A DNA stretch of 64,000 bases, taken from a virus. Shown in pieces: positions 1 through 64,000 of the stretch. The translations under genes were made by a program, and so were the position numbers. The notes beneath the pieces are model-generated. The model saw only the letters and a list, made by a program, of their open reading frames with translations. It was not told the origin of the DNA and searched no databases. The DNA lies in the IMG/VR virus record IMGVR_UViG_3300037391_000010, positions 32,001 to 96,000 of that record. One strand, written 5' to 3'. The first letter of the stretch is position 1; every line of letters starts with the position of its first letter.

Positions 1-129
1 AGCTAAGATGGAAGAGACGGCGAGGATGCATCGGTATCCAGTTTGTTCCGTCCCGCCGCCTGTAGGCAGTTGGATAACCTCTGGGGTCTGCATCTGCACT
101 GCTAGAATTTTCGCTGGAGGTGTCGCCAT
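1..129 (-). CDS. Hypothetical protein, 5' part only (MATPPAKILAVQMQTPEV...), runs off the window
   Basis: ATG at 129 (minus) is open to the window edge and preceded by the CACTACT candidate late-promoter motif. Confidence 0.5.
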   Translation of the reverse strand, partial: MATPPAKILAVQMQTPEVIQLPTGGGTEQTGYRCILAVSSILA

Positions 130-160
130 ACTAAAGATTTGAGTAGTGGTATAATGGGGG

Positions 161-730
161 ATGGTCTTTGAGCCCCGGTGTGTCAAATGCGGTCGCCCCA
201 AGCTAAGCCACACCATCAGTGGTGTATCAGACGGTCAAGGGAACACATGGGATTTGGCGATTCAGTCTGGTTCAGCCTCTATTTTCTACGCCATGAATTG
301 TAAGGCGGGGTCGAACACCGTAAGTTTTCCCACTACGTTCGGTACAATTTGGGAATTTAGCGGGGTAGCCGCAACATCCGCCCTCGATCAAACCAATTCT
401 GGCTATTGGTATTCCTCTGCGTATGCCATCAGCTTGACTCCGACTGTGGATAGTGAATTGGTGCTTTTTACAACACAATCATATTCGGGGGCATCCTATC
501 CAACTGTCGGTGCGAGTTCACCATGGAACCCAGCATATCCCAATCCCGAAAATCGATACGATTATGGTGTCGGTTGTAGTGCCTATCAAATTCAAACCAC
601 GGCAGCAACTCTTAGTAACTCGGGTTGGACTGTGGGAGGCAATGGTGGGGCCGAGCTTGCGGTATCATTCTTTGCCGCACTGCCCGCAAATTTAATTATG
701 CCGATGGGTTCAATGGGGATGGTGTGCTAA
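161..730 (+). CDS. Ser/Thr/Gly-rich beta-domain protein, probably virion-associated
   Basis: Shares the (S/T)D-x-x-GN-x-W motif with 12021..14189 and 29027..30865; TATAAT at 150-155 lies 5 nt before the ATG. Confidence 0.55.
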   Translation: MVFEPRCVKCGRPKLSHTISGVSDGQGNTWDLAIQSGSASIFYAMNCKAGSNTVSFPTTFGTIWEFSGVAATSALDQTNSGYWYSSAYAISLTPTVDSELVLFTTQSYSGASYPTVGASSPWNPAYPNPENRYDYGVGCSAYQIQTTAATLSNSGWTVGGNGGAELAVSFFAALPANLIMPMGSMGMVC

Positions 731-1446
731 ACACCACAAAATTTCTTTCGTTTTTCCAGTTATACACCGTGGATCGATTGACGCCATAGAGTTCAACAAA
801 CTCAGCGACAGTCCCTTCCCATGTTAACCAGACTTTGTACAATCCGCCGTAATGTAGGCAGAAGCGTCGATGACCGCCGTAGACACCCTTGGCGACTTGC
901 TTAAATTCTGTGCCGCAATCTGGGCAGGTAAAATCTCTAAGCTTGGAGTTTTCTATTTTGTTGACGGCTGTGGAGAGTTTGCTCATCTTGTTACGACGGT
1001 CATCATTCCAACTTGCCGCTATTTTTGCGCGTTGAGTAGCGGGCTTGGGTTTACCCTTGAATAGCAGACTGGTGGTCTCTCTTTGCCGTTTCGTTGAAAC
1101 TCTTCCCAATGCTTTTATGCGTAATTTTTCACGTATTTCCGGCGTTGCTGGTACGCCATCCCCGCCTGCCGTCATGTTGTAACCATCGGGCGACAGGGTT
1201 TTAAGAACTAAAATCCATAACTGTTCAAGCCGATTGAGTTCTTCGGTTGTGGTTGCTTTCGCTAATTGCTGCACGTGGAAATTTTCGGGGCCGTGTTTGC
1301 GAAGAGCGCGGTACAGGTACTCTTGATGGCGCTTTGGTTGTTTTGCGTTCTTCAGGTGTTCACGCCATCTTCCTCGAATGGTCTTTTCGGTTTTGCCGAT
1401 GTACATCTTCCCCGTCAACCAAATTGGTTACCAGATAGACAAACAT
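696..1446 (-). pseudogene. GIY-YIG homing endonuclease with NUMOD3-like repeats and a C-terminal HTH; 1-nt frameshift near 1410-1420
   Basis: SD AGAGAGG + ATG at 1446 gives MFVYLVTN, out of frame by one with KMYIGKT...R...E...GYNMTAGGDG. Confidence 0.8.
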
Positions 1447-1614
1447 AAAAACCTCTCTACTTAATACGGTCAAATCGACAAAATCGCTAGTTAGTGAAAA
1501 AATTTTGATACGCATGTCTTATGTGAGAGTCGTTCAACCTATAGTCCTTAGCCCCCAAAAGGCCGGATTGGGAAGAATAATCAAACTCTCGTACACAAAA
1601 CTGGAGAAACCAAA

Positions 1615-2196
1615 ATGAGTGTGAAATTACACTATCTGGGTCAGAACGATTCCGTTAACTGCACCCCAGCGGTATTCCTCACTGGCGATCCGGGAACTGA
1701 CCAACAGACGTTGAAGGCTGGCGGGTATGTCGGCGGCGTGATTGTAGCCATTATTGGTGCAAGCACGAACGCAGCTTATCCAGTCCAACCTCCCAACCAA
1801 CCTGCTTTCGGACAAATCGGTAACATCGTTCCGTGCGACACGGACGCGACTTACTATGGGTCTGGAAACGCTGGCACTCCCTTCGCAACTCTGCTCAACA
1901 ACGGCGGCGAATTCGCTGGCGCTATTGGGCCTTCCGGTTCCAAGAAAGCCCCCGTTGTCCGTGCCATGTGGCAGGGAATGGTGGGTAACTCGGACGGAAA
2001 TTGCTATGATACGGGCGCAACGTTCACACTCGGTGCGTATCTGTATTGTGGCTGCGCCACTTCCGCGAACATCGGACAGTACACTTCAGCAGCACGTACC
2101 CACGGCGGTTCCGCCTCGGGCAACACGGCTGTTGGCATCTGCACCCACGTTCCTAGCGCGACTGAGCCTTGGCTCGGCGTAGCGTCGTTACTGTAA
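1615..2196 (+). CDS. Putative capsid decoration/minor head protein
   Basis: Strong SD (GGAGA), directly upstream of the MCP, Gly-rich beta protein of decoration-protein size. Confidence 0.55.
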   Translation: MSVKLHYLGQNDSVNCTPAVFLTGDPGTDQQTLKAGGYVGGVIVAIIGASTNAAYPVQPPNQPAFGQIGNIVPCDTDATYYGSGNAGTPFATLLNNGGEFAGAIGPSGSKKAPVVRAMWQGMVGNSDGNCYDTGATFTLGAYLYCGCATSANIGQYTSAARTHGGSASGNTAVGICTHVPSATEPWLGVASLL

Positions 2197-2215
2197 AAGG
2201 AGAAAAGAGACTAAC

Positions 2216-3175
2216 ATGGCAAACCTTTCTCGTACACAACAGCAGACGGCTATGCTCGGTCAGTTACTCAAGACCGCTGGTGGTCGTCAGAAACTTGCGG
2301 CTTCGTTGGGACCATCCCTCCGTCGTCGTCGTGACTATATGAGCATTGCTCGCAAGGCTCTTATGGTTGAAACTCTTCCCGATGGCGCTCTGCCCATCTA
2401 CGATAAGGAATTCGATGTAAGCGCGATGACTGTGGGCTCGACCCCCGGCTCGTCCTTCGTTGAAGCCTTTGTGGTAGGTGAAGAAGGCGGCGACATCGTG
2501 CGCGTCACCAAGCCAAAGCGCGTCACGGTTCCGACGTTTGAAATCGTGTGCAACCCGATGATTCCGATCACGCAGATCAAGGAACGTCGTTTCGATCTCG
2601 TCGCTCGTTCACTCAACCTTGCAAAGGCTGAAGTAGGCGCAGCGGAAGATGGTTACGTGTTCAACCTGTTTGACGGCGTTGCGGCAGGCGCAGTCGGCCA
2701 TCCACCCAACGATCCGGTTTACAACCCCGACATCGCCATCAATGCTCCCATCGACATCAACTCGTTGGCAGACGGCTTTGGTCAGGTTGCACGCCACGAT
2801 CTGTCGGTTGCTTTCATCTTCTTCAATCCGCGTGACTACACGGACCTGTTGAAGTGGACGCAGCAAAACATCGACCGTGAAACACAGCGCAAGCTGTTGA
2901 AGACGGGCGTCATGGGCTATCTATGGGGCGCAACGCTCCTCCAGTCTCGTAAGGTCGGCTACGGCTGCATCTACATTCTGGCGGACGCTGAGTTCCTCGG
3001 CGTAATCCCAGAACGTATTCCGTTGACCGTGATGTCTGCCGACCGTCCTGACCTCCGTCAGATCGGTTTCAGCATCTTCGAGAACTTGGGCTTCTTGGTG
3101 TTCAACCCATCAGGTGTCCAGCGTCTCACAGTCAATGGCCGCTTCAACGCGACCGCCAACTACGGCGAGAACTAA
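2216..3175 (+). CDS. Major capsid protein (HK97-like fold; by recall resembles the Bxz1-type myovirus MCP family)
   Basis: 319 aa, strong SD, strongly biased codons, pattern GRQKLAASL...ETLPDGALPIYD...RVTVPTFEI...GYLWGA, followed by a terminator. Confidence 0.85.
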   Translation: MANLSRTQQQTAMLGQLLKTAGGRQKLAASLGPSLRRRRDYMSIARKALMVETLPDGALPIYDKEFDVSAMTVGSTPGSSFVEAFVVGEEGGDIVRVTKPKRVTVPTFEIVCNPMIPITQIKERRFDLVARSLNLAKAEVGAAEDGYVFNLFDGVAAGAVGHPPNDPVYNPDIAINAPIDINSLADGFGQVARHDLSVAFIFFNPRDYTDLLKWTQQNIDRETQRKLLKTGVMGYLWGATLLQSRKVGYGCIYILADAEFLGVIPERIPLTVMSADRPDLRQIGFSIFENLGFLVFNPSGVQRLTVNGRFNATANYGEN

Positions 3176-3200
3176 ACCTCTCGTTGTTTGGTCTAACCTT

Positions 3201-3233
3201 GGGCTCGGAGAAATCCGAGCCCATTTTCTTTTT
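3201..3233 (+). terminator. Rho-independent terminator after the MCP
   Basis: GGGCTCGGA-GAAA-TCCGAGCCC then ATTTTCTTTTT. Confidence 0.9.
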
Positions 3234-3280
3234 CCCCAATATCCTTTTCTCTTTTGGGTATTAGATAACTAGGGGTAAAA

Positions 3281-3754
3281 ATGCAAAAAAGTTACGTCGC
3301 TAAGTCCCCGATCAATTTTGTGCAATTTGGCTTCCGAGTCAACGCTGGGGATATTCTCGTCCACGATACGGCCCAGCAAAAGCTCACGGTGTACCGCAAT
3401 GGGCAGATCGTCAAGACCCTGAAGCAGTCTTCGCTCGGCATGAGCGCCTTTGTCAAGGATCGCTCCGCTGAGGAGGTAGTTGAGAAGCCCCAGCCCCGAC
3501 CGATTGACCCTGCGGAGTGTGCGAGGTTGCTTAAGCTCTCCCACCCCAAGCTGACGCCTGACCTACCGAAAACCCCATCAACACCGCAAAAACCGACACA
3601 GGAAGAAATTCGTCAGAAGCGTAAGAAAGCCCAGCCGACCGAGATCAGCACCGATGACCCTGAATTCCGCAAACGGATGGGTCTCAAAGATGGCGAGAAC
3701 CTCGAAGACCCCGTGGTGCGTAAGCGTCTCGGCCTCAAAGACAAGTCGGTCTAA
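3281..3754 (+). CDS. Hypothetical protein with a duplicated C-terminal DP-x-x-RKR(M/L)GLKD motif
   Basis: ORF with SD-like GGGGT; internal repeat visible. Confidence 0.65.
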   Translation: MQKSYVAKSPINFVQFGFRVNAGDILVHDTAQQKLTVYRNGQIVKTLKQSSLGMSAFVKDRSAEEVVEKPQPRPIDPAECARLLKLSHPKLTPDLPKTPSTPQKPTQEEIRQKRKKAQPTEISTDDPEFRKRMGLKDGENLEDPVVRKRLGLKDKSV

Positions 3755-4093
3755 GTGCCGCGCACGCCCCGCAAAACTCAATGGTGGATGACCGTTCGCA
3801 AATGCGATGGTCGGTGCTGGTACTGCGGCTATGCGCCTGCGGAGCTTTGTGACCTCACTGTAGACCACGCGAAGCCAGCCAGCCGAGGCGGGCCGAACGC
3901 CGAATGGAACCTCCTGCCTGCCTGTGAATACTGCAATCGCCTGAAGGACAATCAAACAGTTTCCGAGTTCAGGAAGCTGGTTAAAATGAGGGTCGTCCGT
4001 AACCTCATCTCACTGGGTTACATCGGGGACGGTCTAAGTCGTTTGAAGATAGTGTTTTACGGAGAGGGGTATGACTCCGTTCTAGGCTACTGA
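3755..4093 (+). CDS. HNH endonuclease
   Basis: CWYCG...TVDHAKPASRGG-N-x-x-NLLPACEYCNRLK. Confidence 0.88.
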   Translation: MPRTPRKTQWWMTVRKCDGRCWYCGYAPAELCDLTVDHAKPASRGGPNAEWNLLPACEYCNRLKDNQTVSEFRKLVKMRVVRNLISLGYIGDGLSRLKIVFYGEGYDSVLGY

Positions 4094-4127
4094 CTTTCAA
4101 TTTCTCAGATGAGGGCTTCTGTCTAAA

Positions 4128-5153
4128 ATGAGCATCTTTATCACCATTCCCCTATCCAAGCTGTACGTGAAATTCGGGGTAAAGACTGCGATTTCGTTGC
4201 CTGATCTCGTCCGTCAGACGAACGCCTTCTCGAAAAAGTATCGCCCCGGATGCACGCCATCGCTGCTTGATTCGAACCCCAAAGCCCTGTTCCTCCACTA
4301 CAACGTGAAGTGCAACAAGGAAGATTCTGATCCAGCGGGGCACGATGTGCGCGTGCAGTTCGACACGACAAAGGTTCAGGAGTCGAGCCAAGCCAAAGAC
4401 CTCGATGTGCAGATTAGCTGCTCCTGCCCTGCGTTCTTGTATTGGGGTGCCCAGTGGAACCTCCATCAGCGCGATGGGCTGCTAGGGACGCCCAGACCGC
4501 AATTAACGGCCCCTACAGAGCAGCTTGACCTCCGTGGGAACTTCGTTATCTGCAAACACATCCATGCGGTGTTCGAGCGCATCCTGCCAAGCGTCCAGCA
4601 CAACATCGTGAAGCTACTGCGTGAGCGGACAATGCAAGAGAAGAAGGACGAACTGGACAAGACGCCCGAGCGCCTCCAAGAGAAACAGGAGGAGATGAAG
4701 AAAAAGAAGGAATTGGAGAAGATCAGGAAGGTCAAGGATAAGGAGGTTCAGGACAAGCTGTACGACGCCCTGCGTGAGCAGGAGGAAGCCCGCCTGATGC
4801 ACGAAGAGGACTTGGAGGATCAGGTAGAGCCCGTGGTGGAGCGCGACAAGCCAGCGACCGCACCTGCCGAGGAAAAGCCAGAACCGAAGCCTGCACCCGC
4901 ACCACCGCCGAAGCCCACACCGAAAGGAGAGGAAGAAGCGATTCAGAACCTCTATCAGGGCGAGCAGAAGAGTATTGAAGAGAAGCACCGTAAGGGCGAG
5001 CCGCATCTGCATCAGGGTTTGCCATACGAGGAAACTGAGAGAAAACACGTGAAGGAAAAGAAGTCACCCGAGTACATGGAAAAACTTCGAAAGGTCTGGA
5101 AGTACGTTAAAGACCGCGCAAAAGAACTGGCCGTGAGCGAAGAGGGGAAATAA
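4128..5153 (+). CDS. SWIM zinc-finger protein with a charged C-terminal tail
   Basis: ISCSCPAFLYW...ICKHIHAV SWIM signature; short leader ends in KTA. Confidence 0.8.
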   Translation: MSIFITIPLSKLYVKFGVKTAISLPDLVRQTNAFSKKYRPGCTPSLLDSNPKALFLHYNVKCNKEDSDPAGHDVRVQFDTTKVQESSQAKDLDVQISCSCPAFLYWGAQWNLHQRDGLLGTPRPQLTAPTEQLDLRGNFVICKHIHAVFERILPSVQHNIVKLLRERTMQEKKDELDKTPERLQEKQEEMKKKKELEKIRKVKDKEVQDKLYDALREQEEARLMHEEDLEDQVEPVVERDKPATAPAEEKPEPKPAPAPPPKPTPKGEEEAIQNLYQGEQKSIEEKHRKGEPHLHQGLPYEETERKHVKEKKSPEYMEKLRKVWKYVKDRAKELAVSEEGK

Positions 5154-5154
5154 C

Positions 5155-5337
5155 GTGGCATTCGCACCCCTCGGACCTTGGACTCGCGGAGACGTGCTTG
5201 ATTTGCACATCTTCATCCTGTTGCTGATCTGGTTCACAATGGATCGTTGCAACCTCTACGTTGCTGATTGGATCGTGAAAGATCGGCTCAACAAACTGTT
5301 GTTCAACATTGCCATGTGGTTCAAGATAAGGAAGTAA
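5155..5337 (+). CDS. Small hydrophobic hypothetical protein
   Basis: Tightly packed between neighbours; one hydrophobic stretch. Confidence 0.45.
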   Translation: MAFAPLGPWTRGDVLDLHIFILLLIWFTMDRCNLYVADWIVKDRLNKLLFNIAMWFKIRK

Positions 5338-6321
5338 ATGCAGATTGTACAGGCATTCACGAATGGGACGTACCCAAACAGAATCCAGATTGTGATATCG
5401 CCGCCGTTCTACGGCCCGTTCACACAAGATGGTCCTCTCGGTGCGTTCAACCCCTTTCGCGATGTGAGCATCTATTCGGATGGATCGCTTCAGACTGTAC
5501 AGTCGTGGGCATTCGATACGACCAACAACCGCTACCTGATCTACTTGGTGCAAGCCATCGACCCTCAGAGCTTTGTTCAGGTCATTCATCACGTCCCCAA
5601 CCCACCTTTTGAAATCTTCGCCTTCCTCGGCTTCCCCACGCTGGAAGATGGGGAGACCGTGATTGAACTGGAAGATGGTTCTGGCGTAATCGTACTGGAA
5701 TCACAAACCCCAGAAATCTTTTACGGTACGTTGGATATTGTTGTATTCGAAGATGGGTTCACCGAAGTTGAATTGGAAGACGGTTCGGGCGTACTAGAAC
5801 TTGAATCCTCGATTAGCGAGTTGCCCGATGTGCCCGGCTTTGCGCTGGTTGCTCAGTACATTCCCACTGGCGATGTCGTCAGCCCCGAGATGGTGTTGAC
5901 TCCAGACCCAGCGTTCGTTGCCATCAATAACGGCGTACTGACCCCTGATGTCGTCGATCTGTTGTGGTTAACGGCGGGTGTGGCTCAAGTCATCATAACG
6001 GGTTCCAATGGTCTTAACACAGGACTCATGGGACCTTCAGGCATCTATCTCTTAGACCTCGAATTCTGGGCTGGGTGGGGTCAAGGTTGGGGCTTATCTT
6101 GGGGCGGACAAGGATCGGGCACCATCCTCCTGACAATGACGGGGTACGACGCCGAGGGGAATCCGATTGTGGTGAACGCGGGCTCGCCGCCGACATATTT
6201 GACGGTTACGGCGACCATAACCATAGGCACTCCATCCACCTATTACCTCTTGCAGGAGACGGGTTTCAGGTTCGAGCTTGAGGATGGATCGGGCGATATC
6301 TTGTTGGAAGTAGCCACTTAA
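5338..6321 (+). CDS. Acidic virion structural protein with three ELEDGSG repeats
   Basis: ELEDGSG-x-(I/L)-x-LE x3; GW repeat WAGWGQGWGLSWGG. Confidence 0.6.
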   Translation: MQIVQAFTNGTYPNRIQIVISPPFYGPFTQDGPLGAFNPFRDVSIYSDGSLQTVQSWAFDTTNNRYLIYLVQAIDPQSFVQVIHHVPNPPFEIFAFLGFPTLEDGETVIELEDGSGVIVLESQTPEIFYGTLDIVVFEDGFTEVELEDGSGVLELESSISELPDVPGFALVAQYIPTGDVVSPEMVLTPDPAFVAINNGVLTPDVVDLLWLTAGVAQVIITGSNGLNTGLMGPSGIYLLDLEFWAGWGQGWGLSWGGQGSGTILLTMTGYDAEGNPIVVNAGSPPTYLTVTATITIGTPSTYYLLQETGFRFELEDGSGDILLEVAT

Positions 6322-6355
6322 ACGTGGACTAGCGAATTCATATTTGGAGACTTAA

Positions 6356-7768
6356 ATGGCGGACGCAAAAATATCAGCATTGATCGCAGGCGGTGCGGCT
6401 CTCAGCACGGACCTGATCCCGATAGCACGTATCGGTACGCCTGATGCCAACTTTTCGATCACGGTAGGAGCTATCGCTACACTCGTCCTCGGCTTGGTTC
6501 CAGCACCACCAACTCCGGGTGGGGTTTCTGGTGCTGTTCAGTTCAACAACTCAGGTTCTTTCGGCGGTACTGGTTCGACCACAGCGGGCGTCCTGATCTC
6601 AGGCACCACCCTGCAACTGAACAACGGTCTGGGCGATTCAACTGGAACATTTGCGAGCCCCTTCGTCGGAGCCGCAGGCGAATTCTTAGCCAGCACAGGC
6701 GCGGCAACGAAATGGAGATGGATTCCGTTCTACGATGCTAACGGCGACATAGCGGTGGGGAACGACGATCACATCGCCAGCGGCACCGCACAGCTTCCGG
6801 GCGATCAGGGTTCACCCTCCTACACCAATAACGTAACCGTAACGCTGACCAGCAATTCAATTTTCGCTGATACAAACTACGTGGTTCAGTTAACGCGAAT
6901 TCCCACTCAGTGGAAGATGGTGGGCTCTCTTTTCTCTGGCAACCCGTTTAAGATTGGGCAAATAGTCGGTCAAACTGGTACAGGTGCATCGGGAGAAATA
7001 CTGGCACCTTTTCCCGACTCAGGTACAGGTACACTGTACATCGGCGGACTCAGTGGGACACCTAACTCCGTTGGGCATTGGTCAGCGACTTCTCCCGACC
7101 TTGGAACCTCTGTGTTTGCTCCGTCCGCCCCCTCCATACCGACTGTCAATATCTTCGCTGGATACAACATCGTGTTCGCCGCCAACGCATCTGGCGGAAC
7201 CACCGTGTACACTGGCTTCTCTCCGACAGGCAACGAATCGGTCAATGCTTATGCGGGGTACACCTTCACCGTAAGCGGCTTCGTGACGAACCCCGCCAAC
7301 AATGGCATATTTTTCTGCGTGGCATCCACACCCACTACCATCACGCTTGCCAATCCGAATGGTGTAGCCGAAAGTTCTGCATTCAACGAGATCGTCAACG
7401 GCAACATGACTGGTACTTTCTTTGTCAGTGAAACAGTCGTGCAGTCTGGTGCGACGGCGAGCTTGATTATGGCCGTGCCGCCAACAAACTATGGTGCGGG
7501 TGCGGAATTGTATCTCGGACCAATCACGGGAACCCCCACCGCAGGTGGAAGATGGAACACAAGTCCTACCAGTGGAAACTTCTTTGATCCATCGGAAGCG
7601 CCGACATCCATGGTCTGCTCAGCAGTCATGACCCCCGCTGTTAGCGGTATCTATGTGAAAGTTATCTCAGCGTCTACATTCACTATTTACTCCGATCTCC
7701 CAGCGGATACGACCGTGCTGAACTGGACGGCGATTGGCTACGGCGTGCCGGGTGGTTCGCCAGTCTAA
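6356..7768 (+). CDS. Tail/head fibre-like protein
   Basis: N-terminal MADAKISAL...DLIPIAR anchor, GAVQFNNSGSFGG fibre motif, C-terminal LNWTAIG strand. Confidence 0.7.
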   Translation: MADAKISALIAGGAALSTDLIPIARIGTPDANFSITVGAIATLVLGLVPAPPTPGGVSGAVQFNNSGSFGGTGSTTAGVLISGTTLQLNNGLGDSTGTFASPFVGAAGEFLASTGAATKWRWIPFYDANGDIAVGNDDHIASGTAQLPGDQGSPSYTNNVTVTLTSNSIFADTNYVVQLTRIPTQWKMVGSLFSGNPFKIGQIVGQTGTGASGEILAPFPDSGTGTLYIGGLSGTPNSVGHWSATSPDLGTSVFAPSAPSIPTVNIFAGYNIVFAANASGGTTVYTGFSPTGNESVNAYAGYTFTVSGFVTNPANNGIFFCVASTPTTITLANPNGVAESSAFNEIVNGNMTGTFFVSETVVQSGATASLIMAVPPTNYGAGAELYLGPITGTPTAGGRWNTSPTSGNFFDPSEAPTSMVCSAVMTPAVSGIYVKVISASTFTIYSDLPADTTVLNWTAIGYGVPGGSPV

Positions 7769-7779
7769 ACGGGTGATGG

Positions 7780-8409
7780 ATGAGACTCGCTTTCGCGATC
7801 ACGACATATAAGGATCAAGCTCTCGCCGAGACCGTCGTCGGAAACCTGAAGAAGTTTTATCCCCTCGCTTCGGTGCTGTTATTTGACGACGCTAAGGAGC
7901 GTCTAAAGCTGCCACAGTTCGCAGGGCGGTGGACGGAACGGTACTTGAAAGCCTTTCTGGAAACGGACGCCGATGTACTGGTCAAGATTGATCCCGATGT
8001 GACCGTGGTACGGAAGGCTCGGAGATTCCCAACAGGTGAAGTCTTCGGGCAAAAGGCCGCTGGGCGTCAGGTGCTAGGCGGTGTCATTGGGTACTCCCGC
8101 ACTGGAGCGAAGAAAATCGTAGATTCAGGGCTCCTGCTCGACCCCAAATACACCGATGTGATGCAGTTTTCGTATGCCAGATTCTCTGGCGAATACCTGC
8201 GGGATGGCGAGGAAGAAGACCCCACGCCCGTGTCTTTACAGGACGCGATCATGGCGGATGTTATTCAAAAGCTTGGACTTGAGGTGGGGCATTGGCTTGA
8301 GGCATACGTCCGTACCAGCACCTCCGACCCGAGCTTGATGCCGCCAGCGGGGGACTACGCTTTTGTGTGCGTCGGGCGGCACATAAAGGACTACAAGGCC
8401 ATTATATAG
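7780..8409 (+). CDS. Putative GT-A fold glycosyltransferase
   Basis: AITTYKD, LFDD, VLVKIDPD (DxD), QDAIM. Confidence 0.55.
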   Translation: MRLAFAITTYKDQALAETVVGNLKKFYPLASVLLFDDAKERLKLPQFAGRWTERYLKAFLETDADVLVKIDPDVTVVRKARRFPTGEVFGQKAAGRQVLGGVIGYSRTGAKKIVDSGLLLDPKYTDVMQFSYARFSGEYLRDGEEEDPTPVSLQDAIMADVIQKLGLEVGHWLEAYVRTSTSDPSLMPPAGDYAFVCVGRHIKDYKAII

Positions 8410-8434
8410 AAGCCTTGGACAATCGGGGGAATAG

Positions 8435-11269
8435 ATGGCTAACGAGAAAATTTCACAATTAAATAGCGGAAATCCCGCTCAAGGTGGAGACCTGCTCCTC
8501 ATTGCCCGCTCAGGGCAAAGCCTTTCCGTGACGGCGAGCAGCGTGGCGGCTCTGGCAGGTGGTGGGTTTAGCGGGTCGTTCGCCGATCTCACGTCAGGCG
8601 TCAATGCTTCGGCTATATTTACGGTGGGTAACGGTGGGTCAATCACATTTTCTGGTGTCGCATCCCCCGTCACCACGCAATTAGCTACAGCAGGAGCTTA
8701 CGCCATCCTCGGTGCATCGGCGGTTACGAACTCCGATGGTGCAAGCACAATCATCAGCAATGGGAACATTGGTTCCTACCCGACCAACACGATCACACCG
8801 GGAAGTCCGCCATGGACTCTTTCGGGTGCATCAGTCGTCACCGCCGTCGCTCAGAACCAGACGGATTTGGCTGCGGCGATTTCCTACTATCAGGGATTGG
8901 GGCCGGGGACTGCTCTGGGTGTAGCTCTCGATGGTCTGACCCTCACCCCCGGCGTTTACAGCGGCGGAACTTTCACCTTGAGTGGTGGAAATCTTACGCT
9001 GAATGGCGCGGGCACCTACGTATTCCTCGCATCAACCACGATTGGCCTGACGGGTGCTTCAACAATCACCCTAACGGGAGGTGCAACAGCCGCGAACGTT
9101 GTCTTTGTCGCGGGTAGTTCATTCACCGCAGCCGCCAACGCTGGCACCGTATTCAATGGCAACATCCTTGCAGCCGTTTCCATTACGGTTGACGGTGGAG
9201 CATATACAGGTCGCCTGCTCGCGAATACTGGGGCGGTCACCATCTCCACCGCTACCACTGTCACCTTGTCATCGGGCGTTCAACTCGGTATAGTCAATGC
9301 AAATCAAATTTACGGTGTGACTGTCAGCGGTACGGCTCCAACCGCAGGACAAGTTCTCACAGCTACGAGCGCGACAACGGCCAATTGGCAGACACCTAGC
9401 GGTGGAGGCGGTGGTGGGGCATTCAGTGCAATCACCGCAGGCACCAACACCGCAGCTTTGGTGGTGGGCACGGGCGGTACGCTCATGGTCAGTGGCACGG
9501 GCGTGATACAAGCAACTCAGATTCGAGCCGTTATTGTCAGCGGCACAGCCCCAACCACAGGTCAGGTACTCACAGCGACAGGTGCAACAACTGCGAATTG
9601 GCAGACGCCTTCGGGCGGCGGTGGGGCTCCGGGTGGTGCTAATGGCGCGGCTCAGTACAATTCCTTCAGCACGTTTGCTGGTTCGCCCGATGTCTTCATC
9701 GACAATCCCAGCGTAATCAATGGATCGTATACCACTCCGCTTCAGATCACAGGCAGCAGTGCTCCGGGTAGCCATTTCGCTTTCAACGGCAACGATATGC
9801 TGGCGGTATTTGTTTACGGCAACAATTCTGCACCGGGATTGCGCCTTACGCCATCGGGCGACACTCAAGAGGTTGACATCAACCTCGCAAACTCTTACGG
9901 CGAGACCGCACAGTTCACGCCCGGATTATTGGCGATCAACGGTCTGTTCGGCGGGTATATTTCGTTGGGTCCGAATTCGCCATTCAGCCCCGGAAATGGT
10001 TTTGGCTTCGCGAGATTTGAAGACGACAGTTCTAACTTCACGGAGATTGGTGGAGGTGTTACGGATTCGTGCGGTAGCATCTACATGTTTAACGAATATC
10101 AGGTTTCCACCAACGGCCATGCCGCTCTCACAGTTTATGGCGGCTATGGAGCCCACGATGACATCATGGCGTTGTTCCTGAATCAAGGCGCAACCACAAT
10201 CACTCCGTCTCTTGCATTCGCAGTTGGTTTTTCGGTCGATACAAACGGACACGTGACAGCAGGTAAGGCAGGTCAGGGAGCTTTCAATACAGATTTTGCG
10301 GGAACCATCGGACTTACATCTACATCGCAAGCAGTGACGTTCGGAGCACCGTTCACAGGGGCTAACCCGCCCATAGTAACCGTGACCGCCCTTTCCGATC
10401 CATCGCCTCTCGGCGGCGTGTGGATTACCAATCAAGGTGCAACGACTGCGTGGACAGGATTCACACTCAACGTCACTATGGCTCCCCCAGACTTCATTAT
10501 AGCCACTAGCGCCGAGGACAATTCCAGTCTTACCGTAACTATGACCCTTGCATCCAAGATAACAGGCTCCGTCGCCAGCGGCACCTTTGTTTCTGGTGAA
10601 GTGGTCACACAAACTTTATCGGGCGCAATGGCGTATCTCGTCAGCACGGCTCCTACGGCATCCGCTCCGATGTATATCTCGAACATTATGTATTTTGCAA
10701 CTGGTTCAGTAACCAGCGGCACGTTTACCCCGGGCGAATTGGTCACGCAGGCCAGCACGCTCGCAACGGCTTACCTGATGGGTGCGGTTCCTACGGGATC
10801 GAGTGACATATATCTCATGCTCGTCTCAGGAACCCCAGACTCATCGGATATTTGGACAGGGCAGCTTAGTGGAGCCACTTACACTCCGACCACCGCACCT
10901 GCTATCACGGGAACACCCGACTCGTCGGATATTTGGACAGGCGACACCAGCGGAGCTATTTACACCCCAACGTCCGCGCCTGTTGCCCCCGGTAGTTTCT
11001 CACCGGGCGGGTATGTCGGCAACTTGGTAGGTCTAACGAATTTGTCGAATCTGAATGGTTACCCGTATTGGGGAATACCCGATGGCATCTACTACGGCTA
11101 CCTCCTACCTGCGGGCACTTTTGCTGGGTTCAAAACCTATGGAACGAGCGGCACCACGTTGGTATTCATCGATCCAACACTTACAGGTCCGGGTCAGACG
11201 CTTGCTGTTGAAACAGGCGATGCTCTTTTCTCAGTGAACTTCAACTATCACGTAATCGGGCAGTCGTAA
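8435..11269 (+). CDS. Fibre protein with a DUF3494 ice-binding-like domain and internal repeats
   Basis: LATAGAYAILGASAVTN...LTPGVY...GGATAANVVF...YTGRLLA; same N-terminal anchor as 6356..7768. Confidence 0.8.
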   Translation: MANEKISQLNSGNPAQGGDLLLIARSGQSLSVTASSVAALAGGGFSGSFADLTSGVNASAIFTVGNGGSITFSGVASPVTTQLATAGAYAILGASAVTNSDGASTIISNGNIGSYPTNTITPGSPPWTLSGASVVTAVAQNQTDLAAAISYYQGLGPGTALGVALDGLTLTPGVYSGGTFTLSGGNLTLNGAGTYVFLASTTIGLTGASTITLTGGATAANVVFVAGSSFTAAANAGTVFNGNILAAVSITVDGGAYTGRLLANTGAVTISTATTVTLSSGVQLGIVNANQIYGVTVSGTAPTAGQVLTATSATTANWQTPSGGGGGGAFSAITAGTNTAALVVGTGGTLMVSGTGVIQATQIRAVIVSGTAPTTGQVLTATGATTANWQTPSGGGGAPGGANGAAQYNSFSTFAGSPDVFIDNPSVINGSYTTPLQITGSSAPGSHFAFNGNDMLAVFVYGNNSAPGLRLTPSGDTQEVDINLANSYGETAQFTPGLLAINGLFGGYISLGPNSPFSPGNGFGFARFEDDSSNFTEIGGGVTDSCGSIYMFNEYQVSTNGHAALTVYGGYGAHDDIMALFLNQGATTITPSLAFAVGFSVDTNGHVTAGKAGQGAFNTDFAGTIGLTSTSQAVTFGAPFTGANPPIVTVTALSDPSPLGGVWITNQGATTAWTGFTLNVTMAPPDFIIATSAEDNSSLTVTMTLASKITGSVASGTFVSGEVVTQTLSGAMAYLVSTAPTASAPMYISNIMYFATGSVTSGTFTPGELVTQASTLATAYLMGAVPTGSSDIYLMLVSGTPDSSDIWTGQLSGATYTPTTAPAITGTPDSSDIWTGDTSGAIYTPTSAPVAPGSFSPGGYVGNLVGLTNLSNLNGYPYWGIPDGIYYGYLLPAGTFAGFKTYGTSGTTLVFIDPTLTGPGQTLAVETGDALFSVNFNYHVIGQS

Positions 11270-11276
11270 GGACATC

Positions 11277-12005
11277 ATGAGCATCACATACGGACCTAAG
11301 ATTCCGCAGTTATTCGTCAGCGCAGCCCTCGGTGACCAATACTACACCGCTGGCGAAGCGTTACTGCGTGGGTTGCAGGCACTCGTTGAGCCGAACGTCA
11401 TCAGTGTCGGTGCATTGAGTGCACCGCCTCCGACTCCAAGTGACGGCGACTCTTACATCGTTGGAGCCAGCCCCACTGGTGCATGGGCGGGTCAAGCCAA
11501 CAATTTCGCCTATTGGTCAACCGACAATCCCTCGGCTCCGAACGGAGAATGGGAATTCTACACGCCATTAAACGGCTGGATCGTCGGTAGCGGTGGAGCG
11601 ATTTACACCTTTAACGGAACAGCTTGGAGTGCCCCGATCACGGGGGGACGTGTAGCAGCTATTCCTTATGTGATTGATGGCGGCGGCTCCGTACCGTCCA
11701 CTGGATTGAAGGGACAACTCAGCATCCCAGCGGGCTGCACGATCACGGGCTGGGTTCTCACCTCAGACGTGAGCGGCTCCGCTGTCGTGGACGTTCTCCG
11801 CTCGACCTACGCCGCATTTCCAACCACCGCATCCATCGCTGGCACAGATATGCCCACACTCTCATCCGCACAAAAGAACCAAGATTTGGTATTAACCGGA
11901 TGGGGGTCTACGGCTATCAATGCAGGGGATGAGATTCAGTTCAACCTCGTTTCCGTCACTACGGTCACACGGCTCAACATCACTTTGAATGTGACCATCC
12001 CGTAA
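11277..12005 (+). CDS. DUF2793-like virion protein
   Basis: APPPTPSDGDSYIVGASPTGAWAGQ...WEFYTPLNGW. Confidence 0.75.
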   Translation: MSITYGPKIPQLFVSAALGDQYYTAGEALLRGLQALVEPNVISVGALSAPPPTPSDGDSYIVGASPTGAWAGQANNFAYWSTDNPSAPNGEWEFYTPLNGWIVGSGGAIYTFNGTAWSAPITGGRVAAIPYVIDGGGSVPSTGLKGQLSIPAGCTITGWVLTSDVSGSAVVDVLRSTYAAFPTTASIAGTDMPTLSSAQKNQDLVLTGWGSTAINAGDEIQFNLVSVTTVTRLNITLNVTIP

Positions 12006-12020
12006 GGCTGGAAAATAATC

Positions 12021-14189
12021 ATGGGTGCAACTTTAGTAGCGACAGCGGCAGCATCATCGCTTGTAGAGTTTGGCAGTCCAGCGACCACCGCTGCGCGGAA
12101 CACCACTGGTGCCAATTTTATTTGCGTGGCGTGCAACAACTATGATTCTGAAGCCTCTGAACTAACACTCACGGACACCATCGGTGGGAATCCAAGCGGC
12201 AACGTCTGGACATTGGTTCCCTACGACCCGACAAACCCCGGCGTTGCGGGCTTCCCCTTCTTCTACTACATGTACAATCCAGCCGTTGGTGCAAACCATG
12301 TGTTCAGCCTTGCGAGCACGGGCAACGCCGATCCCAACCTCTGCATGATGGCATTCTCTGGCGTGCCGCTCGGGTCGATTTCAGCCGACTACACTACTAC
12401 CCCCATTTCCGCTAGTGAAAGCGTCTCCACCCTGATCTTAGATTTTGCGACGACGGGAATACCCGTGCAAACGCAGTCGGTGAGTTTTGGAGGAGGCGGT
12501 ATAGGGACAAGCGGTAGCGGGACTTTCGCCAACCCCATACCAGTCGGACAGTCGATAGTTGTCGTGTTCCAAAATAACACCTTCTTCTCGACTTCAGGTG
12601 TGATGACGCTGACGGACTCATCGGGCAACGTTTACAGCCATTACACCGCAGCTTTCGGAACAAACCCTTGTTCGCAGGTAGACGTTTTCGTCGCATTCAA
12701 CGTTCCAGCTACATCGTCCCTCACGCTGAATTGGACGGCTCAAAACAGTATCGGCAATGGTGATGGAGAAGCGTGGACGGTGACGAACTTGACATCGTTA
12801 AATAGCTTCCTGTCAAACACACAGGCACCGAGCACCGGTCCGCTTACCAGTCCCACAATCACCCTCGCGTCATATCCAGCGGAGGATTGGCTCCTGCTTG
12901 CTACCAGCTACCCTTACGCGAGTCCAGTTGACAATTGGTCAAACATGGACGTGGGGGCTGTTGGCGGTGTGTTTCAACAAGTCACAACTTTTGCAGAGCG
13001 AGATGAAAGTTGGTGGGCGGTAGGCGGCAATTACGGCCCGATGCCATCCATCACCCCCGACTCAGGGCTTGGATTTCAGGTGCCAAATAACGCTGGCGAC
13101 CTCATCATTACCGCTGCGGGCATCGGCGACATTCAAGGAGATGTAGTTGCCGTCGATAGCGGCGTAACCATCGCGGGTAGCAGCATCCCATACAGCATCG
13201 TCGGGATCACGGCTGGCTATCTCGTCGCCGCACAAGGGGCGGTATCTTGCACTGGGAACATCACCATCGACACGGTTCCAAGCCCGCCGACCGCCGTTGT
13301 CAGTGTGGTAAATACAGCGCCGTTTGTAGCGCAACAAACATGTACGGGATTCGCTGCGATGACCTTGAACGGCCTCTTCACCACAAACAACGTAGCGACT
13401 ATCGCCGTGGCAAATTCCGCAGGTTTTACCCCCGGCATGGTCGTCTACCTTAACGGGTTTACGGATGCGACCATATCGAGCTACTTGAACGACCGCTTTG
13501 GGAACGTGGTCTCGGTTGGTTCTGGCGTTATATCCGTGGTAATGCCGCTCGGACTCGCAAATTATTCAACCCTAACCGCAGGTCCGGGAACTATCAGTCA
13601 GGTTGTCAAACTTCAAGGATTCACAAGCACGGGCACCAACAATCTTGACGGCGTGAACAATACCGATAAGACTTACGTCATCTCCATAGCCCCTAACGTT
13701 CTAACGCTCGCTGGCGGCTTTAGCGGTGTGGTGAGCGGTGCGTACACAGGGCAGGCCGATGGAACGGTTGGCATACCAGTAGACCCTGTTTGGTCGTGGG
13801 GTACTCCCTCATTGACGCCTGCGGGGAATCTTCCGACAGCGGGCTATCCCTTTCAGTCAATCCTTAGCAGCATGGTCAACGACGATTTACACGGGGTTTC
13901 CGAGCCTCCTTTGGGCGGCTACTCGGGAACATTCACTTTCATCTTCGGTGCCGCGCCCGGAAATATCAGCAACACACCGCCCGGGGCAGGCCCGTGGCCT
14001 CCCAGTGGCATCACGATCCAATGGCAGGGGACAGACGCGCAGGGATACCCACAGGTCGGCACTATGAACATACCGCAGTCCGCGCTTATAACGGGGACTT
14101 ACGGGCCGTTTATCATTCCCGCTGGCGCTTTTCACTACGGCATTGAAGCGGTTTCGACATCAGCAACGAATCGACGGCTGGTATGGTGA
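12021..14189 (+). CDS. Large Ser/Thr/Gly-rich virion structural protein
   Basis: Composition, repeated TD-x-x-GN motifs, position in the fibre operon. Confidence 0.65.
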   Translation: MGATLVATAAASSLVEFGSPATTAARNTTGANFICVACNNYDSEASELTLTDTIGGNPSGNVWTLVPYDPTNPGVAGFPFFYYMYNPAVGANHVFSLASTGNADPNLCMMAFSGVPLGSISADYTTTPISASESVSTLILDFATTGIPVQTQSVSFGGGGIGTSGSGTFANPIPVGQSIVVVFQNNTFFSTSGVMTLTDSSGNVYSHYTAAFGTNPCSQVDVFVAFNVPATSSLTLNWTAQNSIGNGDGEAWTVTNLTSLNSFLSNTQAPSTGPLTSPTITLASYPAEDWLLLATSYPYASPVDNWSNMDVGAVGGVFQQVTTFAERDESWWAVGGNYGPMPSITPDSGLGFQVPNNAGDLIITAAGIGDIQGDVVAVDSGVTIAGSSIPYSIVGITAGYLVAAQGAVSCTGNITIDTVPSPPTAVVSVVNTAPFVAQQTCTGFAAMTLNGLFTTNNVATIAVANSAGFTPGMVVYLNGFTDATISSYLNDRFGNVVSVGSGVISVVMPLGLANYSTLTAGPGTISQVVKLQGFTSTGTNNLDGVNNTDKTYVISIAPNVLTLAGGFSGVVSGAYTGQADGTVGIPVDPVWSWGTPSLTPAGNLPTAGYPFQSILSSMVNDDLHGVSEPPLGGYSGTFTFIFGAAPGNISNTPPGAGPWPPSGITIQWQGTDAQGYPQVGTMNIPQSALITGTYGPFIIPAGAFHYGIEAVSTSATNRRLVW

Positions 14190-14394
14190 TTTTCCCATCG
14201 CCACAATTGATAGCGAGAGGGGTTTGCATCGCTCCAATGCTGTTCGGGTTTTAAGTGTTGTAGTATCATAGTTTTACGGATCGAGCGACTGTTTTCTGGC
14301 CGCTACATCATCGGCAAGTGGGGAATCACACTACCGAAACCTCAATATGAGTGTGCTTTTAGACGCTTATCCCTAGCTAGGAGAAACGAACATC

Positions 14395-14628
14395 ATGTCC
14401 AAGAAAATCGCAGCAGCAGACGCAACGGCAATGAACTCGCTCTACAAGGGTGAACTCGGTCGCCTCGGCCTCAAGGTCGCACAGAAGGACGCAAAGGACT
14501 CAGCCGCAGGGCAGTCCCACGATCCTCAGGCTTTCGAGGATCACGAAGATTACATGAAGACCCTTGAGTCGGTCCTGAAGGAAGATGAAAAGACCGCAGG
14601 CGATCCCAACGACCCAATCACCGACTAA
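14395..14628 (+). CDS. Small putative internal head protein with KxA motifs
   Basis: Strong SD (AGGAGA); KIA, KVA and KTA motifs. Confidence 0.65.
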   Translation: MSKKIAAADATAMNSLYKGELGRLGLKVAQKDAKDSAAGQSHDPQAFEDHEDYMKTLESVLKEDEKTAGDPNDPITD

Positions 14629-14637
14629 GGAGGAAAG

Positions 14638-17600
14638 ATGAAGCTGGACGCCACACAAGCGGCGGCTGCCAAGCTTTCCCACCTAATCGAGCCCGGGCGT
14701 ACCGTCTATTCCACGGATGGTCGCGCCTACAGGGTCTTGTCAAAGATCGCCTCGGGGGGCTCCCTGAGCTTCCGTCTGGCAAATCTTCAGGGACAGCCTG
14801 TTCCAACCCCCGCAAACTTTACCCCGATCAGCGGGGCTTGGATGCGTTTCGCGTCCTTCCTGAAGTACGCCTACAACAAAGACATCACCGCAATCGTCAA
14901 CGAGATGATTACGCAGGCGGGTTTACCTATCGACCCCAAAATGGACTGGGCTGCGTACCTGACGAAGACTTACTCCGCAAATCTCAGTTCTGTAACCACC
15001 GACCCCGACATTCAGGACGAAGTGATCTATCGGACGGTCGTCTATCTTTTGTTTGAACGAAAGAACAAGAACGGCAAAAAGGTTCTGGAGAACTTTGCCG
15101 AGAAGCTGAAGAACTTCGATGTAAAAACCCAGAAGAAGCCGCTCGCAGAACAAGTCAGCGACTACCTGAAGGGCACCTTCCTTTACTACGCCAAGGATCA
15201 TGCCAAGCATGATGCGATTGCCCTGATGCGCCCCGAAGAGATGAGCATGGAGCAGCCCGGCGAAGAAGGTGAGACCTACAACATCCTCGACACCGAAGAG
15301 CACGCTACCGCTCCGGGCGTTGGACAATCCGAATCCGACCGCGACATCGATCAGTTCATCGCTCAGTTCCAAGAGTGGGTGAAAGGCAAGGAAACTCCGA
15401 AGTCCGCCCCTAACTACGCCGCCCTGCTCAAGATTTTCTGGGATCAATCCCAACAGACCGAGAGCGGAGAAGTTAAGATCAGTGATTTGACGCAAGAGTG
15501 GATTCGCCGCACAGGTTTGAGTTTCGACTCTCTGAAGCAGTACCGAGACAAGATCGGCGGCTTGCTTCGTGATTTCGTTTATGAGAACAAGGCTCAACTG
15601 GGCAACTCTTACAAGCTCGCCGACCTGTTGCAGCACATGTTCCCACCGCCTCCGAAGGCGAAGGCACGTCCAGCCAAGGCTTCGTCCTTCAAGGCCGCAG
15701 GGTGTATCGCATCCGAATACTGCCCGCAGTGCGGCAACGATGAGAATGGCTGCCATTGCCCGAACAAAGCGGATTTGCTGGATGGCGAGACACGAGGCGA
15801 TAAGACGGCCTCGGACCATCACCGCAAGCAAGTGTGCAAGTGTGGTAGCGTCCAGACCTGCCGCTGCTCGGCTCCGAAGATCGCTTTCAATGTGAACTCC
15901 TGCTCTAACTGTCGTACCGCTGCTGAGAAGCCGAAGTGTCCGCACTGTGGCTCCGACGATTACGGCCTGATGCCCACGGATTTCGAGACCGCCAAGTGTA
16001 ACGCCTGCGGCAAGAACTGGGAGCACGGCATCGTCAAGGGTATCAATGACCCGAAGGAAGCCGCTTACGGACACGCCGACAGACCGATCAATGAGGAACA
16101 GACGAAACTGGAACAGGACGTAGATCGTTTCAGCAAGGAACTCAAGAAGTTCCCCAAAGGGCCAACGGGCATGACGCCTGACGCTACCAAGGCTACTCCC
16201 GAGTGGCAGGCAGCAAAGCGCAACTACGATCAGGCTTTCCAAGCCCTGCGGAATTACAACTCCAAGCACACGGCGGCTGACCTCGGTCGATGCTCCTGTG
16301 AATGGGAAGAATGTCCGTTGGGTCACAAAGCTGGTGGGTGTCCGAACCCCGCAGCCCACATGCTTGAGATTTATGGGTACAAGACCCGCTACTGCCAGCC
16401 ATGCACCGATGCAACCATCGAGTACATCCGCTTGGAACAGGGTACGGGCGATGCGGACAACACGGTTAAGATTCTATCCTCTGTAGACACGGAGCATGGC
16501 GTTCACCCATCTCAGCCTGAGGATCACAAGGCTGCCGCTCCGTACTGCGACGGCTGCGACCGCCCGAAGGCGAACTGTATCTGTGAGGGCTGTGAGTGCC
16601 CAGAGAACAAGAACGCGAGCAAGTACGGCGACAAGATCAAGAAGATGGAAGCTCGTCGCGGTGAGTCCATCGAGTCAACGCTTAAGAAGGCGGACGGCGA
16701 AATGGGCGAAGCACCAGAGAAGCCCACTCTTCAGAAGCTCCCCAGCGAGGGCGGCTTCCACCCTATCGCGGCAGGCGAGATTCAATACACCGCTCCCGGA
16801 TTACAGGTGGTACTCGCCGAGGACTGGTTTATTTATGTGACGGATGAGACCACAGAGCACATGTGGGTTTACAATACGGAGATGTGGTACGAGTGGGGAG
16901 AGATTCCAAACGCTTTCGGTGAGGACACAACGAAGCCCCAGCCCACGGTCGAAGCGATGATCCCGTATGCCAAGGGGCACACACCCGAGCCTCTCATGGA
17001 TGACAATAAGAAGCAGATGACGCTTCAAGAATTTGAAGCAAGCAACGGCGACAACTGGGCTGATCCCGGTTTTGACAAAGAGGGGATGATCGGTCACGAT
17101 TTCATGAATGCCGATCAAGATGCGATTCGCCCCCGCATTACGCCCGGAGACACTGGACGCCTGCCTCATGCTCGCACGCAGGGGTCGCTTAAAGAATCTG
17201 CGGAAGGCGGGCTACAACACGCAAATTTGCCACGTTTTGTCGTAATGAACGGCGGCTATCCGATGGAAGTGCACAAAGAGAATTGCCGCGACATGAACAT
17301 GCCGAAGTATCGTCATGCGCCCAAGGATTGGGTTCTCACTGGTAACACAGTTGATGAAGCAGTGGAAGTGGCGGCGGGAGAGTTGAACAGCCAGTTCGAT
17401 GAGCCGTATGACACGGAAGACCTCTTCCGTGTGATGCCTTGCTGCCGTAAGAAGACCGCTGCGGAACTCGCTGGTCGTGGCGGCGGGGAAGACGATGTAC
17501 GCGGAGCAGGTGATCTGTGGCGTGAAGAGTTCTATCAAGAGGGCGGTTCAGCGGGGGCTCCTCCAAAGATTGCCACATCGCTGAAAACATTGCCATGCTG

Positions 17601-20600
17601 CGGGTCGGTATCAAGTCATCACAAACCCGGTTGCAAAGTGTACAATGATAATTTCACCAAGACCTTGACCACGTTGTATCCAGAGAAGTTTGGGAGTGGT
17701 GATATGTTTGTAGCCGCAACGAAAATTGCCGCCGATCAGTGGAAGGTCACCATCCGCGATCCTAAAGGAAAGCAACGAGAGGAAAAGGTTAGGGGTCAGG
17801 ATTACAGCGCAGCCGAACGTGCAGTGACAAAGAAGATGAAGGACAAAGAACAACTCGTTAGCATGACGGTTGCCAATAAAACTGCGGCTCCTGCGGCAGC
17901 GGCACCAGCACCAGCCGCCCGACCAGCGCAAGCACCCCAGACAGTGGTAGCTCCACCAGCAGGCACGGCTGTCGCTCTGCCGGGTCAACAACCGACGACA
18001 GAAGACGAGAAACCGATGCGGAAGACAGTTGTACCCGAGCTTCCCGGAAAGAAGTGGCACATGACCAGCAAAACAGCAAGCATTCTCGAAGACGCCTTCC
18101 AGTATTTCATGGAAGGTAAGAAGGAGGGAGGGCTGGCGGATGTGTTCAACGAACATTACACCCGCACTGGCAAGGGCGAAGACAAGTACATCGCCTGCTC
18201 CAAGCTCATGATGGATTTTGAGTACGCTTTCCAGCGTCAAGAGGACGGCTCCCTAAGCGACGAAGACAGTCTCCGTGAGGACGCGGAGAACGCATTGCGT
18301 GAGATCGTTGGCGATGACCCGAACTACAGCGAGAGCGCAGCACCAGCGACAAAAGGGGCACTCAAGTCTGGACAGAACACTCCCGAAGTAGAGGCTGAAG
18401 TTGCTCAGTTGGCGCAAACTCATCCGCTGACTGAGGTTCACGAGAATTGCAACCCAGCCTATGAGCACGGGCAGTGGTGGATCATCTGCGGCCCATGCGG
18501 TGCTTCGTGGGCGGTTGAAGATGCTACGGGCGGACAGAGCTACAACGGTCTCGATCTGGAAGAGGTTGATGCGGGCGATGGTTCCTGCCAAGAGAATCTC
18601 CATGAGTCCTCTACGGTTCAAGTTCCGGGCATGGCTGGACTGCAATCAGAGGCAAAGGAAGTAACGAGTTCGGTGGAGAAGAAAGCATGGATTGAGGATG
18701 AAGGTGAAGTAGAAGAGGAATCGGTTCAGGATCGTTTGGAATACCTCAGGGGCGAACTCCGCGCCGAGCGGATCAGTCAGGGGGAGTTGATGGAATTACA
18801 GGGTCTTGCCGACTACATTGACCCCGGCGATGTGGAATTGTTGGAGGCCGCTGGTGTCGAAGAAGTTATATCTCAGCCCGATGTACCCATTGAGACACCT
18901 GAGTTCGGTGAAGCCGATAAAACCCGTCTGAGGGGTCTTGGTGTAATTGGAAAGAAAAAGAAGGCGTTCGAGCCCGGAGCCAATAGTGGTATCCGTGGTT
19001 CCAACGACGGCACGTACATCTATCAGGCGGACGTATGGTGCGAGAATTGTGCTACGGAGATCGCCGCCACGTTGGATGCGGAAGGCAAGACGCCGCCTAA
19101 CGTGATGGATGAGGCTTCGTATGATTCGGACAACTACCCGAAAGGGCCGTTCTTCGAAGAGGAATCCGATGCACCCGAGCATTGTTCGGGCTGCAAGATT
19201 TTCCTTGAAAACCCACTGACGGCTGATGGCACAGAGTACATGACACAGATGGTTGATAAAGCCGTCGCCGAAGGTCGCGGCGAAGAGCCACACATTAAGG
19301 AATGGATGGACTTTTACGGGTATCGTCCTGAGGAGAAAAACATGATAGAGTCATCCGATGCATCGGACAAAATCAACGCAATGCCGCAGCGTGGCAGGCC
19401 AAAGAGCCCGTCGCAGTTGGGTCTCCAAGAAAAATCAGAACTCGATCTGCGTAATGAGGGAATCCCTTTGAGAAGCAGCGAGGACAAAGTGGCGGCTACT
19501 CCACAGCCCACGTCTGGCGAAGACGAGGGGTTCAACGTCAAGGTCGTCTACAACAAGTACGGCATCACGCTGGAGCCAACCAACAACCTGCTCAGCGATG
19601 TGCAGGGCATCGGCGAATCGATCCCGAAGCCGAGCATCTGGGAACTGATGGAGGACTTCTTCACCAATGGCTGGGAGATGGTCAACCCTGAAGACATCGG
19701 GGCATTGACATCTGGCGAGATCATGAGTGACCAAGACGGCAACGTTTACTGGCACGAGCGTTATCAGATCGAGGACATGGTTGAAGAGTTGATGAACGGC
19801 AACAAGGTCAACTTGCAATACGGCGGCAACCTGTTCGAGATGGATGAGGGCAGCGAGATCGCCCCGCCTGCCGAACCCGATCCGAATCAGATGGAGCTTC
19901 CGCTCCAGTCTTCCAAGAAGGAGGCCACGGGCGAGATGAGTCAGGCTGAGCTTGACGAGAATGGTCGCGAAGAGTGGCCGATGCATTACAACATCGCTGA
20001 CGCTCTTGGGGCTGAAGTAAAGCCGTTCGACCAGTATCAAGGGCCGTATGTTCGCGTGCCTGAAGGTCGTCTGTGGGTCACTACTCCCGAAGGAGCGGGC
20101 GATGGGGCGGAACTCATCGTTTGGAACGAGAGCAACCGTAAGTCGAGCGAGCCGTTTATGTGGGATGACGAGAATGCGGCGGTCGATGCTGCTCTCAGCG
20201 TCATGGATAATCCCCCAGCCAACACTTTGCCTTGGGGTGCGGAGCGTGAGGAGCAGTTGAAGAACGGCCCCGACACGTCTGAGGTCGAAGACACGGTTCC
20301 AGCGGAACATCCCGAAGGCTGGACGCCTGAGTTTAGTAAGGGCGACAAGGAGAGTCTGCACGGACTTGGTGTCAAGGGTTCGAAGAAACAGGCGGCACCC
20401 GGCGACGGTGGGCTCCAACGCGACGTACAAAAAGCACAGGGTCTCAAGCCAGAACAGAAAAATTACGACAAGGCTATCGTGAACGCCTATGAAACCCATC
20501 CGTTGGTGGAATTGCTCTGGAATTCCATGAAGCGTGATCCGCAGCACAAGGATCGCGTCCAGACTGGGTACGGCACCAAGACGAAGCAGGGTTTGGTGCT

Positions 20601-20646
20601 GAGTATCGCCCGAATCATGAAAGAGAACCCTGTGTCTGGAGAATAG
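14638..20646 (+). CDS. 2002-aa cassette polyprotein: N-terminal sigma-like domain, then many Zn-ribbon and acidic modules separated by (K/R)xA
   Basis: SD AGGAGG; mosaic of CxxC and acidic blocks; roughly 20 KxA junctions. Confidence 0.75.
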   Translation: MKLDATQAAAAKLSHLIEPGRTVYSTDGRAYRVLSKIASGGSLSFRLANLQGQPVPTPANFTPISGAWMRFASFLKYAYNKDITAIVNEMITQAGLPIDPKMDWAAYLTKTYSANLSSVTTDPDIQDEVIYRTVVYLLFERKNKNGKKVLENFAEKLKNFDVKTQKKPLAEQVSDYLKGTFLYYAKDHAKHDAIALMRPEEMSMEQPGEEGETYNILDTEEHATAPGVGQSESDRDIDQFIAQFQEWVKGKETPKSAPNYAALLKIFWDQSQQTESGEVKISDLTQEWIRRTGLSFDSLKQYRDKIGGLLRDFVYENKAQLGNSYKLADLLQHMFPPPPKAKARPAKASSFKAAGCIASEYCPQCGNDENGCHCPNKADLLDGETRGDKTASDHHRKQVCKCGSVQTCRCSAPKIAFNVNSCSNCRTAAEKPKCPHCGSDDYGLMPTDFETAKCNACGKNWEHGIVKGINDPKEAAYGHADRPINEEQTKLEQDVDRFSKELKKFPKGPTGMTPDATKATPEWQAAKRNYDQAFQALRNYNSKHTAADLGRCSCEWEECPLGHKAGGCPNPAAHMLEIYGYKTRYCQPCTDATIEYIRLEQGTGDADNTVKILSSVDTEHGVHPSQPEDHKAAAPYCDGCDRPKANCICEGCECPENKNASKYGDKIKKMEARRGESIESTLKKADGEMGEAPEKPTLQKLPSEGGFHPIAAGEIQYTAPGLQVVLAEDWFIYVTDETTEHMWVYNTEMWYEWGEIPNAFGEDTTKPQPTVEAMIPYAKGHTPEPLMDDNKKQMTLQEFEASNGDNWADPGFDKEGMIGHDFMNADQDAIRPRITPGDTGRLPHARTQGSLKESAEGGLQHANLPRFVVMNGGYPMEVHKENCRDMNMPKYRHAPKDWVLTGNTVDEAVEVAAGELNSQFDEPYDTEDLFRVMPCCRKKTAAELAGRGGGEDDVRGAGDLWREEFYQEGGSAGAPPKIATSLKTLPCCGSVSSHHKPGCKVYNDNFTKTLTTLYPEKFGSGDMFVAATKIAADQWKVTIRDPKGKQREEKVRGQDYSAAERAVTKKMKDKEQLVSMTVANKTAAPAAAAPAPAARPAQAPQTVVAPPAGTAVALPGQQPTTEDEKPMRKTVVPELPGKKWHMTSKTASILEDAFQYFMEGKKEGGLADVFNEHYTRTGKGEDKYIACSKLMMDFEYAFQRQEDGSLSDEDSLREDAENALREIVGDDPNYSESAAPATKGALKSGQNTPEVEAEVAQLAQTHPLTEVHENCNPAYEHGQWWIICGPCGASWAVEDATGGQSYNGLDLEEVDAGDGSCQENLHESSTVQVPGMAGLQSEAKEVTSSVEKKAWIEDEGEVEEESVQDRLEYLRGELRAERISQGELMELQGLADYIDPGDVELLEAAGVEEVISQPDVPIETPEFGEADKTRLRGLGVIGKKKKAFEPGANSGIRGSNDGTYIYQADVWCENCATEIAATLDAEGKTPPNVMDEASYDSDNYPKGPFFEEESDAPEHCSGCKIFLENPLTADGTEYMTQMVDKAVAEGRGEEPHIKEWMDFYGYRPEEKNMIESSDASDKINAMPQRGRPKSPSQLGLQEKSELDLRNEGIPLRSSEDKVAATPQPTSGEDEGFNVKVVYNKYGITLEPTNNLLSDVQGIGESIPKPSIWELMEDFFTNGWEMVNPEDIGALTSGEIMSDQDGNVYWHERYQIEDMVEELMNGNKVNLQYGGNLFEMDEGSEIAPPAEPDPNQMELPLQSSKKEATGEMSQAELDENGREEWPMHYNIADALGAEVKPFDQYQGPYVRVPEGRLWVTTPEGAGDGAELIVWNESNRKSSEPFMWDDENAAVDAALSVMDNPPANTLPWGAEREEQLKNGPDTSEVEDTVPAEHPEGWTPEFSKGDKESLHGLGVKGSKKQAAPGDGGLQRDVQKAQGLKPEQKNYDKAIVNAYETHPLVELLWNSMKRDPQHKDRVQTGYGTKTKQGLVLSIARIMKENPVSGE

Positions 20647-20690
20647 TCAGTAAAATTCAACTTTTTGACCCCTTAATAGGTGGAGGAACC

Positions 20691-21752
20691 ATGGCAAACG
20701 TAAAGAAAGCAGATCGTGAGGCAGTTCGCAAGGCTATTGTAGCCCGTCGCGAAGCCCGTAAGACCGAAAAAGTGGCTCAATACGCCAAAATGCGTGAGAC
20801 CGCGAAGTCCCCGGCGAAGTTCGCCAAGGTTCTCGATGAACTCGTAGCAAAGACCGCTCGTCAGGCTGACAGCATGGAAGCCCTCCGTCACAACCTCGGC
20901 CTCGCGAGGGTCGCCAAGGACGCTCCCGCCAAGGTTCGCGTTGCAGCCGCCCAAAAATACGGCAAGAAGTTTATCCGTATCGCCGAAGAGCAGCCCGACA
21001 TTCTGGCTGACGCCCTCCAGCAAGCCTACAAGGGCTTGGATGAGCAGGCAGCGGCCATGGAAATCGCAGCCGAAGCTCTGGGCATTGACCTCGGTGCAAC
21101 TCCCGCTGAGAAGGCATTCACCGACGAAGGCAAGCACGAACTTGAGCTTGGCGAAGACAAGGGCGAAGCCGTAGCCGAAGCTGAAGGTCCTGACTTTGAA
21201 GCGCAGGAAGAGACTGAAGCCGAAGCTGACGCCGAACCCGCAGACAAGCCCGAAGAAGAGAAGGAAGCCGCCGCAGGTTCCGACGCTTTCAGTACCGACC
21301 GCGATCCATCAGGCAACCCCAAGGCACCGCAGAAGGCACAGAGCCCACGGGCTCAAGGCGAAGCTTTCAAGAATTCCGCAGAACAGCCCAAGGGTGTAAC
21401 GCAGGAATTCACCATCGCCCCGCATTCCGAAGGCGCTGAGAAGTTCGTGAAGAACATCCCGCAGGCTCAGGGCAAGGAAGCAGGCAACAAGCTCAGCGCA
21501 ATGAGCAAGAAGGATTTCATTGCTCTGGCGGACGCCATCAAGAATATGAGCGTCGGCCCTGATGAGAAGCGCAACATCGCCGAAGGGTTGTGCAGCACGC
21601 TTCGCGCATCCAACCCACGTTTCATGAAGGAACGCTTCATGGGCTACGTGATGGGCGAGAATGGTCCGAGCGGCGGTGCAGTAAAGCCGATTGGACAGCC
21701 GCGTAAGTCGCGTCCCGCTCCGATCACGACTGCCCCCGCTGAAGGCATGTAA
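20691..21752 (+). CDS. Putative head scaffold/internal protein with an appended MSKKDFIALADAI module
   Basis: SD GGAGG; helical Ala/Lys/Glu-rich N-half, acidic linker, KxA motifs. Confidence 0.6.
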   Translation: MANVKKADREAVRKAIVARREARKTEKVAQYAKMRETAKSPAKFAKVLDELVAKTARQADSMEALRHNLGLARVAKDAPAKVRVAAAQKYGKKFIRIAEEQPDILADALQQAYKGLDEQAAAMEIAAEALGIDLGATPAEKAFTDEGKHELELGEDKGEAVAEAEGPDFEAQEETEAEADAEPADKPEEEKEAAAGSDAFSTDRDPSGNPKAPQKAQSPRAQGEAFKNSAEQPKGVTQEFTIAPHSEGAEKFVKNIPQAQGKEAGNKLSAMSKKDFIALADAIKNMSVGPDEKRNIAEGLCSTLRASNPRFMKERFMGYVMGENGPSGGAVKPIGQPRKSRPAPITTAPAEGM

Positions 21753-22012
21753 TGTTCTTCGTCTTCACAGGTGAAGAATACTACCCGGGAGGCGGCTGGA
21801 GCGATTTCCAAGGCACTGCCGAGACCATTGAGGCCGCTCGCGCTCGCGTTGAGGCCGTCATGGGCAACGATGACTGGTATCATATTGTGGACGCCTCTTC
21901 ACTGAAAATAGTCGAGGAAGGCTCCATCAAAGACGTAACCACCTACGATCCCTACGAAGAGAAACGTCAGGCCGTTCCCGCCACAGGCGGCGAAGGCTAC
22001 CATGGCGTATAA
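21752..22012 (+). CDS. Small phage protein (YYP-x-GGW-x-DF type)
   Basis: TAATG coupling; EEYYPGGGWSDF...DWYHIVD. Confidence 0.7.
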   Translation: MFFVFTGEEYYPGGGWSDFQGTAETIEAARARVEAVMGNDDWYHIVDASSLKIVEEGSIKDVTTYDPYEEKRQAVPATGGEGYHGV

Positions 22013-22017
22013 GTAGT

Positions 22018-22087
22018 TGAAAACAAACCAAATATAGTCAAAATTTCCTATCGTTTCCGACCCATTTTTGGGTATAATAGGGACATG
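22018..22087 (+). promoter_or_regulatory. Conserved promoter module copy 1, leaderless start
   Basis: TTGAAAACAAA-x-CAAATATAGT...TTCCTA-x-CG...TTTTTGGGTATAATAGGGAC-ATG, near-identical to 23528..23597. Confidence 0.8.
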
Positions 22088-22393
22088 GACGCAACCAAAG
22101 CACTGCTCATCACTCTGTTTCTTGCGGTTCCAGCCTTCGCGCAGGAGCCGCGTGGCACGATCAAACCCGCCGATCCCGTATCCGCCGCGACCCACGAAGT
22201 GACCGCGCTCGGCGGCGACTGCATGGACAAGCCCGTCGTTCTGCCTACCCCGCTCCCCGTCCTGAGAATCTCTCTGGGCGAATACGCACGCCAGATTCGA
22301 GCGCAACACGCCGCCGCACCCAAGGCCGCGAAGATCGTCAACAACGACAAGTTTGACGCGGAAGCCGAACTCGAAGCGAAGGTGACGAACTAA
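22085..22393 (+). CDS. Exported protein with a signal peptide
   Basis: MDATKALLITLFLAVPAFA-QEP (AxA cleavage site). Confidence 0.7.
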   Translation: MDATKALLITLFLAVPAFAQEPRGTIKPADPVSAATHEVTALGGDCMDKPVVLPTPLPVLRISLGEYARQIRAQHAAAPKAAKIVNNDKFDAEAELEAKVTN

Positions 22394-23465
22394 TGGTGCA
22401 ATGTCAAAGCTGCGGAGCATGGGCTGGTCGCTACGAGGGGTTTGCAATCCTCCGTAGGTGGTTCAAGTGTCTATCGTGTTTCCACGTTTGGAGTGTGGGC
22501 TAATGGAGATCATCATCATCGAACACGCTTTGGGTTCTTGGACGGTCGAAGTCCTGACGGGCTGCATGGACATTCCCGAGGGATGCAAGGATTGGGATTC
22601 GTTCGGTCGCGGCTTCAAGTACAAGGGGCACGCCGTGGCTTACCTCAAACGGATGGCGAAGAACTCGCCTGACCACGGTTCACGTTGGGTCATCTATGAA
22701 TTCCAGCAACGTTGGTTCGTTGCTATGAGGGTCAAATAGCATGGAAAAGCTTAAGCCAGTCAAGAACGACATCGACACGATTCTCTGGTGCGGCCCTGCC
22801 GCGATCTCTGCGGTAACAGGGGAGCCCGTCAGCAAGGTCATCACCACGATGAAGCACCTGAGTGGCAAACGGTGCATCAAAGGCGTCAGTACGGGGCTCA
22901 TGCAGCGCACGCTGACCATGTTGGGGTGGGAAGCCCTCACCATTCATCGTTTCGACCGCACAAAGGCTCCCTACGGTCAAGCAGCCCCTATTCGCTTAGC
23001 TGATGGCTCGCGTGTAACGGTCATCACTGGCGGCGAACACAACTATGTGGAAGCGAAGCAACGCCCCACGCTGGCACGCTACTGCCGCCAGCACCGCGAA
23101 GACTTTCAAGAGCACGCCTGCATCGTTGAGACCACGGGGCATTATGTCGCAGTCTACGGACGTAGGTTCTGCGACAACTTCACCAAAGAGCCAGTGTTCT
23201 TGCGTAAGTCACCCCACCGCCGCGCTCGCGTCCAGCGGGTACTTCAAATCAAAAAGGTCGGTGGCCCCGACTGGAAACCCAAGACAGACGCTTGGGGGAG
23301 GAGCAACGTATGATGAACACCGCAGCGAAGCTGATACTGGCGACCAAGATCGCCGAAGCAGTCCAGAGCAAGTACAATCTGAGCACGGGGTTTCAACTCA
23401 CCGAGGAGAGCGTTGACACCAACGAACTCGTCCTGACCATCGCAGAGCAGTTGGACGGCATCTAA
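22393..23465 (+). CDS. Four coupled small hypothetical genes (22393-22503 Zn ribbon, 22503-22739, 22741-23313, 23310-23465)
   Basis: TAATG/ATGA overlaps. 22741-23313 has WCGPAAI...GHYVAV-x-G-x-x-FCD, a possible C39/papain-like Cys-His-Asp set. Confidence 0.6.
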
Positions 23466-23527
23466 CGCCCGCGAGGATGACTCGCAGCGGGTGAGCGAAA
23501 GCAAAGATACCCGCTACGGTATATTAT

Positions 23528-23597
23528 TGAAAACAAAGCAAATATAGTGCTGAATTCCTAGCGATTCGAGCCTCTTTTTGGGTATAATAGGGACATG
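23528..23597 (+). promoter_or_regulatory. Conserved promoter module copy 2, leaderless start
   Basis: ~70-bp imperfect direct repeat of 22018..22087. Confidence 0.8.
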
Positions 23598-24389
23598 GCA
23601 AGCACACAAGTAACGTCGGACGGTCTAAGACAGATTTTGGACGCGCTGATTGCAGTCGTGGCGTCCAGTGGAAAGCTCGGAACTCCGGGCGGAACCCTCT
23701 ACGCATACCTGATGACGCAGGGATGCACCCTCCAACAGTTTGAATCTATTATGGGTGCTCTGGTTCAGGCACGAAAACTCATGAAGCGTGGCGACCTGTA
23801 CTTTGCACTGGAGGCGAAAATGAGCGAGTACACACAGTATCCTGACGACGTAGTGATGGAGACCTCCATCGGTCAAGTCAAGCTGGCGGTCACCGACGCC
23901 AACCACATTTCCATTCAAGGTGAAGTGGTGATCCGGGGCAAACAGGTTCGCGCCCACCTGCACGTCAACGATTATGGCTGCGGTGTTGGCTTCGAGCCGA
24001 GCCGCGATCAGTCCAACCCCTCGAACTCCTATCACGCCCTGTACGCGACCAAGGTCGGTACGTGCGGCGAGTACGCGACGGATGCACAGCGCAGGGCGAT
24101 CATTGCCGCTCTCGTCCCCGCGATCAACGAATTCATGGCGAAGCACCCCGAATTGCGGCAGGCTGGTGCGGACGCCGACAAGAACAACACCGCGATGCGT
24201 ATCGAGGAAGAGATTGTCGAACTGAAAAAGCAGCTTGCGGCGAAGGAAGAGGAACTCCGCAGGGTGCATATCTCTGGACGGCAGTCAAGCGGCGTCGTGC
24301 AGTTCCCGTGCTGCAAGGCTTATGGCGTGGTCAACAAGAACCATGTGTGCCCCGAGCGGATGACTTTCGACAACGAGGTTATCAGCTAA
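23595..24389 (+). CDS. Hypothetical protein, apparently a fusion of two small genes
   Basis: Internal GGAGG + in-frame ATG at 23820. Confidence 0.65.
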   Translation: MASTQVTSDGLRQILDALIAVVASSGKLGTPGGTLYAYLMTQGCTLQQFESIMGALVQARKLMKRGDLYFALEAKMSEYTQYPDDVVMETSIGQVKLAVTDANHISIQGEVVIRGKQVRAHLHVNDYGCGVGFEPSRDQSNPSNSYHALYATKVGTCGEYATDAQRRAIIAALVPAINEFMAKHPELRQAGADADKNNTAMRIEEEIVELKKQLAAKEEELRRVHISGRQSSGVVQFPCCKAYGVVNKNHVCPERMTFDNEVIS

Positions 24390-27216
24390 TGAGCCGACGC
24401 ACAGACAGAATGTGGAAAGCCGCCGCCCGCGTGACGGCGCTCAAGGTCGAAGAGCCCACGTCCACCGTCTACTCGGTTCGCACTCTCAAGGACGAATTGC
24501 CGAAGGAATTCTTCGCTGAGTTCATGACGACGAACGCGCAATATGATCCCGCCCACCCCCAAGGTAAGCCGTCGCCTGCCGCCCTGTTGCTGGATGTTCA
24601 GGTCGTGCGTGAGTACAGCCGTGTGACCGACGAGGCTGGCTATAAGCCGTGGCCTGGTCCGCAGAAGGATGTTCACTGCTGGTGGGAACTGGAGAGCGGC
24701 AAGGCTGTGGGCTGGAACGAGAACCCGAGCAAGGGCTGGAGTTTCCCCGTCATCACCCTGCACAATCTCAAGGTCTGGAATGGTCGCGGCGACTACAGCG
24801 ATCTGGACGGGCATCTGTTCGTGTGCGCTGCGACCAAGAAGCAGGCCGTCGAGTTGATTAACAAAGCTGGATACAGTTGCGGCAGGATGAATTTGCGTGA
24901 ACTGAACGGATACTTCAACGAGGGTTGTTGGGGTCGGGACATGAACGGCATCGCGCAGGAAACTGGCGTCTGGTTCCAGTCTAAAGAGGATGCTTCGGCA
25001 CCATGCCCATGCGACATCCCATTTGGCGATTTCGATAAAGCGCATCAGGATGCGTGCCCGCGTAAACCACGGAGGCTTTTATGAAGCGCCCCAATTTCAG
25101 GAACCGAGAATGCCCGAAGTGCGGCGGCAAGATCGGCATGATCCGCCGCGAGGGATTCATGAACCTGTACGGCTGCGTGAGCAACACCCATGTGCAGGTG
25201 CAGGGCACCTACGGTTACCATCCTGACGACTTCCCCAAGAAGGCGAAGCCGATTCCACAGAAGGAAATCGACAAGTTCATCAGCACCATCCGCTACCCGA
25301 AATTCGCGGCCTTCGCGGTTGGCAAGCTAATGGCGAAATTCAAATTCACCCGTGAGCAGGCGACTGCCGCGTATAAAGCGAGGACAATATGAAGGCACTG
25401 AATGCGTTGTATCACTCTGAACGTGAATTGGGATTCGCACCAACCATTCTCATTCTGGCTTGTGTGCTCGTCCTCTTGCTCGGACACGCCCATGGGCAGC
25501 AAGCCGACCAGAAGTCGCCGACCGAAGCGGAGATCAAGGCGCTCTACAACATCCTCATGCCGCCCGCACCGATGTCTGAGCAGGCGCGGTCTTTGTTCGA
25601 TCCGAACTACGTGCCGCCTGTCAAGAAAGACGGCGTGATCGTGCGGGCGTACAAGTCCTACGATTACTCGCTCAAGCTGGACTACGCACGGAACTACTGT
25701 GCGGTCAACAAGCCGACCGCGAAGCACCCGAAGGTGCAGCGCGTGTACGTGAAGAATGGTGACATCTACGAGTGCGCGACCAAGACGATCACGCCAGCAG
25801 GCTCGAATTGAAAAACATCCGCTGGCACGTCGAAATGGTTGTGGCAATCGGGCTGATGTGCGTGGCTCTGGCGTTCTTCACGGTCTACTTTGGGGTGCGA
25901 GGAGAGGCGATCTAAATGGCTGGCAACTCAGGCAAGATGACGAACGAGGCTCTCGCCGCACGCGGCCCACGCATGGTGCTGGCACGGGTGGGCGCTAACG
26001 GTCAAGCCTATCGCGGCTTGGTGATCTACCGCGAAGGGCAGTGCCCGATCAAGGTGCCTTACTCGGTACTTGCAAAGTCGTACTCGTTGAGCTATCTTTT
26101 AAGGGTGGGAAAGGGAAACCAATGACCGCGCTGACAATAGCAATTTTCGATCTGCTGATGCTCCACTTTCTCTACGTGGCGGTCTCGCTGGTCGTGGGCA
26201 CTCTGGCGGCGATAGATGTCCATAAGGAAGGCAAATCCGTGCCTGTCATTGTGGTCGCGTCTCTGGTCTACGCCATGTTTTGGCTGCCGTTGCTCCTCGG
26301 CAAGATCGTGTCGAGGCAATTACGTCCGATGGGGTTGATAAAATGAGCAAGCGCAAGGAACGCCAAGCCGCACGCCCCTCAGCCCTCCTGAACTGGTTCG
26401 GGAAGGCACCACACCCGTCCGACTGCCTCGTGCACTGGCGGGACACCGTGGGCTATCGCGGCGTGGCAGACTTCGACGAGACGATTGCTCAGCTTCGTGC
26501 GGATTGGGATTTGCTCACCGCTACGGACGCGGGTAAGCTGGCTCTGGCTCGTCTGTTGAACGCTCAGTACGACAAAGCATGTCAGGAGCAGGCCGAACAG
26601 GACGCAGGAGACGACTTATGAAACCTGAATTGGAAAACAAGCTGGTAGACTTGCAGGCTCACCTACTCGAAAAGAACGATTCCAAAGGTCTCTTCCTGTG
26701 GGACGCCGTGCGGCAGGCGATCAAGCAGGACGACCAGTGGGAAGAGATTTTGGTCTGGGCTTCCAGTTGTCAGGCCGCAACCGCCGAGGGGTACGCCTAC
26801 AGGAAATCTGCATCCAAGGGCGAACGTACCCGCCACGCGACGATCTGCAAGAAACTTAGGGAGATGCTCGCGACTGGCTTGTTTAGAGAGCACCGAGGCC
26901 ACCAGCCGTTCCCGAGCGTCAAGCACGCTACTTTGAAGCGGCTGGAAGAAGCCGAAGCCGCCTGCATCAAGGCGAACGTATGATCTACGGGAACCGACAG
27001 CCATCCGCCGCCGAGATCAACGCGCACTTGAGCACGAAACTCAAGCGAGCGGTTCTCCATAGCTCCCCATCCCTGAAACTCCGCATCATCGCCGCTCGGG
27101 TGGGTAAGAAACGGGACGGCGTGAGCCCGCTGGAAGTCCAGATCATGGGCTACGAGTCGCACATTGACGGCGGCTGGAGCGCGGTGAGGCCGGATACCCG
27201 CATCGACCTGCTCTAA
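24389..27216 (+). CDS. Run of coupled small early-type genes (24389-25084, 25081-25392, 25389-25811, 25916-26125, 26122-26346, 26343-26621, 26618-26983, 26980-27216)
   Basis: Mostly ATGA/TAATG overlaps; includes a Zn-ribbon protein and membrane/exported proteins; no family recognised. Confidence 0.65.
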
Positions 27217-27262
27217 AAATAGTTCAGATTCCTAGCGATTTGGGCTCGGTGTGGGGTATAAT
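27217..27262 (+). promoter_or_regulatory. Conserved promoter module copy 3 (no ATG follows)
   Basis: AAATAGTT-CAGATTCCTAGCGATT...GGGGTATAAT. Confidence 0.65.
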
Positions 27263-27268
27263 GTAAGT

Positions 27269-27339
27269 GATAGTTTGCTGGTAACGCGGAAAACCAGTAT
27301 CGGGGTGCAGAGCCTAGAGCCTGCACCCTATTTCCTTTT
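27269..27339 (+). ncRNA. Candidate ~70-nt small RNA ending in a terminator hairpin
   Basis: Downstream of promoter copy 3; stems CTGGT/ACCAG and GGGTGCAG/CTGCACCC followed by TATTTCCTTTT. Confidence 0.35.
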
Positions 27340-28174
27340 AGGCCCCTTCGAACCTGCCGCAGTGAGATTGCGGCGTCCACCCGCAGCATCCCGCGTGACG
27401 GCTATCCCAATTGCTCTCGATGGAGTTCAGGTCGGGCTGGTAGGAGAAATACGGGGTTACACGGACAGGGAACGGGTAACGTTTGCCTTTGCGGTAGTTG
27501 TCCCACGCAATGGTGAGATGCCAGTTGCGCTCGTTCACTCGCAGGTTGAAGCCCACGGCTTTGACGCTCTGGAGGTTCCAGTTGATGTCAAAGGCTATGT
27601 TCGTCTTAGGCATGTAACCTTCTAGCAGCATCCGCCCAAGCCTCTTCGTAGGTGTCGCCCGTGCCGATGACAGGAGCATTGAGGGCGTCCGACTTGTAGA
27701 CTTCGCAGGCACACATCTCGGGGTGGGGGAAATTCTTCTTTGGCATCCACGCCCCAATACGTCGCCTTGGGGTAGACCTTCCAGACGGCCTGCTCATTGG
27801 CTCGGGCCTGCTTCTGGGTGATCTTAGGCAAGACGAGCTTCCTGCTTGTTGAGGGCTTCGGTGATCTTTGCAGCCTTGGTGCCGCGCAAGTCTTCGTTGA
27901 GGACGAAAGCGACGATGGTCTGCGACAGCTTGAGACCAGTGGCGATGCCAAATTGGGTCTTCCCCGCATGGCCTAGCTGAATGATTTTATCGACTGTGAG
28001 TTGATCCATACCTGCTCCTTATTCGTAATAGACGATTATGAAATACTCGCTGAAGCCGCCACGTCCTGACTTGACTACCGAGAAGATCGTGTAGCTCTGG
28101 CTCTGAAGGCTGTTGAGTCTGTCCTCCAGATCGTTGTCCTTGACCTCGGTCGTGTGCCACTTTCGAATCGCCAT
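27338..28174 (-). CDS. Four small minus-strand genes (28019-28174, 27824-28009 HTH-like, ~27606-27831 frameshifted, 27338-27613)
   Basis: SD AGGAG before 28009; overlapping stops and starts; KTQFGIATGLKLSQTIV HTH-like. Confidence 0.55.
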
Positions 28175-28185
28175 ACAGCTTAATA

Positions 28186-28929
28186 CTACCGATTTGCCCG
28201 ACTTACGAACATGTGGTCAAAATCAGGGTCGGTGATCTTAACCCTAAAGTCCCCCAGTATCGCAGGATCGGTGCGGTAGATGTTCCCGAGCTTCTGAACT
28301 TTCCGCTTCGAAAATCCTGTCCCGCTGGGGTTTGCCTTGTCAATGAGGGAATGGATGAACGCTCCCAACGCCTTCTCTTCTGGGTCCTTGGATTCCAGCA
28401 GTTGCTTGCTCGACCGACTCATCGCACGGCGGATGTCAGGGCGGTGGAGCTTGTGAATCTCGGCTACCCGCTGGAAGCTGCGGGTCTTGATGTACAGGTC
28501 GATGATCGTACTTAGGGGCACGCTCTTGATGCTGTTCTCCAGCTTCGCCTGCACCAGCACATTCTTCATCTTGTCCTCGGTGAATTCCTCCCCATACAGA
28601 ATGAACGCACACAGCACTTTGACCGCCATGCGGATGCGGAAGGAGCACACCGTCTGCGTGCTGCGGTGGATGATCGCCAGAGTGTTCTGGGTCTTGCTCA
28701 GCAGATAGTAGCTCAGCAGGAGTTCCTGATCCTCCTTCTTCAGGAGACGCAAAATCTTCAGGAACATTGGGAAATTCTCCTGAATGTAGGTGAGGATTTT
28801 CTGGTCTTCTTTTTTCTTGGGGTCGGACTCAGCACTGAGAAGTGTTTGGCCTTCAAGGGCTTCTTCGTCAGTCAGGAGCATGGCGCGGGCAGAAGTGATT
28901 GAATCGAAATACGGAGTGTTTTCAGACAT
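28186..28929 (-). CDS. Transcription regulator with two sigma-region-4-like HTH units
   Basis: LKKEDQELLLSYY...KTQNTLA...TQTVCSFRIRMA and IIDLY...SFQRVAE...RPDIRRAM. Confidence 0.55.
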   Translation of the reverse strand: MSENTPYFDSITSARAMLLTDEEALEGQTLLSAESDPKKKEDQKILTYIQENFPMFLKILRLLKKEDQELLLSYYLLSKTQNTLAIIHRSTQTVCSFRIRMAVKVLCAFILYGEEFTEDKMKNVLVQAKLENSIKSVPLSTIIDLYIKTRSFQRVAEIHKLHRPDIRRAMSRSSKQLLESKDPEEKALGAFIHSLIDKANPSGTGFSKRKVQKLGNIYRTDPAILGDFRVKITDPDFDHMFVSRANR

Positions 28930-28976
28930 GGTTATGGTATAATACTAAACCCATCGACATTTTTCGGGGTTTTTCC

Positions 28977-29005
28977 AAAATAAAACGGGCACCCGAAGGT
29001 GCCCG
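28977..29005 (-). terminator. Rho-independent terminator after 29027..30865
   Basis: Minus strand CGGGCACC-TTCG-GGTGCCCG-TTTTATTTT. Confidence 0.9.
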
Positions 29006-29026
29006 ATGTTGAGCCTGACCAGCGAC

Positions 29027-30865
29027 TTAGCTGTGCTTCAGGGCGAATGCAATTTCCAGAGTCTCGTACCCGAGTGGGTTCGCGAACTGTGGTGTCCAAG
29101 AGCCAGCACCGATCTGGGTGCCGTACTCCACAAGGTAGTGGGCTTCAGAGCCGACCAGCTTGCCGTTGCTAATCATGTAGTAGCCGCCCTCGGTCACTAC
29201 TGCTGGGCTGCCCGCTACGGTGTAACCTGTCAGCGTGGAGTCTGTCCCGAGGTCGATCCCGTTGGCACTCTTCTGGAGACCAACGACGAAGACCGCATCC
29301 GCGCCAGTCGTGACGATTGGCGAGGTAGCAGCGGGGTTGCTGATCGTGATTGCTGTCGTTGCGCCGTCCACCGTTACCCCCGTCATGCCCGTAACATCGA
29401 GCACTTGGAAGTTGATGCCGCCATCGAACACGGGCTTACCAGCCGCGAGGTCGAGCGGAGCCACAACACCGTTCTGGTACACGGAGTTGAGGTTCACAGC
29501 ATAGGTGCCAGCGTTCGCCGAGTTGCAAACCCAGACATAGATGCATGGGTAGTACCCGTCGAGGTTCCAATCGCAGGTCTGCCACTGGGTTTCAGAACCC
29601 GGGGGAGACATGATCGGAGCGTAATCGCCGCCCGCAAGGACGATGCTCGCCACGAGTACCCAGTCGTTGACGCTACCGCCAGAACCCGGAGGATTCGTGG
29701 TGGTGGAGGTTTCGGCGTTGGTCACAGCCGCCGTCAGGGAGATCGCTCGACCAGTGAAGGTCGCAATACCCGTCTGGCTGAGGGTGACTGACCCCGTGCC
29801 TGCGATGTAGGTTCCAAAAACCACGCTGCCGTTGAGAATAGCCGACGCACCGCACACGAAGATGATGTTTCCAGCCTGTGCGCCGTTTAGCAGGGTCATG
29901 GTCGAGTTGACGTTCGACGTGAACGTGCTTCCAACCTGAATGACCCACTGGGCGTTCACGTTCCCACCCGCGTCGAAGTTGACGTTGCCAGAGGCAGCCA
30001 AATCCAGCGAGCTAGAAGCGGTGTACGTGCCCGGGGTGAGCGTCATTCCGCTTAACTGCGTTACGGTCGGGCCAGCGGCCAAACCTTTGTAGTAGCCGTA
30101 AGCAGTGTTTGCGTTCGCTTGCGCCTGAATTGCCAGCGGGGTGTTGATCTGGAACGATGCTGGAACGAAAGTTCCCGTGATCGACGTGCCGGGGGTCAAA
30201 CCCACGAGCCCGTTCACGATTGTCCAGATGCCCGCGCTTGTGATGGTCGAACCGGCGAGTACGGCAAACTGAGCCGCCACACCCAACTCCAATTCGATGC
30301 CCGACTCAGGAGTTACAGTCGAGTTGTCCGAGATTGTCGGGGTGGGAATGAAGTCGTTGATTCCCTGCAAGTAGCCGAATTCCGTGCTTGCGCCGTGAAG
30401 CTGATCGAACGGAGCGAGGCTCTTGAGGCCGAATGCGATGGCAATGAGCGTGTCGCCAGCCAATGGGCTGATGAAGACGTTATCCCCTTGGTTGTTCGAC
30501 GCCATGTTCGAGATTTTCTGGGCGTACTGGTAGGGGGTGCCGATTCCGACTTGCAGTTGCGCCGTGCCGATGTCTGCGGGAGGAGAACCGCCGCCTACCG
30601 CCGCCACACCGTTCGGGTTGAGAAGGTAAAGCTGGGTTGCGGAGGACTGGACGCACACGAACTCGCCGTTATTCCTCTGGTCGGCGAAGCCGCTTACGAC
30701 GAAAGCCTGACCTGCGTAGGCTCCAAGCGGCTGCGATGCCGAAGCTGCCCCGCCTGTGATTGTGCCAGTGTAAACCGTGGTGCCCGTGGCCGCTCCCTGA
30801 AAAGGACGAACGGCGGCGGCAACCTGTGTTAGCTCAAAAATTGGACCGAATGTTGGTTGACCCAT
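29027..30865 (-). CDS. Virion protein with a DUF3494 ice-binding-like domain
   Basis: LGVAAQFAVLAGSTIT...VGLTPGTSITG...TLTPGTY...FDAGGNVNAQWVIQV...LLNGAQAGNIIF...FTGRAIS. Confidence 0.85.
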   Translation of the reverse strand: MGQPTFGPIFELTQVAAAVRPFQGAATGTTVYTGTITGGAASASQPLGAYAGQAFVVSGFADQRNNGEFVCVQSSATQLYLLNPNGVAAVGGGSPPADIGTAQLQVGIGTPYQYAQKISNMASNNQGDNVFISPLAGDTLIAIAFGLKSLAPFDQLHGASTEFGYLQGINDFIPTPTISDNSTVTPESGIELELGVAAQFAVLAGSTITSAGIWTIVNGLVGLTPGTSITGTFVPASFQINTPLAIQAQANANTAYGYYKGLAAGPTVTQLSGMTLTPGTYTASSSLDLAASGNVNFDAGGNVNAQWVIQVGSTFTSNVNSTMTLLNGAQAGNIIFVCGASAILNGSVVFGTYIAGTGSVTLSQTGIATFTGRAISLTAAVTNAETSTTTNPPGSGGSVNDWVLVASIVLAGGDYAPIMSPPGSETQWQTCDWNLDGYYPCIYVWVCNSANAGTYAVNLNSVYQNGVVAPLDLAAGKPVFDGGINFQVLDVTGMTGVTVDGATTAITISNPAATSPIVTTGADAVFVVGLQKSANGIDLGTDSTLTGYTVAGSPAVVTEGGYYMISNGKLVGSEAHYLVEYGTQIGAGSWTPQFANPLGYETLEIAFALKHS

Positions 30866-31053
30866 GGTGGTGTGTTCCTTGGAGGAAAATATCCTCTTAC
30901 ATTAGATGGACTCGGTAGCGAAATAATTTTTCCACTGTTTTTCAGGGAGTATAGAGAGGTTATTCATTCACTGGCGGCTCCATTGATCGATGTCTCAGTT
31001 ATCAAACTCGACTACCAAAACCTTCAAATAGAAGTTTTCTCTGGAAGGATTAC

Positions 31054-31491
31054 ATGGGGCGTAAGAGACTCTTTGATAGTGAAAAGAAATGGTGCAATAA
31101 GTGCGAAAAATGGCTCCCCCTCGACGCCTTTGGGGAGAACAAACGCACCGCCAGCGGTCGCTCCTACTACTGCCGCACCTGCCACAACACCTATTGCGGA
31201 ACCTTCTGGACGAAAGTTCACACCTACGACGCCTTCCTCGAACGCGAATACCACATGAAGCCCGGACAGTACCTCGAACTCTGGCGGCATCAGGATAAAA
31301 AGTGCGCGGTCTGCGACGTGGCGTTGGTATTGTATAACAGGAAGACTTTGGTGGATTTCCGCGACGGACGAGTCCATGGGTTGTTGTGTGCCGACTGCAT
31401 GGAGGGCCTGAGGAAGCTGAAAATCTCCCCCGAGTTGCTTGCGAAAGCCATTCAGTATCTCAAACCAATTAGTATGGGAGTCACGCCGTGA
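31054..31491 (+). CDS. Endonuclease VII-like homing endonuclease, catalytically degenerate
   Basis: N-terminal CxxC...CxxC finger; QDKKCAVC...VDFRDGRVHGLLCADCM. Confidence 0.7.
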   Translation: MGRKRLFDSEKKWCNKCEKWLPLDAFGENKRTASGRSYYCRTCHNTYCGTFWTKVHTYDAFLEREYHMKPGQYLELWRHQDKKCAVCDVALVLYNRKTLVDFRDGRVHGLLCADCMEGLRKLKISPELLAKAIQYLKPISMGVTP

Positions 31492-31633
31492 GCCTTCGTG
31501 AAATAGCTGAGTCCCTATTTCGCTGGTTCGATGGTCACATTCTGCACGACTGGCGTAAACAAAACCCGCAAATTTGCCCTGAGTGCAAAACCTGCCTCAG
31601 CTACTACAGAGAGTGGAAGACAGAGGGAATCTC

Positions 31634-32341
31634 GTGAGCGACATAGCACTCGTAATCATCTGTACGGGCACTGCCTACTGGAAATTCACCCAAGCGGCGG
31701 TCGATAGCGTGCGGGCGTTCTTCCCCGCCGATATTCTCCTGTTCACGGACAATCCCCAGCAATTCCCCGTCGCCAAGCAAGTGATGCACCCACACCCCGG
31801 TTGGCCGAACGCCACGCTGATGCGATTCCACACCATCCTGAGCCAACGAGAATGGCTGTCGCAATACAAATACGTTTTCTACATGGATGTATGTATGAAC
31901 ATGATGAGCCCAATTGCTGCGGCGGAAGTTCTTTCTGACGGCATCACGGCTTGCGTACACGCTTCGTTCGAGTTGAGCAAGGGGAAATATTGCACGCCAG
32001 AGGAGAATCCGAAGTCCACCGCCTACCTCAGCAAGAAGGACATCCGTAAGATGTACATCGGCGGTTTCTGGGGCGGGCCTACTGAGAAAATCTTGAGCAT
32101 GGCGGAAACGATCAGTAAGAGGATCGACATCGACAACGCCAACAACTTTATCGCCACGTGGCACGACGAATCGCACATCAACCGCTACCTCTACGAGTTC
32201 CCGCCAACAAAGGAACTGGATTTGCCGTACAACAACTGGACTAAGACCCCCAACATAAAAATCTGGCGCGTTCCCAAAGGCACGCCTAATCGTCCCGCCG
32301 TGAACGGGAAGCAGCCCTTCGAGCAGAGGAACCTGCCGTGA
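31634..32341 (+). CDS. Family 6 glycosyltransferase (ABO/alpha-1,3-Gal(NAc)T-like)
   Basis: ICTGTAY, LFTD, WPNATLMRF, YIGGFWGG, WHDESHINRY; GTG at 31634 is coupled to a 49-aa upstream ORF. Confidence 0.9.
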   Translation: MSDIALVIICTGTAYWKFTQAAVDSVRAFFPADILLFTDNPQQFPVAKQVMHPHPGWPNATLMRFHTILSQREWLSQYKYVFYMDVCMNMMSPIAAAEVLSDGITACVHASFELSKGKYCTPEENPKSTAYLSKKDIRKMYIGGFWGGPTEKILSMAETISKRIDIDNANNFIATWHDESHINRYLYEFPPTKELDLPYNNWTKTPNIKIWRVPKGTPNRPAVNGKQPFEQRNLP

Positions 32342-34104
32342 AAATTCTAGTGGCAATCTTGGCCTGTCATAGATACGTCGCAGGACGCGGAGCGGGCTGG
32401 AATTGGACGAACAAGGAAAAACACGCTGCCTACAGTTCCGTAAACTCGCAAATCAAGGCGTGTCGCGACACTTGGGTTAAAGATTTGGCGGCGTACCCCA
32501 ACGTTGATGTCAGATTCTTCTACGGGCGTGGAGCCAACCGTCAACCGTTACCTGACGAAGTGTTTTTGACTTGCGGGGATGATTACGCGAGCCTACCGCA
32601 CAAGACAAAAGCCATGTGTCAGTGGGCAATCGAGCATGGTTACGACTACATCTTCAAGACAGATGACGACACCTTTGTGTGGGTAGATCGTTTGATGAAT
32701 AGTGGGTTTGAGGGGCATGATTACGTCGGCGCTGTCAGCTACATCAGTAAATTCCCCTACGCTACGGGACTGGGATATTGGATAAGTGCAAAAGCGGCTC
32801 GATTGGTTGCCGCTGGGACTCCAACGGGTTCTATGGAAGATCACTGGGTGGGCGAGGTAATGCACAAGCACGGGATCGCTCACGTGTGTGACCACAGGTA
32901 TCGCAGTGTAGGTTCGAGATTCGTGGGGATCGGCGGCATGTTTAGTATGCCTGAATTTGCTTTACCAAACATCGCCATCCACCCATGCAACTCCGATATG
33001 TTGTATGCCTGCCATGTTCGCGCACATGAGACTGGCGTTGCTCCCAACGTGCCAATCAACCCAACAGCATTGGTCATCATAGCTACAGGCAGCCTGTACA
33101 GGCAACACGCTCGGGAGTTTATTGCGTCGGCAAAACAATTCTTCGTCCCGCACGACGTGGTGCTATTCACCGATGGCCCATCGGAGTTCGATGCTCCCGT
33201 GAAATTCAGACGAGAGAGCCTCGGCTACCCCCGAGCGACTTTGACACGCTACCACGCCATCTGGGAGGCGCGAGAGGTATTGTCAAAGTACGATCACATT
33301 TTCTACTCGGACGCGGATATGAAGTTCGTCGCTCCCGTAACAGCCGATGAGATTTTTTCCAATGGCATCACGGCTACCGAACATCCGGGATATGTTGGAT
33401 TGAAAGGGTCGCCAGAAAAGAATCCTAGTTCGGCGGCGTATTTACGAGATATTCGAACTTACTTCTGCGGCGGGTTCAATGGGGGTACGAGTAAAGCCTT
33501 TTTAGAGATGACCGACGTGATTCGGCAGGCGGTAGATGCGGATGATGCCAAGAACATCCTCGCCATTTGGCATGATGAGTCTCACTTAAACCGATACCTG
33601 TACGATCACCCGCCCGCGAAGGTTTTAACGCCCGCATTTTGCTACCCAGAGGAAGAACTTAGTTCCAATGGAAACGGATACTGGGGAAACATTTGGAAAC
33701 GGGCGCATCGCCATGGCATTGTCCCCAAACTGGTCTGCCTCAAAAAAGAATCACGCGAGAATAACGTCCCAACTCCAGTCCCCGTCCTAGTTGTCACGCC
33801 TCCCACACCTAAGCCCGTTGACCCGAGTGTATCGCGATGTAATCGTCACAATGTATACGCCTGTAGCGTATGCATCGCACGTGGTTGGGAATTTAGACAA
33901 TCAAATGCCCCCGCCCCCGCTCACACCGATGCGACTGTACGCGCTGCTTCACCGCAACAGACCACGCCCGCTCCGAGGATCGTTCCCCCCAACCCGCAGA
34001 TACAAAGAGCGGCATCGAGAGGTCTTACTGGGAACGTGAAACCGAGCCAAGGGGGGTTGTACCGCAACAATAGAGGCACAGACAATCAGAGGAAAATAAA
34101 ATGA
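32338..34104 (+). CDS. Bifunctional GT31-like (beta-1,3-galactosyltransferase-type) + GT6 glycosyltransferase with a Pro-rich basic tail
   Basis: DDYASLPHKT, FKTDDDTFV, EDHWVG; then IATGSLY, YSDADM, FCGGFNGG, WHDESHLNRY. Confidence 0.88.
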   Translation: MKILVAILACHRYVAGRGAGWNWTNKEKHAAYSSVNSQIKACRDTWVKDLAAYPNVDVRFFYGRGANRQPLPDEVFLTCGDDYASLPHKTKAMCQWAIEHGYDYIFKTDDDTFVWVDRLMNSGFEGHDYVGAVSYISKFPYATGLGYWISAKAARLVAAGTPTGSMEDHWVGEVMHKHGIAHVCDHRYRSVGSRFVGIGGMFSMPEFALPNIAIHPCNSDMLYACHVRAHETGVAPNVPINPTALVIIATGSLYRQHAREFIASAKQFFVPHDVVLFTDGPSEFDAPVKFRRESLGYPRATLTRYHAIWEAREVLSKYDHIFYSDADMKFVAPVTADEIFSNGITATEHPGYVGLKGSPEKNPSSAAYLRDIRTYFCGGFNGGTSKAFLEMTDVIRQAVDADDAKNILAIWHDESHLNRYLYDHPPAKVLTPAFCYPEEELSSNGNGYWGNIWKRAHRHGIVPKLVCLKKESRENNVPTPVPVLVVTPPTPKPVDPSVSRCNRHNVYACSVCIARGWEFRQSNAPAPAHTDATVRAASPQQTTPAPRIVPPNPQIQRAASRGLTGNVKPSQGGLYRNNRGTDNQRKIK

Positions 34105-34895
34105 ATGTGATTTTTATGGGGGGGCTAGGCAATCAGATGTTCCAATACGCTTTTGGTGTCTCCGTAGCAAAAGCGAAGGGCGAAGATGTGACGTTCACGT
34201 GGAACAAAGGAGAGTGGCGTGCGTATTCGCTCGAAGCATTCAATTGTCGGGTAAATATGGTGCCGACGTTCACTGGTCAACAGTTCAATGAGCCCGTGTT
34301 CGCATACGATCCCAGCGTGTATACGCGGCCAAAGGGATCATCGTTCATTGGTCACTGGCAGACGGAAAAATACTTCGATGCCCCGCTTGTGCGTCAGGAC
34401 ATGACGCTCCGCAACCCCGTGAGCGACAAGACGAATGCGGTCGCCGATGCGATTCAAGCTGCGGGAGAGAAGAGTGCGTTCCTGCATATCCGCAGGACGG
34501 ACTACCTGATTCCGAAAAACGTTGAATACCACGGCGGGCCCACACAGAGGTACTACAACGAAGCCATCGAGCGTATCCGTGCCGCCACGCCAGACGCCAA
34601 GTTCTTTGTATTCTCGGACGAGCCCGATTGGTGCAAAGCGACATACCCCGACTTCACAGTCGTGGATCACAATCCAATGGGTGTAAACGGCAAACCCGGA
34701 CAAGAACACGAGGACATCTATCTGATGAGTCTGTGCCGACACGCTGTGATCGCCAACAGTTCATTTAGCTGGTGGGGAGCATGGCTTGGAGACACTCAAC
34801 CATCTCGGTTGGTGTTCGCCCCGAATCGTTGGTTTGTAGTTAATCTTGAAAGCAAGGATATCGTCCCTGAGAGGTGGACTAAACTTGGCAACTGA
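34101..34895 (+). CDS. Family 11 alpha-1,2-fucosyltransferase-like
   Basis: GGLGNQMFQYA, GHWQTEKYF, HIRRTDY, FSDEPDWC, ANSSFSWWGAWL. Confidence 0.93.
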   Translation: MNVIFMGGLGNQMFQYAFGVSVAKAKGEDVTFTWNKGEWRAYSLEAFNCRVNMVPTFTGQQFNEPVFAYDPSVYTRPKGSSFIGHWQTEKYFDAPLVRQDMTLRNPVSDKTNAVADAIQAAGEKSAFLHIRRTDYLIPKNVEYHGGPTQRYYNEAIERIRAATPDAKFFVFSDEPDWCKATYPDFTVVDHNPMGVNGKPGQEHEDIYLMSLCRHAVIANSSFSWWGAWLGDTQPSRLVFAPNRWFVVNLESKDIVPERWTKLGN

Positions 34896-35868
34896 TCTCA
34901 TTACTGGCATGGCATCTGGCTACACGTGGCAAACATTGCAGCCGTTCGTCCTTTCCCTGCGACGTTCTGGGTACGGGGGGCGGTGCGTCTTGATCTTCGG
35001 TGAAGGCCGTAAGGAGGAAGTCGGTCATGCTCCGGGGTACGAGCCGGGTGCTTATGCCGCAAAGGGCTACGTACACCCCGTGGACGCTGCGGGCGACAAA
35101 GAAGCATTGTACTCCAAGCTACTAGAGTACGGAGTTGAAGCGCACGATATCGGCACGTTTGACGAGCACCCGATCATGGCTCGATTTCCAGTCATAGCCG
35201 ATTTGATCGATAGCATTCAACCTCGTTACGTGCTGAGCGTAGACACCAAGGACATCGTGTTTCAATATGACCCGACGTTCTGGCTGGAACAGTATCTCGG
35301 AGACAAAAGCGTTTGTGTCGTATCAGAAGGCTCGACATACCAGCAAAGTCTCGGCAACGCTAACAACATCCGGGCGGCGTTTGGCGACGACATGTACGAA
35401 TCTATGAAAGACGAGATGGTGCTCAACGCTGGCGTAATCGCGGGTCTGCCAGAAGCAGTCAGCAAGCTGCACCGCGATGTGCATGAGCTTGCGCTAACCG
35501 ATCTGCGGTTAAAGGAAGCACAACCGGGGTACAAGGAAATGGTCGCCGATCAAACAGCGATGAACATACTTCTACGGCGAAACCCCTATCGCGACATGAC
35601 GCTTTTTGCTACTCAACATAATGGCTTTGTCGCGGAATACCACCACCTGCATTACAGTTGGGCTGGCGAAGAGCGTAAGTTTGAAATAGACCTCGCGGAA
35701 AACGTCAGCAGTGGTCAGCGCCCTGATTTGCCGTTGGATGAATACAACTACTATCGAGATGGGATCATTTACCCGGGTGGTAGTGAAATCCCGTTTGCGA
35801 TCTTCCATCAGTACATGGTCAACGGTGATTGGTGGGTGGACATCAAGGAAAAATACAAGGAAGAATAA
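34885..35868 (+). CDS. GT-A fold nucleotide-sugar transferase, family uncertain
   Basis: VDTKDIVFQ-x-DP, LNAGVIAG, DQTAMN, IFHQY; TTG start inferred. Confidence 0.65.
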   Translation: MATDLITGMASGYTWQTLQPFVLSLRRSGYGGRCVLIFGEGRKEEVGHAPGYEPGAYAAKGYVHPVDAAGDKEALYSKLLEYGVEAHDIGTFDEHPIMARFPVIADLIDSIQPRYVLSVDTKDIVFQYDPTFWLEQYLGDKSVCVVSEGSTYQQSLGNANNIRAAFGDDMYESMKDEMVLNAGVIAGLPEAVSKLHRDVHELALTDLRLKEAQPGYKEMVADQTAMNILLRRNPYRDMTLFATQHNGFVAEYHHLHYSWAGEERKFEIDLAENVSSGQRPDLPLDEYNYYRDGIIYPGGSEIPFAIFHQYMVNGDWWVDIKEKYKEE

Positions 35869-35883
35869 TTATGAGGATCGCCC

Positions 35884-36564
35884 ATGCGAGTTAGTATCGT
35901 TATTCCGCTGTATAACCTACAGGATTTTGTAGCGCAGACCATTGAATCGGCGCTCGGTCAGACGTATGGGGACTCTGAAGTCATCGTTGTCAATGACGGG
36001 TCTACGGATGGCAGTCTTGCTGTGGCGCAGCGGTACGAAGGCCGTATCAGGTTGATAAATCAGAAGAATGTAGGGTTGAACGCATCACGTAATGCGGGGG
36101 TCGCTGTGTCCTCGGCTGAATTCCTGCTCCCCTTGGACGCTGATGATTGGCTATCGCCAACGTACCTCGAACAGACTATTCCTTTAATGATTGAGGGGGT
36201 TGGTGTGGTTTCTACGGATATGGACATGTTTGGCGTGGTCAATCGATTGCAGCCGATTGGACACCCCACCCTCCACGTCCAGAAATGGGCCAACACGATG
36301 CCCTATTGTTCGCTAATCCGACGCACGGCGTTTGACCAAGCTGGCGGTTATAGCTCCAACCCCGACATTCAAGCATACGGGGACTGGAACCTTTGGATCA
36401 GCATTTTGAAACGCGGATGGCGGGTTGCTCCGCTTCCGAAGCCGTTGTTTCACTATCGAGTGCGCCCCACATCGATGCGCTCTGAGGTGGAACCAAAACA
36501 TGCGGAGATGGCGCTTGCCATTCGCCGCAATCACCCAGACCTGTTTAGGCCGGAGGAAAGATGA
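35884..36564 (+). CDS. Family 2 glycosyltransferase
   Basis: VSIVIPLYN, VVNDGSTD, RNAG, PLDADD, YGDWNLW. Confidence 0.92.
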   Translation: MRVSIVIPLYNLQDFVAQTIESALGQTYGDSEVIVVNDGSTDGSLAVAQRYEGRIRLINQKNVGLNASRNAGVAVSSAEFLLPLDADDWLSPTYLEQTIPLMIEGVGVVSTDMDMFGVVNRLQPIGHPTLHVQKWANTMPYCSLIRRTAFDQAGGYSSNPDIQAYGDWNLWISILKRGWRVAPLPKPLFHYRVRPTSMRSEVEPKHAEMALAIRRNHPDLFRPEER

Positions 36565-37553
36565 AGATACTCGTTACTGGGGGTGCTGGCTTTATCGCCA
36601 GTCACTTTATTGATCGCGTTCTACGCACCACGGATTGGCACGTCACAGTCGTTGACCAATTTACATACGCTTCGAATGGCCTGACTCGGCTGAAGGAAAT
36701 CGGGGCGTATGACAATTCACGAGTTAAAATCCACGTCCGTGACTGTGCGCGTCCTCTCGGCTCCTGCTTGGAAGATGAAATAGGCCACATCGACTACTTG
36801 CTACACATGGCGGCTGGCACGCATGTGGACAACTCCATAGCCTGCCCGAGAGATTTTGTCGAAGCGAACATTTTCGGCACCTTTGAGATGCTGGAATACG
36901 CTCGCCGCATACAGGGGCTCCAGAAATTCGTCTATTTCTCCACGGATGAAGTTTACGGCCCAGCAGCCGTTGGTCAGAAGTTCGAGGAGTGGGACAGATA
37001 CAACTCCTGCAACCCCTACTCCGCTACCAAGGCGGGTGGTGAGGAGCTTTCTCTCGCATGGGCTAACACTTACGGCGTACCTGTGGTTATCACTCACACC
37101 ATGAACGTGATCGGTGAAAGGCAGCACCCAGAAAAATTCGTGCCGAGGGTTGTTCGCAGCGTACTTGCGGGCAAGGAAATTCAGATACACACAGACCCCA
37201 AAACGGGAAAACCGGGAAGCCGCCACTACCTGCATTGCCGAGATGTGTCGGACGCCGTAATGTTCTTGCTACCTCGTGCCGAGATTCGCCAGAAGTACAA
37301 CATCGCTGGTGAGGTGGAGATTTCCAATCTCGAAGTTGCACAGGGTATCGCCGAAGTTCTGGGTAAGAAACTCAAGTATAAGCAGGTGAATCCGACCGAC
37401 GTAAGACCGGGGTTTGATGTGCGGTACGGTCTCAGCGGCAAAAAGATGGCGGACATGGGTTGGAAGCCCGCCCATAGCTTCAAAGAAAACATTAAAGACC
37501 TCGTGGAATGGATGGTCAGACCGGAGAATGAACATTGGCTGAAGATTGGGTAG
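36561..37553 (+). CDS. NDP-glucose 4,6-dehydratase (RmlB-like extended SDR)
   Basis: TGGAGFIA, AAGTHVDNS, STDEVYG, YSATK, QHPEKFVP. Confidence 0.88.
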   Translation: MKILVTGGAGFIASHFIDRVLRTTDWHVTVVDQFTYASNGLTRLKEIGAYDNSRVKIHVRDCARPLGSCLEDEIGHIDYLLHMAAGTHVDNSIACPRDFVEANIFGTFEMLEYARRIQGLQKFVYFSTDEVYGPAAVGQKFEEWDRYNSCNPYSATKAGGEELSLAWANTYGVPVVITHTMNVIGERQHPEKFVPRVVRSVLAGKEIQIHTDPKTGKPGSRHYLHCRDVSDAVMFLLPRAEIRQKYNIAGEVEISNLEVAQGIAEVLGKKLKYKQVNPTDVRPGFDVRYGLSGKKMADMGWKPAHSFKENIKDLVEWMVRPENEHWLKIG

Positions 37554-38125
37554 CAAAATGGTTCGCTGATGGTGCGGAAGAAAACTTACGGCTGGGGTAT
37601 TCCCTAAGCTCGGACAGCGTTGTGTTCGACGTGGGGGCGTATGACGGCGGCTGGTCTGCTGATTTAATTCGGCACACTGGTGTCCATCCTCGACTATTTG
37701 TAGTTGAGCCTCTGGAAGGGATGTCCCAAGTTGCCGCCCAACGTTTGAAGGGCGAGAACGTCACCATCATCAATGCGGCGTTGTCGGATCGAACAGGCGA
37801 GGCTCAAATCCATGATTACAGCCACGAATCCAGTATGCACAGGCCCGGGAATCGCACGATAAAAACGGTGGATGCTGCGGAAGTTGTGAGAGCTTTTCCC
37901 CGTATAGACCTGATGAGCATCAACGTTGAGGGGCACGAGTTCGTGATTGTCAAAAGGCTTCTGGATGCGGGGCTCATCCAGATCATAGAGAATTTGCAGG
38001 TGCAGTTTCACACTTTTGTCCCCAACGCAGTAGAGATGCGCGACGAGCTTAGGGCACGGCTGGCTGTAACTCACACGGAAGTTTACTGCTATCCGTTTGT
38101 TTGGGAAAATTGGAGAAAGAAATGA
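37535..38125 (+). CDS. FkbM-family methyltransferase
   Basis: VFDVGAY-x-G, VEP, IDLMSINVEGHE, LQVQFH. Confidence 0.85.
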   Translation: MAEDWVAKWFADGAEENLRLGYSLSSDSVVFDVGAYDGGWSADLIRHTGVHPRLFVVEPLEGMSQVAAQRLKGENVTIINAALSDRTGEAQIHDYSHESSMHRPGNRTIKTVDAAEVVRAFPRIDLMSINVEGHEFVIVKRLLDAGLIQIIENLQVQFHTFVPNAVEMRDELRARLAVTHTEVYCYPFVWENWRKK

Positions 38126-38726
38126 ACGAACTCTGCACACTCGGGGCAAAGCACAGGACGGATAAACATAACGCCAAAAACTTCCCTGAAGAAGGCGATC
38201 TGACATCCGTCTATCACGGTCTTCTGAAGGATCGTAAAGATGATGTTCGGAAGGTTCTGGAGATCGGGATTGGGCACACCGTAGCGGGACGAGAAGGTTG
38301 GATGGGGACTATAGACGACTACCATGCGGGGGCCAGTCTGTTCATGTGGGAAGAGTATTTCCCTAACGCGGAGATTTTTGCGCTGGATATTGTCGTTGAG
38401 GCGCTCATCAATCAAGGCCGCATTCGTTCTTTTTGGTGCGACCAGAGCAGCGAAAGCTCTCTACGAGAAATTATCCCCACGCTCGGAAGTGATTTCGATC
38501 TCATTATAGACGACGGTTCTCACATGGTCGATCATCAAATCCTGACGGCCAACACCTTTATGCCCCTGCTTGGGTCGAATGGATTTACGTCATCGAAGAC
38601 ATCCACCTGAAAGATAGGGAGATGATAAAGGACGGAATCAAGTACCCGTCTGAGTTTAGAGAAGTCATAGACACGGAAGGTCTGATCGGCGACCTAATGC
38701 TGATCTTTAAGAAGGAGAGTGTATGA
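38122..38726 (+). CDS. Class I SAM-dependent (sugar O-)methyltransferase, 1-nt frameshift at ~38582
   Basis: VLEIGIG, GASL-x-MWEEYFPNA, CDQS, FDLIIDDGSH; IYVIED continues in the -1 frame to a TGA overlapping the next ATG. Confidence 0.8.
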
Positions 38727-39700
38727 GTAACGTAATGGTGACAGGCGCGGGCGGGTTCATCGGGCATCATCTGGTCAAGCGGCTGAAAGCAGAAGGGCAC
38801 TTCGTTCGCGGCATCGATATCAAATACCCCGAGTTCGAAAAGACGGCAGCGGATGAGTTCTGGATTTACGACTTGCGCTGGGATCATAACGCCATCCACG
38901 CCTTCAATGGTGAGCCATTCTGCATTCGTGAGTTCGATGAGGTTTACAACTTAGCGGCAGACATGGGCGGCATCGGCTACATCACGCAATACCTCGCCGA
39001 TATCGCTCGCAACAATATCTTGATTAACGTCAACATGTTGGAGGCGGCACGGAGATTCGATGTCAAGAGCTACCTCTACACGTCTTCGGCCTGCGTGTAC
39101 AACCAAGACAAGCAGCGGGACGCCAACGTGGTGCCGCTGAAAGAAGAGGACGCCTATCCCGCGTTACCAGAACGTGGATACGGCTGGGAGAAACTGTTCG
39201 CCGAGCAGATGTGCGAATACTATCAGCACGATTACAATCTCGACATCCGTATGGTGAGATTCCATAATGTCTACGGCCCGCTCGGGACATACGACGGCGG
39301 TAAGGAGAAGTCCCCCGCAGCCATCTGCCGTAAGGTTGCGCTGGCAGACAATGGCAGCGAGATCGAAGTGTGGGGTGACGGGCAGGCTACCCGCAGCTAC
39401 ATGTACATCGATGACTGCGTTGAGGGACTGAGACGCATCATGGCCTCGGGCTACCAGAAGCCACTGAACCTCGGCACCGACGAGCTTGTCACAATAGACG
39501 GTCTGGTGGACATCGTGTGCGGTATCGCTGGGAAGACCTTGGAGAAGAAACATGATCTCACCAAGCCGCAGGGTGTACGCGGTCGCAACAGCGACAACAA
39601 CCTGCTCCGTAATGTCCTCGGGTGGGAACCAAAGACCTTACTTGCTGACGGACTGCAACCGACATACGAGTGGATCAAAGATCAAGTCCACGGGAGCTAG
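38723..39700 (+). CDS. GDP-mannose 3,5-epimerase-like SDR
   Basis: TGAGGFIG, NLAADMGGIG, SSACVY, LKEEDAYPA-x-PERGYGWEKL, RFHNVYGP-x-GT-x-DGGKEKSPAAICRK, PQGVRGRNSDN. Confidence 0.85.
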   Translation: MSNVMVTGAGGFIGHHLVKRLKAEGHFVRGIDIKYPEFEKTAADEFWIYDLRWDHNAIHAFNGEPFCIREFDEVYNLAADMGGIGYITQYLADIARNNILINVNMLEAARRFDVKSYLYTSSACVYNQDKQRDANVVPLKEEDAYPALPERGYGWEKLFAEQMCEYYQHDYNLDIRMVRFHNVYGPLGTYDGGKEKSPAAICRKVALADNGSEIEVWGDGQATRSYMYIDDCVEGLRRIMASGYQKPLNLGTDELVTIDGLVDIVCGIAGKTLEKKHDLTKPQGVRGRNSDNNLLRNVLGWEPKTLLADGLQPTYEWIKDQVHGS

Positions 39701-39702
39701 GG

Positions 39703-40392
39703 ATGGCCGATAAGGTTTCCATCGTAATTCCCTGCTACAATCACGCACAATATTTGCCGCAGTCTATTGAGTCGGCACTCGCCCAAGACTACGACAACTT
39801 TGAAGTGATCGTGGTAAATGATGGTTCCACGGATAATTCGCTCGCTGTCGCTACGAGTTACGGGGAAAGAATCAAGGTTGTATCGCAGGCAAACCAAGGT
39901 CTCTCCCCCGCTAGAAACGCGGGAATTTCCGCTGCCACGGCTGAGTTCATCCTTCCTCTTGACGCCGATGATTGGGTCGAACCTGCCTATTTGAAAAAGA
40001 CGGTGCCCCTGATGCAGGAGCGTGTGGGTGTAGTTGGCACGCATACTGCCTGCTTCGGTTTGGGCGATCACGTCTGGCGTACATTTTCACCGACTATGGA
40101 GCAACTTAAAAATGATAACTCCATCCCCGTCTGTTCGCTGATTAGACGTAGTGTGCTTCAAGAAGTCGGCGGGTACAACCCCGCTCTGAGCGGGTATGAC
40201 AAAGAACACATCGGATACGAGGACTGGAACCTCTGGATTGACATCATGAAACGGGGGTGGAAAGTTGTCATCATCTCCGAGGCATTATTTCACTATCGCG
40301 AAAAGCAGGGTTCGATGAGCAGAAGGGCGAATAGACCAAAATTGATGGCAAAAATCAGGTCACTTCATCCTGATTTGTGGCCGAGGGGTTAA
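39703..40392 (+). CDS. Family 2 glycosyltransferase, paralogue of 35884..36564
   Basis: VSIVIPCYN, VVNDGSTD, PLDADD, YEDWNLW. Confidence 0.92.
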   Translation: MADKVSIVIPCYNHAQYLPQSIESALAQDYDNFEVIVVNDGSTDNSLAVATSYGERIKVVSQANQGLSPARNAGISAATAEFILPLDADDWVEPAYLKKTVPLMQERVGVVGTHTACFGLGDHVWRTFSPTMEQLKNDNSIPVCSLIRRSVLQEVGGYNPALSGYDKEHIGYEDWNLWIDIMKRGWKVVIISEALFHYREKQGSMSRRANRPKLMAKIRSLHPDLWPRG

Positions 40393-40393
40393 A

Positions 40394-40762
40394 ATGAACC
40401 AAGTTCTCGTAGAGTCGCTGAGACAGAAACAAGACCCATTACAACGTCCTCCGTGGAGTCAGTCATGGAGACGCGACCCGATTACCTCCGAGGAGATTCA
40501 GCAAGCACTTCAAGACCCCGCACTAGACGAACAGGGCCGACCATGGACGAAACATTGCGGTTCTTGGACGAGGGATGAAACATCCAGCCGCAAGAGTCAT
40601 GTCTACAGGATCGCCTATTTCGTGAAGCACCGCGAGGCCGCTGCACCAATTACCCTGAAAGCCAGCGGTTCGATGTTCGATGGCTATCATCGGTTGGCGG
40701 CTGCTATATACTGTGGGGATGAGTATATTGCCGTAGGAGAAGGCTTAGCTGCGGGAGTATAA
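40394..40762 (+). CDS. ParB/sulfiredoxin-like N-terminal domain protein
   Basis: PITL...FDGYHRLAAA. Confidence 0.6.
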   Translation: MNQVLVESLRQKQDPLQRPPWSQSWRRDPITSEEIQQALQDPALDEQGRPWTKHCGSWTRDETSSRKSHVYRIAYFVKHREAAAPITLKASGSMFDGYHRLAAAIYCGDEYIAVGEGLAAGV

Positions 40763-40763
40763 A

Positions 40764-40796
40764 GGGCTGCGACTTTCTGCCCGCCAGCCGCAGCCC
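40764..40796. terminator. GC-rich hairpin between convergent genes (probable terminator)
   Basis: Minus strand GGGCTGCGGCT...AGTCGCAGCCC followed by TTT. Confidence 0.55.
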
Positions 40797-40889
40797 GTGC
40801 AAGGTGCCGAAACTGTCATGACAGTCCCAGCGAGCGGCCATGCCCGCAAACCCAGCAAGAGCCGGGTTACATAGGCGGCGGGAAATTTG

Positions 40890-41732
40890 TTACCCGTTCT
40901 GCCCGAACAGGTAAGCCAAAATGTTTGTCCCCACGGTGTTTCCAGTTACGTTCACGCGGAGATAGTTGAAGAACAAGCAACTCGGTGCCCACATAATAAC
41001 CTTCGTGGCAGCCGAGGCCCACACGCCCGTACCGTCGTATGAAATTTCGGATTGCCCGACGATGGGAGTTGCCGAGTTGAGGTTTCCAGTCAGGTTTGCC
41101 CCGATGTTTGGCGTACCAGTGGTGTTGGATACTGGGGGAATCGTCTGATTGTTCAGCCATGCGTAGAGAGTAAATGTCTGATTGACGTTGATCGGGCCGT
41201 TGGCGACGGCAAGGTTGCCGAACGTCTGGCCTGAACCATACATTGGATTCTGGAGGACATACGCCCCGCCATTGAGACTGACGTACACGTTGTAGCCTGT
41301 GGCATACGGCCCGCCAGTGGTGGTATCGGGGCCCGGAGCCCCAACTAAAAGAGTGTTACCCGCGCTCACCGCGAGTGTGGCAATGCTACTGGCGATGGTC
41401 TCACCTTGCAAATTGACGTAGGTGAGCTTCACCCCGTAAGTGGCGGCGGGGTATACATACGCCTGCTGGTCACCGTTGTTGCTGGGGGTGAACTGACTGA
41501 GAACCGGTGTGGAAGGAGCGGCGATCTGTGTGGCAAGGTTGTCGATATTGACGTTGGGATCGTTCGAAGCTTCGACCCAGATGTTGGCTAACGCTGGGAT
41601 TGCCACTGTAGCCCCTGAGGAATTCGTAGCGGTGATCTCCACTGAGGACGACACGAAATTCGAGGTGTTCCGCCATGCCCCGTTCGCGGCGGCGAGGGCT
41701 GTGTTGAGGATCAGGTTATTGACAATCTGCAT
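40890..41732 (-). CDS. Virion protein with an Ig/FN3-like insert
   Basis: WVEASNDP...[APSTPVL...TYVNLQGET...ATGYNVYVS]...NYLRVNVT; SD AAGGAG. Confidence 0.6.
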   Translation of the reverse strand: MQIVNNLILNTALAAANGAWRNTSNFVSSSVEITATNSSGATVAIPALANIWVEASNDPNVNIDNLATQIAAPSTPVLSQFTPSNNGDQQAYVYPAATYGVKLTYVNLQGETIASSIATLAVSAGNTLLVGAPGPDTTTGGPYATGYNVYVSLNGGAYVLQNPMYGSGQTFGNLAVANGPINVNQTFTLYAWLNNQTIPPVSNTTGTPNIGANLTGNLNSATPIVGQSEISYDGTGVWASAATKVIMWAPSCLFFNYLRVNVTGNTVGTNILAYLFGQNG

Positions 41733-41840
41733 GATGAACTCCTTGCTATTAAAGCACCCGAAAGTCGAAACATCGTCAAAAAGAGGTTATAAACGGGAAA
41801 ACTCAACTACCAAACGCTTCTCTCAGAGAGGTCTATCACC

Positions 41841-42161
41841 ATGGGCAAGCTGCGTGCCGTTACCAGTTTCGGGTTAGGGGCTCAAAAGTCCGCTGATTCC
41901 AGCGTTTTCTCGGTCAACCACTTCATTTCCAGCACTCCCCTACCCCCCGCTCTCAAGCAAAAGATCGCCAGCATGGGGCTGGAACGAGTCGCAGGCAACG
42001 TTTATGAGTGCCCCAGCACCCGAGATTTTTGGAAGGTTAAGGGCAACAGTATTATCAAGTTGGTGGGCGACGAAGTAGACAGCGGCGAATCAATCAAGGC
42101 AGCACCCAAGAACGATCCCATGGGTTTCATGGGTTCTCTGATGGACGACATCGAATTCTAA
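41841..42161 (+). CDS. Hypothetical head-module protein
   Basis: SD GAGG; KSA/KIA motifs; first gene of the operon. Confidence 0.65.
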   Translation: MGKLRAVTSFGLGAQKSADSSVFSVNHFISSTPLPPALKQKIASMGLERVAGNVYECPSTRDFWKVKGNSIIKLVGDEVDSGESIKAAPKNDPMGFMGSLMDDIEF

Positions 42162-42173
42162 GGCAGGAAAATC

Positions 42174-44105
42174 ATGGCAGACGAGAAGAAACCGTACAGC
42201 AGCATTGTTGATGCATTCTTGGACGACCGCGAGCCCGAATGGAAGGACCTCGGCTTGAAGGACGCACAGGACTCGGGCGAGGAACAATTGGATCGCTCTC
42301 ACCAGTACGTCGATAAAGAGTTCATGGATGAGATCGCGGAATCCGCCTCCCACCACACTCCTCTGTGGCCTGCTCGCACTGGCTCTGCCTCGAAGAATGC
42401 TCAGCGAGACAGCCTTGAGCGTGCGCGTGGCACCCACTTAGATCGCATGGCAGCCAAGGATCAACATTTCAGCGGCGTCGGCGGTTCGGATCAGAATTGG
42501 CGTGTGCAGGCAACCCAACATCCAGAAGACTACAGCACGAAACTAGGCGACGACGATTCGTTGTTTGCCGAGGTCACGGAGACACTGGAATCGGCAGCCT
42601 CCACGGGCAAGGTTGAGAAGAAGAATGTGTCGGACGGACAGGTTTTGAAGTACGTCCACGATCTGCTCAATCAGGGTATGTCGCCTTCGAAGATCGCCGC
42701 CAAGCTGAAGAAGCTGGCTGAGATCGAGTTGTTCAATCACCAGATGGCGACTCAATACCTGCAAGAGAACGCAGGGTTGGTAGGTATGGCGTTCCTCGAA
42801 CCCAACACCTACATGGACAAGAATTCACCGACTTATGAACGAGAGAAGCACGGCAGTTCGAGCAACGAATGCGTAGCGCAGAAGACGGCATGGGACAAGG
42901 CTGGTATTAAGCCCCGAGCGGCATCCGTAAAGCAGATCAGTGCGTGCGAAGGATGCCAGTATTTCTCAAAGAATGGCAACGTTAAGTCCTGTGGTGTGTA
43001 TCACTTACCAGTGGTAGCAAACACCAAGGAGCTTACACCCATCGTGAATAAGCTCACGGCGGGCGTGCCGAACAAGCAGAAGCGGGCAGCATTGGTTCAG
43101 ATCGCTAACGGCAACGATGGCACCAAGGTTGGCTCTATGCCCCTTGCTCCGAAGTCAAGCTCCTCCATTTCCCGGCACCCGAGTCTGGGCGGCGTGGAAG
43201 CGCAGGCAAAGCGTGTGGGCCGCCAGATTGCGGCTGACTTCGACTCTTCGCACATCGCGGCGTTACACGAGAAGGGTCACTCACTGGCGGTTATCGCTCG
43301 TGCGGCTGAAAAGCGGTACGGTGCATTTGCAGCAGGCAAGGCAGTACGCGAGTTTGTAGGTAGCCTGCGACCGAACGTCAACGGACAGATTGTCATTGCG
43401 AAGGCTGATGCGGAGTTCCTCGCAAAGGCAGGACTGCATAATCAGAAGATCGTGGCAGGTGCAAAGTGTGCATCCTGTGCGACACACTCAGTAGTAGTGC
43501 AGAAGCACAAGTCGGCGTCGAATCCGAATTACGCCTCCCGTGTTCCGCACGCAGGGTTCCACGAGAGCAATCCCGATCAGGTACGCCACGCACATCGTGC
43601 GGCTGCACCTGAACTTGATGCCAGCGTCATCGAGCGGTATCACAAGAAGGGTCACTCGATGGAGAAGATTTACAAGCAGGCAGCGGCCAAGTTCGGCACC
43701 GCTCAGGCAAGCAAGGCCGTGAAGGAATTCATCGCCAGCCTGAAGCGTAAGCCGATCAAGGTTGCGTTGAGCCAGATCGACTGCACGTTCCTCAAGAACA
43801 AGCTCGCCGATCACAATCCAATTATCGGAGCACACAAGTGTGGCTCTTGCACGTATCGCAAGGGAATGCATTGCGGGCTCACGGGCGGAACTCTTTTGAG
43901 TTTCCCGGGTATGGACAAAACATCGTCCAACCACAAGGTCGGGGAAGGTGCGCCAGAGGATGGGCGTACCATTCTTGCCGAGTTTGACCTGATGCCGAAT
44001 AGCGGGCGTCCGGGCGACACAAAGATGGCCGACATCGATATGAATCCTCCTGCACGTCAAGACGTTCAGATAGGTAGCTCGTTTGAGCTAGGAGACATAG
44101 AGTAA
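42174..44105 (+). CDS. Cys-rich putative internal head protein with a duplicated helical unit
   Basis: Repeat H(E/K)KGHS...YG/FG...A-x-KAV(R/K)EF...GA-x-KC-x-SC x2; CxxC-x-C clusters. Confidence 0.65.
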   Translation: MADEKKPYSSIVDAFLDDREPEWKDLGLKDAQDSGEEQLDRSHQYVDKEFMDEIAESASHHTPLWPARTGSASKNAQRDSLERARGTHLDRMAAKDQHFSGVGGSDQNWRVQATQHPEDYSTKLGDDDSLFAEVTETLESAASTGKVEKKNVSDGQVLKYVHDLLNQGMSPSKIAAKLKKLAEIELFNHQMATQYLQENAGLVGMAFLEPNTYMDKNSPTYEREKHGSSSNECVAQKTAWDKAGIKPRAASVKQISACEGCQYFSKNGNVKSCGVYHLPVVANTKELTPIVNKLTAGVPNKQKRAALVQIANGNDGTKVGSMPLAPKSSSSISRHPSLGGVEAQAKRVGRQIAADFDSSHIAALHEKGHSLAVIARAAEKRYGAFAAGKAVREFVGSLRPNVNGQIVIAKADAEFLAKAGLHNQKIVAGAKCASCATHSVVVQKHKSASNPNYASRVPHAGFHESNPDQVRHAHRAAAPELDASVIERYHKKGHSMEKIYKQAAAKFGTAQASKAVKEFIASLKRKPIKVALSQIDCTFLKNKLADHNPIIGAHKCGSCTYRKGMHCGLTGGTLLSFPGMDKTSSNHKVGEGAPEDGRTILAEFDLMPNSGRPGDTKMADIDMNPPARQDVQIGSSFELGDIE

Positions 44106-44641
44106 TGGAAAACGAAACCGAACGCACAGAACTGGTGGTCGATCTGGAAGGAAAGTACAGCGAGGCGGCTAAGAAATCGAACAAGCGTGCGGAAAGTTCC
44201 AAGCTGACGGAGATTCGGACAAAGATCGAAGACCCGAATATCAGTCAGGCGGAACTCAGCAAGCTCATCGCTCTCGAAATGGCGGCGATTCTGGACGCTA
44301 TGAACGAGCATCTAGATAAACCAAATTCGGGTATCAAGGGGATGGACGCTAACATCGCCATCAAGAGCCTTGCTGAACAACTGAAGGGTGTTCGCGAACT
44401 CGGTCGTCAGATCATTGAGATGGACAACCAAGCGAAACGTGACTTCATCAACTTCGACGGCGAGAAGTTCCAGTTCGTCGCGGGCCAGTGGTTGCAGATG
44501 GGCGTTTCAGCCCTCCGTGCCATGGGCTGGGATGAACACACGGTTACCAGCTACGTCAAGCAGTTCCGTAGCCAGATCGAAATGAACGAACTCCGCATCC
44601 GTAAAGAAGCGGAAAACATCGGCACAAACAAACAGAAGTAA
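44105..44641 (+). CDS. Helical hypothetical protein
   Basis: TAATG coupling; all-alpha composition. Confidence 0.65.
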   Translation: MENETERTELVVDLEGKYSEAAKKSNKRAESSKLTEIRTKIEDPNISQAELSKLIALEMAAILDAMNEHLDKPNSGIKGMDANIAIKSLAEQLKGVRELGRQIIEMDNQAKRDFINFDGEKFQFVAGQWLQMGVSALRAMGWDEHTVTSYVKQFRSQIEMNELRIRKEAENIGTNKQK

Positions 44642-44656
44642 CGAAGGGGAACGAGC

Positions 44657-47600
44657 ATGGCTCAGAGCGGAAACACAGTCGCACTCAAGTCTTTCCAGTC
44701 ATTCATGGTGAACGATGGTCTTCTGTCGAAGGCTGTCGAAGCGATCAAGGCTGGCGAGAAGGAAGCCCGTAGTTCGGGCAACGTACAGTCCTTCGAAGTT
44801 TTCTACAAGGGCTTCCGTCAGAACATTGCCATCGGTCGTATCTACATCGTCCCCCCTTCCGTCGCCGACAAGAAGGGTCAGGATTTCCCGACCGCCCTGC
44901 TCTATGGCTGCCTCGTCCGCACCTTTGGTGGTGAGGAAATGGGCGACCTGATCTCTCACAAAATCGGTGATACGGAGTGGGATGAATATTCTCAGGCATC
45001 CTACGCATCAATCAAAGAAGAGTTGTTCGGCACCGAGGATGGCAAATTCGCTTCCCTCATCCTGTACGCCCCCAACTGGGTCAACAAGCGCGAATATCAG
45101 GGTTTCCAGTTCCCGAAAGACGACAACCAGCTTTCGAACCTGACCCGCCACGTGATCTTCAGTTCGTACTTCGACCCACGTCTGTCCAGCGCGTTCGACG
45201 CCCTGATGACCGATGTGGAAACGTCCAAGTTCGATGTAACCGACATCACGCCGAAGCTGAACCACCCCGCGTTGGCTGAGAACCCGTTGAAAGAGTTCCC
45301 GTTGCTGACCAAGGAGGGCTCGAAGAAAAAGCCTCGCCTCGGCCTGACCTTCAAGACCGCCGACGAAGTTACCAAGGAAGTGCTCGAACCTCAGGAGATG
45401 GATGTATTCGACTCTTTGGATCAGGCTCTCCGCAACAGCCTCCTGCCGAGCGGCACCAAGGGCGTTGAAGACGCTTCCGAGGGCAAGGCTCCGACAAAGG
45501 GCGAAGTTGTCCCGCGTCTCGCGGCTGTCGAATGCGACAAGTGCGAAGGTGACGGCTGCAAGTTCTGCAACAAGGGTGTCAAGAAAGGTTCCGCCACGGC
45601 GGTATTCGAGACCCCGATCACGAATGTGGGCCCCGGCACCGAAGCTCACGACGAAGCTAATCAGCGCACCGAAGGCTATAAGGCTGAGAAGGACACGCCG
45701 AAGACTGTTATCAACAGCGCACCAATCGGCATCGCTCTCGACGAGACTGGCGTACCACGCCGTGCTGAGGAAGAGCGTAAGGAAAAGTCCGCCACAACCA
45801 AAGTAGCACATGGCTACATCGCTTTCTACGGCGGGCGGCGTGTGGAAATCCACGCTGACTCCCTCTATGGGGCGAAGCTGAAAGCCATCGAGATGTTGAA
45901 GGTTCCGAAATCCAAGCAGGGCTTGCTCGCTGTTGAGCTTGCCGAGAAGGACGGAGAACAGGTCACCACGACGATCACTTCCGCCGACAAGCAGGCGAAG
46001 CGCGTCGAGGGTCTCACTTGTACGGGGGATGTCGAACGTCTCGCGGCACAAACTAAGAAGGGTGATCTAAGCGCATCCGCTAGTGCAGCTTTTGATGAAG
46101 TTCGCACATCGGGCAGTGGAAAGGCTTTGGATGAACACAAAGCTCGTATGAGAGAGTACGCCGCCAGCATGGGTCAGGACAATCAGGCTCATCACGCAGT
46201 AGCCGACCACAAGAAAGAGATTGCCGCAGGTAAGCACGGGCCGACTCCGCTGTCGATCTCCTCTTCGAAGCACAAGATCGCCTATGTTTCTCACGTTCCG
46301 GGTCACACTAACTCCAAAGGCGAAGCTGCTCCATGGGTTATCAAGCAGCACGACACGGACAAGATTCTCGAAAGTTTCAAGTCCGAAGGGGCTGCCAAAG
46401 AGGGCTTGAAGAACATGGAATCCCACAAGGGTTCCGCCGAGAACGACCCTCAGGCTGTTCGCGATCACATCAAGAAGAACGTCAGTCAGGCTCGTCAGGG
46501 TCAGGACGCTTTGAAGGATCACCACGCATCCTTCGACGCCGCCAAGTGGGGCGGACTGGGCAAGAAGCAGGCTTCTTCCCTGTGGGTTGGTACTGCCAAG
46601 AAGGTTGCCGCTGACTTCGACAACTTCACCCGTGGTTATATCGAGACCGCTCTGTGGTCTTCGAATGATGAGTCCGATCCAAGCGGCGGACAGCCGTTGG
46701 ATCAGAACTACGATATCCGCGATCTATCGCCGTCCTGCTTGAAGGCGATGAGCGAGGATTGTGCACAGTTCCAAGCGGAGAACGCAGAGCTTTTGGCTGC
46801 GGCATCCGAACAGGATGGTCAGGACGATTTCCGTCAGGGCAATGATTTCTGGCTCACCCGCTGCGGTCATGGTGCGGGCTACTGGGATGGCGATTACCCG
46901 ACAACGGGCGATGGCTTGACCGAGGCTTCCAAGGCTTGGGGCAACGTGGACATTTACGTCGGTGACGATGACATGATTTACCAGTTCGGAGCAGAAGACG
47001 CTGGCGAACGTGACCTCGGACAGGATCAAAAGGGTGGGCAGGTTCCGCCCGTGATCTCCTCCAAGAAAGCGTCCAAGAAGACCTCCTCGCAAAACGATGC
47101 GTCCTACATTGCCAGTTTGATTGGCGGTGGGTTTGGCGGCGAAGACTACGATGCTCGTTCGCAGCACTCCCGCACGGCTGCTCAGAAGCGTGAGGAAGAG
47201 ATGGCTCGTAAGTATTCCTCTCAGCGTAAGAAGTTCGCCGACGTTCCTCAGGACATCGACGATATCTGGTCTGAGACGATGGAAGACATGGGGCCTGCGC
47301 CTGAGATCAGACTTCCGGGCGAAAGCAAGGACAACGAAAAGTCCACCACGGGGGAACACGAGATTGAAGCTCCCGAGATGAGCGCGGATTCACGAAGCGA
47401 CGTTCCCGAGCAGGTCAAGGGCGATCAGGAAGAGCCGACCGTGGAGGTTGAAGAGGCTCTTGAGAACGACACCACCAAGTCCGAAGAGGACGAGCCGAGC
47501 ACTGGCGAAGGTGGGGCATCGGCAGACTCCGAGGAAACTTCGTCCGAGGGCGAATCTGAAGAGAAGTCCGAGGGTGATTCCAAGTCCGAATGGGCGAAGA

Positions 47601-50572
47601 ACCGCACCAAGGGCAAGTCCGAAAAGAAGGACGAGCCGAAGGAAGAAGAATCCAAGACGGCGGGCCGCAACGCCAGACCACGCGAGCGCGAGCGTGTAAA
47701 GTGCGACCAGTGTGAGATGCTGAGTATCAACGGTACGGCGACCCACGAAACGGGCTGCCCAAACCAGAATTCCCGCTGGGATGCTGACCGACAGGATTGG
47801 GTAAAGCAGCGTCGTTGCGGCGAATGCGGCATGGACGTTGACGCCGATGATCCGTGTTGTTCTGCGGAACCTGACTTCGACAACGGTTACGACGAAAACG
47901 ATGAGCATTTTGGTGGGCTCGATGCTATCCTCGCTGACGACACCGATGCAGTAATGGAGCAGGCGGAAGAAGCCGCAACAGCAGCCCCCGCAATATTCTA
48001 TGAGTGCGGAGCCTGCGGCGGCGTGCACCCGTCCTTGGAGACTTCCGAAAGGCTCGGTCTCGGTTGGAACGGTGATTGTCGTGATGAGGTTGGTCACTTC
48101 GAAGACAGCGACGTTCCTTACGGAGACAACACTCAGTTCGTCACCTTGGAAGAGCAGATGGCTCCAGACTTCGATGACGCGATTCTGGCGTCTAAGACTG
48201 CGGACTATGCCGAGGGCGACCTTGAAACTTACTTCGACGAAGGAAAGACGGCGGATTACGCCGAGGGCGATCTCGAAACCTACTTCGATGAGGGGAAGAC
48301 GGCAGACTACGCCGAAGATGATTTTGCATCTTACTTCGGAGAGGAAAAATCGGCGGGACGTTCCACCACACCGAAGTACGTCATTCGTATTCCGGGTTCG
48401 ACCGATGCGGCATGGAATGTGACTGGTTACGGACAACAGCGTGGTGCGGGCCAGCCAAACCAAGCGAACCTCGCACGGTACATGGAAGCTCTCTTGAAGA
48501 GCATGGAACCGGGCGGGCACAACGAGCATTTGGTGGGTCATTTCGACCCATCCGAAGCTGCGGTTTATCGCAACGACGGCACCTACAAGAACCCGTTGGC
48601 TACATGGTCGAAGGGTGAAGCGAAGCAGGGTGCGGATGTCTCGGGCGATTTCTCGGAAGCGCATTCCGAGGTTGACAGCCCAGACACCGTGGATCAGGAC
48701 ATCAAGCAGCCGACCGAATCGGTAGGCGAAGCTGGTAAGAGAAAGAACGCTGATGTGGCGGAAGAAACCAAGGAAGAGCGGGCGAAACGTCTGGAAGATC
48801 AGCGTCAGCGCGATGCTCGTGAACTGACACGTCGCAAGGCGGCTGACATCTCGGGGGACATCTCTGAGGCTGAGTCGAACACGGAAAGCCCTGACGGGGT
48901 GGACGCCGACATTAAGCAGCCTACGGTTTCGGTTCCCGAAGCGGCACGCAAGAACGCTAAGGTGGGATTCACGTTCAACGGACAGCATCGTGAAGCTTCC
49001 TTTAGCGATCTCACACAGGCGGGGAAGTTCATAGCGGTAGCATCGGCCAAGTTTGGAAAGTTGGCTGGTGACTGGACAATAAATGCAGCCGATGACGACG
49101 ATGCGGCAGAGGATCAGTCCGCTGATCCGAAGAAGCCCGCTAAAGCTGAACCAGCCGACGCAGAACCCGCTGAAGCTGAAGACAAACCAGCAGATGACGC
49201 GGCACCCGATGCTGAAGCTGAGGACAAGCCAACCGAACAGACTGATGAAACAAAGGGCAAGAACAAGCCCGCTGAGACACCTGCGGCGGATGCGAAAGCT
49301 CCAGCAGCGGCTCCCGCTGCGCCTGCGGCAGCACCAGCAGTTCCAGCAGCACCAGCCCCAGCAGCCGTAGCAGCCCCAGCGGGTGCGGGTGGAAACGGAA
49401 CTTCGGAAACTTCTGGCAACGAAACATCGACCGAAACTGGCGGCTCAAGTCCGGGTGGTGCATCAACTGGCGGCGTAGGTAGCGGCATGGGTGGTGCGGG
49501 TACTGGCGGGGCTGGCACAGGCGGGGCCGCTACTAGCACGGGCACAGGCGGTGCAGGCACAGGCGGAACCGTGAGCATCGCACCAACAAGCACGAACTCG
49601 GCGGGCGGTGATGAGGGCGGCGAAGGTGGTGAAGGTCAGGGCGGCGGGGCGAAAGACAAAACCCCAACCATCATCATTTACAACGGCGGCACGGGCGGTG
49701 CATCTACCGTCGATACTGACAGCGGTTCTGGACCGGGCGGCGATGGGCCGGGTTCTGACGGAACTGGCGGCACGGGCGAAGGCTCGGGTGGTGGTGGAGG
49801 CGGCGGCGGTGGACGTGGAACTCCACGCAACCCCGAACAGGCAGCGGATGCCGTATCTCCGGGCGTTGATAGCGATAATAGGCAGCAAGGTGATTTGGCT
49901 AAGCCACAGGGCAACCAATCAAAGGGTAAGCCTTTGGCAACGAAGCCTGAATCACAAGACGATCAGTTAAAAGGCAATGATGAGCCTTCGGCAGAGAAAC
50001 CAGAACTTCGTGGTGACGCACCTGTGAAGCCACAGAAGCCTGAGCCTCCGCACGAGGACGAGGCCGACACGAAAGAAGCTGCCGCAGGAATGCCAGCCGA
50101 AGTCGGGGAATTCCCGTATGTCGAAACGCTGGTAGGTATGGGCTGGAGCGACGAGGGCGATCCGGGGCACTTCATGCTCAATGATAGTCGCGTCGAAGTC
50201 CTGACGTACACCGATGGCTACGAAGTATACGTAGACGGCGAACTGTACGAGTCGGGCGATAACGTGGATGAACTTCAGAACACGCTGGAACTCGTTGCCG
50301 AACTTGGCACCGATGCATTAAATGCACATCAGGCAGCCGACCCCAGCGGGTATGCTCCGATGGATGCCGAATCTGCTCCCGAGAGTGATAAGGGCGGCGG
50401 TGGGGGCGGTCTTGCGGGACTAGCGGACATGGCCGAAGAGGTAGCACCCCTGTTAGCCTCTGAAAAAGAGGCATGTGCGGGCTACGGTGATGAAGAAGAC
50501 GAAGAACGTCCATTCGATCTCGGTATCGGTGATCTGGCGGACATAGTTGTGGAGACGGAAGATGCCAATTAG
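44657..50572 (+). CDS. 1971-aa cassette polyprotein with (K/R)xA-delimited modules
   Basis: Globular N-domain, then modules such as HGYIAFY..., DFDNFTRGYIETALWSS...DFWLTRCGHGAGYWD, CDQCEMLSING, plus acidic repeats and a Gly-rich linker. Confidence 0.75.
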   Translation: MAQSGNTVALKSFQSFMVNDGLLSKAVEAIKAGEKEARSSGNVQSFEVFYKGFRQNIAIGRIYIVPPSVADKKGQDFPTALLYGCLVRTFGGEEMGDLISHKIGDTEWDEYSQASYASIKEELFGTEDGKFASLILYAPNWVNKREYQGFQFPKDDNQLSNLTRHVIFSSYFDPRLSSAFDALMTDVETSKFDVTDITPKLNHPALAENPLKEFPLLTKEGSKKKPRLGLTFKTADEVTKEVLEPQEMDVFDSLDQALRNSLLPSGTKGVEDASEGKAPTKGEVVPRLAAVECDKCEGDGCKFCNKGVKKGSATAVFETPITNVGPGTEAHDEANQRTEGYKAEKDTPKTVINSAPIGIALDETGVPRRAEEERKEKSATTKVAHGYIAFYGGRRVEIHADSLYGAKLKAIEMLKVPKSKQGLLAVELAEKDGEQVTTTITSADKQAKRVEGLTCTGDVERLAAQTKKGDLSASASAAFDEVRTSGSGKALDEHKARMREYAASMGQDNQAHHAVADHKKEIAAGKHGPTPLSISSSKHKIAYVSHVPGHTNSKGEAAPWVIKQHDTDKILESFKSEGAAKEGLKNMESHKGSAENDPQAVRDHIKKNVSQARQGQDALKDHHASFDAAKWGGLGKKQASSLWVGTAKKVAADFDNFTRGYIETALWSSNDESDPSGGQPLDQNYDIRDLSPSCLKAMSEDCAQFQAENAELLAAASEQDGQDDFRQGNDFWLTRCGHGAGYWDGDYPTTGDGLTEASKAWGNVDIYVGDDDMIYQFGAEDAGERDLGQDQKGGQVPPVISSKKASKKTSSQNDASYIASLIGGGFGGEDYDARSQHSRTAAQKREEEMARKYSSQRKKFADVPQDIDDIWSETMEDMGPAPEIRLPGESKDNEKSTTGEHEIEAPEMSADSRSDVPEQVKGDQEEPTVEVEEALENDTTKSEEDEPSTGEGGASADSEETSSEGESEEKSEGDSKSEWAKNRTKGKSEKKDEPKEEESKTAGRNARPRERERVKCDQCEMLSINGTATHETGCPNQNSRWDADRQDWVKQRRCGECGMDVDADDPCCSAEPDFDNGYDENDEHFGGLDAILADDTDAVMEQAEEAATAAPAIFYECGACGGVHPSLETSERLGLGWNGDCRDEVGHFEDSDVPYGDNTQFVTLEEQMAPDFDDAILASKTADYAEGDLETYFDEGKTADYAEGDLETYFDEGKTADYAEDDFASYFGEEKSAGRSTTPKYVIRIPGSTDAAWNVTGYGQQRGAGQPNQANLARYMEALLKSMEPGGHNEHLVGHFDPSEAAVYRNDGTYKNPLATWSKGEAKQGADVSGDFSEAHSEVDSPDTVDQDIKQPTESVGEAGKRKNADVAEETKEERAKRLEDQRQRDARELTRRKAADISGDISEAESNTESPDGVDADIKQPTVSVPEAARKNAKVGFTFNGQHREASFSDLTQAGKFIAVASAKFGKLAGDWTINAADDDDAAEDQSADPKKPAKAEPADAEPAEAEDKPADDAAPDAEAEDKPTEQTDETKGKNKPAETPAADAKAPAAAPAAPAAAPAVPAAPAPAAVAAPAGAGGNGTSETSGNETSTETGGSSPGGASTGGVGSGMGGAGTGGAGTGGAATSTGTGGAGTGGTVSIAPTSTNSAGGDEGGEGGEGQGGGAKDKTPTIIIYNGGTGGASTVDTDSGSGPGGDGPGSDGTGGTGEGSGGGGGGGGGRGTPRNPEQAADAVSPGVDSDNRQQGDLAKPQGNQSKGKPLATKPESQDDQLKGNDEPSAEKPELRGDAPVKPQKPEPPHEDEADTKEAAAGMPAEVGEFPYVETLVGMGWSDEGDPGHFMLNDSRVEVLTYTDGYEVYVDGELYESGDNVDELQNTLELVAELGTDALNAHQAADPSGYAPMDAESAPESDKGGGGGGLAGLADMAEEVAPLLASEKEACAGYGDEEDEERPFDLGIGDLADIVVETEDAN
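48194..48346 (+). repeat. Three tandem 51-bp units encoding KTADYAE(G/D)D(L/F)-x-x-YF-x-E(G/E)
   Basis: Units 48194-48244, 48245-48295 and 48296-48346; units 1 and 2 have identical protein with synonymous differences. Confidence 0.95.
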
Positions 50573-53500
50573 CATTGAGAGGTTGCAGGCTGCCGCTCGC
50601 AGGGTTGGGGCGGACATCATGCACAGTGACGACGATCTGTCTCAGAAGCTCGAAACGGCGACCCCCTCGGCGGCGGAAGCTGGGCCGAGCCACGATGAGT
50701 TGGTTGAGAATTCCCACGACGAAAGCGGGATCAGCGTAATCGACGGAGAAATCCGTCCGCCTGAACGTCAGAATGTTTCAGCCGTCCGCGATGCCATTGA
50801 AGCGCAAGCTGAGATGGAAATCGGTAAATCCATCGGAGAGAAAGAAGAAGAGATGGAGGCTCGTGGCGACGGCCCTTACGGAGACAAGGAAGTCAAGGAC
50901 ACCACGACAACGACCATTGATGCTAAGCCCGGAAAGCAGATCATCATCAACATCGCAAAGGAAGTAGATCGAGGAATTTCGGTCGCTCCAACGCAAGCTA
51001 AGGGGATCGGCGGCGAGAAACAGCATCCGAGAGAAAATACCTCAAGCAATGGTATGTTTGGGGGTACGAGCTTGTCAGCAACCCCGAATTTTGAAAAGCA
51101 CTCCGAGGAGGGCACTCCAAGTCCCGATGTAGTTGCTCGGGTTCGCGGTCAGTACACATCTGGCATGGGGCGCAAGTCCTGCATGGAGCACTTCAAGATC
51201 ACCGAACAGCAGCTTGATGACATCCTCAGCGGGAAGTACGGCAAGGGAAAGATCGCCACATACCACGAACTCAAGGCGGCGTTTACCAAGAACGCACGTT
51301 TGTTCAACGAGACGGAACTCAGGCTGGCTGGGCAGGAATACCTGCACATGGTTCGTACCGCCGCGATTGGCGTGGCGCAGGGTCAAGACGAGCAGGGGTT
51401 CCACATGCTGCTGAACATGAATGGGCGTGAGTATGTCCTTCGTGGGGCGGATGCAGACAGTTTCCGTAAGGAGTACGCCGCGATTCCAAAACCCGAAGTG
51501 GCAGTCAACAAGCTTGTCGAAAAGTATCTATGGAAGATGCAGCCGTACCAGAAGCAGACCATTCAGCACCCACCGTCTGAAACGAAGCAAGACTCCAACA
51601 GTCAGGCTCTTCGTCGTCAGCGGTCAGAAGGATTGGCGGATGCCGATGCGTACTGGGGCGGCAAGGAAAAGGGACAGAACGATTACAAGCGGTACATGAC
51701 GCAGCACGCCTCAACCAAAATAGCCGCTGAGTCATACGCAGAGTACCAGAAGTTGGTACAGGAGCGTAGCCAGATCATCTCTCAGAACCGTAGCCGTCAG
51801 ATGAAAGGCCAGCCGCCCGCACCAGTGCCGCCGAAGCCCCAGCCGCCGATGGTTCCAGTGGCGTATGCGGCAGATGGGACGTATGAGGGTCGGCTGCAAG
51901 ACCCAGCAGATTGTCCGCCGGGTTGCAAGGTGAAGTGGGAGCCCGCTAAGGGAGCCAGCATGATGACCTTGGCTAAGATTGCAGGCGACTATTTTGGCTA
52001 CGATGACTGGATCACAGGTCACACTGCCCTGATGATTAACAATGACTCGGCTGGACTTACGACGCTGCACAACTTGACTCGCAGTGCCCTGAAGAAGAAA
52101 ATGACACCGAAGCAGTTGGCGGGTCAGTTTGCAAAGTTCTTCAAGAAGTTCGGCGAACAGAGCAAGAAGTTCTACGCGGAGAACGCTGAGAATGCCCGTG
52201 GGGAACGCGGGAAGCATGAGCGTGAGCAACTCGAAGGTGTGGTTAAGGCACCGAGCGGCGACAAGGCTCGCGATTTTGTCGATAGTCTGACCAACATGTG
52301 GTACGATGCGGGTGGACAGAGCGATTGGGAACAGCCGTCGAATGAAGTCAACTGGGAAGAGATCGCCACTGCGGAGATGGAATCCGAGCGTGCGGAGAAC
52401 CCAGACAAGTATCCGCAAACGAACAAGGAAGATGATAAGTTCATGGAAGGTGTGGGGATGAAAATGGAATCACTCAGAACAGCAACGGCAGTATTAGCAA
52501 GGGTCGCCGCCATGAGCGTAGGCGACAAACATCAGCTTCGCATCGCCATTGACTCCCTCAAGATGAACCCAGCTATGCTGGGCGTCATGGGTGGGCCAAG
52601 CAGAGAAGAAGCTTTGGAAATCTTAGCTAAGCACGATTTACGCTGGGACGAAACGGGGGGTAGGGTGATAAAAGCAAACGATAAGAAAGCTGCCGCTGGC
52701 TGTGACTGGCAAACTGAGTACGGAATGGGCGCTGGCGATGCTCGCTGTGGGCAGCCGACCACTGGCAATTCTCCGTGGTGTGCCGAGCACATTCAAGAGG
52801 CGAAGGACAACTACCCGCAACACGCCCTCCCAACCAAGAACGGCGGCGAGGGTGCGGTTAAGACCCCCGAAGAGATTGAAAAGGAAGCTGGCTTCAATTT
52901 TTTCTTCCCCGGTCAGGTACTCCGCGAAGTCGCTCCCGAGATGCAGCACGAACTCGTAGACTACCCCAACCAGACCAACACCCCGATGCAGTATCCTGAC
53001 ATCGTTGGCGACAGGGAAGAGGTTCCAGAAGAGATGGCTCTTGCAGCCGCTCTCGATGGCGCTCTCGACACAACTATCATCGCCTATGTGAGCACCAGTC
53101 CCGCCGCTGCCGCTGGTATCGGTCGCGATGGCAAGTCCGAAGTGCTTGAAGGTGCCCCGCTCCGCAAGGAAAACGATATCCGTGGTTTGATGTTCACGGA
53201 CGAGTTCTACGGTCAGCAAAGCGGCGTACCGGGTGCGGCATTTGCTTCGCAGGCCAAAGCCGCAGGATTTGCACGTCCGGGTTCGGCGTTCAAATACCTG
53301 AAGAGCCTCAAGCTGGGCAAGACCGCAGGTGCGGACGAAGCCAAGCAATTCTCGATCTTCCTTCAGTACGTTTGCGGTGAGATCGCGGCTACTCTCGTGG
53401 CGCTGTTCAAGGTCACCTATCGTCCGATGCTGAACCAAGTTCCGGGCAAGGGTGAGATTCAACTGGCTCAGGTCGAACAGCCGCAGGGTTTGTCGAGCTT

Positions 53501-53717
53501 TAACCTCTACAATCAGGCGAGCCGTGTGAAGTACCTTATGAACAAGCTCACCGACAGCGAGATCAAGGACGCTATCAATAGCTCCTCGGCTCAGGGTGCG
53601 GTGTGGCACGAGGGCGAAGAGGGCGGCTACGTGTACGAAGTCTTCGTCCGTATCGACGACATCGACACCGAGAGCTTGATCGCGACATATAGCTTTATTT
53701 GCGGCACGAAGGAATAA
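50562..53717 (+). CDS. ~1050-aa cassette polyprotein/internal head protein
   Basis: ATG at 50562 after GGAG; KIA, KNA, RTA, RVA, KAA, KEA and KTA junctions. Confidence 0.7.
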   Translation: MPISIERLQAAARRVGADIMHSDDDLSQKLETATPSAAEAGPSHDELVENSHDESGISVIDGEIRPPERQNVSAVRDAIEAQAEMEIGKSIGEKEEEMEARGDGPYGDKEVKDTTTTTIDAKPGKQIIINIAKEVDRGISVAPTQAKGIGGEKQHPRENTSSNGMFGGTSLSATPNFEKHSEEGTPSPDVVARVRGQYTSGMGRKSCMEHFKITEQQLDDILSGKYGKGKIATYHELKAAFTKNARLFNETELRLAGQEYLHMVRTAAIGVAQGQDEQGFHMLLNMNGREYVLRGADADSFRKEYAAIPKPEVAVNKLVEKYLWKMQPYQKQTIQHPPSETKQDSNSQALRRQRSEGLADADAYWGGKEKGQNDYKRYMTQHASTKIAAESYAEYQKLVQERSQIISQNRSRQMKGQPPAPVPPKPQPPMVPVAYAADGTYEGRLQDPADCPPGCKVKWEPAKGASMMTLAKIAGDYFGYDDWITGHTALMINNDSAGLTTLHNLTRSALKKKMTPKQLAGQFAKFFKKFGEQSKKFYAENAENARGERGKHEREQLEGVVKAPSGDKARDFVDSLTNMWYDAGGQSDWEQPSNEVNWEEIATAEMESERAENPDKYPQTNKEDDKFMEGVGMKMESLRTATAVLARVAAMSVGDKHQLRIAIDSLKMNPAMLGVMGGPSREEALEILAKHDLRWDETGGRVIKANDKKAAAGCDWQTEYGMGAGDARCGQPTTGNSPWCAEHIQEAKDNYPQHALPTKNGGEGAVKTPEEIEKEAGFNFFFPGQVLREVAPEMQHELVDYPNQTNTPMQYPDIVGDREEVPEEMALAAALDGALDTTIIAYVSTSPAAAAGIGRDGKSEVLEGAPLRKENDIRGLMFTDEFYGQQSGVPGAAFASQAKAAGFARPGSAFKYLKSLKLGKTAGADEAKQFSIFLQYVCGEIAATLVALFKVTYRPMLNQVPGKGEIQLAQVEQPQGLSSFNLYNQASRVKYLMNKLTDSEIKDAINSSSAQGAVWHEGEEGGYVYEVFVRIDDIDTESLIATYSFICGTKE

Positions 53718-53767
53718 CGGCTACCGAAGTTCTTCAACTTCAGTATTCATAGTGTAGGGGCATATCT

Positions 53768-54292
53768 ATGAGTAGCCTACCGCAGTATAAAGGTAAAACT
53801 CGTCAGCAGTACATGAGTGAGTGGCATAACAAGTATCGTGCATATTGGAGCACGCACGATGCGTATGTTGAAACCAAGTCCAAAATTTGCGTGTACTGTG
53901 AAAAGGAAAAGCCGAGCGTTGCTTTTTCCAAGGCAAACACGAACAAGGATGGGTTACAGGCATACTGTATCGACTGTCTCAAGCAGTGGCACATCGATGA
54001 TCCAACACGTCAAATGCTGCTCAACGCCCGTGCCCGAGCCCGTCGTTTGGGAATTGAATTCGCTCTTGATGCAAAGGATATAGTAATTCCGAAAGTTTGC
54101 CCCGTTTTGGGTATCCCGCTTGTCGTGAGATCAAAGGGGAAAAACAACTCTCCGAGTCTGGATAGGAAGGATAACTCTAAGGGATACACCTCAGATAACA
54201 TTCGAGTGATCTCGTGGCGGGCAAATGATATCAAGGGGAACGCCACTGTCGCTGAGCTAGAAAAAGTGTTAGAATACATGAAGGAAGCATGA
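53768..54292 (+). CDS. HNH homing endonuclease
   Basis: CxxC...CxxC finger; CPVLGIPL...SPSLDRKDNSKGY-x-x-DNIRVISWRANDIK. Confidence 0.85.
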   Translation: MSSLPQYKGKTRQQYMSEWHNKYRAYWSTHDAYVETKSKICVYCEKEKPSVAFSKANTNKDGLQAYCIDCLKQWHIDDPTRQMLLNARARARRLGIEFALDAKDIVIPKVCPVLGIPLVVRSKGKNNSPSLDRKDNSKGYTSDNIRVISWRANDIKGNATVAELEKVLEYMKEA

Positions 54293-54981
54293 AGATCGGG
54301 GTCAAAACCTCGTCGAAATCGGGTCGTGTTCTCGCCAAAGGTCTTGGTAAAGACGGCTGGAAGGATGCGATTGATCTCATTGAGTGTGACCAAGATGAGT
54401 GGGATGATTGGCTTGAAACCCCCGCAGCACAGGCAAGTGGCGGGCAGGGCCGTGTAAGATTCGTTCGAGCCGATCTCAGAAACCCAGTATTAAACCGAAG
54501 AGGACGATAATGGACTACATCGACGCTGAAGTAGACACAACGGTACTGTAATGAGTAGCGAAATCATCAGTGAAGTCAACGAGAACGACCCTTGGGATGT
54601 GTTCCAAGAGAAGCATCTTCCAGAAGACGAAGAGCGGCAAGATATTGGGATCAAAGGCGGGCCTCGCAGGGTAACAGTACGCCGCGCAGACAAGGCTCAG
54701 CGTCCCGTGTTTCGGAGATCGGAATAACCATGTGCGGAGGAGTAGGACATCGAAGTTACCGACGCTTAGCAACGCTGCCGATTGATCCGAGCCCCACTCC
54801 GTGGGATTTCAACACGTGGGGGTTTTTCTGTGACAATTGCATGACGTTCTTCGACTTGCTGCAACACGGCAAGGTTCTCACGTTTATGGACGAGGACGGA
54901 GAATGCTGGGCTAGTTACGAGCACAAGTGTGGTCAGCCAGCCCGATATATCGGATATTGTCGGGACGAGGCACAGGCATGA
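54289..54981 (+). CDS. Three small hypothetical genes (54289-54510, ~54551-54728, 54730-54981)
   Basis: Tightly packed ORFs; the last has CxxC. Confidence 0.5.
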
Positions 54982-55379
54982 AAGTTCCCGTCCCGATTGA
55001 AGCCCTCCTCATCGAGCACGCGAAAGTTAGTAGGGCTTGGTTAAAACGTCGGTTGATACGAGAGGGGTTGTTAATCGACCATTGCTACATTTGCGGCTTG
55101 ACGGAATGGTTGGGCAAGCCCATTGTGCAACGTCTCGATCACATCAACGGTGTCAATGACGATTATAGGCTCGAAAATTTGCGGTTGCTTTGTCCGAACT
55201 GCGACAGTCAGACGCCCACGTACTGCGGTCGAAACATAGAACGTCGGGCGGAAGTTAACCACTGTGAGTGCGGGAAAGCAATAGAACGTCGTTCGACCCA
55301 GTGTAAAAGCTGTGCTGGGAAAACGGTTTATATCAACAATTTTACTCGCGTAGCTCAATTGCAGAGCACTTCATTCTAA
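54978..55379 (+). CDS. HNH endonuclease overlapping the tRNA 5' half
   Basis: CYICG...LDHINGVNDDYRLENLRLLCPNC; ATGA-coupled start at 54978. Confidence 0.85.
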   Translation: MKVPVPIEALLIEHAKVSRAWLKRRLIREGLLIDHCYICGLTEWLGKPIVQRLDHINGVNDDYRLENLRLLCPNCDSQTPTYCGRNIERRAEVNHCECGKAIERRSTQCKSCAGKTVYINNFTRVAQLQSTSF

Positions 55380-55418
55380 ACGAAGGGGTTGCGGGTGTAA
55401 GTCCCGTCGCGGGTTCCA
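55344..55418 (+). tRNA. tRNA with a CUA anticodon (amber suppressor type), CCA encoded
   Basis: ACTCGCG/CGCGGGT acceptor stem, GCTC/GAGC D stem, CTTCA-TTCTAAA-CGAAG anticodon arm, GCGGG-TGTAAGT-CCCGT T arm, T73 + CCA. Confidence 0.8.
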
Positions 55419-55432
55419 TTTTAGGAGCAATC

Positions 55433-55654
55433 ATGCTGATTCAAATCGATGACGGCGATGAAAACAGTCTCGAAAGTTTGAGAAACACCACGGGTGCCAA
55501 GGACTACAAGGAGCTATTCAACAACGCTCTAACCATGTTGTCGTGGGCTGTTGAACAACGTCGGGCTGGGCGTGAAATTGGTTCCATCAACGAGACTGAA
55601 AAGTCATATCGCGTGCTTCAGATGAATATCCTCGACCGCGCTGTGGCTAACTAA
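55433..55654 (+). CDS. Small ribbon-helix-helix-like regulator
   Basis: SD AGGAG; strand-helix-helix pattern (LIQI...LESLR...YKELFNNAL). Confidence 0.5.
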   Translation: MLIQIDDGDENSLESLRNTTGAKDYKELFNNALTMLSWAVEQRRAGREIGSINETEKSYRVLQMNILDRAVAN

Positions 55655-55688
55655 CAGTTCGGCCCTACCATGCGTGGGTGCCGATTTA

Positions 55689-55731
55689 GGGGGCGGTTCT
55701 CTCCGCTACGCAGCCGCCCCCGGTTTTCTTT
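55689..55731 (+). terminator. Probable terminator
   Basis: GGGGGCGGTT...AGCCGCCCCC then GGTTTTCTTT. Confidence 0.6.
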
Positions 55732-55917
55732 ATGACCACGAACTGTATTAAATGCGGTAAACCCCTCGAAGAAGACCTCGTGAAGAAGCTCCAGATCATG
55801 GCCGAACTCTTCGGCGAAGATTTCACCGAGCACTTTGTCTGCGATACCTGCTACGTGCCGACTCCCTGCCCGCCCGACTGCGAAGGCTGTGTATGGGAAC
55901 GAGAACACACCGAATAA
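55732..55917 (+). CDS. Small Zn-binding protein
   Basis: CIKC...CDTC...C-x-x-x-C-x-x-C. Confidence 0.55.
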   Translation: MTTNCIKCGKPLEEDLVKKLQIMAELFGEDFTEHFVCDTCYVPTPCPPDCEGCVWEREHTE

Positions 55918-55968
55918 CCTTCCCAAATCCAAATCCTCCTGCTACGTAACCCTTTTGTATGGAGTCCC

Positions 55969-58101
55969 ATGGCTGACAAGAAAGTCAAAAGTACAACTTG
56001 GACAAAGCTCGCAGACAACCTTCTGCCTGACGCGACAAAGAAGATCAATGCCATTGACTTCATTGAAGGCCCGGGCGGAACTGGTATCGTCCTGCGTCCC
56101 GTTCAGCGTGTTCTCGTAAAGTCCCTCTTCGCCGTCCCATTCGATTACCGCCCCAAGTGGGCAGACGCCATCGAAAACTGGGGCATGGTGGAGATGTGGA
56201 ATCCATTCCGCGATGAACTGCTCCGCACAGTCACGGAAGAAGAGTACCTCCACATCGTTCACGAAGAAGGTCGCTGTAACGTTGGGGATTGGCGAGACAT
56301 ACCTGAAAGAGGCTTCAACGAAGCTGTTGTCTTCTGCGGTCGTCGTGGCGGTAAATCGGAAGTCGTCGCCGCCATCGCCGCATACAAACTCTACCTCACC
56401 CTGTGCATCAATTCGCCGCAGAAGTTTTTCGGCTTGGCCGAGGGCTCCAAGATCGACTTCACCTTTTTGGCTCAGGACGAAACGGGTGCAGGCCGACTGT
56501 TCCAAAAGCTTCAGGCCGCAGTCACCCGTGCAACGTGGTTCCACACCTACATCAAAGACAGCAACGTCAAGAACCTGACATTCACTTGCGAGGCTGACCG
56601 TCACCACAAGGTCGATGCCAAGCCGTCGATTCAAGTCGTATCGTTGCCTTGCACAACGAACGCCGTTCGTGGCCCTTCGTCTCTCTTCCTTGCCCTCGAT
56701 GAGTTCGCTCACTTCCGTTCCGAAGTGGGCTCCACGTCTGAAGATATGTATGTGGCCGCTACGCCTGCCGCTGGCGACTTCCACCATGAAGAAAACAAGC
56801 CCGTCATCCTTGATGAGGCTGATTTTCATCAAGCGGGCGATTTCAAGCACGTGGAACCAGTCGGTACGGAAGGCAAACTTGAATTTCAGGACTCATTGAT
56901 TCTGAGCATCTCGTCGCCATTGAAGAAAGTCGGTATGATGTACGACCTCTACCGCATGGCGATGGAGGACGGCATTAACGAGGACAACCCGACGTTCGCC
57001 CTGAGTTGTTCGTCGGCGGAAATGAACCCGAAGTTAAAGGCGGGGTTCTTGCGTGACAAAGCCCGTAAAAATCCTCTCACGTTTAAGGCTGAGTACGGCG
57101 GGCAGTTCTTGGAATCTACGGAATCGTTCGTTCGATCCATCGACATCATGACCTGTACGGATGTTACCGCATGGGATGTCAAAACCGAACCCACATTTGG
57201 CGTCCTTGCGCCCGCATCGGGAGCAATCGTCCGTCAAAACTGCGTGCGATTCGACGGTAATCAGGTGGGCTACAACTACTTCTGGGGTCTCGATCTGGGC
57301 GGCGTGAACGTCACCGATCCTGACAATACCCGACCCGATGGTTGCGCGTTGGCGATTGGGCACCTTGAGGTTCGTCAATCGCAGAACCCAACGCCCGGAT
57401 TGACTCACGGTTTTCACTTAGTGTTCGACTACATTGATCGTATGATTGCAGGTGAAAGGTTCGATGGCCCGGGGGTCGATATCCAAACTCCCGAGGGTGT
57501 GAAGTACACGGATTTCCAACTCCTGCCCGTGAAGGACATCCTGCTCTGGCTGAAGGAAATGAACAAGGTTCTCCCGTGCTACAAAGGATCAACCGATCAA
57601 CACGCAGGTCGTCAGCTTATCACCTTGTTGGAACAGAATGAAGTCAACAACATGGAACTGGTAAACTTGACTCCCGCAGTCAACTCGGAAATGGCGTATG
57701 CGCTGCGTTCGTTCATCAACGATCACACTGCCAACTTCCCGTATGTGCCCAAGTTCATCCATGAAATCAAGATGGTTGAGACCGACGTGGTTGCCAAATA
57801 CCGCATTCGCGTCCACGCCCCTCTGGAAAAGGGAGCCCACGACGACATGGTGGATGCTGTCATGCTCGTCGCTATGCAGGTTCAGACATGGCTAATTGAC
57901 GAGGGTCACCTGAAGATGGACCCAACGGGGCAGAGCCTTGTCATGCAGCGTCAGCAGGCACTCCCGAAGAAGCCGATTATCAACATAGATGCCATGAGTA
58001 TGAGTGACTTAAAGGCAGCGGAACGTGAATATCAGATGACCAAATTCAAGTTCGGCGGCGGCAGCCACCGTGTTGCCCGAGGTAGAGGACGCCGTTTCTA
58101 G
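55969..58101 (+). CDS. terL: Terminase large subunit
   Basis: Walker A GRRGGKS, Walker B FLALDEFAHF, coupling ISSP, AEYGGQF, nuclease GLDLG and HDDMVDA. Confidence 0.93.
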   Translation: MADKKVKSTTWTKLADNLLPDATKKINAIDFIEGPGGTGIVLRPVQRVLVKSLFAVPFDYRPKWADAIENWGMVEMWNPFRDELLRTVTEEEYLHIVHEEGRCNVGDWRDIPERGFNEAVVFCGRRGGKSEVVAAIAAYKLYLTLCINSPQKFFGLAEGSKIDFTFLAQDETGAGRLFQKLQAAVTRATWFHTYIKDSNVKNLTFTCEADRHHKVDAKPSIQVVSLPCTTNAVRGPSSLFLALDEFAHFRSEVGSTSEDMYVAATPAAGDFHHEENKPVILDEADFHQAGDFKHVEPVGTEGKLEFQDSLILSISSPLKKVGMMYDLYRMAMEDGINEDNPTFALSCSSAEMNPKLKAGFLRDKARKNPLTFKAEYGGQFLESTESFVRSIDIMTCTDVTAWDVKTEPTFGVLAPASGAIVRQNCVRFDGNQVGYNYFWGLDLGGVNVTDPDNTRPDGCALAIGHLEVRQSQNPTPGLTHGFHLVFDYIDRMIAGERFDGPGVDIQTPEGVKYTDFQLLPVKDILLWLKEMNKVLPCYKGSTDQHAGRQLITLLEQNEVNNMELVNLTPAVNSEMAYALRSFINDHTANFPYVPKFIHEIKMVETDVVAKYRIRVHAPLEKGAHDDMVDAVMLVAMQVQTWLIDEGHLKMDPTGQSLVMQRQQALPKKPIINIDAMSMSDLKAAEREYQMTKFKFGGGSHRVARGRGRRF

Positions 58102-58171
58102 GGATTTTCCCATTTATTAACCCAATTTCAAACTGTTAGGTAGGGACAAAACTACTCACACGGGGCTGAAC

Positions 58172-58650
58172 TTGGACTACCCAAACATCACCATCGCCGC
58201 TACAGCGGTCGCCGCACTGTTGGTCAGCATCTACCAGCACATGCGTGTCACAAAGATGCCCGACAAGATCAAGGCGGAAATAGCCGCCGACGCCCTTAAA
58301 GCCGCCGCCCTTATGCTGGCGGATTCCGTGCTTGCCGCAGCCAAGATCAAGGCCGACGCAGTTGTAGCCGCAGACAAAATCGTAGCAGCCGCAAAATAGC
58401 CGACAGCAACACCGAACTGAAACAAACCCTCGAAGGACAGGTCGCTGCCCAGAGAGAACTCGCCGTAAGCGTTCACCAGCTTGCCGAGGCGATGCACCAC
58501 CAATCTGAATTACACTCCGAACAACTTCAACTGATCCGCGAGATGAGCAACGAACAGAAGCTCCTCGCCCAGAACCAGATGACCATCATGAATGGTTTCC
58601 AGCGGGTCGTGGAGCAGTTGATTAACGTCGTGAGTGACAAGAGCGCATAA
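58172..58650 (+). CDS. N-terminal TM + coiled-coil protein (holin/spanin-like?), split by a -1 shift at 58393-58399
   Basis: 0 frame stops at TAG 58397-58399; -1 frame gives ~84 more coiled-coil residues to TAA 58650 next to the following SD. Confidence 0.55.
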
Positions 58651-58660
58651 GGAGATAGCT

Positions 58661-58864
58661 ATGGCCGTTGAAAAGACCGCATTTGAATTACCGCAGTTTG
58701 ATCCCATCGCAGCCAGCAGGACGGCGTTGGAGGATACCCTTGATCGGTTCCAGCAAACGTTCGAGTCCTACTCGAAGCCCGAGTTGCGGCGTCGGCTGAA
58801 AGAAAAAGTCGGAAAAATTAGCATCGTTGTCGCACCAAACGGCATCGAAAAGAAGGCTGAGTAG
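58661..58864 (+). CDS. Small hypothetical protein
   Basis: SD AAGGAG before ATG 58661. Confidence 0.6.
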   Translation: MAVEKTAFELPQFDPIAASRTALEDTLDRFQQTFESYSKPELRRRLKEKVGKISIVVAPNGIEKKAE

Positions 58865-59018
58865 TAACGCTCGTAACCTTTTTCCACTTGGCAAAACCCA
58901 AACCTTGGTGTATAAACTAGATATGCCCTATGTACTAAAGGGTTAACGTGCCTACAGTGGAAGGCATAGGGCTGGATTCCTATGGAGTTCAGTATTTTGA
59001 TGGCGTGCTGGAGACTGA

Positions 59019-60074
59019 ATGGTTCCGTTAGAGACCACTGCATTCGCATTTTCTTCCCTCAAGTTCGGCAATCTCTTAGCTGTAGCTCTCTTTCAAGGCC
59101 CTAAACGAATCGATCAACTCTTCGCCCTCGCGCAGGAACGTATGCTGCACGAATGCGGTGACAAATGGCAATACGAGCTTATCCAGACCCTCATCGCTAT
59201 CGGTGAAGAAGTCGATGGCGTGTGGCACGTCCGCCGCACTATGCCAACGGATTTGCTCCCCGTCACCACACCCCCGCCCACCAAACCAGACTCCCAGTAC
59301 GACAAGATTCAGTACGATCCTCGCACGGGGCACCACGTCGGCGACGACGGTTTCCGCGTCCCGAAAGATTTCCTCGAATTCTACGAACGCTACCCCAACT
59401 ACATCCGCAATTGGGTGAAGAAACGCCTCGCCCGCTTTACAGTGGACGAAGACGTTGAAGACTGGACGCAGGATTTAATCATTCACATGAAGTACCTGCC
59501 GCAGACCAGCAAGCATCGCAAGCCGGGTGCAAATGACCGCATAAATGGCTGCACGGACGTGATCGAGACGTTCAACCCCATCAGTCAATATGGGGCCAGC
59601 GAACGTCGTTTTCGCTCCTATGTCAACATGTGCCTCACGAACAAGTTCAACACCGTGTACTCGAAGCGCAACAAGAATCCAATCTGTCGGCAGGGCAACG
59701 TCACCATCGTGACCAACGTTGATCCGTCGCACGAAAACGGTGAGTATGATGTGGTGGACGATGCGTATTGCCACGTGCATTCAGACTACCTGAGTGCCGC
59801 CACGTCCCGCTCCGCACAGCAGTACGAAAACTACCTGCTCGCCAATGAGTTTCGTCGTTACGTTGAGGCGAAAGACCCCGAGTTGGCACCAGTGGTGGAT
59901 GCGATCCAGCACGCTTCGTCCCAACACGAGGCTGCTCGATCTTTGGGCATCAGCGAAACCCTTTTCGCCCGTCACCGCACGCGGCTGAAGGAGTTGGCCG
60001 CAAGCTTCCAAAACCACGATGTGGGAGAGGGCAAACGGAAGCGCGGGCGACGTAAAACGGCGCAGGTGGTATAA
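59019..60074 (+). CDS. Phage ECF-like RNA polymerase sigma factor
   Basis: Region 2-like FYERY..YIRNWV...DVEDWTQDLII...F.P...FRSYV; region 4 HTH SQHEAARSLGISE...HRTRLK. Confidence 0.7.
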   Translation: MVPLETTAFAFSSLKFGNLLAVALFQGPKRIDQLFALAQERMLHECGDKWQYELIQTLIAIGEEVDGVWHVRRTMPTDLLPVTTPPPTKPDSQYDKIQYDPRTGHHVGDDGFRVPKDFLEFYERYPNYIRNWVKKRLARFTVDEDVEDWTQDLIIHMKYLPQTSKHRKPGANDRINGCTDVIETFNPISQYGASERRFRSYVNMCLTNKFNTVYSKRNKNPICRQGNVTIVTNVDPSHENGEYDVVDDAYCHVHSDYLSAATSRSAQQYENYLLANEFRRYVEAKDPELAPVVDAIQHASSQHEAARSLGISETLFARHRTRLKELAASFQNHDVGEGKRKRGRRKTAQVV

Positions 60075-60124
60075 TAGGCAACAAATGCAAGAACTTCGGG
60101 TTCTAATCTAGTATGGGGGCGAGC

Positions 60125-60865
60125 ATGTTCGAAGATAGCCTTTTAGAGTCAGGCCGTAAATTGAAGGACAAACGCGGGCGGTACACGTCGGTCGCATTTC
60201 TGATCGAGGCGGTGGTACTGGGCATCGCGCTCCTGATCCCTCTGTATTACACTGAGGAACTCCCCAAGGCCCAACTCCTCACATTCTTGATTGCCCCAGC
60301 CCCGCCCCAGCCGCCTCCCCCTCCAGCGGCAGCCATCGTTAAGACAGTGAAAGTAAAGGTCGAAACCGATCTCACCGATGGCAAACTCAGAACGCCAACA
60401 CGGATTCCCAACAAAATTCAGAAGATCGTCGAAGACGTTGCGCCTCCATCCGTTTCTACCAGCGGCGTGCAGGGCGGCGTAGTCGGTGGAGTTCCGGGAG
60501 GCGTCCCGAACGGTGTGCTAAATGGTATCCTCAGTATGAACCCGACTGTTCAGCCTACACTCGCCCCGCCGAAAGTTGTACGTGTGTCTACTGGCGTGTC
60601 CACTGGAAACCTGATCCGTAGAGTGCAACCGAACTATCCGCCGCTGGCACGGCAGGCCCGCGTTCAGGGCTCCGTGTTGTTAGAAGCCACGATCTCTGAG
60701 AACGGCGACATCGTGGACTTGCATGTCGTCAGCGGGCACCCCATGCTCGTTACCGCTGCGGTTGAAGCGGTCAAGCAGTGGAAGTACAGACCGTACCTGT
60801 TGAATGGGTTGCCTGTCTCGGTACAGACTCAGGTTCAAGTGAATTTCACCTTGTCTGGTTCATAA
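60125..60865 (+). CDS. tonB: TonB-family energy transducer (Acidobacteria-type N-terminus)
   Basis: MFEDSLLES, single TM, Pro-rich linker, GGVVGGVPGG, C-domain PNYPPLARQARVQGSV...GHPML..AA.EAVKQWKYRP. Confidence 0.9.
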   Translation: MFEDSLLESGRKLKDKRGRYTSVAFLIEAVVLGIALLIPLYYTEELPKAQLLTFLIAPAPPQPPPPPAAAIVKTVKVKVETDLTDGKLRTPTRIPNKIQKIVEDVAPPSVSTSGVQGGVVGGVPGGVPNGVLNGILSMNPTVQPTLAPPKVVRVSTGVSTGNLIRRVQPNYPPLARQARVQGSVLLEATISENGDIVDLHVVSGHPMLVTAAVEAVKQWKYRPYLLNGLPVSVQTQVQVNFTLSGS

Positions 60866-61021
60866 GACTATTGTCTGATTTCCCAGACTACGGTATTATT
60901 ATAGTGCATGGGGGAGAAAGACCCCCGAAACGTTGTTCATCTGAGTAGCTAGTTCCAATGAGTTCCGTTAGAATCGGGCTTGGAACTAGCCTTTTTTCTT
61001 TCCTCGTGGTATCATCGGAAA

Positions 61022-61318
61022 ATGAACTGGCAAAGATTCGGTTTCGGAAGCGGCTTCGTTGTTTTCTCGGTCGCCAGCATTCTGTTCGGCCTTGATATCC
61101 ACCCTGCGGGGCGTTTGTTTCAATTTCTCGTCTACATGATCGTCTGGGCTCTGATCTCAACTCTCATCATCTATCCCATCAAAACACGACGGGCTGCCAA
61201 AAAGCAGAAAGCAGTGGACGACGCGAAGCGGGCGGCAGAGATAGCGACCAAAAAAGCGAAAGCGGTTGACTACACCCCCTCATTCGCGGCTGTCCGAAAA
61301 GGCGTCCGCAAGAGCTAA
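61022..61318 (+). CDS. Two-TM membrane protein
   Basis: Two hydrophobic helices and a basic tail. Confidence 0.55.
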   Translation: MNWQRFGFGSGFVVFSVASILFGLDIHPAGRLFQFLVYMIVWALISTLIIYPIKTRRAAKKQKAVDDAKRAAEIATKKAKAVDYTPSFAAVRKGVRKS

Positions 61319-61319
61319 C

Positions 61320-61895
61320 ATGCTGGAATTCAAGAAACTGTTGCGGACAGGCCGAACGCCAAGAGTACACCCCAACGGATTCATTCAACTCGACCTTAAC
61401 GACGAGCACTCCATGCGGCTCCACGTTTGGCCCGTAACCGAACTCCCAGACAGGCAGAAGACTCGGCACCCCATCCACGATCACTCGTTTGACATGGTGA
61501 GCACGGTTCTGACGGGAAAGCTGATAAACGAAAACCTCGTGTTCCTCACAGTAGCCAATCACCCCGACCTGATCCCAAACCACCAAGAGTACCGAGGCGT
61601 CAAGATCGGGCAGGAAGAAACCATCCTGCAACCCACTGGTATTTACGGAAGCCTCACCGACATGAGTCGAGAGGTTATCTTCCCGGGTCAATCGTACCGA
61701 GTGCCAGCTAAGAGGTTCCATAACAGCATAGCCGAAGGGCTCACAGCAACGCTCATGTCAAAGCTGGATGGCGAGCCGTATAGCCCCCGCGTACTCGTTC
61801 CAGTCGGCGTGCACCCCGACAATGACTTTCGCCGCGAGCAGACCAAGCCGGAAATCCTATGGGAACAGATCGAACTCGCCCTCGCCGCCTGCTGA
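61320..61895 (+). CDS. Cupin-fold protein
   Basis: HPNGF...LHVWP...IHDHSFDM-x-S-x-VL-x-G...FHNS. Confidence 0.65.
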   Translation: MLEFKKLLRTGRTPRVHPNGFIQLDLNDEHSMRLHVWPVTELPDRQKTRHPIHDHSFDMVSTVLTGKLINENLVFLTVANHPDLIPNHQEYRGVKIGQEETILQPTGIYGSLTDMSREVIFPGQSYRVPAKRFHNSIAEGLTATLMSKLDGEPYSPRVLVPVGVHPDNDFRREQTKPEILWEQIELALAAC

Positions 61896-61912
61896 CCCCC
61901 TACCCGTGGTAC

Positions 61913-62367
61913 ATGCCATTTGGCACCCGTCTGCGGCGTGCTGTCGTCTACAATCCCGCGCACCAGTCTGAAGCCTACACGGGCAATCCCAAGAAAAAGA
62001 AGCTTCCTTGGCCTCGATGGAGGAAGGAAGTCGCTCGCATCCTCATCATTCTAGACGTGTTCCTGAGCCAGCCCGAATATTGGCTCGTCAGTCATTACGA
62101 TCTCACCTACCCTCAATGCTCTCGCCTGAGACGCCTCCTCCTCTGGGAAACCCGTTTCTACCTCTGGGCTGCTGGTTTCTCCGAATAAAATCTGCCTACC
62201 GTCCTTCTTGTTAGGGGGACATTCTCATGTTCAGTCTAATCAAGCTTGCTATCGATGCTGCGGTTCTTGCGGCTGTGTTCTACGGCGGCGTCAAGTTTGG
62301 GATAGCATATCCCACTGTCGGTGCGAAACTCACTTCACTCTTTAGCTGGGTAAAGTCCTTACTCTAA
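61913..62367 (+). CDS. Two small genes (61913-62188; 62227-62367 single-TM)
   Basis: ORFs with plausible starts; the second follows a promoter motif and GGGGGA. Confidence 0.5.
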
Positions 62368-62376
62368 GGTGAACCG

Positions 62377-62676
62377 ATGAGCCCGATTAAAGACATTTTG
62401 GAGATCGCGGAGAACATCACCGTTCTTCTGGCTCTCCTCGGTGGGGCGGCGGGAGGCATCAACTGGTACGTCAAGCGACATGATCGTCAGGCGGCAGGTG
62501 AGAAGGCCGTCAGTCAAATCGATGCTTTGGCGACAGGCTTCCCCAATATGGTCGCAGACATGGCGGTTGTGAAGAAGACCAACGAGAAAGCTGTCGATCT
62601 TCTAACCAGCATGGACAAGGGAATCGCAGTGATGGCTGCACGAAGCGAAGGTTCTAGAACACGGAGAACTGACTAA
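62377..62676 (+). CDS. Single-TM coiled-coil protein (holin-like)
   Basis: ITVLLALLGGAAGGINWY followed by an amphipathic coil. Confidence 0.5.
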   Translation: MSPIKDILEIAENITVLLALLGGAAGGINWYVKRHDRQAAGEKAVSQIDALATGFPNMVADMAVVKKTNEKAVDLLTSMDKGIAVMAARSEGSRTRRTD

Positions 62677-62685
62677 GGAGACACG

Positions 62686-63222
62686 ATGCTTACACGACCA
62701 ACAATAGTAATCAACAACGCGCCGATCACGCTCAGCCCCACGTTCGGGATGACAGGCGGACCAACGGGATTGAACCCGCTCTACACGGCCTGCGACCCCG
62801 CTAACGGGAATTATTTCCTGACGACTGGTCGCGATCTGGTGAGCTTCTATTGTGCAGCCGCCGCTACCGCTCTTCCATGGTCTGGCACAACGCAATATCT
62901 CCCGGGGCAGGTGGTTAATTTCAGCGGTCAGGCTTACATCGCCCTCATTGGCAGCTTGGCTCAGACGCCATCCTTGTCACCCCCATCATCGTTCTGGGGC
63001 GCTTATGCGGACGGAGATAGTACGATCACGCTTTTCTCGGCTCCTGATGCTTGCACGGGCCGAACGTCCGATGTTGACGATTACGTTGTACCTGTCGCCA
63101 CGGAGCTTTATCCGGGTGTCGAATTTCTGGTGCTGCCGTCCTCGGTATTCACGCAGGCGAGCACGCAATTCCAATTTCTAGCCAGTTCGAATCTGGTGAG
63201 CGTTTACATAAGGCACTTCTAA
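62686..63222 (+). CDS. Virion protein with a CBM5/12-like carbohydrate-binding insert
   Basis: WSGTTQYLPGQVVNFSGQAYIA...P...FW. Confidence 0.6.
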   Translation: MLTRPTIVINNAPITLSPTFGMTGGPTGLNPLYTACDPANGNYFLTTGRDLVSFYCAAAATALPWSGTTQYLPGQVVNFSGQAYIALIGSLAQTPSLSPPSSFWGAYADGDSTITLFSAPDACTGRTSDVDDYVVPVATELYPGVEFLVLPSSVFTQASTQFQFLASSNLVSVYIRHF

Positions 63223-63231
63223 GGAGTCATC

Positions 63232-64000
63232 ATGCCAAATCCTCCAACAATCATCAACGGTCAACTGATTTTCAAGGGTTCCATCTCTGGACAGGTCGCG
63301 GTTCAGGCACAGCCCATCGCGGGCAACAACCTGATTTTCAACCTGCCTAACACGGTGCCGAATCCGAACGCCGTACTCTCGGTGATCGCGGTCACTGGCA
63401 GCACAGTCACCTTCGGCTTCGCCCCGCCTGCTCCGCAGTCCTTCAACTTCTCGCAGATCACGGGCACCATCGCTACCTCGCAACTGGGCAGCGTTGAAGG
63501 CAACGGCTCCAAGGTTCAGTTGACGACAGGGGCGGCAGTGTCGCCAGTCACTTCAGAACTGGGCACGGCAGCAAACTACGCCATCCTCGCTTACAGCGGT
63601 GTCACCAACACTGGTGCTTCCGTCATCACTGGCGGCAACGTCGGTTCAGCACCGACCACAGGCCCACAGGCTGGCTTTACTTTCATCGCTCCAGCAGCCA
63701 TCGACAACACGCACGCGGCTGCGGCACGTCTTGCGGGTAACGCGGCGTTTGCTCATTACTCCGCATTGACCCCGACTCAGACGGGTCTCGCCAACCTCAG
63801 CACCAACAGCGGTGGGGGCGGCGTAGGTATCTATCAAGCTGGTGTCTTCTCTGGCGGTGCGCTCGACATCCCGACCAGCATTACACTGGACGCTCAGGGC
63901 AACCCCGGCGCGGTCTTCGTCTTCATCTCGGCGTCTACCACGATTCTTGAGAGCGGAGCATCCATCCTCCTCGTCAACGGTGCACAAGCGGCTAACGTCG
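63232..64000 (+). CDS. Third DUF3494 ice-binding-like virion protein, truncated by the window end
   Basis: SD AAGGAG; LGTAANYAILAYSGVTNTGASVITG...ITLDAQGNPGAVFVF...LVNGAQAANV (absent from the ORF track because it has no stop). Confidence 0.85.
   Translation, partial: MPNPPTIINGQLIFKGSISGQVAVQAQPIAGNNLIFNLPNTVPNPNAVLSVIAVTGSTVTFGFAPPAPQSFNFSQITGTIATSQLGSVEGNGSKVQLTTGAAVSPVTSELGTAANYAILAYSGVTNTGASVITGGNVGSAPTTGPQAGFTFIAPAAIDNTHAAAARLAGNAAFAHYSALTPTQTGLANLSTNSGGGGVGIYQAGVFSGGALDIPTSITLDAQGNPGAVFVFISASTTILESGASILLVNGAQAANV

Follow-up and report, generated by a model that had tools for sequence, protein, structure and literature searches.

A probable, highly diverged sigma-factor-like module heads a giant cassette protein in relatives of an Acidobacteriota jumbo phage

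The window analysed here is a stretch of 64,000 nucleotides (positions 32,001 to 96,000 of IMG/VR virus record IMGVR_UViG_3300037391_000010, a record of 155 kb) from a jumbo Acidobacteria phage. Two of its genes are the subject of this report, one encoding a giant protein with a conserved N-terminal module and the other a stand-alone sigma factor. The features of the two genes are as follows.

14638..20646, + strand: giant ORF of 2002 aa (ORF call and translation)
14671..14835, + strand: Tudor-like small beta domain, residues ~12-66
14833..14874, + strand: connecting helix, residues 66-79, with the motifs RFA (residues 70-72) and KYA (76-78); left boundary of the sigma-like unit
14875..15249, + strand: sigma2-like helical domain, residues ~80-204, with conserved W104, D127-E-A/V-I-H motif, F153 and L177/F181
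15250..15318, + strand: acidic disordered linker, residues ~205-227, with a conserved N-x-L-D-T-E-E motif
15319..15639, + strand: sigma4-like domain, residues ~228-334, with a terminal helix-turn-helix formed by helices 282-292 and 296-316 and the turn T-G-L-S
15640..15717, + strand: low-confidence Pro/Lys/Ala-rich spacer (pLDDT 38-52) with FKAA (residues 351-354); right boundary of the module
59019..60074, + strand: stand-alone phage sigma factor of 351 aa; order of parts: winged-helix N-terminal domain, sigma2 (~118-219), linker, sigma4 (~248-331)

The first ~350 residues of the giant protein are the constant head of a protein family in phages related to an Acidobacteriota jumbo phage. This module is a real, conserved and separable unit, and the first unit of the giant protein. 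Its homologues number 124, all of them metagenomic phage proteins, with lengths of 52-1936 aa (fragments are among them); nearly all carry the module at the N-terminus, followed by C-terminal parts that vary from nothing to ~1700 residues of variable cassettes. In the 2002-aa protein itself, the module gives way to a patchwork of cassettes, some rich in Zn ribbons, some acidic and some small and globular, and comparison with the orthologues of 1908-2109 aa encoded by related viral contigs showed that conservation is patchy past residue 350. A ~350-residue protein family that had no name, with 124 metagenomic members, is thereby defined.

A preliminary description of the window, made from the sequence, had proposed that the block 14850-15700 is a paralogue of the stand-alone sigma factor, embedded as the first cassette of the giant protein and bracketed by RFA/KYA and FKAA sites. 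The block corresponds to residues ~71-354 and lies inside the conserved module. The bracketing motifs and all of the peptides quoted from the two translations were found where they had been placed, and the N-terminal position of the module across the family bears out the designation as first cassette. The limits of the block were also well chosen: across five orthologues, conservation falls from 0.92 to 0.28 just past residue 350, and several family members start exactly at the AYNKDF motif at residue 77/78. Conservation in the family runs over the whole length of the module, linker motif included. In the family the module begins near residue 10 and takes in the Tudor-like domain, which lies upstream of the block and had been missed.

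The layout of residues ~77-345, as judged from sequence profiles and a predicted structure, is a sigma2-like domain, an acidic linker and a sigma4-like domain with a helix-turn-helix, with seven predicted helices at residues 104-116, 123-140, 169-187, 228-251, 257-273, 282-292 and 296-316. The helix that connects this unit to the Tudor-like domain is predicted with somewhat lower pLDDT, and its motif residues are conserved in the family (R70 in 72%, A72 in 89%, K/R76 in 63% and A78 in 89%). The pLDDT falls below 50 at linker residues 205-215, while N215, L217 and D218 are conserved. The segment that had been likened to the SLD-x-P motif of sigma region 3.2 lies in this disordered linker, between the two helical domains, and in profile alignments the linker pairs with that of the 59019 sigma family. 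A zinc-binding anti-sigma (ZAS) assignment was considered for the Cys-rich segment just past the module and discarded, as the sequence lacks the H-x3-C-x2-C signature.

The relationship of the module to the stand-alone sigma factor is visible at the level of families rather than of single proteins. The 59019-60074 product is a homologue of gp3 of phage Tunturi 5 and has a weak match to phrog_1740. Compared directly with it by BLASTP, the module gave no significant match (E 0.75), although the top local alignment coincided with the first block that had been paired by eye. Similarly, an HMM of the module family, built from 133 trimmed module sequences, scored the window's own sigma factor at a non-significant 3.2 bits (E 3), nevertheless the best non-self match of the HMM across the whole 155-kb record, translated as six-frame ORFs. 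When the same HMM was searched with HMMER against the 59019 family (121 proteins), the top match reached 18.8 bits (E 5.8e-6) and 22 of the 121 fell at E<0.1, all with collinear alignments spanning HMM positions ~103-312, compared with at most 0.7 bits for reversed sequences and at most 4.9 bits for 20 shuffles. The reciprocal search, with the sigma-family HMM against the module family, was weaker (best E 0.003), and identity between the two families is under ~15%.

Profile-profile comparison gave a concordant picture. Aligned by hhalign, the trimmed module and 59019-family alignments matched over 184 collinear columns (score 23.3, E 0.022, probability 2-3%), compared with scores of 9-18 for reversed or column-shuffled controls, the reversed alignments spanning just 12-17 columns. 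An earlier run with untrimmed MAFFT alignments, which had returned a short, non-collinear match at a probability of 0.57%, was replaced by the HMMER-trimmed alignments. Every pair that had been matched by eye, including the acidic linker motif, recurs in order in the profile alignments. In these alignments the seven module helices map one-to-one and in order onto helices 128-137, 143-158, 195-219, 255-285, 287-298, 302-309 and 313-331 of the sigma model, the two structures having been predicted independently, and an insertion of ~28 residues between the region 2.2-like and region 2.4-like helices is common to both families. The proposed paralogy therefore stands as collinear homology between families, whereas the pairwise similarity of the window's two proteins is not significant. 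The module is likely to be a distant homologue of the 59019 sigma family, outside the same orthologous group, and on this sequence evidence we regard sigma-like homology itself as likely.

Comparison with bona fide cellular sigma factors, namely 17 Sigma70_r2 proteins (ECF sigmas) from one Acidobacteriota genome, placed the module family level with the accepted phage sigma family. Against the ECF set, hhalign aligned the module family over 161 collinear columns (score 23.3, E 0.015, probability 3%) and the accepted family over 163 (score 22.7, E 0.015), with reversed and shuffled controls at 8-18. With HMMER, neither phage family matched the same 17 proteins in either direction.

Curated libraries returned no sigma factor for the module. 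In Pfam, hmmscan found no sigma model for the module at E<=1 or for 35 family members at E<=0.1, and PF04542 had no match anywhere in the 155-kb record. The accepted 59019 phage sigma fails these models too, and the Pfam sigma models are thus insensitive for this phage lineage. A Pfam match to TAF1_subA was sub-threshold (20.5 bits against a cut-off of 31.8) and was rejected. PHROGs gave nothing for the module and no sigma family among the module-family members, one of which matched a Q-like antiterminator phrog. Neither single sequences nor two profiles retrieved a sigma factor in searches of PDB sequences, the best match being a designed 'CAP repeat' HTH (E 6.6e-4). In structure searches, the best Foldseek E-values were 0.076 against the PDB and 0.02 against BFVD, where sigma and TFIIB entries were scattered among the rows, and the ESM-atlas shape search stayed at TM < 0.3 throughout. 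Among language-model neighbours, the nearest named clusters were sigma-70/ECF at a score of 0.94 with ~148 shared features, values in a range attained by 4-10% of shuffled proteins; two of these clusters also neighbour the stand-alone sigma.

The Tudor-like domain comprises ~55 residues. Its best structural matches are the RapA NTD, the UvrD1 Tudor domain, CarD and Mfd, all of them RNAP-binding domains, and the P-G-x-x-V at its start lines up with the RID motif G-D-x-V-V, although the profile match to Tudor/RID scarcely exceeds that of shuffles and the sequence similarity is marginal. A fusion of Tudor-like and sigma-like parts was not seen in any match found.

The genomic setting of the module is conserved. 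The module gene belongs to a region of structural (head and tail) genes, and in the phage studied and in relatives the major capsid gene lies 5-12 kb upstream of it. In a complete 313-kb relative the module is a stand-alone 301-aa gene at the same position. Module and stand-alone sigma co-occur in four of five records, the fifth being 71% complete. A head maturation protease is encoded near the module gene, and K-x-A-[A/S] is strongly enriched in the 2002-aa protein and in other giant or head-module proteins. The cultured relative Tunturi 5, which infects Tunturiibacter psychrotolerans, encodes a 667-aa protein, gp345, that is homologous to the N-terminal part of the module; the match covers query residues 12-181 and the sigma4-like part lies outside it. 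The label 'virion structural protein' carried by gp345 is a prediction-based annotation, and the Tunturi paper reports no mass spectrometry.

Taken together, our data are best explained by a model in which residues ~77-345 make up a sigma70-family module, ECF-like in layout and highly diverged, that lies behind a Tudor-like domain resembling those of RNAP binders and probably docks on the host RNAP core. Could the resemblance to sigma factors instead be fortuitous? A lineage-specific helical protein with a generic helix-turn-helix might collect weak matches through its all-alpha architecture and the composition of phage proteins, and the uniformly negative curated-library searches and the hhalign probability of 2-3% would fit such a protein. 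We consider this quite improbable, because the HMMER result (E 5.8e-6, with 22 members at E<0.1) lies far above the reversed, shuffled and same-genome backgrounds, the profile alignments extend over 160-184 collinear columns compared with 12-17 in reversed controls, the helices correspond one-to-one with the sigma model and three independent kinds of search are enriched for sigma factors.

Two further explanations accept a sigma-like shape and differ over its use. The module could be a sigma-derived or sigma-shaped anchor with no role in transcription that targets variable cargo to the procapsid, portal or packaged DNA, by analogy with the MuF/gp7 domain of polymorphic phage toxins, the HTH perhaps binding phage DNA. 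The constant N-terminal head with its hypervariable C-terminal cassettes, the conserved site downstream of the capsid gene, the predicted structural label of Tunturi 5 gp345 and the extreme divergence of the module from functional sigmas all speak for such an anchor. We nevertheless judge it unlikely: neither Pfam nor PHROGs gave a match to MuF or any other head-protein family, the cargo-less stand-alone forms would leave an anchor nothing to carry, the module is conserved over its full length down to the linker motif that it has in common with the sigma family, and the nearest matches of the Tudor-like domain are RNAP binders. Less likely still is an RNAP-directed decoy or tether that fills the sigma-binding surface of the host core without recognizing promoters, and so shuts off host transcription or keeps the cassettes that it carries bound to the polymerase. 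What speaks for an RNAP-binding layout serves this explanation and the preferred one identically, and the phage already possesses a better-conserved sigma for promoter recognition; however, the HTH and sigma2 helices are conserved across the family at 25-40% identity, which suits DNA recognition at least equally.

Jumbo phages that lack their own RNA polymerase are thought to begin transcription on host sigma-70 promoters and then to switch using phage sigma factors made after entry. The phage studied here appears to rely on the host enzyme, and no multisubunit RNAP domain was found in its record or in those of its complete relatives. For single-subunit RNAP, PF00940 had no match, but neither did the control of that search. 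If the module is a sigma70-family protein directed at the host polymerase, its sigma2-like part would contact the beta-prime clamp helices, its sigma4-like part the beta flap and its Tudor-like part the beta lobe. We envisage that the module may be expressed late, packaged into the head and cut loose by the head protease at flanking K/R-x-A sites. Injected with the DNA as a ready-made sigma, and aided by the Tudor-like domain, it could then capture host core polymerase for the early promoters of the phage, which would give it a role in promoter specificity. The preliminary description had suggested a virion-delivered, protease-released sigma that replaces a virion RNA polymerase; we regard this full scheme as possible, if on the doubtful side.

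The module differs in several respects from known sigma factors. Phage ECF-like sigmas, such as phiEco32 gp36 and the 59019-60074 product, are free proteins of ~200-350 aa, whereas the module is fused, with a Tudor-like domain before it and ~1650 residues of cassettes after it; its gene lies among structural genes and not beside replication or early genes, and it is more diverged than any sigma recognized by curated models. Like cellular ECF sigmas (Sigma70_r2/Sigma70_r4_2/Sigma70_ECF), it appears to have region 2.1-2.4 helices, a linker and region 4 helices in the same order and with matching spacing, but it fails the Pfam models outright, carries the ~28-residue insertion and has no evident partner anti-sigma. 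Residues 12-66 are, like the CarD_TRCF_RID, RapA and UvrD domains, a small beta domain, although the likeness in sequence is marginal.

Giant, multi-domain proteins with swappable cassettes that are encoded near head genes and presumed to be injected with the DNA are known as polyvalent proteins and MuF-fused polymorphic toxins (Iyer et al. 2017, as cited in PMC7824862). The 2002-aa protein shares this giant modular build near head genes, but its constant part is sigma-like instead. No MuF or polyvalent-protein-associated domain turned up when the 2002-aa protein was scanned in full against Pfam and PHROGs, and the sole trace of either was one weak BFVD row (rank 12, E 0.11). Takeover of transcription by virion-delivered proteins is established for the virion RNA polymerases of N4 and phiKZ and for T4 Alt (PMC4496689, PMC13282480, PMC7824862). 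If packaged, the module would likewise favour phage transcription at DNA entry, and it could be trimmed by a prohead protease, as are T4 Alt and phiKZ head proteins. What enters the cell in those systems is a complete polymerase or an enzyme that modifies RNAP, whereas the module is a sigma-like subunit with putative packaging; the reviews consulted on virion-delivered takeover proteins do not describe the delivery of a sigma-like subunit.

Overall, our work indicates that the phage clade studied probably has a second, very diverged sigma-like protein, and that neither sigma-type family of this phage lineage is picked up by curated sigma models. The fusion of sigma-like and Tudor-like parts at the head of a giant cassette protein encoded among structural genes suggests that a factor targeting RNAP may be carried in by these phages themselves. 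Because Tunturi 5 is in culture and carries a homologue of the N-terminal portion of the module, the idea is directly testable. If true, it would represent a third strategy for early takeover of the host, the other two being the virion RNA polymerases of N4 and phiKZ and the injection of RNAP-modifying enzymes such as T4 Alt.

The 2002-aa giant protein encoded in the window begins with a conserved module of about 350 residues, and this module shows family-level similarity to the family of the stand-alone sigma factor encoded at 59019-60074. The observation in the preliminary description of a sigma-like block (14850-15700) heading the giant protein was thus borne out. The IMG/VR record that holds the window is 155 kb long, with an estimated completeness of 48%, and among deposited phages it has a single relative, Tunturiibacter phage Tunturi 5, which is an Arctic-soil jumbo myovirus (309 kb) infecting Acidobacteriota (PMC11924767).

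Gene order (window positions; G000 is the whole record)
Upstream of the window: tail sheath, putative portal and head maturation protease homologue (phrog_18299, E 2e-14; L020:15942-16898, which is G000 27942-28898), the last about 5 kb upstream of the major head protein gene
2216-3175: major head protein
Between the major head protein and 14638: several unnamed genes, then an ice-binding-like protein and a DUF2793/tail-fibre-like protein
14638-20646: giant 2002-aa ORF
Downstream of the giant ORF: further giant ORFs
55969-58101: large terminase
59019-60074: 351-aa stand-alone sigma

At 60113-60865, directly after the sigma gene, lies a gene for a protein with a TonB C-terminal domain (PF03544, E 1.5e-20). 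Ice-binding-like domains (PF11999) occur in two proteins (8435-11269 and 63232-63999), which is notable given the lineage's link to Arctic soil.

The protein used for comparison is a genuine sigma factor. The product of 59019-60074 shares 35% identity (3e-37) with Tunturi 5 gp3, whose annotation reads 'RNA polymerase sigma factor', matches phrog_1740 weakly (E 1.8e-5), and has sigma and ECF clusters as its language-model neighbours (0.97). Its AlphaFold model (pLDDT 82) has a winged-helix N-terminal domain followed by two helical domains. No Pfam sigma model recognises this protein, so the curated models are blind to this phage sigma lineage, whose family numbers at least 120 proteins, carried by large viral contigs and by contigs of Acidobacteriota MAGs. 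Large MAG contigs of Acidobacteriota, some megabase-sized, carry homologues with 33-53% identity (loci L022-L039; for example L029, at 802-809 kb within a 4.69-Mb contig); these might represent prophages, or else cellular versions of this unusual sigma type, which Pfam Sigma70_r2 misses. The homologue in a complete 313-kb relative (G022:C1:145524-146303) was reported with one in-frame TAA, which falls within the matching region.

The similarity between the module and this sigma holds at the level of families, but not for the two window proteins alone: BLASTP of the module against the 59019 product gave E 0.75, although its top local alignment was nonetheless the first block paired by eye in the preliminary description. 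A module HMM, built from the family trimmed with HMMER to 133 sequences, was searched against 121 sigma-family members; the best match reached 18.8 bits (E 5.8e-6), 22 proteins had E<0.1, and all alignments were collinear over HMM positions ~103-312. Reversed targets reached 0.7 bits, and 20 shuffles at most 4.9 bits, with one match at E<0.1 in total. Against six-frame ORFs of the whole phage record, the top non-self match was the 59019 ORF at only 3.2 bits, so same-genome composition does not explain the family-level scores. Alignment of the trimmed families with hhalign gave 184 collinear columns (score 23.3, E 0.022, probability 2%), against scores of 9-18 for reversed or column-shuffled controls, the reversed alignments being 12-17 columns long; the untrimmed module and sigma alignments gave no match. 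The segments paired by the profiles are the same as those first paired by eye: a D-x-D/E acidic helix, a (V/I)(L/I)E(N/T)F motif, the next amphipathic helix, an acidic linker, an F-x-x-x-F/W helix and a terminal G-(L/I)-S helix-turn-helix.

Cellular sigmas provided a calibration, using 17 Sigma70_r2-positive proteins from one Acidobacteriota genome (ECF profile of 197 columns). In hhalign, the module family aligned over 161 collinear columns (ECF positions 30-194, score 23.3, E 0.015) and the accepted phage sigma family over 163 (score 22.7, E 0.015), with controls scoring 8-16. At the profile level, therefore, the module appears to equal the accepted phage sigma in sigma-likeness. HMMER detected neither phage family against the 17 cellular sigmas, both being too distant.

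In an exhaustive phmmer run, residues 1-371 matched 124 proteins at E<=1e-3 (42 of these at E<=1e-30), with lengths of 52-1936 aa and some fragments among them. Nearly all matches begin within the target's first 30 residues and extend to about query residue 315-370, and conserved positions span the whole unit (G20, W104, D127-E-A-I-H, F153, L177, F181, N215-x-L-D, F244 and G293). Across five orthologous giant proteins (1908-2109 aa), column identity in the module is 66-92% and drops to 28% directly past residue 350, beyond which conserved stretches are interspersed with replaced ones in a mosaic. Some family members lack the first domain, as they start exactly at A-Y-N-K-D-F (residue 77/78). 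Given this start and the fall in conservation after 350, the boundaries proposed earlier (residues ~71-354) delimit a separable unit; the family module also takes in residues ~10-70, which had been overlooked. A short motif, D-K-x-x-L-(R/H)-G-L-G-V-x-G-(K/S)-K-K, occurs twice in the giant protein near cassette junctions (~18920-18985, residues ~1428-1448; ~20345-20410, residues ~1903-1923).

AlphaFold model of residues 1-371 (35-sequence alignment, mean pLDDT 83.5)
20-65: beta domain
66 to 202: helices
205-225: disordered acidic stretch
228 to 334: helices
After 334: low-confidence tail

Through the profile alignment, seven module helices map one-to-one and in order onto those of the independently predicted sigma model. 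For residues 66-340, the language-model neighbours were sigma-70/ECF clusters (0.94, a range reached by 4-10% of shuffled proteins), two of them common to the stand-alone sigma. Fold searches with the predicted module were weak and thematically consistent. Residues 12-66, modelled at pLDDT 87-94, likely adopt a Tudor-like fold: CarD and Mfd were among the Foldseek matches, and the matches of an atlas shape search included UvrD, RapA and CarD/TRCF-RID proteins, with TM < 0.3 in every case. Against a profile of 25 Acidobacteriota CarD/Mfd RNAP-interacting domains, 44 columns aligned at E 0.005, with shuffles scoring nearly equal. By analogy, such a domain may bind RNAP.

In the window phage and its relatives, 5-12 kb separate the capsid gene from the module gene downstream of it. 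A distant complete relative (IMGVR_UViG_3300037054_000148, 313.6 kb) encodes the module on its own, as a 301-aa protein, at the same genomic position (L018:8010-8915); six or seven small ORFs (104-440 aa, to 13134) come next in place of the single fused ORF, so the giant protein may have arisen by fusion of genes that were once separate. The stand-alone sigma accompanies the module in four of five records examined, and multisubunit RNAP domains were found in none, two complete genomes included.

The pattern K-x-A-[A/S] may represent a candidate prohead-protease site. The giant protein contains 11 copies where 1.9 are expected (P<0.0005, shuffling), and another enriched ORF contains 15 where 5.0 are expected. 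The 2.5- to 6-fold excess is seen only in giant ORFs, in the putative portal and in the ORF that follows the head protease.

ORFs enriched in K-x-A-[A/S]
Window: 14638-20646
Window: 42174-44105
Window: 50547-53717
G000: 26305-27969
G000: 28898-31093
G000: 112810-129264

No clear enrichment is seen in the 1971-aa ORF at 44657-50572 (5 observed, 3.1 expected), and the remaining ORFs, pooled, are at expectation. Capsid protein residues 26-29 are K-L-A-A, the protease itself has two K-x-A-S sites, and R70-x-A72 and K/R76-x-A78 are conserved in the module family.

The term 'sigma-factor paralogue' holds in the sense of distant homology with a matching domain layout, which we consider probable, but membership in the curated sigma-70 family was not demonstrated. 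Docking to RNAP is the most economical function for the module, and we favour it slightly. One of 34 module-family proteins (alignment A3) matches phrog_127, 'anti-termination protein Q-like' (E 1.4e-6); the match probably falls in the C-terminal part, which would then be a further RNAP-directed domain joined to the module. The reviews consulted describe packaged RNA polymerases and injected modifiers, and do not describe a packaged sigma (PMC4496689, PMC13282480, PMC7824862); the Tunturi 5 label 'virion structural protein' is a prediction-based annotation (PMC11924767). The full model, in which the module would be packaged, released by the protease and injected to act as an early sigma, is attractive and, in our estimate, unlikely as a whole; the cultured Tunturi 5 system permits its direct test.

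What the first reader, a model, noticed from the sequence alone, without database searches (positions are those of the whole stretch)
21490..52650. Cassettes look like captured stand-alone small genes, some keeping their start Met
Seen: KLSA-MSKKDFIALADAIK...NPRFMKERF (ATG 21501) and RVAA-MSVGDKHQLRIA...MGGPSREEA (ATG 52512) begin with Met right after a junction. KVA-HGYIAFY... (~45809) and KVAA-DFDNFTRGYIETALWSS...DFWLTRCGHGAGYWD (~46613) read, from recall only, like free small phage proteins. Inference: whole early genes are recruited in frame into packaged polyproteins, moving their action to time zero of infection.
Basis: inference. Interest (0 to 1): 0.7.

Follow-up and report, generated by a model that had tools for sequence, protein, structure and literature searches.

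The report
Free phage genes fused into polyproteins
In this uncultured soil jumbo phage, four modules inside giant multi-module proteins are close relatives of small free-standing genes of many other phages, each sitting directly behind a short Lys-x-Ala tag. This fits the known idea that phages assemble delivered "polyvalent" proteins from solo genes, but cutting and packaging remain unproven.

Summary
All four named modules sit at the stated coordinates, each directly behind a K-x-A-type junction.

All four have free-standing small-ORF relatives whose ends match the module ends:
- MSKKDF module: free ORFs of 59-109 aa.
- HGYIAFY module: 58-62 aa, including N4-like phages.
- DFDNF...HGAGYWD module: phrog_1915, 112-150 aa, in over 100 cultured phages.
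- MSVGDKHQ module: 52-98 aa, in a domain family with 811 representative clusters.

The start Met is truly kept only in the MSKKDF module. It aligns with an unambiguous initiator ATG of free homologues and persists in fused orthologues down to 46% identity. The Met of MSVGDKHQ aligns with a conserved Leu. Met after a junction is not enriched overall (9 seen, 12.5 expected).

New evidence for capture is a clean cassette swap. Two relatives with about 90% identical flanks carry unrelated modules in one slot bounded by K-S-A and A-D-K-Q-A.

The carriers match two single proteins of Tunturiibacter phage Tunturi 5. Cleavage, packaging and early timing are inferred only.

Assembly from solo versions is already published for polyvalent proteins (Iyer 2017). 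This scan also reported the same thing on a related genome (e1-5810729). I class it as a new variant of a known kind, of moderate interest.

The parts
20691..21752 (+). P0002, a 353-aa carrier protein. Residues 1-134 are homologous to the C-terminus of Tunturi 5 gp345. An acidic linker follows, then the MSKKDF module at the C-terminal end.
   Evidence: E 2e-9 to gp345 residues 475-630. Orthologues in about 10 IMG/VR contigs keep the fusion.
21489..21500 (+). Junction K-L-S-A directly before the MSKKDF module.
   Evidence: Orthologues carry K-K-A-A, K-S-A-A, K-T-A or K-K-A at the same place, within otherwise diverged linkers.
21501..21749 (+). Module 1 (MSKKDF...GPSGGAVK, 83 aa). It is a fused copy of a free 59-109-aa phage gene and keeps the initiator Met.
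   Evidence: 54 free homologues; alignment A1. Of 37 IMG/VR loci, 31 are small ORFs. True-start evidence. The fused forms form one clade with support 100.
44657..50572 (+). P0003, a 1971-aa multi-module protein.
   Evidence: No Pfam family. Length and module content vary among relatives, 1318-2253 aa.
44657..45361 (+). Conserved N-terminal carrier domain of P0003 (residues 1-235).
   Evidence: 42% identical to the N-terminus of Tunturi 5 gp350 (E 3e-58). 61-92% identical in 13 IMG/VR loci.
45794..45982 (+). Swappable slot between K-S-A (45785-45793) and A-D-K-Q-A. It holds the HGYIAFY module here and an unrelated 56-aa module in relative L023.
   Evidence: Nucleotide identity of about 90% stops at the K-S-A codons and resumes at the A-D-K-Q-A codons.
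45809..45997 (+). Module 3 (HGYIAFY...ELAEKDGEQV), preceded by K-V-A at 45800-45808.
   Evidence: phrog_19202, E 8.5e-9, profile positions 17-60 of 61. Free 61-62-aa CDS in N4-like phages. A free 58-aa ORF in L169 has both ends within 3 residues of the module ends.
46610..47071 (+). Module 4 (ADFDNFTRGYIETALWSS...HGAGYWD...) plus its trailing linker, preceded by K-V-A at 46601-46609.
   Evidence: phrog_1915, E 6e-24, profile positions 6-139 of 141. 111 phage records. Free CDS of 127-150 aa. Of 80 IMG/VR loci, 50 lie in ORFs of 200 aa or less.
50562..53717 (+). P0004, about 1051 aa from ATG 50562, with a Shine-Dalgarno-like GGAG upstream. Its start overlaps the P0003 stop by 11 nt.
52509..52694 (+). 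Module 2 (A-MSVGDKHQLRIA...MGGPSREEA...), preceded by R-V-A at 52500-52508.
   Evidence: The profile search found 811 representative clusters, 24 of the top 150 under 120 aa. Alignment with free forms. IMG/VR contexts. The copies sit at different places in relatives' polyproteins.
52890..53714 (+). Conserved C-terminal carrier domain of P0004.
   Evidence: 44% identical to the C-terminus of Tunturi 5 gp350 (E 1e-51). 53-96% identical in relatives.
16063..16278 (+). A further module with free homologues, in P0001 (residues 476-547), between K-E-A and H-T-A.
   Evidence: phrog_7560, E 9.4e-7. Free 84-90-aa ORFs in Xanthomonas phage Xoo-sp13 and Pantoea phage Phynn.
19012..19323 (+). A further module with a free homologue, in P0001 (residues 1459-1562).
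   Evidence: 41% identical to the 132-aa Erythrobacter phage XM05_117. The match starts 2 codons after that gene's start.
2216..3175 (+). Major head protein (context). K-T-A and K-L-A occur near its N-terminus.
   Evidence: phrog_2522, E 3.5e-42; sequence.

Best explanation
The four modules are whole small-protein domains whose relatives circulate as free-standing 50-150-aa genes in many unrelated phages. In this Acidobacteria-type jumbo-phage lineage they are fused in frame into carrier proteins.

The carriers keep a conserved N-terminal and a conserved C-terminal domain. These match the two ends of Tunturi 5 gp350 and gp345. Between them lies a variable string of modules.

Each module is preceded by a (K/R)-x-A(-A/S) junction. 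Modules are gained, lost, moved and exchanged between relatives with breakpoints at these junctions.

The MSKKDF module was added once to the C-terminus of the P0002 ancestor, most simply by in-frame fusion with a free gene, which is why its initiator Met is still there.

The following steps are inferred and not shown:
- The junction is the cutting site of the phage's head maturation protease.
- The chains are loaded into the prohead and cut into separate small proteins.
- These proteins enter the host with the DNA and so act before any phage gene is expressed.
For: Free homologues whose ends match:
- Module 1.
- Module 3.
- Module 4.
- Module 2.
- Two P0001 modules.

Initiator Met of module 1:
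- In L046 an in-frame stop lies 3 codons upstream. In L045 there is an upstream stop plus an AGGAG.
- Seven IMG/VR loci have no alternative start.

Fusion and carriers:
- The fusion is conserved in independent assemblies, with variable linkers but a constant K-x-A(-A)|M.
- The fused forms are one clade.
- Tunturi 5 gp345 lacks the module.
- Carrier homology.

Module turnover:
- Table of module presence in relatives.
- Exact cassette swap with about 90% identical flanks.
- An extra zinc-ribbon module is inserted between two junctions in L028.
- For module 4 the free and fused states are interleaved on the tree: 9 changes by parsimony, at least 3 forced by well-supported branches.

Junction motif and context:
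- The motif is enriched in these proteins, 7-8 against about 1.3 per 1000 aa in most other ORFs.
- It is kept before the same domain in distant giant ORFs.
- A head maturation protease (phrog_18299, E 2e-14), a major head protein and a terminase lie nearby. K-x-A occurs at the protease ends and at the capsid protein N-terminus.
Against: - No cleavage, virion proteomics or expression data exist. The Tunturi 5 labels 'virion structural protein' and 'DarB-like' are Phold predictions.
- Only 6 of roughly 45 modules in the four proteins have demonstrated free homologues. Four others tested singly gave nothing among cultured phages.
- The trees are unrooted, so capture cannot be formally separated from release.
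- For modules 2 and 4 the closest relatives are modules of other large proteins.
- In this window the module 1 junction is K-L-S-A, not strict K-x-A.
- The modules have no known function: no Pfam family and no relative among solved structures.
Confidence: 0.6

Rival explanations
1. These are ordinary uncleaved multidomain (polyvalent-type) proteins. K-x-A is merely what Lys/Ala-rich flexible linkers look like, and the modules work while tethered.
For: Composition alone predicts about 3 K-x-A-small sites per 1000 aa against about 8 observed, so the enrichment is modest (and my own estimate). Some polyvalent proteins, such as N4 vRNAP, are packaged unprocessed. No cleavage data exist.
Against: The motif is kept at the same junction while the surrounding linker diverges completely. 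It sits 0-3 residues before the module N-terminus in five of six cases. It bounds the cassette swap exactly. It also occurs at the termini of the head protease and near the capsid protein N-terminus.
Confidence: 0.2
2. The direction is the reverse. The free small genes are fission products released from polyproteins, and the internal Met made this easy.
For: The trees are unrooted. For module 4 the free and fused states are interleaved. Module 2 lies mostly inside longer proteins.
Against: Free forms of modules 1, 3 and 4 occur in very diverse cultured phages (Mycobacterium, Klebsiella, Erwinia, Caulobacter, N4-like). The K-x-A polyprotein forms were found only in soil jumbo-phage contigs. The module 1 fused forms are a single clade on one carrier that lacks the module in Tunturi 5. 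Iyer 2017 reached the same direction for polyvalent proteins.
Confidence: 0.12
3. The retained ATG at 21501 is functional. The module is also, or only, made as a separate small protein by internal initiation, so the gene is expressed in two forms.
For: The Met is kept in all fused orthologues down to 46% identity. The free homologues start exactly there.
Against: There is no Shine-Dalgarno-like motif within 25 nt upstream of 21501, whereas 21 of 30 real starts in the window have one. About half of the free homologues begin MSM or MAM, so this Met is also a conserved internal residue of the domain. The upstream frame is open and homologous to a real protein.
Confidence: 0.1
4. The fusion is an assembly or annotation artefact. 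Module 1 is really a separate gene, and the fusion results from a missed stop or frameshift.
For: The sequence is a metagenome-derived contig, and the module sits at the very end of the ORF.
Against: The same fusion, with no stop, is seen in at least 10 contigs from different samples at 46-100% identity.
Confidence: 0.02

Closest known systems
Polyvalent proteins of phages and conjugative elements (Iyer, Burroughs, Anand, de Souza, Aravind 2017, J Bacteriol, PMC5512222)
   Same: Both are many unrelated domains in one polypeptide of a phage, encoded beside late or virion genes. The domains are also found as solo versions. The paper states that polyvalent proteins were pieced together from solo versions under selection for coeval action at invasion.
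   Different: The modules here are tiny domains of unknown function (40-150 aa), not recognised conflict enzymes. No MPTase or other peptidase domain lies inside the chains. The joints carry a uniform K-x-A tag shared with head proteins, pointing to the prohead protease as the processing enzyme. Cassette exchange occurs exactly at the tags.
Phage T4 internal proteins IPI, IPII, IPIII and Alt: capsid-targeting sequence removed by prohead protease gp21 (established knowledge, not tested here)
   Same: Non-structural effector proteins are loaded into the prohead, trimmed by the head protease at a short consensus also used on capsid and scaffold proteins, and injected with the DNA.
   Different: T4 uses one short N-terminal tag per separate small protein and cuts after L/I-x-E. 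Here many modules are chained on a large carrier, and the motif is K-x-A. Neither loading nor cutting has been shown.
Phage P1 Dar system (DarB, DdrB) and the 'DarB-like' label of Tunturi 5 gp350
   Same: Both are large head-packaged anti-restriction proteins encoded near virion genes. The carrier ends of P0003 and P0004 are homologous to Tunturi 5 gp350, which carries that label.
   Different: The label is a Phold prediction. I found no methyltransferase or helicase domain and no Pfam hit at all.
phiKZ-like jumbo phages: head protease gp175 processing of many inner-body and ejected proteins at S/A/G-x-E (established knowledge)
   Same: A jumbo phage whose head protease processes many internal head proteins at one short motif.
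   Different: The motif differs. The phiKZ substrates are separate paralogous proteins, not chains of captured foreign modules.
PHROG families phrog_1915, phrog_19202, phrog_7560 (unknown function)
   Same: Modules 4 and 3 and one P0001 module match these profiles over nearly their whole length.
   Different: Members of these families are free small proteins. Here the domain is embedded in chains of about 2000 aa.

Membership tests
Polyvalent proteins (Iyer et al. 2017) | Many (2-15 or more) unrelated domains in one polypeptide of a phage or conjugative element | tested here: met
   about 8-20 modules per chain, and their combinations vary between relatives.
Polyvalent proteins (Iyer et al. 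2017) | Constituent domains also occur as solo versions in related mobile elements | tested here: met
   Six modules have free homologues.
Polyvalent proteins (Iyer et al. 2017) | Domains are recognisable conflict effectors (anti-restriction, methylases, ADP-ribosyltransferases, nucleases and the like) | tested here: not met
   The four proteins have no Pfam family at E<=0.01. The four modules have no relative among solved structures. Other scan notes report ADP-ribosyltransferase domains in a different 5484-aa protein of this genome, which I did not test.
Polyvalent proteins (Iyer et al. 2017) | Embedded processing peptidase (MPTase or similar) | tested here: not met
   No peptidase family was detected in the chains.
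Polyvalent proteins (Iyer et al. 2017) | Genomic context among late or virion genes, with transfer into the host alongside the DNA | tested here: inconclusive
   The context criterion is met: capsid protein, protease, tail sheath and terminase lie nearby. Transfer is not testable with these tools.
T4-type prohead-protease-processed internal proteins | The phage encodes a prohead maturation protease | tested here: met
   Genome 27942-28898 (about 3.1 kb upstream of the window) matches phrog_18299, head maturation protease, E 2.2e-14.
T4-type prohead-protease-processed internal proteins | The same short cleavage consensus occurs in capsid, scaffold, protease and cargo proteins | tested here: inconclusive
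   K-x-A is seen at both ends of the protease, densely in the adjacent 731-aa scaffold-like protein (13 sites) and near the capsid protein N-terminus. No cleavage has been mapped.
T4-type prohead-protease-processed internal proteins | Presence of the processed products in virions | not testable with these tools
   The Tunturi paper reports no virion proteomics.
phrog_1915 | Significant full-length match to the family profile | tested here: met
   E 6.2e-24, residues 651-775 against profile positions 6-139 of 141.
phrog_19202 | Significant match to the family profile | tested here: met
   E 8.5e-9, profile positions 17-60 of 61. The variable first 16 positions are not matched.

The most novel reading that the evidence does not exclude
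A lineage of soil jumbo phages runs a standing 'gene-to-cargo' conversion system. Free small host-takeover genes are repeatedly fused behind a Lys-x-Ala head-protease tag on two carrier proteins. They are exchanged between phages as tag-bounded cassettes, cut free inside the capsid with near-native N-termini, and injected with the DNA. The module list would then be a ready-made catalogue of proteins that must act before transcription starts, and it would assign an 'immediate-early' role to several widespread phage families of unknown function.
Probability: 0.35. Interest if true: 0.75.

Novelty: new variant of a known kind. Interest (0 to 1): 0.55.

Why it matters
Small phage proteins of unknown function are the largest unexplained part of phage genomes. 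Four such families appear here, one with more than 100 cultured-phage members and one with more than 800 representative clusters. They sit as tag-bounded modules of probable virion cargo, which gives a concrete, testable hint that they act at the very start of infection.

The exact cassette swap between near-identical relatives also shows how such chains evolve. The cultured relative Tunturi 5 offers a system in which cutting and packaging can be measured directly.

The general principle is already published: polyvalent proteins are built from solo versions. The value here lies in the mechanism (protease-tag joints, cassette exchange, a retained initiator Met) and in the leads it gives for orphan families.

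Tried and rejected
- **Nucleotide search of 14 kb against cultured phages:** no match.
- **Pfam on the four proteins:** nothing.
- **Module 2, early searches:** the word-index search at near length and tblastn against cultured phages both found nothing. Only the profile search found the family.
- **Pfam on ten module 2 family members:** no family covers the domain.
- **Profile searches of the four modules against solved-structure sequences:** nothing meaningful.
- **AlphaFold models of the two carrier domains:** mean pLDDT was 52.6 and 44.1. That is too low for a fold search, so I ran none.
- **Four further modules searched singly against cultured phages:** no match.
- **PHROG scan of the remaining P0003 and P0004 modules:** only chance-level hits.
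- **Paralogues of the modules elsewhere in the genome:** none, only internal repeats.
- **Programmed frameshift joining P0003 to P0004:** rejected. The relative frame of the second ORF is +1 in some relatives and -1 in others (coordinates), and P0004 has its own GGAG-ATG start.
- **Met after junctions as a general signature of capture:** rejected, 9 observed against 12.5 expected.
- **Internal initiation at ATG 21501:** no Shine-Dalgarno-like motif upstream.
- **Replacement module of L023 and the module before module 4:** no PHROG family.
Full report
**What is there**

The window is part of a 155-kb phage contig. Its only cultured relative in the phage collection is the Acidobacteria jumbo phage Tunturiibacter phage Tunturi 5.

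Four large ORFs carry the features in question:
- P0001, 14638-20646, 2002 aa.
- P0002, 20691-21752, 353 aa.
- P0003, 44657-50572, 1971 aa.
- P0004, 50547-53717. Its real start is probably ATG 50562, behind a GGAG.

None has a Pfam family.
- Met271 of P0002 is ATG 21501, after N-K-L-S-A.
- Met656 of P0004 is ATG 52512, after R-V-A-A.
- His385 of P0003 is at 45809, after T-K-V-A.
- Asp653 of P0003 is at 46613, after K-K-V-A-A.

**Module 1 (MSKKDF..., 21501-21749)**

A near-length search found 54 free proteins of 59-109 aa. In the alignment their first residues, MSKKDFIALA, are invariant and coincide with the module's first residues. Their ends coincide with GPSGGA(V/R)K.

Of 37 IMG/VR loci, 31 are small open frames and 6 are orthologues of P0002. 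A search among longer proteins returned only P0002 orthologues.

The Met is a true initiator in free genes:
- L046 has an in-frame stop three codons upstream.
- L045 has an upstream stop plus an AGGAG.
- Seven IMG/VR loci have no other in-frame start.

About half of the free forms begin MSM or MAM. The residue is therefore also a conserved part of the domain.

The free genes lie in runs of small co-directional ORFs, one run next to an integrase.

In fused orthologues down to 46% identity the linker changes completely. The junction stays K-x-A(-A) followed by Met: K-K-A-A|M, K-S-A-A|M, K-T-A|M, K-K-A|M. One relative (L028) has an extra zinc-ribbon module inserted between two junctions just upstream.

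The fused forms are one clade with support 100. Tunturi 5 gp345, whose C-terminus is homologous to P0002 residues 1-134 (E 2e-9), ends without the module.

No Shine-Dalgarno-like motif precedes ATG 21501, whereas 21 of 30 real starts have one. The simplest reading is a single in-frame fusion of a free gene to the carrier's C-terminus.

**Module 3 (HGYIAFY..., 45809-45997)**

It matches phrog_19202 (E 8.5e-9, profile positions 17-60 of 61). It also matches 61-62-aa CDS of N4-like Achromobacter, Erwinia and Pseudomonas phages, which lie between an ATPase gene and a metallopeptidase-domain or HNH gene.

A free 58-aa ORF in IMG/VR locus L169 begins M-N-K-YIAFY and ends a few residues after ELAE. 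Both ends fall within three residues of the module ends. Two loci carry the domain inside 507-aa and 631-aa frames.

**Module 4 (DFDNF...HGAGYWD, 46610-47071)**

It matches phrog_1915 over the whole profile (E 6e-24) and 111 cultured-phage records. The CDS are 127 aa (Klebsiella KP2025), 130 aa (Cronobacter JC01) and 150 aa (Mycobacterium phage Ariel gp233). In Caulobacter phage C2 the domain is the C-terminal part of a 218-aa protein.

The ORF sizes of the 80 best IMG/VR loci are:

| ORF size | Loci |
|---|---|
| 200 aa or less | 50 |
| 200-400 aa | 11 |
| Over 400 aa | 19 |

The last group includes other giant ORFs of jumbo-phage contigs, in which the domain is again preceded by K-x-A.

On the tree the free and fused states are interleaved: 9 changes by parsimony, at least 3 forced by well-supported branches. 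The window's copy groups with other fused copies. The ESM Atlas neighbours are viral proteins of 114-128 aa.

**Module 2 (MSVGDKHQ..., 52509-52694)**

Single-sequence searches failed. A profile of six lineage copies found 811 representative clusters at E<=1e-3.

Of the top 150, 24 are under 120 aa with the domain filling most of the protein. The rest are multidomain proteins of 130-1500 aa. In IMG/VR, 7 of 25 non-orthologous loci are free 52-83-aa ORFs.

In the free forms the consensus is L-(S/T)-V-P-E-K-H-Q-L, with the start Met 0-6 residues upstream. The module's Met aligns with that conserved Leu. Distant polyprotein copies have Leu there or a different N-terminal extension.

So the module boundary matches the free N-termini, but the Met is not a retained start.

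**Beyond the four**

Two P0001 modules also have free homologues:
- Residues 476-547 match phrog_7560 and 84-90-aa ORFs in Xoo-sp13 and Phynn.
- Residues 1459-1562 match the 132-aa XM05_117.

Four other modules searched singly gave nothing among cultured phages. Free ancestry is therefore shown for about 6 of roughly 45 modules.

Met after (K/R)-x-A is not enriched in the lineage: 9 seen against 12.5 expected at 559 sites.

**Carriers and turnover**

P0003 residues 3-262 match the N-terminus of the single 1080-aa Tunturi 5 protein gp350, and P0004 residues 779-1055 match its C-terminus. P0001 residues 12-181 and P0002 residues 1-134 match the two ends of gp345. gp350 itself has K-x-A joints and a different middle.

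Thirteen IMG/VR relatives keep the N-terminal domain at 61-92% identity. Their chains, however, range from 1318 to 2253 aa with different modules:
- Module 3 is present in three relatives and absent from L023.
- Module 4 occurs only in the close clade.
- Module 2 sits in either the first or the second ORF.

The sharpest result is the comparison of the window with L023. The flanks are about 90% identical at the nucleotide level up to the codons for K-S-A and again from A-D-K-Q-A. Between them the window has module 3 and L023 has an unrelated 56-aa module.

**Mechanism**

The K-x-A-small motif occurs at 7-8 per 1000 aa in these chains, against about 1.3 per 1000 aa in most other ORFs. Nearby genes include:
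- a head maturation protease (phrog_18299, E 2e-14), with K-I-A near both of its ends;
- a motif-dense, scaffold-like 731-aa protein;
- the major head protein (phrog_2522), with K-T-A and K-L-A near its N-terminus;
- a terminase.

This fits cutting by the prohead protease inside the capsid, as T4 gp21 does with its internal proteins (established knowledge). Nothing here measures cutting, packaging or timing. The Tunturi 5 annotations are structure-based predictions without proteomics.

**Comparison and novelty**

Iyer et al. 2017 (PMC5512222) state that polyvalent proteins were pieced together from solo versions under selection for coeval action at invasion.

What differs here:
- uniform protease-type joints instead of an embedded peptidase;
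- very small modules of unknown function;
- cassette exchange exactly at the joints;
- a documented retained initiator Met.

This scan has already reported the junction system in this genome (e1-5828083, e1-5828109). It also reported 'captured genes' on a related genome (e1-5810729).

Noticed in passing
window 14638-21752 and 44657-53717; L005 2597-4600 and 8001-11243: Each pair of adjacent ORFs (P0001+P0002, P0003+P0004) corresponds to one single protein of Tunturi 5 (gp345, gp350). The chains have been expanded with modules and split into two genes. The second ORF overlaps the first by 10-70 nt in all relatives, but its relative frame is +1 in some and -1 in others. This argues for coupled separate genes rather than a programmed frameshift.
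   Followed up: partly
L028 (IMGVR_UViG_3300048823_000044) around 8900-9000: In this P0002 orthologue, a roughly 40-aa CxxC...CxxC zinc-ribbon module sits between a K-T-A and a K-K-A-A junction immediately before the MSKKDF module. It is absent from the window, so it is a module insertion at a junction.
   Followed up: no
window 48194-48355: Three tandem 17-aa repeats (TADYAEGDLETYFDEGK). Each ends in K-T-A or K-S-A, as if a mini-module together with its junction had been duplicated.
   Followed up: no
window 52509-52694 and proteins P0071-P0220: The module 2 domain (L-S-V-P-E-K-H-Q-L-[RK]-I-A...M-G-G...E-E-A) defines a large family with no Pfam model: 811 representative clusters. It occurs free, at N-termini and inside long phage proteins, and is a candidate for a new domain definition.
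   Followed up: partly
window 21276-21350 and genome 24330-24404 (about 7.6 kb upstream of the window): A 25-aa stretch of the P0002 linker (SDAFSTDRD...APQKA) is 80% identical to a stretch of a 491-aa protein encoded near the protease gene. Another note of this scan suggested a targeting tag.
   Followed up: no
window 46283-46609 with L052, L059, L060: The module before module 4 (YVSHVPGH...) precedes the same domain in several distant giant ORFs. Some modules therefore travel as two-module blocks.
   Followed up: no
window 21501-21665: Module 1 also gives a weak match (E 2.6e-4) to positions 686-738 of the 1237-position profile phrog_2922. The domain may be embedded in another family of large phage proteins.
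   Followed up: no
window 49142-50080: About 310 residues of Ala/Pro/Gly/Thr/Ser-rich low-complexity sequence in P0003, including long G-G-x runs. Its role as spacer or otherwise is unexplained.
   Followed up: no

Follow-up and report, generated by a model that had tools for sequence, protein, structure and literature searches.

Putative 'LPS/cell-surface' clusters of T4-like cyanophages (P-SSM2, P-SSM5, S-CAM9, ACG-2014f and S-SCSM1) carry a minimal DXD-type GT6 glycosyltransferase (32-36% identity) with GT11 nearby, and in S-SCSM1 GMD, Fcl and GDP-mannose 3,5-epimerase (GME) lie beside an alpha-1,2-fucosyltransferase (PMC9602691). The locus described here differs from these clusters in its setting, a jumbo phage with a soil Acidobacteriota host, and in its content: GT6 is present as two domains, one of them fused to GT31, GME occurs alone without GMD or Fcl, an RmlB-like gene and methyltransferases are present, and the flanks encode fast-evolving fibre-like proteins. 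The E. coli O86 O-antigen, a blood-group B mimic made by WbnJ, WbnK and WbnI with gmd and fcl, proceeds through a matching series of three steps (beta-1,3-Gal, then alpha-1,2-Fuc by GT11, then alpha-1,3-Gal by GT6) and has its own GDP-L-sugar supply. O86 differs in being built on undecaprenyl-PP with Wzx/Wzy, in using a GT2 rather than a GT31 beta-galactosyltransferase, and in obtaining fucose via GMD/Fcl where this locus would obtain L-Gal via GME.

PaGT6 of Parachlamydia acanthamoebae and BoGT6a of Bacteroides ovatus are assayed bacterial blood-group A synthases (PMC3516806) that share fold, acceptor residues and catalytic residues with the GT6 domains predicted in the window (the whole 64,000-nucleotide stretch of DNA analysed). 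BoGT6a has A-G-G where the window domains have I-G-G and C-G-G, and it carries NXN and a membrane-binding tail where the first window GT6 has D-V-C. PaGT6 shares the minimal DXD architecture and the clade of the window GT6 and transferred GalNAc only onto 2'-fucosylated acceptors (PMC3516806). Virus-encoded soluble GTs, sugar-nucleotide enzymes and methyltransferases also work in the cytoplasm in mycobacteriophage virion glycosylation (Freeman et al. 2023, cited in PMC12619734), PBCV-1 and mimivirus; the GT families there differ from those here. Phage DNA glycan hypermodification clusters pair a GT-A enzyme with a sugar epimerase, as here, but adjoin 5mYOX or ThyS genes (bioRxiv 10.1101/2023.12.21.572611), neither of which adjoins this operon.

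Results

The window comes from a 155-kb jumbo-phage fragment from soil, related to the Tunturiibacter (Acidobacteriota) phage Tunturi_5, which has neither GT6 nor GT11. The original prediction of a phage origin was borne out. A tightly packed sugar-building operon of 11 genes without gaps (g01 to g11, all on the + strand) spans 31634-40762 in the order GT6, GT31+GT6 fusion, GT11, retaining-type GT-A, GT2, RmlB-like, FkbM methyltransferase, second methyltransferase, GME, GT2 and a small ORF. Pfam, TIGRFAM-type profiles and fold matches located all of the predicted enzymes in place and on this strand. At 32338, 34101, 36561 and 38122 the stop codon of one gene overlaps or directly adjoins the start codon of the next (ATGA/GTGA type), and a 1-nt gap separates g10 from g11 at 40394. 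This codon arrangement is consistent with translational coupling of the operon genes and agrees with the coupling claimed for the adjacent GT genes. TM segments were found in none of the 11 proteins.

g01 (31634-32341) encodes a minimal GT6 of the ABO-family retaining alpha-1,3-transferase type (PF03414, 70.7 bits against a cut-off of 25; BoGT6a, 86.8 bits) and starts at a GTG with the ribosome-binding site AGAGGGA. The acceptor His and catalytic WHDES are present, I-G-G occupies ABO 266-268, and D-V-C stands where D-x-D is expected; lacking the second Asp of DXD, the enzyme may be weak or inactive. g02 (32338-34104) is the GT31-type and GT6 fusion (PF01762, 35.9 bits against 23; PF03414, 74.3 against 25), with a GT31-type domain bearing a DDD motif at residues 1-235, a GT6 domain with D-A-D, C-G-G and H-P-G at residues 240-475, and a basic-ended tail with a Pro-rich linker and a C-x2-H...C-x2-C motif. 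The GT31 assignment is firmer because the six best fold matches were all GT31 enzymes (Z 17.5-21.3, including B3GalT6 at 21.3, B3GalT5 at 20.6 and C1GalT1 at 19.3), the seventh match reaching only 14.2. GT31 enzymes may transfer GlcNAc or GalNAc instead of Gal. g03 (34101-34895) belongs to GT11, the alpha-1,2-L-fucosyltransferase family (PF01531, 77.4 bits against 23.9; phrog_2644 over its full length, E 1e-47), and has the motifs HIRRTDY, FSDEPDW and SSFSWWGAWL. In alignment YIGGF and FCGGF line up with positions 266-268 of mammalian ABO-family sequences, and both GT6 domains keep x-G-G (L-G-G in GTA, A-G-G in BoGT6a), the acceptor His and the catalytic Glu. The acceptor His and WHDES Glu were retained in every aligned phage GT6 homologue. 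The alignment upheld the A-type (Gly) donor pocket claimed for both domains, with the fucosyl-acceptor His also kept, x-G-G being only a correlate of GalNAc use.

g04 (34912-35868) is an unclassified GT with no Pfam match that models as a glycosyltransferase of retaining-type GT-A fold (AF2 pLDDT 87.7; Foldseek E 3e-6 to GTA/GTB). Its VIA Z scores were 14.3 for LH3 glucosyltransferase, 14.0 for mimivirus R699 and 13.1 for LgtC, with further fold-level likeness to chlorovirus PBCV-1 A64R (Z 11.8), and its family (473 relatives) shows no variation at the D-x-x-D of residues 111 and 114. g05 (35884-36564; PF00535, 105 bits; no TM segment) and g10 (39703-40392; PF00535, 133 bits for the frame 39670-40392) are soluble GT2 paralogues with 50% identity. 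g06 (36561-37553) is an SDR resembling RmlB-type NDP-glucose 4,6-dehydratases (TIGR01181, 263 bits, under the cut-off of 365); its best PDB matches were all dTDP-glucose 4,6-dehydratases at <=193 bits, among them 6vlo, a 326-residue chain labelled 'putative dTDP-D-glucose 4,6-dehydratase'. No phage-encoded reductase for its product was found. g07 (37535-38125) is an FkbM methyltransferase (TIGR01444, 52.5 bits against 37.7; PF05050) and a probable sugar O-methyltransferase. g08 (38122-38722; phrog_21658) is a class-I SAM methyltransferase in which three-frame comparison with an intact, 92%-identical homologue in L006 revealed a 1-nt deletion near 38580. The open frame stops at 38610 and the last 40-odd residues lie in another frame, to about 38722. 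Both expected methyltransferases were thus located, but the second (38122-38610) is broken by a frameshift. g09 (38723-39700), also an SDR, matched plant GME structures 2c59 and 8sg0 at 311-313 bits against 106 bits for the next-best family and has intact catalytic positions (SSAC, YGxEK, GGxEK), which identify it at sequence level as a true GDP-mannose 3,5-epimerase. g11 (40394-40762), a 122-aa ORF of unassigned function starting 1 nt past the g10 stop, is not conserved in L006 and is probably part of the operon unit.

We evaluated gene linkage across phage GT6 loci. GT11 lay within 10 kb of GT6 in 69/80 phage loci (within 3 kb in 59/80) and accompanied GT6 in 46 of the 80 best bacterial GT6 loci. 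In 13 phage loci, with shuffled gene order, a GT31-like gene was found no more than 3 kb from GT6; the fusion seen in g02 recurred in P0002-P0005 and, in permuted order, in P0008 and P0009. The trio of GT31, GT11 and GT6 recurs, shuffled and fused, in unrelated phages, including a complete 102-kb phage (G005) that carries the same module without a related capsid protein. This kept adjacency, together with the shuffling and fusion, supports the claim that the three act jointly on one glycan. In close relatives the precursor genes were 92-93% identical, against just 41-51% for the transferases, and island gene content varied. Module neighbours in relatives were replication genes (G005) and an SNF2 helicase (G003) rather than structural genes, a placement that runs counter to a virion target.

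The 'complete enzyme logic' claimed for a fucosylated A antigen did not hold: the 155-kb fragment contains no GMD, Fcl or nucleotidyltransferase, and encodes GME instead. The closest module (L005/G001; 74, 63 and 53% identity) carries GMD (505 bits) and Fcl (222 bits), while G000, G002 and G003 have GME and no GMD. GME or GMD/Fcl occurred in 42/69 GT11-bearing loci and in 0/11 without GT11, the latter often short (Fisher p 1e-4, related and duplicate contigs counted in). GME and GMD/Fcl were rarely found in one locus (OR 0.14, p 0.01, again counting related and duplicate contigs). As the operon has GME and no GDP-fucose route, and its sister has GMD and Fcl in a swap of precursor genes, GT11 here probably transfers L-galactose (or L-gulose) rather than L-fucose. 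Fucosyltransferases have been reported to accept GDP-L-Gal (PMC8787198).

Both flanks encode fibre-like proteins on the - strand. A 612-aa protein (29027-30865; PF11999, 86.8 bits), whose beta-helix domain is Ice_binding-like (DUF3494), is followed by a strong terminator (29005-28986). It shares 50% identity with its G002 counterpart, against 98% for the major capsid protein; this fast-evolving protein is a candidate glycan acceptor or partner. Paralogues of its domain lie at 8435-11269 and from 63232 onward. Downstream of the operon, a 280-aa Gly/Ala/Asn/Thr-rich protein (40890-41732) is likewise fast-evolving (57% identity to G002). Ser/Thr-rich structural proteins are present (19-24% S+T), but these are ordinary fibre-like proteins and the richness is no indication of glycosylation. 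Immediately 5' of the operon, an endonuclease VII-type gene (31054-31491, +; PF02945, 39.7 bits) has no match in G002 and may represent a mobile endonuclease at the edge of the island.

Discussion

We propose, with a probability of about 0.5, that the operon is a phage-encoded cytoplasmic assembly line for a glycan ending in an H/A-like branched cap. We infer the sequence of steps, the donors, the linkages and the acceptor as follows. Two conserved enzymes fed from host pools would supply precursors, with the RmlB-like dehydratase converting NDP-glucose to an NDP-4-keto-6-deoxyhexose that host enzymes probably complete. Seven soluble glycosyltransferase domains would then assemble the oligosaccharide. 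The GT31 domain would add a beta-1,3-linked Gal (or HexNAc), GT11 an alpha-1,2 L-sugar, probably L-galactose over L-fucose, onto that Gal, and the GT6 domains an alpha-1,3 GalNAc-type sugar onto the same Gal. The GT2 pair and g04 would form underlying or initiating linkages and the FkbM enzyme would O-methylate a sugar.

Virion proteins are modestly favoured as acceptor, at somewhat under even odds, over host envelope glycoconjugates at roughly a third, with others including DNA making up the rest. Virion proteins are preferred because the phages lack lipid-carrier or export genes: no Bac_transf, WecA-type, Wzx or Wzy gene was found among five phage records, including two complete ones. The absence of TM segments is shared with bacterial O-antigen transferases. 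Remodelling of the host surface, a long-standing proposal for the cyanophage 'LPS' clusters, is a possible, though doubtful, alternative here. Soluble GTs would modify host undecaprenyl-linked LPS, EPS or capsule intermediates at the inner membrane, and export by host flippase, polymerase and ligase would alter the surface, leading to superinfection exclusion or avoidance of grazers and phages. The nearest bacterial GT6/GT11 pairs sit in cell-surface polysaccharide clusters, annotation assigns cell-wall modification to cyanophage clusters that combine GMD, Fcl, GME and an alpha-1,2-FucT (PMC9602691), Tunturiibacter hosts have abundant extracellular polysaccharide (PMC11924767), and the transferases have diverged in an O-antigen-like way. 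However, genes for an initiating transferase, flippase or polymerase and Gtr-type genes are missing from the phages, two complete genomes included, and phage GT6 is minimal, lacking the domain at the C-terminus by which bacterial O-antigen GT6 enzymes bind the membrane. Acidobacteriota are also absent from the best 80 bacterial GT6 loci, so that nothing points to a host pathway that the phage enzymes could join.

A literal blood-group A antigen (Gal-beta, then alpha-1,2-L-fucose, then alpha-1,3-GalNAc) appears unlikely. Host GDP-fucose could supply GT11, and GME would then serve another transferase. The GT11 membership of g03, the A-type donor motif and fucosyl-acceptor residues of GT6, and GDP-fucose synthesis by the sister phage G001 fit this structure, but the window phage and its two nearest relatives have GME and no GMD/Fcl, no further operon enzyme belongs to a family typically using GDP-L-sugars, and GME and GMD/Fcl act as alternatives beside GT11. 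Even less probable is that the genes have no common product, being accessory transferases with differing acceptors whose ABO-like family set is coincidental; the dissimilar island content of relatives, the defective DXD of g01 and the frameshift in g08 would suit this, whereas the tight coupling of the operon, repeated GT31-GT6 fusion in both orders and GT6-GT11 adjacency in most phage loci argue against it. Glycosylation of hydroxymethylated bases of the phage genome is very improbable, as, despite mono- to tri-hexose phage-DNA glycans made by GT-A enzymes needing partner epimerases (bioRxiv 10.1101/2023.12.21.572611) and a ParB-like DGxHRxAAA-type motif in g11 (no family match), no 5mYOX/C5-methyltransferase or ThyS-like gene of the known pathways flanks the operon, a ThyS-family gene is absent from G000, G002 and complete G005 with the same module and tens of kb off in G003 and G001, and GT11 and GT6 are families adapted to galactosides as acceptors.

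By family assignment, the operon core comprises the three enzyme families of human ABO(H) blood-group synthesis, and the contrast between its conserved precursor genes and its diverged transferases is O-antigen-like. The proposed phage-encoded assembly line would yield a branched cap resembling blood-group H/A antigens in architecture.

Operon structure and gene content

The sugar-building operon (window 31634-40762, + strand) contained every gene listed in the original prediction. In 5' to 3' order, g01 (31634-32341) encodes a minimal GT6 protein, g02 (32338-34104) a GT31-type domain joined to a second GT6 domain, a Pro-rich linker, a Cys/His motif and a basic tail, g03 (34101-34895) a GT11 protein and g04 (34912-35868) a protein without a Pfam family. 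These are followed on the same strand by g05 (soluble GT2), g06 (RmlB-like 4,6-dehydratase), g07 (FkbM methyltransferase), g08 (38122-38722; second methyltransferase), g09 (GDP-mannose 3,5-epimerase, GME), g10 (a soluble GT2 paralogue 50% identical to g05) and g11 (40394-40762; 122 aa), which starts 1 base past g10. As successive genes overlap or abut, we treated them as one unit; the sole seeming gap (38610-38723) corresponds to the last part of g08, which is read in another frame. The ten best PDB matches of g06 were all RmlB-type and its score with the NCBIfam equivalog TIGR01181 was 263 bits, under the cut-off of 365. A promoter and terminator scan gave only background signal save for one terminator past the upstream fibre-like gene, and tblastn of the GT2 enzymes and g04 against phages returned no informative annotated relatives.

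Both predicted methyltransferase genes were present, the second of them in frameshifted form. Three-frame comparison with an intact, 92% identical homologue (locus L006) indicated that g08 is missing 1 nt near 38580, and this deletion puts the conserved C-terminal part (the ...YVIEDIH... region; window 38560-38722) out of frame. The frameshift would be either a sequencing or assembly error or a real, recent pseudogene. The last gene, g11, is coupled to g10 and carries a ...FDGYHRLAAA... motif that recalls ParB/sulfiredoxin-type domains; it had no family match and was not conserved in G002, a near-identical phage record.

GT6 domains and their active-site residues

Both GT6 domains scored well over the gathering score of 25 for PF03414 (g01 70.7 bits, g02 74.3 bits), with PDB matches to BoGT6a at 86.8 bits and to human GTA/GTB at about 74 bits, and on sequence both can be placed in CAZy family GT6. 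Active-site residues were read from alignments to BoGT6a and to two mammalian ABO-family proteins from the homologue search. The catalytic Glu (GTA E303) lies in WHDESH in g01 and g02 alike, and the acceptor His (GTA H233) in VHASF in g01 and EHPGY in g02, aligned to LHPGF of the mammalian ABO relatives. Alignment confirmed the glycine that had been proposed at the ABO-268-like position (YIGGF, FCGGF), with ABO positions 266-268 reading I-G-G in g01 and C-G-G in g02. The same positions read A-G-G in BoGT6a and in both mammalian sequences, and GTA has L-G-G. The donor-position classes in an alignment of 69 phage GT6 domains were AGG (23), QGC (19), CGG (16) and AAA (5). The NCBIfam 'family 6 glucosyltransferase' model gave 120-138 bits, far under its cut-off of 250, and was therefore left out of the donor prediction.

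The metal-binding motif is D-A-D in the g02 domain and D-V-C in g01 (window 31930-31940, residues about 102-104). The change is conserved as D-I-C in the 74% identical g01 orthologue of locus L005 (10001-10700), which argues that it is not an error, and the other 67 of the 69 aligned domains keep D-x-D. In BoGT6a, substitution at the second position of the motif is tolerated (PMC3516806), and g01 may thus have retained activity. PaGT6 belongs to the same minimal D-x-D clade and has been assayed; it uses H trisaccharide or 2'-fucosyllactose as GalNAc acceptor and shows no activity on LacNAc (PMC3516806).

Fold predictions for g04 and the g02 N-terminal domain

A g04 model built from 46 relatives (pLDDT 87.7) matched GTA/GTB in Foldseek at E 3e-6. 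VIA-align Z scores were 14.3 for the LH3 glucosyltransferase, 14.0 for mimivirus R699, 13.1 for LgtC, 12.9 for GTB and 11.8 for PBCV-1 A64R, and by its modelled fold g04 is a retaining-type GT-A. The N-terminal domain of g02 scored 35.9 bits with PF01762 (cut-off 23) in a match spanning residues 74-121 only, and its DDD motif is present as TDDDT. The six top fold matches of its model (pLDDT 79.6) were all GT31 (Z of 21.3 for B3GalT6, 20.6 for B3GalT5, 19.4 for CHSY3, 19.3 for C1GalT1, 18.8 for B3GNT2 and 17.5 for Manic Fringe), with the seventh-best match at 14.2. Pfam, motif and predicted fold together point to CAZy family GT31. With these two fold checks, the glycosyltransferase domains of the operon number seven. 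The C-terminal extension of g02 (window 33780-34104, residues about 480-588) is conserved in two other GT31/GT6 fusion proteins (P0002 and P0005) and consists of the Pro-rich linker, a possibly zinc-binding C-x2-H...C-x2-C motif and a basic ...YRNNRGTDNQRK tail; the extension might serve for docking.

GT11 and the nature of its sugar donor

The g03 protein scored 77.4 bits with PF01531 (cut-off 23.9) and contained all three GT11 family motifs, which we take to be HxRRxDY, an FSDD-type motif and SxFSWW; Pfam and motifs thus assign it to CAZy family GT11. A phmmer search of g03 against PDB matched no solved structure.

The g09 protein matched plant GME structures at 311-313 bits over residues 4-323, with the next SDR family at 106 bits, and retained the catalytic Cys, Tyr-x3-Lys and Lys when aligned to the plant enzyme (SSAC, YGWEK, GGKEK). 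Full-length similarity and catalytic positions therefore identify it, on sequence grounds, as a GDP-mannose 3,5-epimerase. No further SDR, no GMD/Fcl (the GDP-fucose route) and no nucleotidyltransferase were found in the 155-kb fragment, which is about 48% complete. GMD/Fcl were also absent from G002 and from the related phage G003, which carry GME instead (92% and 85% identical to g09, respectively). The closest sister module (L005 in phage record G001; GT6a 74%, fusion 63% and GT11 53% identical) has at its end a true GMD (505 bits, cut-off 415) together with a GDP-L-fucose synthase, which scores 222 bits against solved Fcl. Among 80 phage GT6 loci, a set that includes related contigs and short loci, GME or GMD/Fcl was present in 42 of the 69 GT11-bearing loci vs 0 of the 11 without GT11 (p 1e-4). 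In this same set, with its related contigs and short loci, GME occurred together with GMD/Fcl in just 2 loci (odds ratio 0.14, p 0.01). Fucosyltransferases accept GDP-L-galactose, and GME combined with a promiscuous fucosyltransferase yields L-galactosides (PMC8787198). From this tolerance and the occurrence of GME without GMD/Fcl we infer that L-galactose (6-hydroxy-fucose), possibly L-gulose, would occupy the H-antigen fucose position, with host-supplied GDP-L-fucose being a possible alternative. The operons of relatives (L017 9346-21763, L005 9357-21792) add a TylCIII-like NDP-hexose C-methyltransferase and that of G003 further adds a UDP-glucose/GDP-mannose dehydrogenase; with these extra genes the sister glycans may contain branched-chain and uronic sugars.

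Linkage of GT6, GT11 and GT31 genes

Linkage was assessed in ±10-kb loci around 80 phage GT6 genes, 79 from an IMG/VR profile scan and one from the first scan. GT11 was present in 69 of the 80 loci and lay within 3 kb of GT6 in 59, while a GT31-like gene lay within 3 kb in 13. Bacterial GT6 loci contained GT11 in 46 of 80 cases; none of these 80 was from Acidobacteriota, and GT31 with GT6 was also seen in Planctomycetota. The trio occurred in shuffled orders, including GT31-GT11-GT6 (L017), GT31-GT6-GT11-GT6 (L008), GT11-GT31-GT6-GT31 (L012) and GME-GT6-GT31-GT31-GT11 (L033), and GT31/GT6 fusions were found in one order in P0001-P0007 and in the other in P0008 and P0009. Recurrent linkage, shuffling and fusion argue that GT31, GT11 and GT6 act on one product. 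The original prediction of a complete ABO-type enzyme logic is thus supported as regards these three families belonging together and unsupported as regards GDP-L-fucose supply, the fragment (about 48% complete) having GME and no GMD/Fcl.

The source phage and divergence between close relatives

The record that holds the window is 155,417 bp (window, bases 32001-96000) and is 48% complete by CheckV estimate. Its major head protein (window 2216-3175) shares 71% identity with the one encoded by Tunturiibacter phage Tunturi_5, a myovirus of 309 kb from Acidobacteriota of Arctic soil (PMC11924767), and more distantly resembles that of Bacillus phage G. Neither GT6 nor GT11 was found when looked for in Tunturi_5, and this together with the head-protein kinship places the operon in an accessory island carried by a soil jumbo phage; through the same kinship the host is predicted to be an acidobacterium. 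Among 50,697 phage records, megablast returned no match to the operon, and contigs of the closest protein homologues were taken from the IMG/VR scans. Close carriers of the module were G002 (head protein 98% identical) and G003 (84%; a complete 300-kb genome), and it was also present in phages that lack a related capsid gene, G005 (complete, 102 kb) being one. The last 12-20 head-protein residues are wholly different among the window, G003 and Tunturi_5 (window 3130-3175; locus L083; locus L001 20900-20960), the remainder being 71-84% identical, and these C-terminal tails differ between operon-bearing and operon-free phages without an interpretable pattern. A 1422-aa SNF2-type helicase of G003 (L017 4054-8322, - strand) is apparently interrupted by intein and LAGLIDADG homing-endonuclease domains.

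Comparison with G002 separated precursor genes from transferases. The RmlB-like gene, g08 and GME were 92-93% identical whereas identity among the transferases was only 41-51% (75% for GT2a). On either side of the operon lies an opposite-strand gene for a fibre-like protein, and these two shared 50% and 57% identity with G002. Bacterial O-antigen loci typically combine conserved sugar-nucleotide genes with transferases that have been replaced or have diverged, and the contrast seen here suggests diversifying selection on the phage glycans. An Ice_binding-like (DUF3494) beta-helix region is common to three proteins (29027-30865, - strand; 8435-11269 and 63232-63999, + strand) which probably form a virion fibre family, and the copy adjoining the operon (29027-30865) is the one with 50% identity to its G002 counterpart. 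The gene directly upstream of the operon (31054-31491), absent from G002, encodes an endonuclease VII-type protein whose N-terminus is rich in Cys; it may be a mobile endonuclease at the edge of the island. PHROGs and Pfam searches of the flanking genes returned nothing for most.

Candidate targets of the predicted glycan

Virion proteins may be the target of the glycan. The enzymes are self-contained and cytoplasmic, with no transmembrane segment in any of the 11 operon proteins, the genes on both sides are fibre-like and evolve fast, with one encoding the Ice_binding-like beta-helix also seen in the structural module, and mycobacteriophages and giant viruses offer precedents. Ser/Thr content and N-x-S/T counts singled out no acceptor. 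Position within a virion module was tried as a general argument and dropped, the module lying beside the intein-containing SNF2 helicase in G003 and beside helicase, exonuclease and endolysin genes in G005.

The glycan may instead be placed on the host envelope or surface, as every bacterial analogue is a surface-polysaccharide enzyme and the module adjoins replication genes, not structural ones, in G003 and G005. Searches with positive controls for PF02397, PF00953, PF01943 and PF04932 (Bac_transf/WecA-type initiators, Wzx and Wzy/WaaL) found none in five module-bearing records, two of them complete. By sequence, the module appears to lack the initiating phosphoglycosyltransferase, Wzx, Wzy/WaaL or Gtr membrane components of an O-antigen or seroconversion system. 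DNA hypermodification is unlikely, as known phage DNA-glycan clusters adjoin 5mYOX or ThyS genes (bioRxiv 10.1101/2023.12.21.572611) and a ThyS-family search gave no match in the window's own record, G002 or the complete G005, and in G003 and G001 a gene at a long distance from the operon; a Tet_JBP search gave no match, its control being equally silent.

A bolder possibility is that the virion fibres or capsid of soil jumbo phages carry a methylated glycan, blood-group-like and containing L-galactose, whose transferase genes would diversify as rapidly as bacterial O-antigen genes, together with the adjoining fibre genes. We give this a probability of roughly 0.3.

Relation to known systems and significance

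Cyanophages have for years been known to carry GT6 together with GT11 (PMC3516806), and GMD, Fcl, GME and an alpha-1,2-fucosyltransferase are listed together in cyanophage S-SCSM1 (PMC9602691). The present analysis adds the alternation of GME with GMD/Fcl, a D-x-C form of GT6, a frameshift in the second methyltransferase gene and, between near-identical phages, a divergence like that of O-antigen loci. The range of the GT6/GT11 'blood-group' module, marine cyanophages and animal-associated bacteria, would now extend to jumbo phages of soil Acidobacteriota. GT31, the third family of the human pathway, is a recurrent partner that is at times fused to GT6, which bears on the origin of the vertebrate ABO enzyme set. 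The swap of GME for GMD/Fcl predicts L-galactose vs L-fucose caps. If virion coating is true, these phages would possess a 'serotype' system by which adsorption is tuned or the virion shielded.

Follow-up and report, generated by a model that had tools for sequence, protein, structure and literature searches.

Putatively protease-bounded acidic cassettes in a giant modular protein encoded by an uncultured soil jumbo phage

Introduction

In phage T4, the prohead protease gp21 degrades the core proteins and small peptides exit the prohead (PMC9958956). In SPN3US, gp245 cuts at A-x-E, cleaves propeptides at several sites, and trims off its own C-terminal tail (PMC10052503). The substrates of these enzymes are alike in their P3-x-P1 format, which is L/I-x-E for T4 gp21 and A/S/G-x-E for phiKZ gp175 and SPN3US gp245, and the V/L-x-A of herpesviruses has the same layout. 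Within T4, phiKZ, and SPN3US, one tag is common to the capsid protein, the scaffold, the protease termini, and internal or ejected proteins. The polyvalent proteins of phages and conjugative elements are very long, combine many unrelated small domains, and are encoded in a late/structural gene setting; their packaging and delivery along with the DNA have been predicted (Iyer, Burroughs, Anand, de Souza, and Aravind 2017, PMC5512222). Some of them, such as the N4 virion RNA polymerase, are packaged without processing (PMC5512222).

We analyzed a 64,000-nucleotide stretch of a virus record (positions 32,001 to 96,000 of IMGVR_UViG_3300037391_000010), hereafter the window, in which the gene gpB carries a tandem array of short acidic units. 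The closest cultured relative of gpB is gp350 of Tunturiibacter phage Tunturi_5 (PP885688, PMC11924767), which is labeled a "DarB-like antirestriction protein." Our preferred reading, to which we give a probability of roughly 0.5, is that the array and a second repeated element are disordered acidic cassettes, either spacers or propeptides, which lie between putative protease sites in a polyprotein packaged into the head.

Results

An earlier note on this DNA had described three tandem 17-residue units, each starting with KTA, followed by a KSA. Translation and Tandem Repeats Finder (period-51 array at 48194-48338, 2.8 copies, score 174) confirmed this arrangement, and the complete array, i.e. 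three units, which we name DY units, plus the closing KSA, covers gpB residues 1180-1233 (window 48194-48355; Table 1). Contigs from at least four further metagenomes carry the identical array, as do six protein variants of near relatives; it is a real feature and not an assembly artefact. No match to the repeat region was found by tblastn in 50,697 phage records. A tandem repeat can be read in any phase, so the KTA at the start of each unit is not informative by itself. It is informative instead that N units come with N+1 motifs, the first KTA of the array being the final 9 bases of the upstream Cys-rich module, that unrelated peptides occupy the same slot in relatives while the bounding motif is unchanged, and that the motif precedes the next module in every distinct context (below).

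Table 1. Coordinates, in the window, of gpB, its cassette region, and the head and packaging genes considered here
Feature	Position	Strand	gpB residues	Description	Basis
Major capsid protein	2216..3175	+			phrog_2522, E 3.5e-42
gpB	44657..50572	+		1971 residues, modular, very acidic; stop TAG; carries the cassettes	ORF list, translation
Upstream Cys-rich module	47663..48202	+	1003-1182	ends ...DFDDAILAS-KTA	segmentation at K-x-[AGS]; kept in relatives
DY unit 1	48194..48244	+	1180-1196	KTA + DYAEGDLETYFDEG	
DY unit 2	48245..48295	+		same peptide as unit 1; 9 synonymous differences	
DY unit 3	48296..48346	+		KTA + DYAEDDFASYFGEE	
Closing KSA motif	48347..48355	+		directly 5' of the next module	
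Mini-domain	48356..48631	+	1234-1325	GRSTTPKYVIRIPGS...WSKGEAKQG; folded	AF2 and upstream contexts
Hallmark copy 1	48623..48751	+	1323-1365	KQG-A-DVSGDFSEAHSE...IKQPTESV...KNA	
Charged helical spacer	48752..48844	+	1366-1396	DVAEETKEERAKRLEDQRQRDARELTRRKAA	AF2 helix, model residues 271-301
Hallmark copy 2	48836..48958	+	1394-1434	KAA-DISGDISEAES...IKQPTVSV...KNA	
gpB C-terminal tail	50504..50569	+		...PFDLGIGDLADIVVETEDAN; resembles tails of the protease and gp643	
gpC	50562..53717	+		downstream partner gene; start overlaps gpB stop	
Large terminase	55969..58101	+			phrog_2, phrog_17415, phrog_9

Tandem duplications typically show N+1 copies of the recombining microhomology, and the slot is a clear insertion hot spot within the family. 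The units could therefore be a functionless by-product of slipped-strand or microhomology duplication between AAG-ACN-GCN-GA repeats, with KTA as the microhomology. The codon patterns make this very improbable. Units 1 and 2 differ at nine third-codon positions without any amino-acid change (9 synonymous versus 0 non-synonymous), and their synonymous sites are about randomized, i.e. saturated, because 9 of the 17 codons differ. The DNA of L003-L006 is identical to that of the window and thus does not replicate this pattern, but an independent array, that of P0004/L014, shows a similar one. Across its 12-residue junction core, KTADTADNPANE, the synonymous differences number 7, 3, and 7, and none is non-synonymous. 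Moreover, the number of DY units is constant at three in the six near relatives, which vary in length elsewhere. As read from both arrays, the cassette peptides are under purifying selection, in line with what had been proposed for units 1 and 2 from their synonymous differences.

The slot in which the array lies holds different peptides in different relatives. It contains three DY units in the window phage, one DY and one DTADNPANE unit in L002, one DY unit followed by further modules and then one DTADNPANE unit in L007, three tandem DTADNPANE units in P0004, and a single unit, KQG-SEESLDSYFAAE-KTA, in P0041. All these arrays are acidic and motif-bounded despite their different peptides, and the repeats keep their phase relative to KxA. 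The proposal that K-x-A delimits the cassettes thus gains support by comparison, the motif being more exactly K-x-[A/G/S]. DY unit 3, the sole DY unit kept in L002 and L007, is ancestral-looking. The same tag borders neighboring modules. The GRxxTPKYVIRIPGS module, which is next after the DY array, is preceded by K-[TSVI]-[AG] in 8/8 distinct contexts, and modules of gpB come and go whole between K-x-A sites among orthologues, full-length relatives being found on viral contigs that are 37-456 kb long. In 25.8% of cases an indel border falls no more than 5 residues from a tag, versus 14.4% at random, a statistic built on non-independent pairs.

Tandem copies of a short peptide, each bracketed by protease tags, are typical of multi-copy precursors such as yeast alpha-factor, neuropeptide prohormones, and multi-core RiPP precursors. 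By analogy, cleavage of gpB could release bioactive acidic-aromatic 17-mers that are retained in the capsid, pass into the host, and act there as decoys or nucleic-acid mimics, with copy number setting the dose. The identical tandem peptides between putative cleavage sites, the purifying selection over the full 17-residue length of units 1 and 2, and the constant copy number in the six near relatives are what such a precursor would display. The phage array differs, however, in that it has no secretion signal and would be set inside a capsid, and its status as a product is conjectural. In addition, the DY unit is limited to the closest relatives. Three copies are found in the near clade only, and other relatives that keep the slot have one DY unit, a single more divergent DY-like unit, or unrelated acidic units there, so that the idea, put forward in the earlier note, that duplication sets dose is not backed. 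In DTADNPANE units it is the junction and the residues immediately after it, not the entire peptide, that are best conserved, and in P0004 the sequence outside the junction core has diverged. Ocr, ArdA, and other known mimics present a folded surface, a scaffold with carboxylates in a DNA-like array, whereas the 17-residue units are predicted to be disordered and would be poor mimics of nucleic acid. Finally, the small cleavage peptides of T4 and SPN3US mostly exit the head. We thus consider a multi-copy precursor improbable. It is quite improbable that the head protease mints peptide copies from the DY and DTADNPANE arrays in the capsid, which would then be injected with the DNA and act on a host target, as a phage counterpart to prohormone or alpha-factor processing.

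A second pair of repeats in gpB, the hallmark element, had been read as another motif-bounded cassette duplicated in the phage. The pair is indeed motif-bounded, but copy 1 is preceded by KQGA, which is K-x-G and not K-x-A. Inclusion of this pair widens the tag to K-x-[A/G/S], which relatives show to be its general form. A duplication in the phage did not hold up. Identity between the copies is 28/43 (BLASTP E 4e-17), with 16 of the 28 identical residues encoded by different codons, and the D[IV]SGDxSEAKSE element is found in only 41 protein clusters among 1.84 billion, mostly in 2-3 copies. The charged helical spacer that separates the copies is missing from L007 and P0004, in which two hallmark elements abut. 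Judging by this distribution, the pair is an ancient family element and not a duplication local to the phage. An EF-hand-like reading of D-x-S-G-D-x-S-E-A-x-S-E was dropped, as its Gly6 and hydrophobic-8 positions are presumably unfit.

As assessed by AF2, in a model built on an alignment of only 7 sequences, the cassettes are predicted to be disordered, with a pLDDT of about 28 for the DY array and of 27-35 for the DY array together with both hallmark elements. The GR mini-domain (58-78) and the spacer helix (about 70) adjoin these disordered stretches. AF2 modeling of gpB residues 1-236 gave a pLDDT of 33, too low for use, and an ESM Atlas search gave no usable match.

The rest of gpB has few recognizable parts. 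No Pfam family matched the whole protein at E <= 0.01, or its parts at E <= 1 above the cut-off, and neither Pfam nor PHROG yielded anything over the cut-off when the single modules, the repeat stretch, and the N-terminal domain were scanned separately. Its only PHROG matches are phrog_1915 (residues 651-775) and phrog_19202 (residues 386-430), two modules that match stand-alone phage families, and no packaging domain is recognizable. The position of the large terminase places the gpB locus among head and packaging genes. gpB shares with polyvalent-type proteins its many unrelated domains and its late/structural gene setting, here next to the terminase. There is an even chance that the cassette region is part of a head-packaged, modular "polyvalent-like" protein of an uncultured, Acidobacteriota-type soil jumbo phage.

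A gene for a head maturation protease is present in the phage (genome positions 27942..28898; phrog_18299, E 2.2e-14), and its product shares 62% identity with the protease annotated in Tunturi_5. The Pfam S77 and S78 models found no match in the genome, and phmmer of the protease against PDB sequences returned chance ferritin matches only. The protease core is flanked by K-x-A sites, which are retained in relatives at 73% identity. In the major capsid protein, K-T-A lies at residues 19-21 (bases 2270-2278), ahead of the basic N-arm, and K[TS]A is retained both by gp334 of Tunturi_5 and by a 50%-identical paralogue from a 456-kb relative. In a scaffold-like gene adjoining the protease, the density of K-x-A-small sites is 1.8 per 100 residues. 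The same tag is thus present in the capsid protein, the scaffold, the protease termini, and gpB. Across ten head-associated proteins, its density is 1.22 per 100 residues versus 0.82 expected from composition, an enrichment that is only 1.5-fold and partly circular because the set was partly chosen for motif richness; in the rest of the genome it is 0.35 versus 0.38 expected. Within the tag, Thr is 2.9-fold enriched at P2, and Ala, Asp, or Ser about 2-fold at P1'.

This enrichment over composition is modest, and a comparison of K/A inside K-x-A with other K/A in orthologues gave mixed results, the former being not consistently better conserved. Both would be expected if K-x-[AGS] were a flexible Lys/Ala-rich linker or capping feature of a giant protein that stays intact and repeats acidic linear motifs for avidity, the partner being the scaffold, the capsid, or a host protein. 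Unprocessed packaging also has a precedent among polyvalent proteins in the N4 enzyme (PMC5512222). We nevertheless regard the absence of cleavage as unlikely. The tag is found at the usual positions for a head protease, i.e. at the capsid N terminus, at both protease ends, and throughout the scaffold, and the tail, fibre, and enzyme genes lack it although their composition is similar. Ahead of the GR module it is invariant whatever the upstream neighbor. It also coincides with the start of a stand-alone protein, since in Klebsiella phage KP2025 the homologue of the phrog_1915 module begins exactly at a KVA|A site.

Discussion

We favor the reading in which gpB consists of small folded modules joined by K-x-[A/G/S], the tag being the candidate motif at which the head maturation protease encoded by the phage itself would cut (P3 Lys, small P1). 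The cassettes are probably cut out during head maturation, because the same Lys-x-Ala tag marks the capsid protein, the scaffold, and the head protease. At that stage the protease would release the folded modules and cut up the acidic stretches into pieces of 2-4.5 kDa, which, by analogy with T4 and SPN3US, would leave the capsid or remain as counter-ions. Selection would act on the junction together with the residues that immediately follow (KTA-D-[YT]-A-[DE]...). Conservation of the junction core suggests a role before cleavage, and the acidic cassettes may act first as docking motifs, either for the protease or for the basic inner face of the capsid, with its RRRR-containing N-arm. Repetition of the units would then provide more sites or greater avidity and would not serve to increase product dose. 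Counting against a spacer, the whole DY unit and the 40-residue hallmark element are conserved beyond the needs of one. The anatomy of the region and its conservation, the distribution of the motif, the protease gene, and the predicted disorder are observations, and from them we infer packaging, cleavage, and the fate and role of the peptides.

The proposed processing resembles that of T4, phiKZ, and SPN3US, in which multi-site propeptides are fragmented and small peptides exit the head (PMC9958956, PMC10052503). It differs in three respects. The tag is Lys-x-small instead of x-x-Glu, the sites lie between many modules of ~2000-residue proteins and not just in an N-terminal propeptide, and the acidic pieces between sites are themselves conserved and tandemly repeated. 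gpB also departs from polyvalent proteins, in that Pfam found none of the hallmark domains (MPTase, ArdC, SNF2, methylases, and others), and in that the head protease, acting at a junction tag, would process it in place of an in-built peptidase.

Tunturi_5 gp350 shares with gpB an N-terminal domain (42% identical to gpB residues 3-262), K-x-A-small junctions throughout, and a genomic place before the terminase. It has, however, only 1080 residues and no DY units, and no D[IV]SGD hallmark is seen in its printed sequence. Its gpB-like N-terminal domain is fused to the domain that forms the C terminus of the separate gpC here. The DarB label of gp350 is an automatic structure-based annotation that was not reproduced here, and gpB has no Pfam or PHROG match to DarB-like methyltransferase/helicase domains. 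The words "mass spectrometry" and "protease" do not occur in the paper describing this phage (PMC11924767).

Should this protease family use the tag as its cleavage code, one could deduce the mature products of several giant proteins directly from their sequences, in this phage for proteins of 1971, 2002, 5484, and 1056 residues, and beyond it for a whole clade of soil jumbo phages. Tunturi_5, being cultured, makes this idea directly testable. In that case the tandem acidic cassettes would also illustrate how such polyproteins are built up and diversified by swapping modules and spacers at protease sites, and short conserved acidic motifs may load cargo into the capsid, which would be useful for engineering packaging in large phages.

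The junction of gpB and gpC was considered for amber read-through, which was rejected, as the TAG is followed by one codon and then TGA, and gpC is in a different frame. The pattern of the gpB tail has five occurrences in the genome's ORFs, three of which are within the last 19 residues of K-x-A-rich head-associated proteins. An acidic-aromatic pattern, D[YF][AF][DE]x, which was picked post hoc and of which just two of five matches are independent of the repeat, has all five matches in the head set and none elsewhere.

Locus and tandem array

The window takes up bases 32001-96000 of its parent entry, a 155-kb IMG/VR virus record with a completeness estimate of 48%, and the nearest relatives of the phage are found among viral contigs, the longest at 456 kb. 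Tunturiibacter phage Tunturi_5, a 309-kb Arctic-soil myovirus whose host belongs to the Acidobacteriota (PMC11924767), is its closest isolate. No family was found for the modular acidic protein gpB in a Pfam search, and PHROG matches are limited to two pieces, both families of unknown function. Downstream lie the partner gene gpC (1056 residues), an HNH/endonuclease VII gene, the C-terminal sequence of which has a near copy elsewhere in the genome, and the large terminase. The gpC start is most likely the overlapping ATG at 50562 (ATGCCAATTAG). Because Tunturi_5 gp350 (1080 residues) combines in a single protein an N-terminal domain resembling that of gpB and a C-terminal domain resembling that of gpC, gpB and gpC look like one functional unit, split here or fused in Tunturi_5. 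ARAGORN calls a tRNA whose anticodon is CUA; even so, TAG ends gpB as well as other long genes, which are intact under code 11.

Features of the locus and of related head-associated genes
Feature	Position	Remark
gpB	44657..50572	1971-residue ORF containing DY array
Period-51 array	48194-48338	Tandem Repeats Finder
gpB upstream flank	window 48170-48193	PDFDDAILAS
gpB low-complexity stretch (residues ~1480-1800)	window 49100-50070	long, Ala/Pro/Gly/Thr-rich; short 9-base repeats
gpB tail	window 50504-50569	..FDLGIGDLADIVV..
gpB/gpC junction	window 50547-50572; also L013:9001-12243	
gpB stop TAG	50570-50572	overlaps likely gpC start
HNH or endonuclease VII-type gene	window 53768-54292	between gpC and terminase
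ORF with near copy of its C terminus	genome 4616-5164	182 residues
tRNA, anticodon CUA	window 55344-55418	amber-reading; ARAGORN
Major capsid protein	window 2216..3175	phrog_2522, E 3.5e-42; KTA = residues 19-21
Second capsid gene copy, 456-kb relative (L021/L023)	G004:C1:273765-274646	50%-identical
Head maturation protease	genome 27942..28898	phrog_18299, E 2e-14; slightly upstream of window
Protease tail	genome 28820-28895, outside window	..LDLGDALMSADL..
gp643 tail	window 44040-44102	..FELGDIE
gp491	genome 23931-25406	EDYFDDAVL
gp554	genome 26305-27969	DPDYAEH and KTA-DNDDDFYRELEQEG

Translation of the period-51 array gives three 17-residue units (DY units), with KTA at each start and KSA after the last, as the earlier note had described. 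Its statement that units 1 and 2 encode the same peptide through synonymous differences was likewise correct: there are nine third-codon-position differences and none elsewhere. With 9 of 17 codons different, about the level of random synonymous codon choice, these units are therefore old, or selected for DNA difference, the peptide meanwhile being held constant. Neutral slippage as the explanation of the repeats is highly improbable. The array is base-identical in contigs of four other metagenomes, and all six near-relative proteins, otherwise variable in length (1792 to 1971 residues), have three DY units and an unaltered array; the length variation probably resides in the Ala/Pro/Gly/Thr-rich stretch.

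The slot of the DY array in relatives

The phase of a tandem repeat alone is uninformative, because such repeats can be written in any phase. We therefore compared the slot in relatives, where two conserved sequences flank it, ...DFDDAILAS and the GRxxTPKYVIRIPGS module (GR module). It contains one DY unit and one unrelated acidic DTADNPANE-started unit in L002; a Cys-rich module followed by one DY unit, then a larger NYAEGDEF-started module and one DTADNPANE unit in L007; a Cys-rich module and three tandem DTADNPANE units of 28 residues each in P0004; and the single unit KQG-SEESLDSYFAAE-KTA in P0041. Each of these pieces begins directly after K-x-[A/G], and KTA, KSA, KVA or KIG stands directly before the GR module in 8/8 distinct contexts found. 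The earlier note would have been refuted by a repeat phase in relatives that bears no relation to KxA; since the tag precedes slot pieces and GR module throughout, the outcome instead favors its proposal that the motif defines the cassette. After the tag, all three kinds of acidic piece start with D-[TVIY]-[AS]-[DEG].

In P0004, a 12-residue core (KTADTADNPANE) is invariant across the three units, with 7, 3, and 7 synonymous and 0 non-synonymous differences, and the protein sequence of each unit outside it has diverged. This array is an independent replicate of the peptide-level selection proposed for DY units 1 and 2, and shows that the constrained part is the junction with the residues immediately after it. 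The earlier note further inferred that duplication sets dose and that the peptides could be decoys. Dosage of a bioactive decoy is improbable, because outside the near clade slot-keeping relatives have at most one DY-type unit, the slot is occupied by other peptides, and the DTADNPANE array is conserved in its junction core only. Another acidic element, K-x-A-DTADNPANE-x-GGEGAI-x-VKT, is also conserved; many gpB family members have it as single or tandem copies (L002, L007, L008, L014 (P0004), and P0008-P0020), but the window phage has none.

A family hallmark element

The second repeated pair in gpB, D[IV]SGDxSEAKSE, shows 65% identity between copies (E 4e-17), with different codons at 16 of 28 identical residues. 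An element profile (alignment A2) searched against 1.84 billion representative proteins matched only 41 clusters, in most of which a protein carries the element two or three times, and in distant family members the element is the sole matching part of the query (gpB residues 1040-1480). The pair is therefore an ancient family hallmark and was not duplicated within the window phage. It occurs in two flavors, ...SPDTVDxDIKQPTxSV... and ...DYNKxxxADxxxATDTVNPxHFA. Upstream of it stands K-x-S-A, K-x-G-A or K-x-A-x, and the distance from Lys to the conserved Asp is four residues in every case. We therefore broadened the tag to K-x-[A/G/S], a definition that takes in this pair.

AF2 modeling of gpB residues 1102-1434 from seven sequences, a shallow alignment and thus weak evidence, gave pLDDT values of 27-30 for the DY array, 58-78 for the GR module, about 30 and 35-42 for the first and second hallmark elements, and about 70 for a single helix (residues 1372-1402). 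Given these low values and the higher ones in their neighbors, the repeated pieces look like disordered stretches separating folded parts in the model.

The tag as a candidate protease site

Several observations favor a protease site. The core of the head maturation protease is bracketed by K-x-A (KIA, KSA, and KSA before; KMA-KIA after), and these sites are kept in a relative at 73% identity, with the register shifted one residue. The adjoining scaffold-like protein is dense in K-x-A. The Tunturi_5 major capsid protein has KSA at the position equivalent to KTA in the window phage, and the capsid paralogue of the complete 456-kb relative keeps an N-terminal LL-KTA-GGRQ motif. Tag frequency is 1.5x composition expectation in ten head-associated proteins, a set picked partly by eye for the tag, and at expectation in the remaining genome; Thr is preferred at P2, and Ala, Asp or Ser at P1'. 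Klebsiella phage KP2025 has a stand-alone homologue of the phrog_1915 module, and its start coincides exactly with the gpB KVA|A site. Among orthologues, whole modules between tag sites are present or absent, and indel borders fall ≤5 residues from a tag site 1.8x as often as random borders (alignment pairs being non-independent). Orthologue comparison revealed no clear extra conservation of tag K and A relative to other K and A residues. That the repeated pieces are uncleaved linkers is doubtful. In its format, with P3 and P1 both defined, the tag matches the sites of T4 gp21 (PMC9958956) and SPN3US gp245 (PMC10052503), two proteases that are self-trimming and cut propeptides at several sites.

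As the most likely reading, with a probability of about 0.5, we predict that DY units and hallmark elements serve as acidic cassettes, bounded by protease sites, within a packaged polyprotein. When cut, it would release its modules, and its acidic stretches would be fragmented into 2-4.5 kDa pieces. Conservation of the cassette sequences suggests that they have a role before being cut, the most economical being to dock either the protease or the shell's basic inner face, the latter because the basic capsid N-arm carries ...SLRRRRDY...; repeating units would provide more sites or avidity. Head-protease substrate logic is already known, and polyvalent packaged proteins are an established idea (PMC5512222). 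The Lys-x-small junction tag throughout giant phage proteins, the tandem conserved acidic cassettes between tags, and the D[IV]SGDxSEAKSE element appear to be undescribed.

Shared tails and acidic-aromatic strings

Three K-x-A-rich head-associated proteins (protease, gp643, and gpB) have similar C-terminal tails. Of only five occurrences of the pattern in the genome's ORFs, three fall within the C-terminal 19 residues of these proteins. The tail may serve in capsid targeting; it is reminiscent of the LGIGSL cargo peptide of encapsulins and of the tail of the HK97 protease. Short acidic-aromatic strings like the DY unit or its flank are found in two further head-associated proteins, gp491 and gp554; judged from these few independent cases, they may represent a common binding motif.
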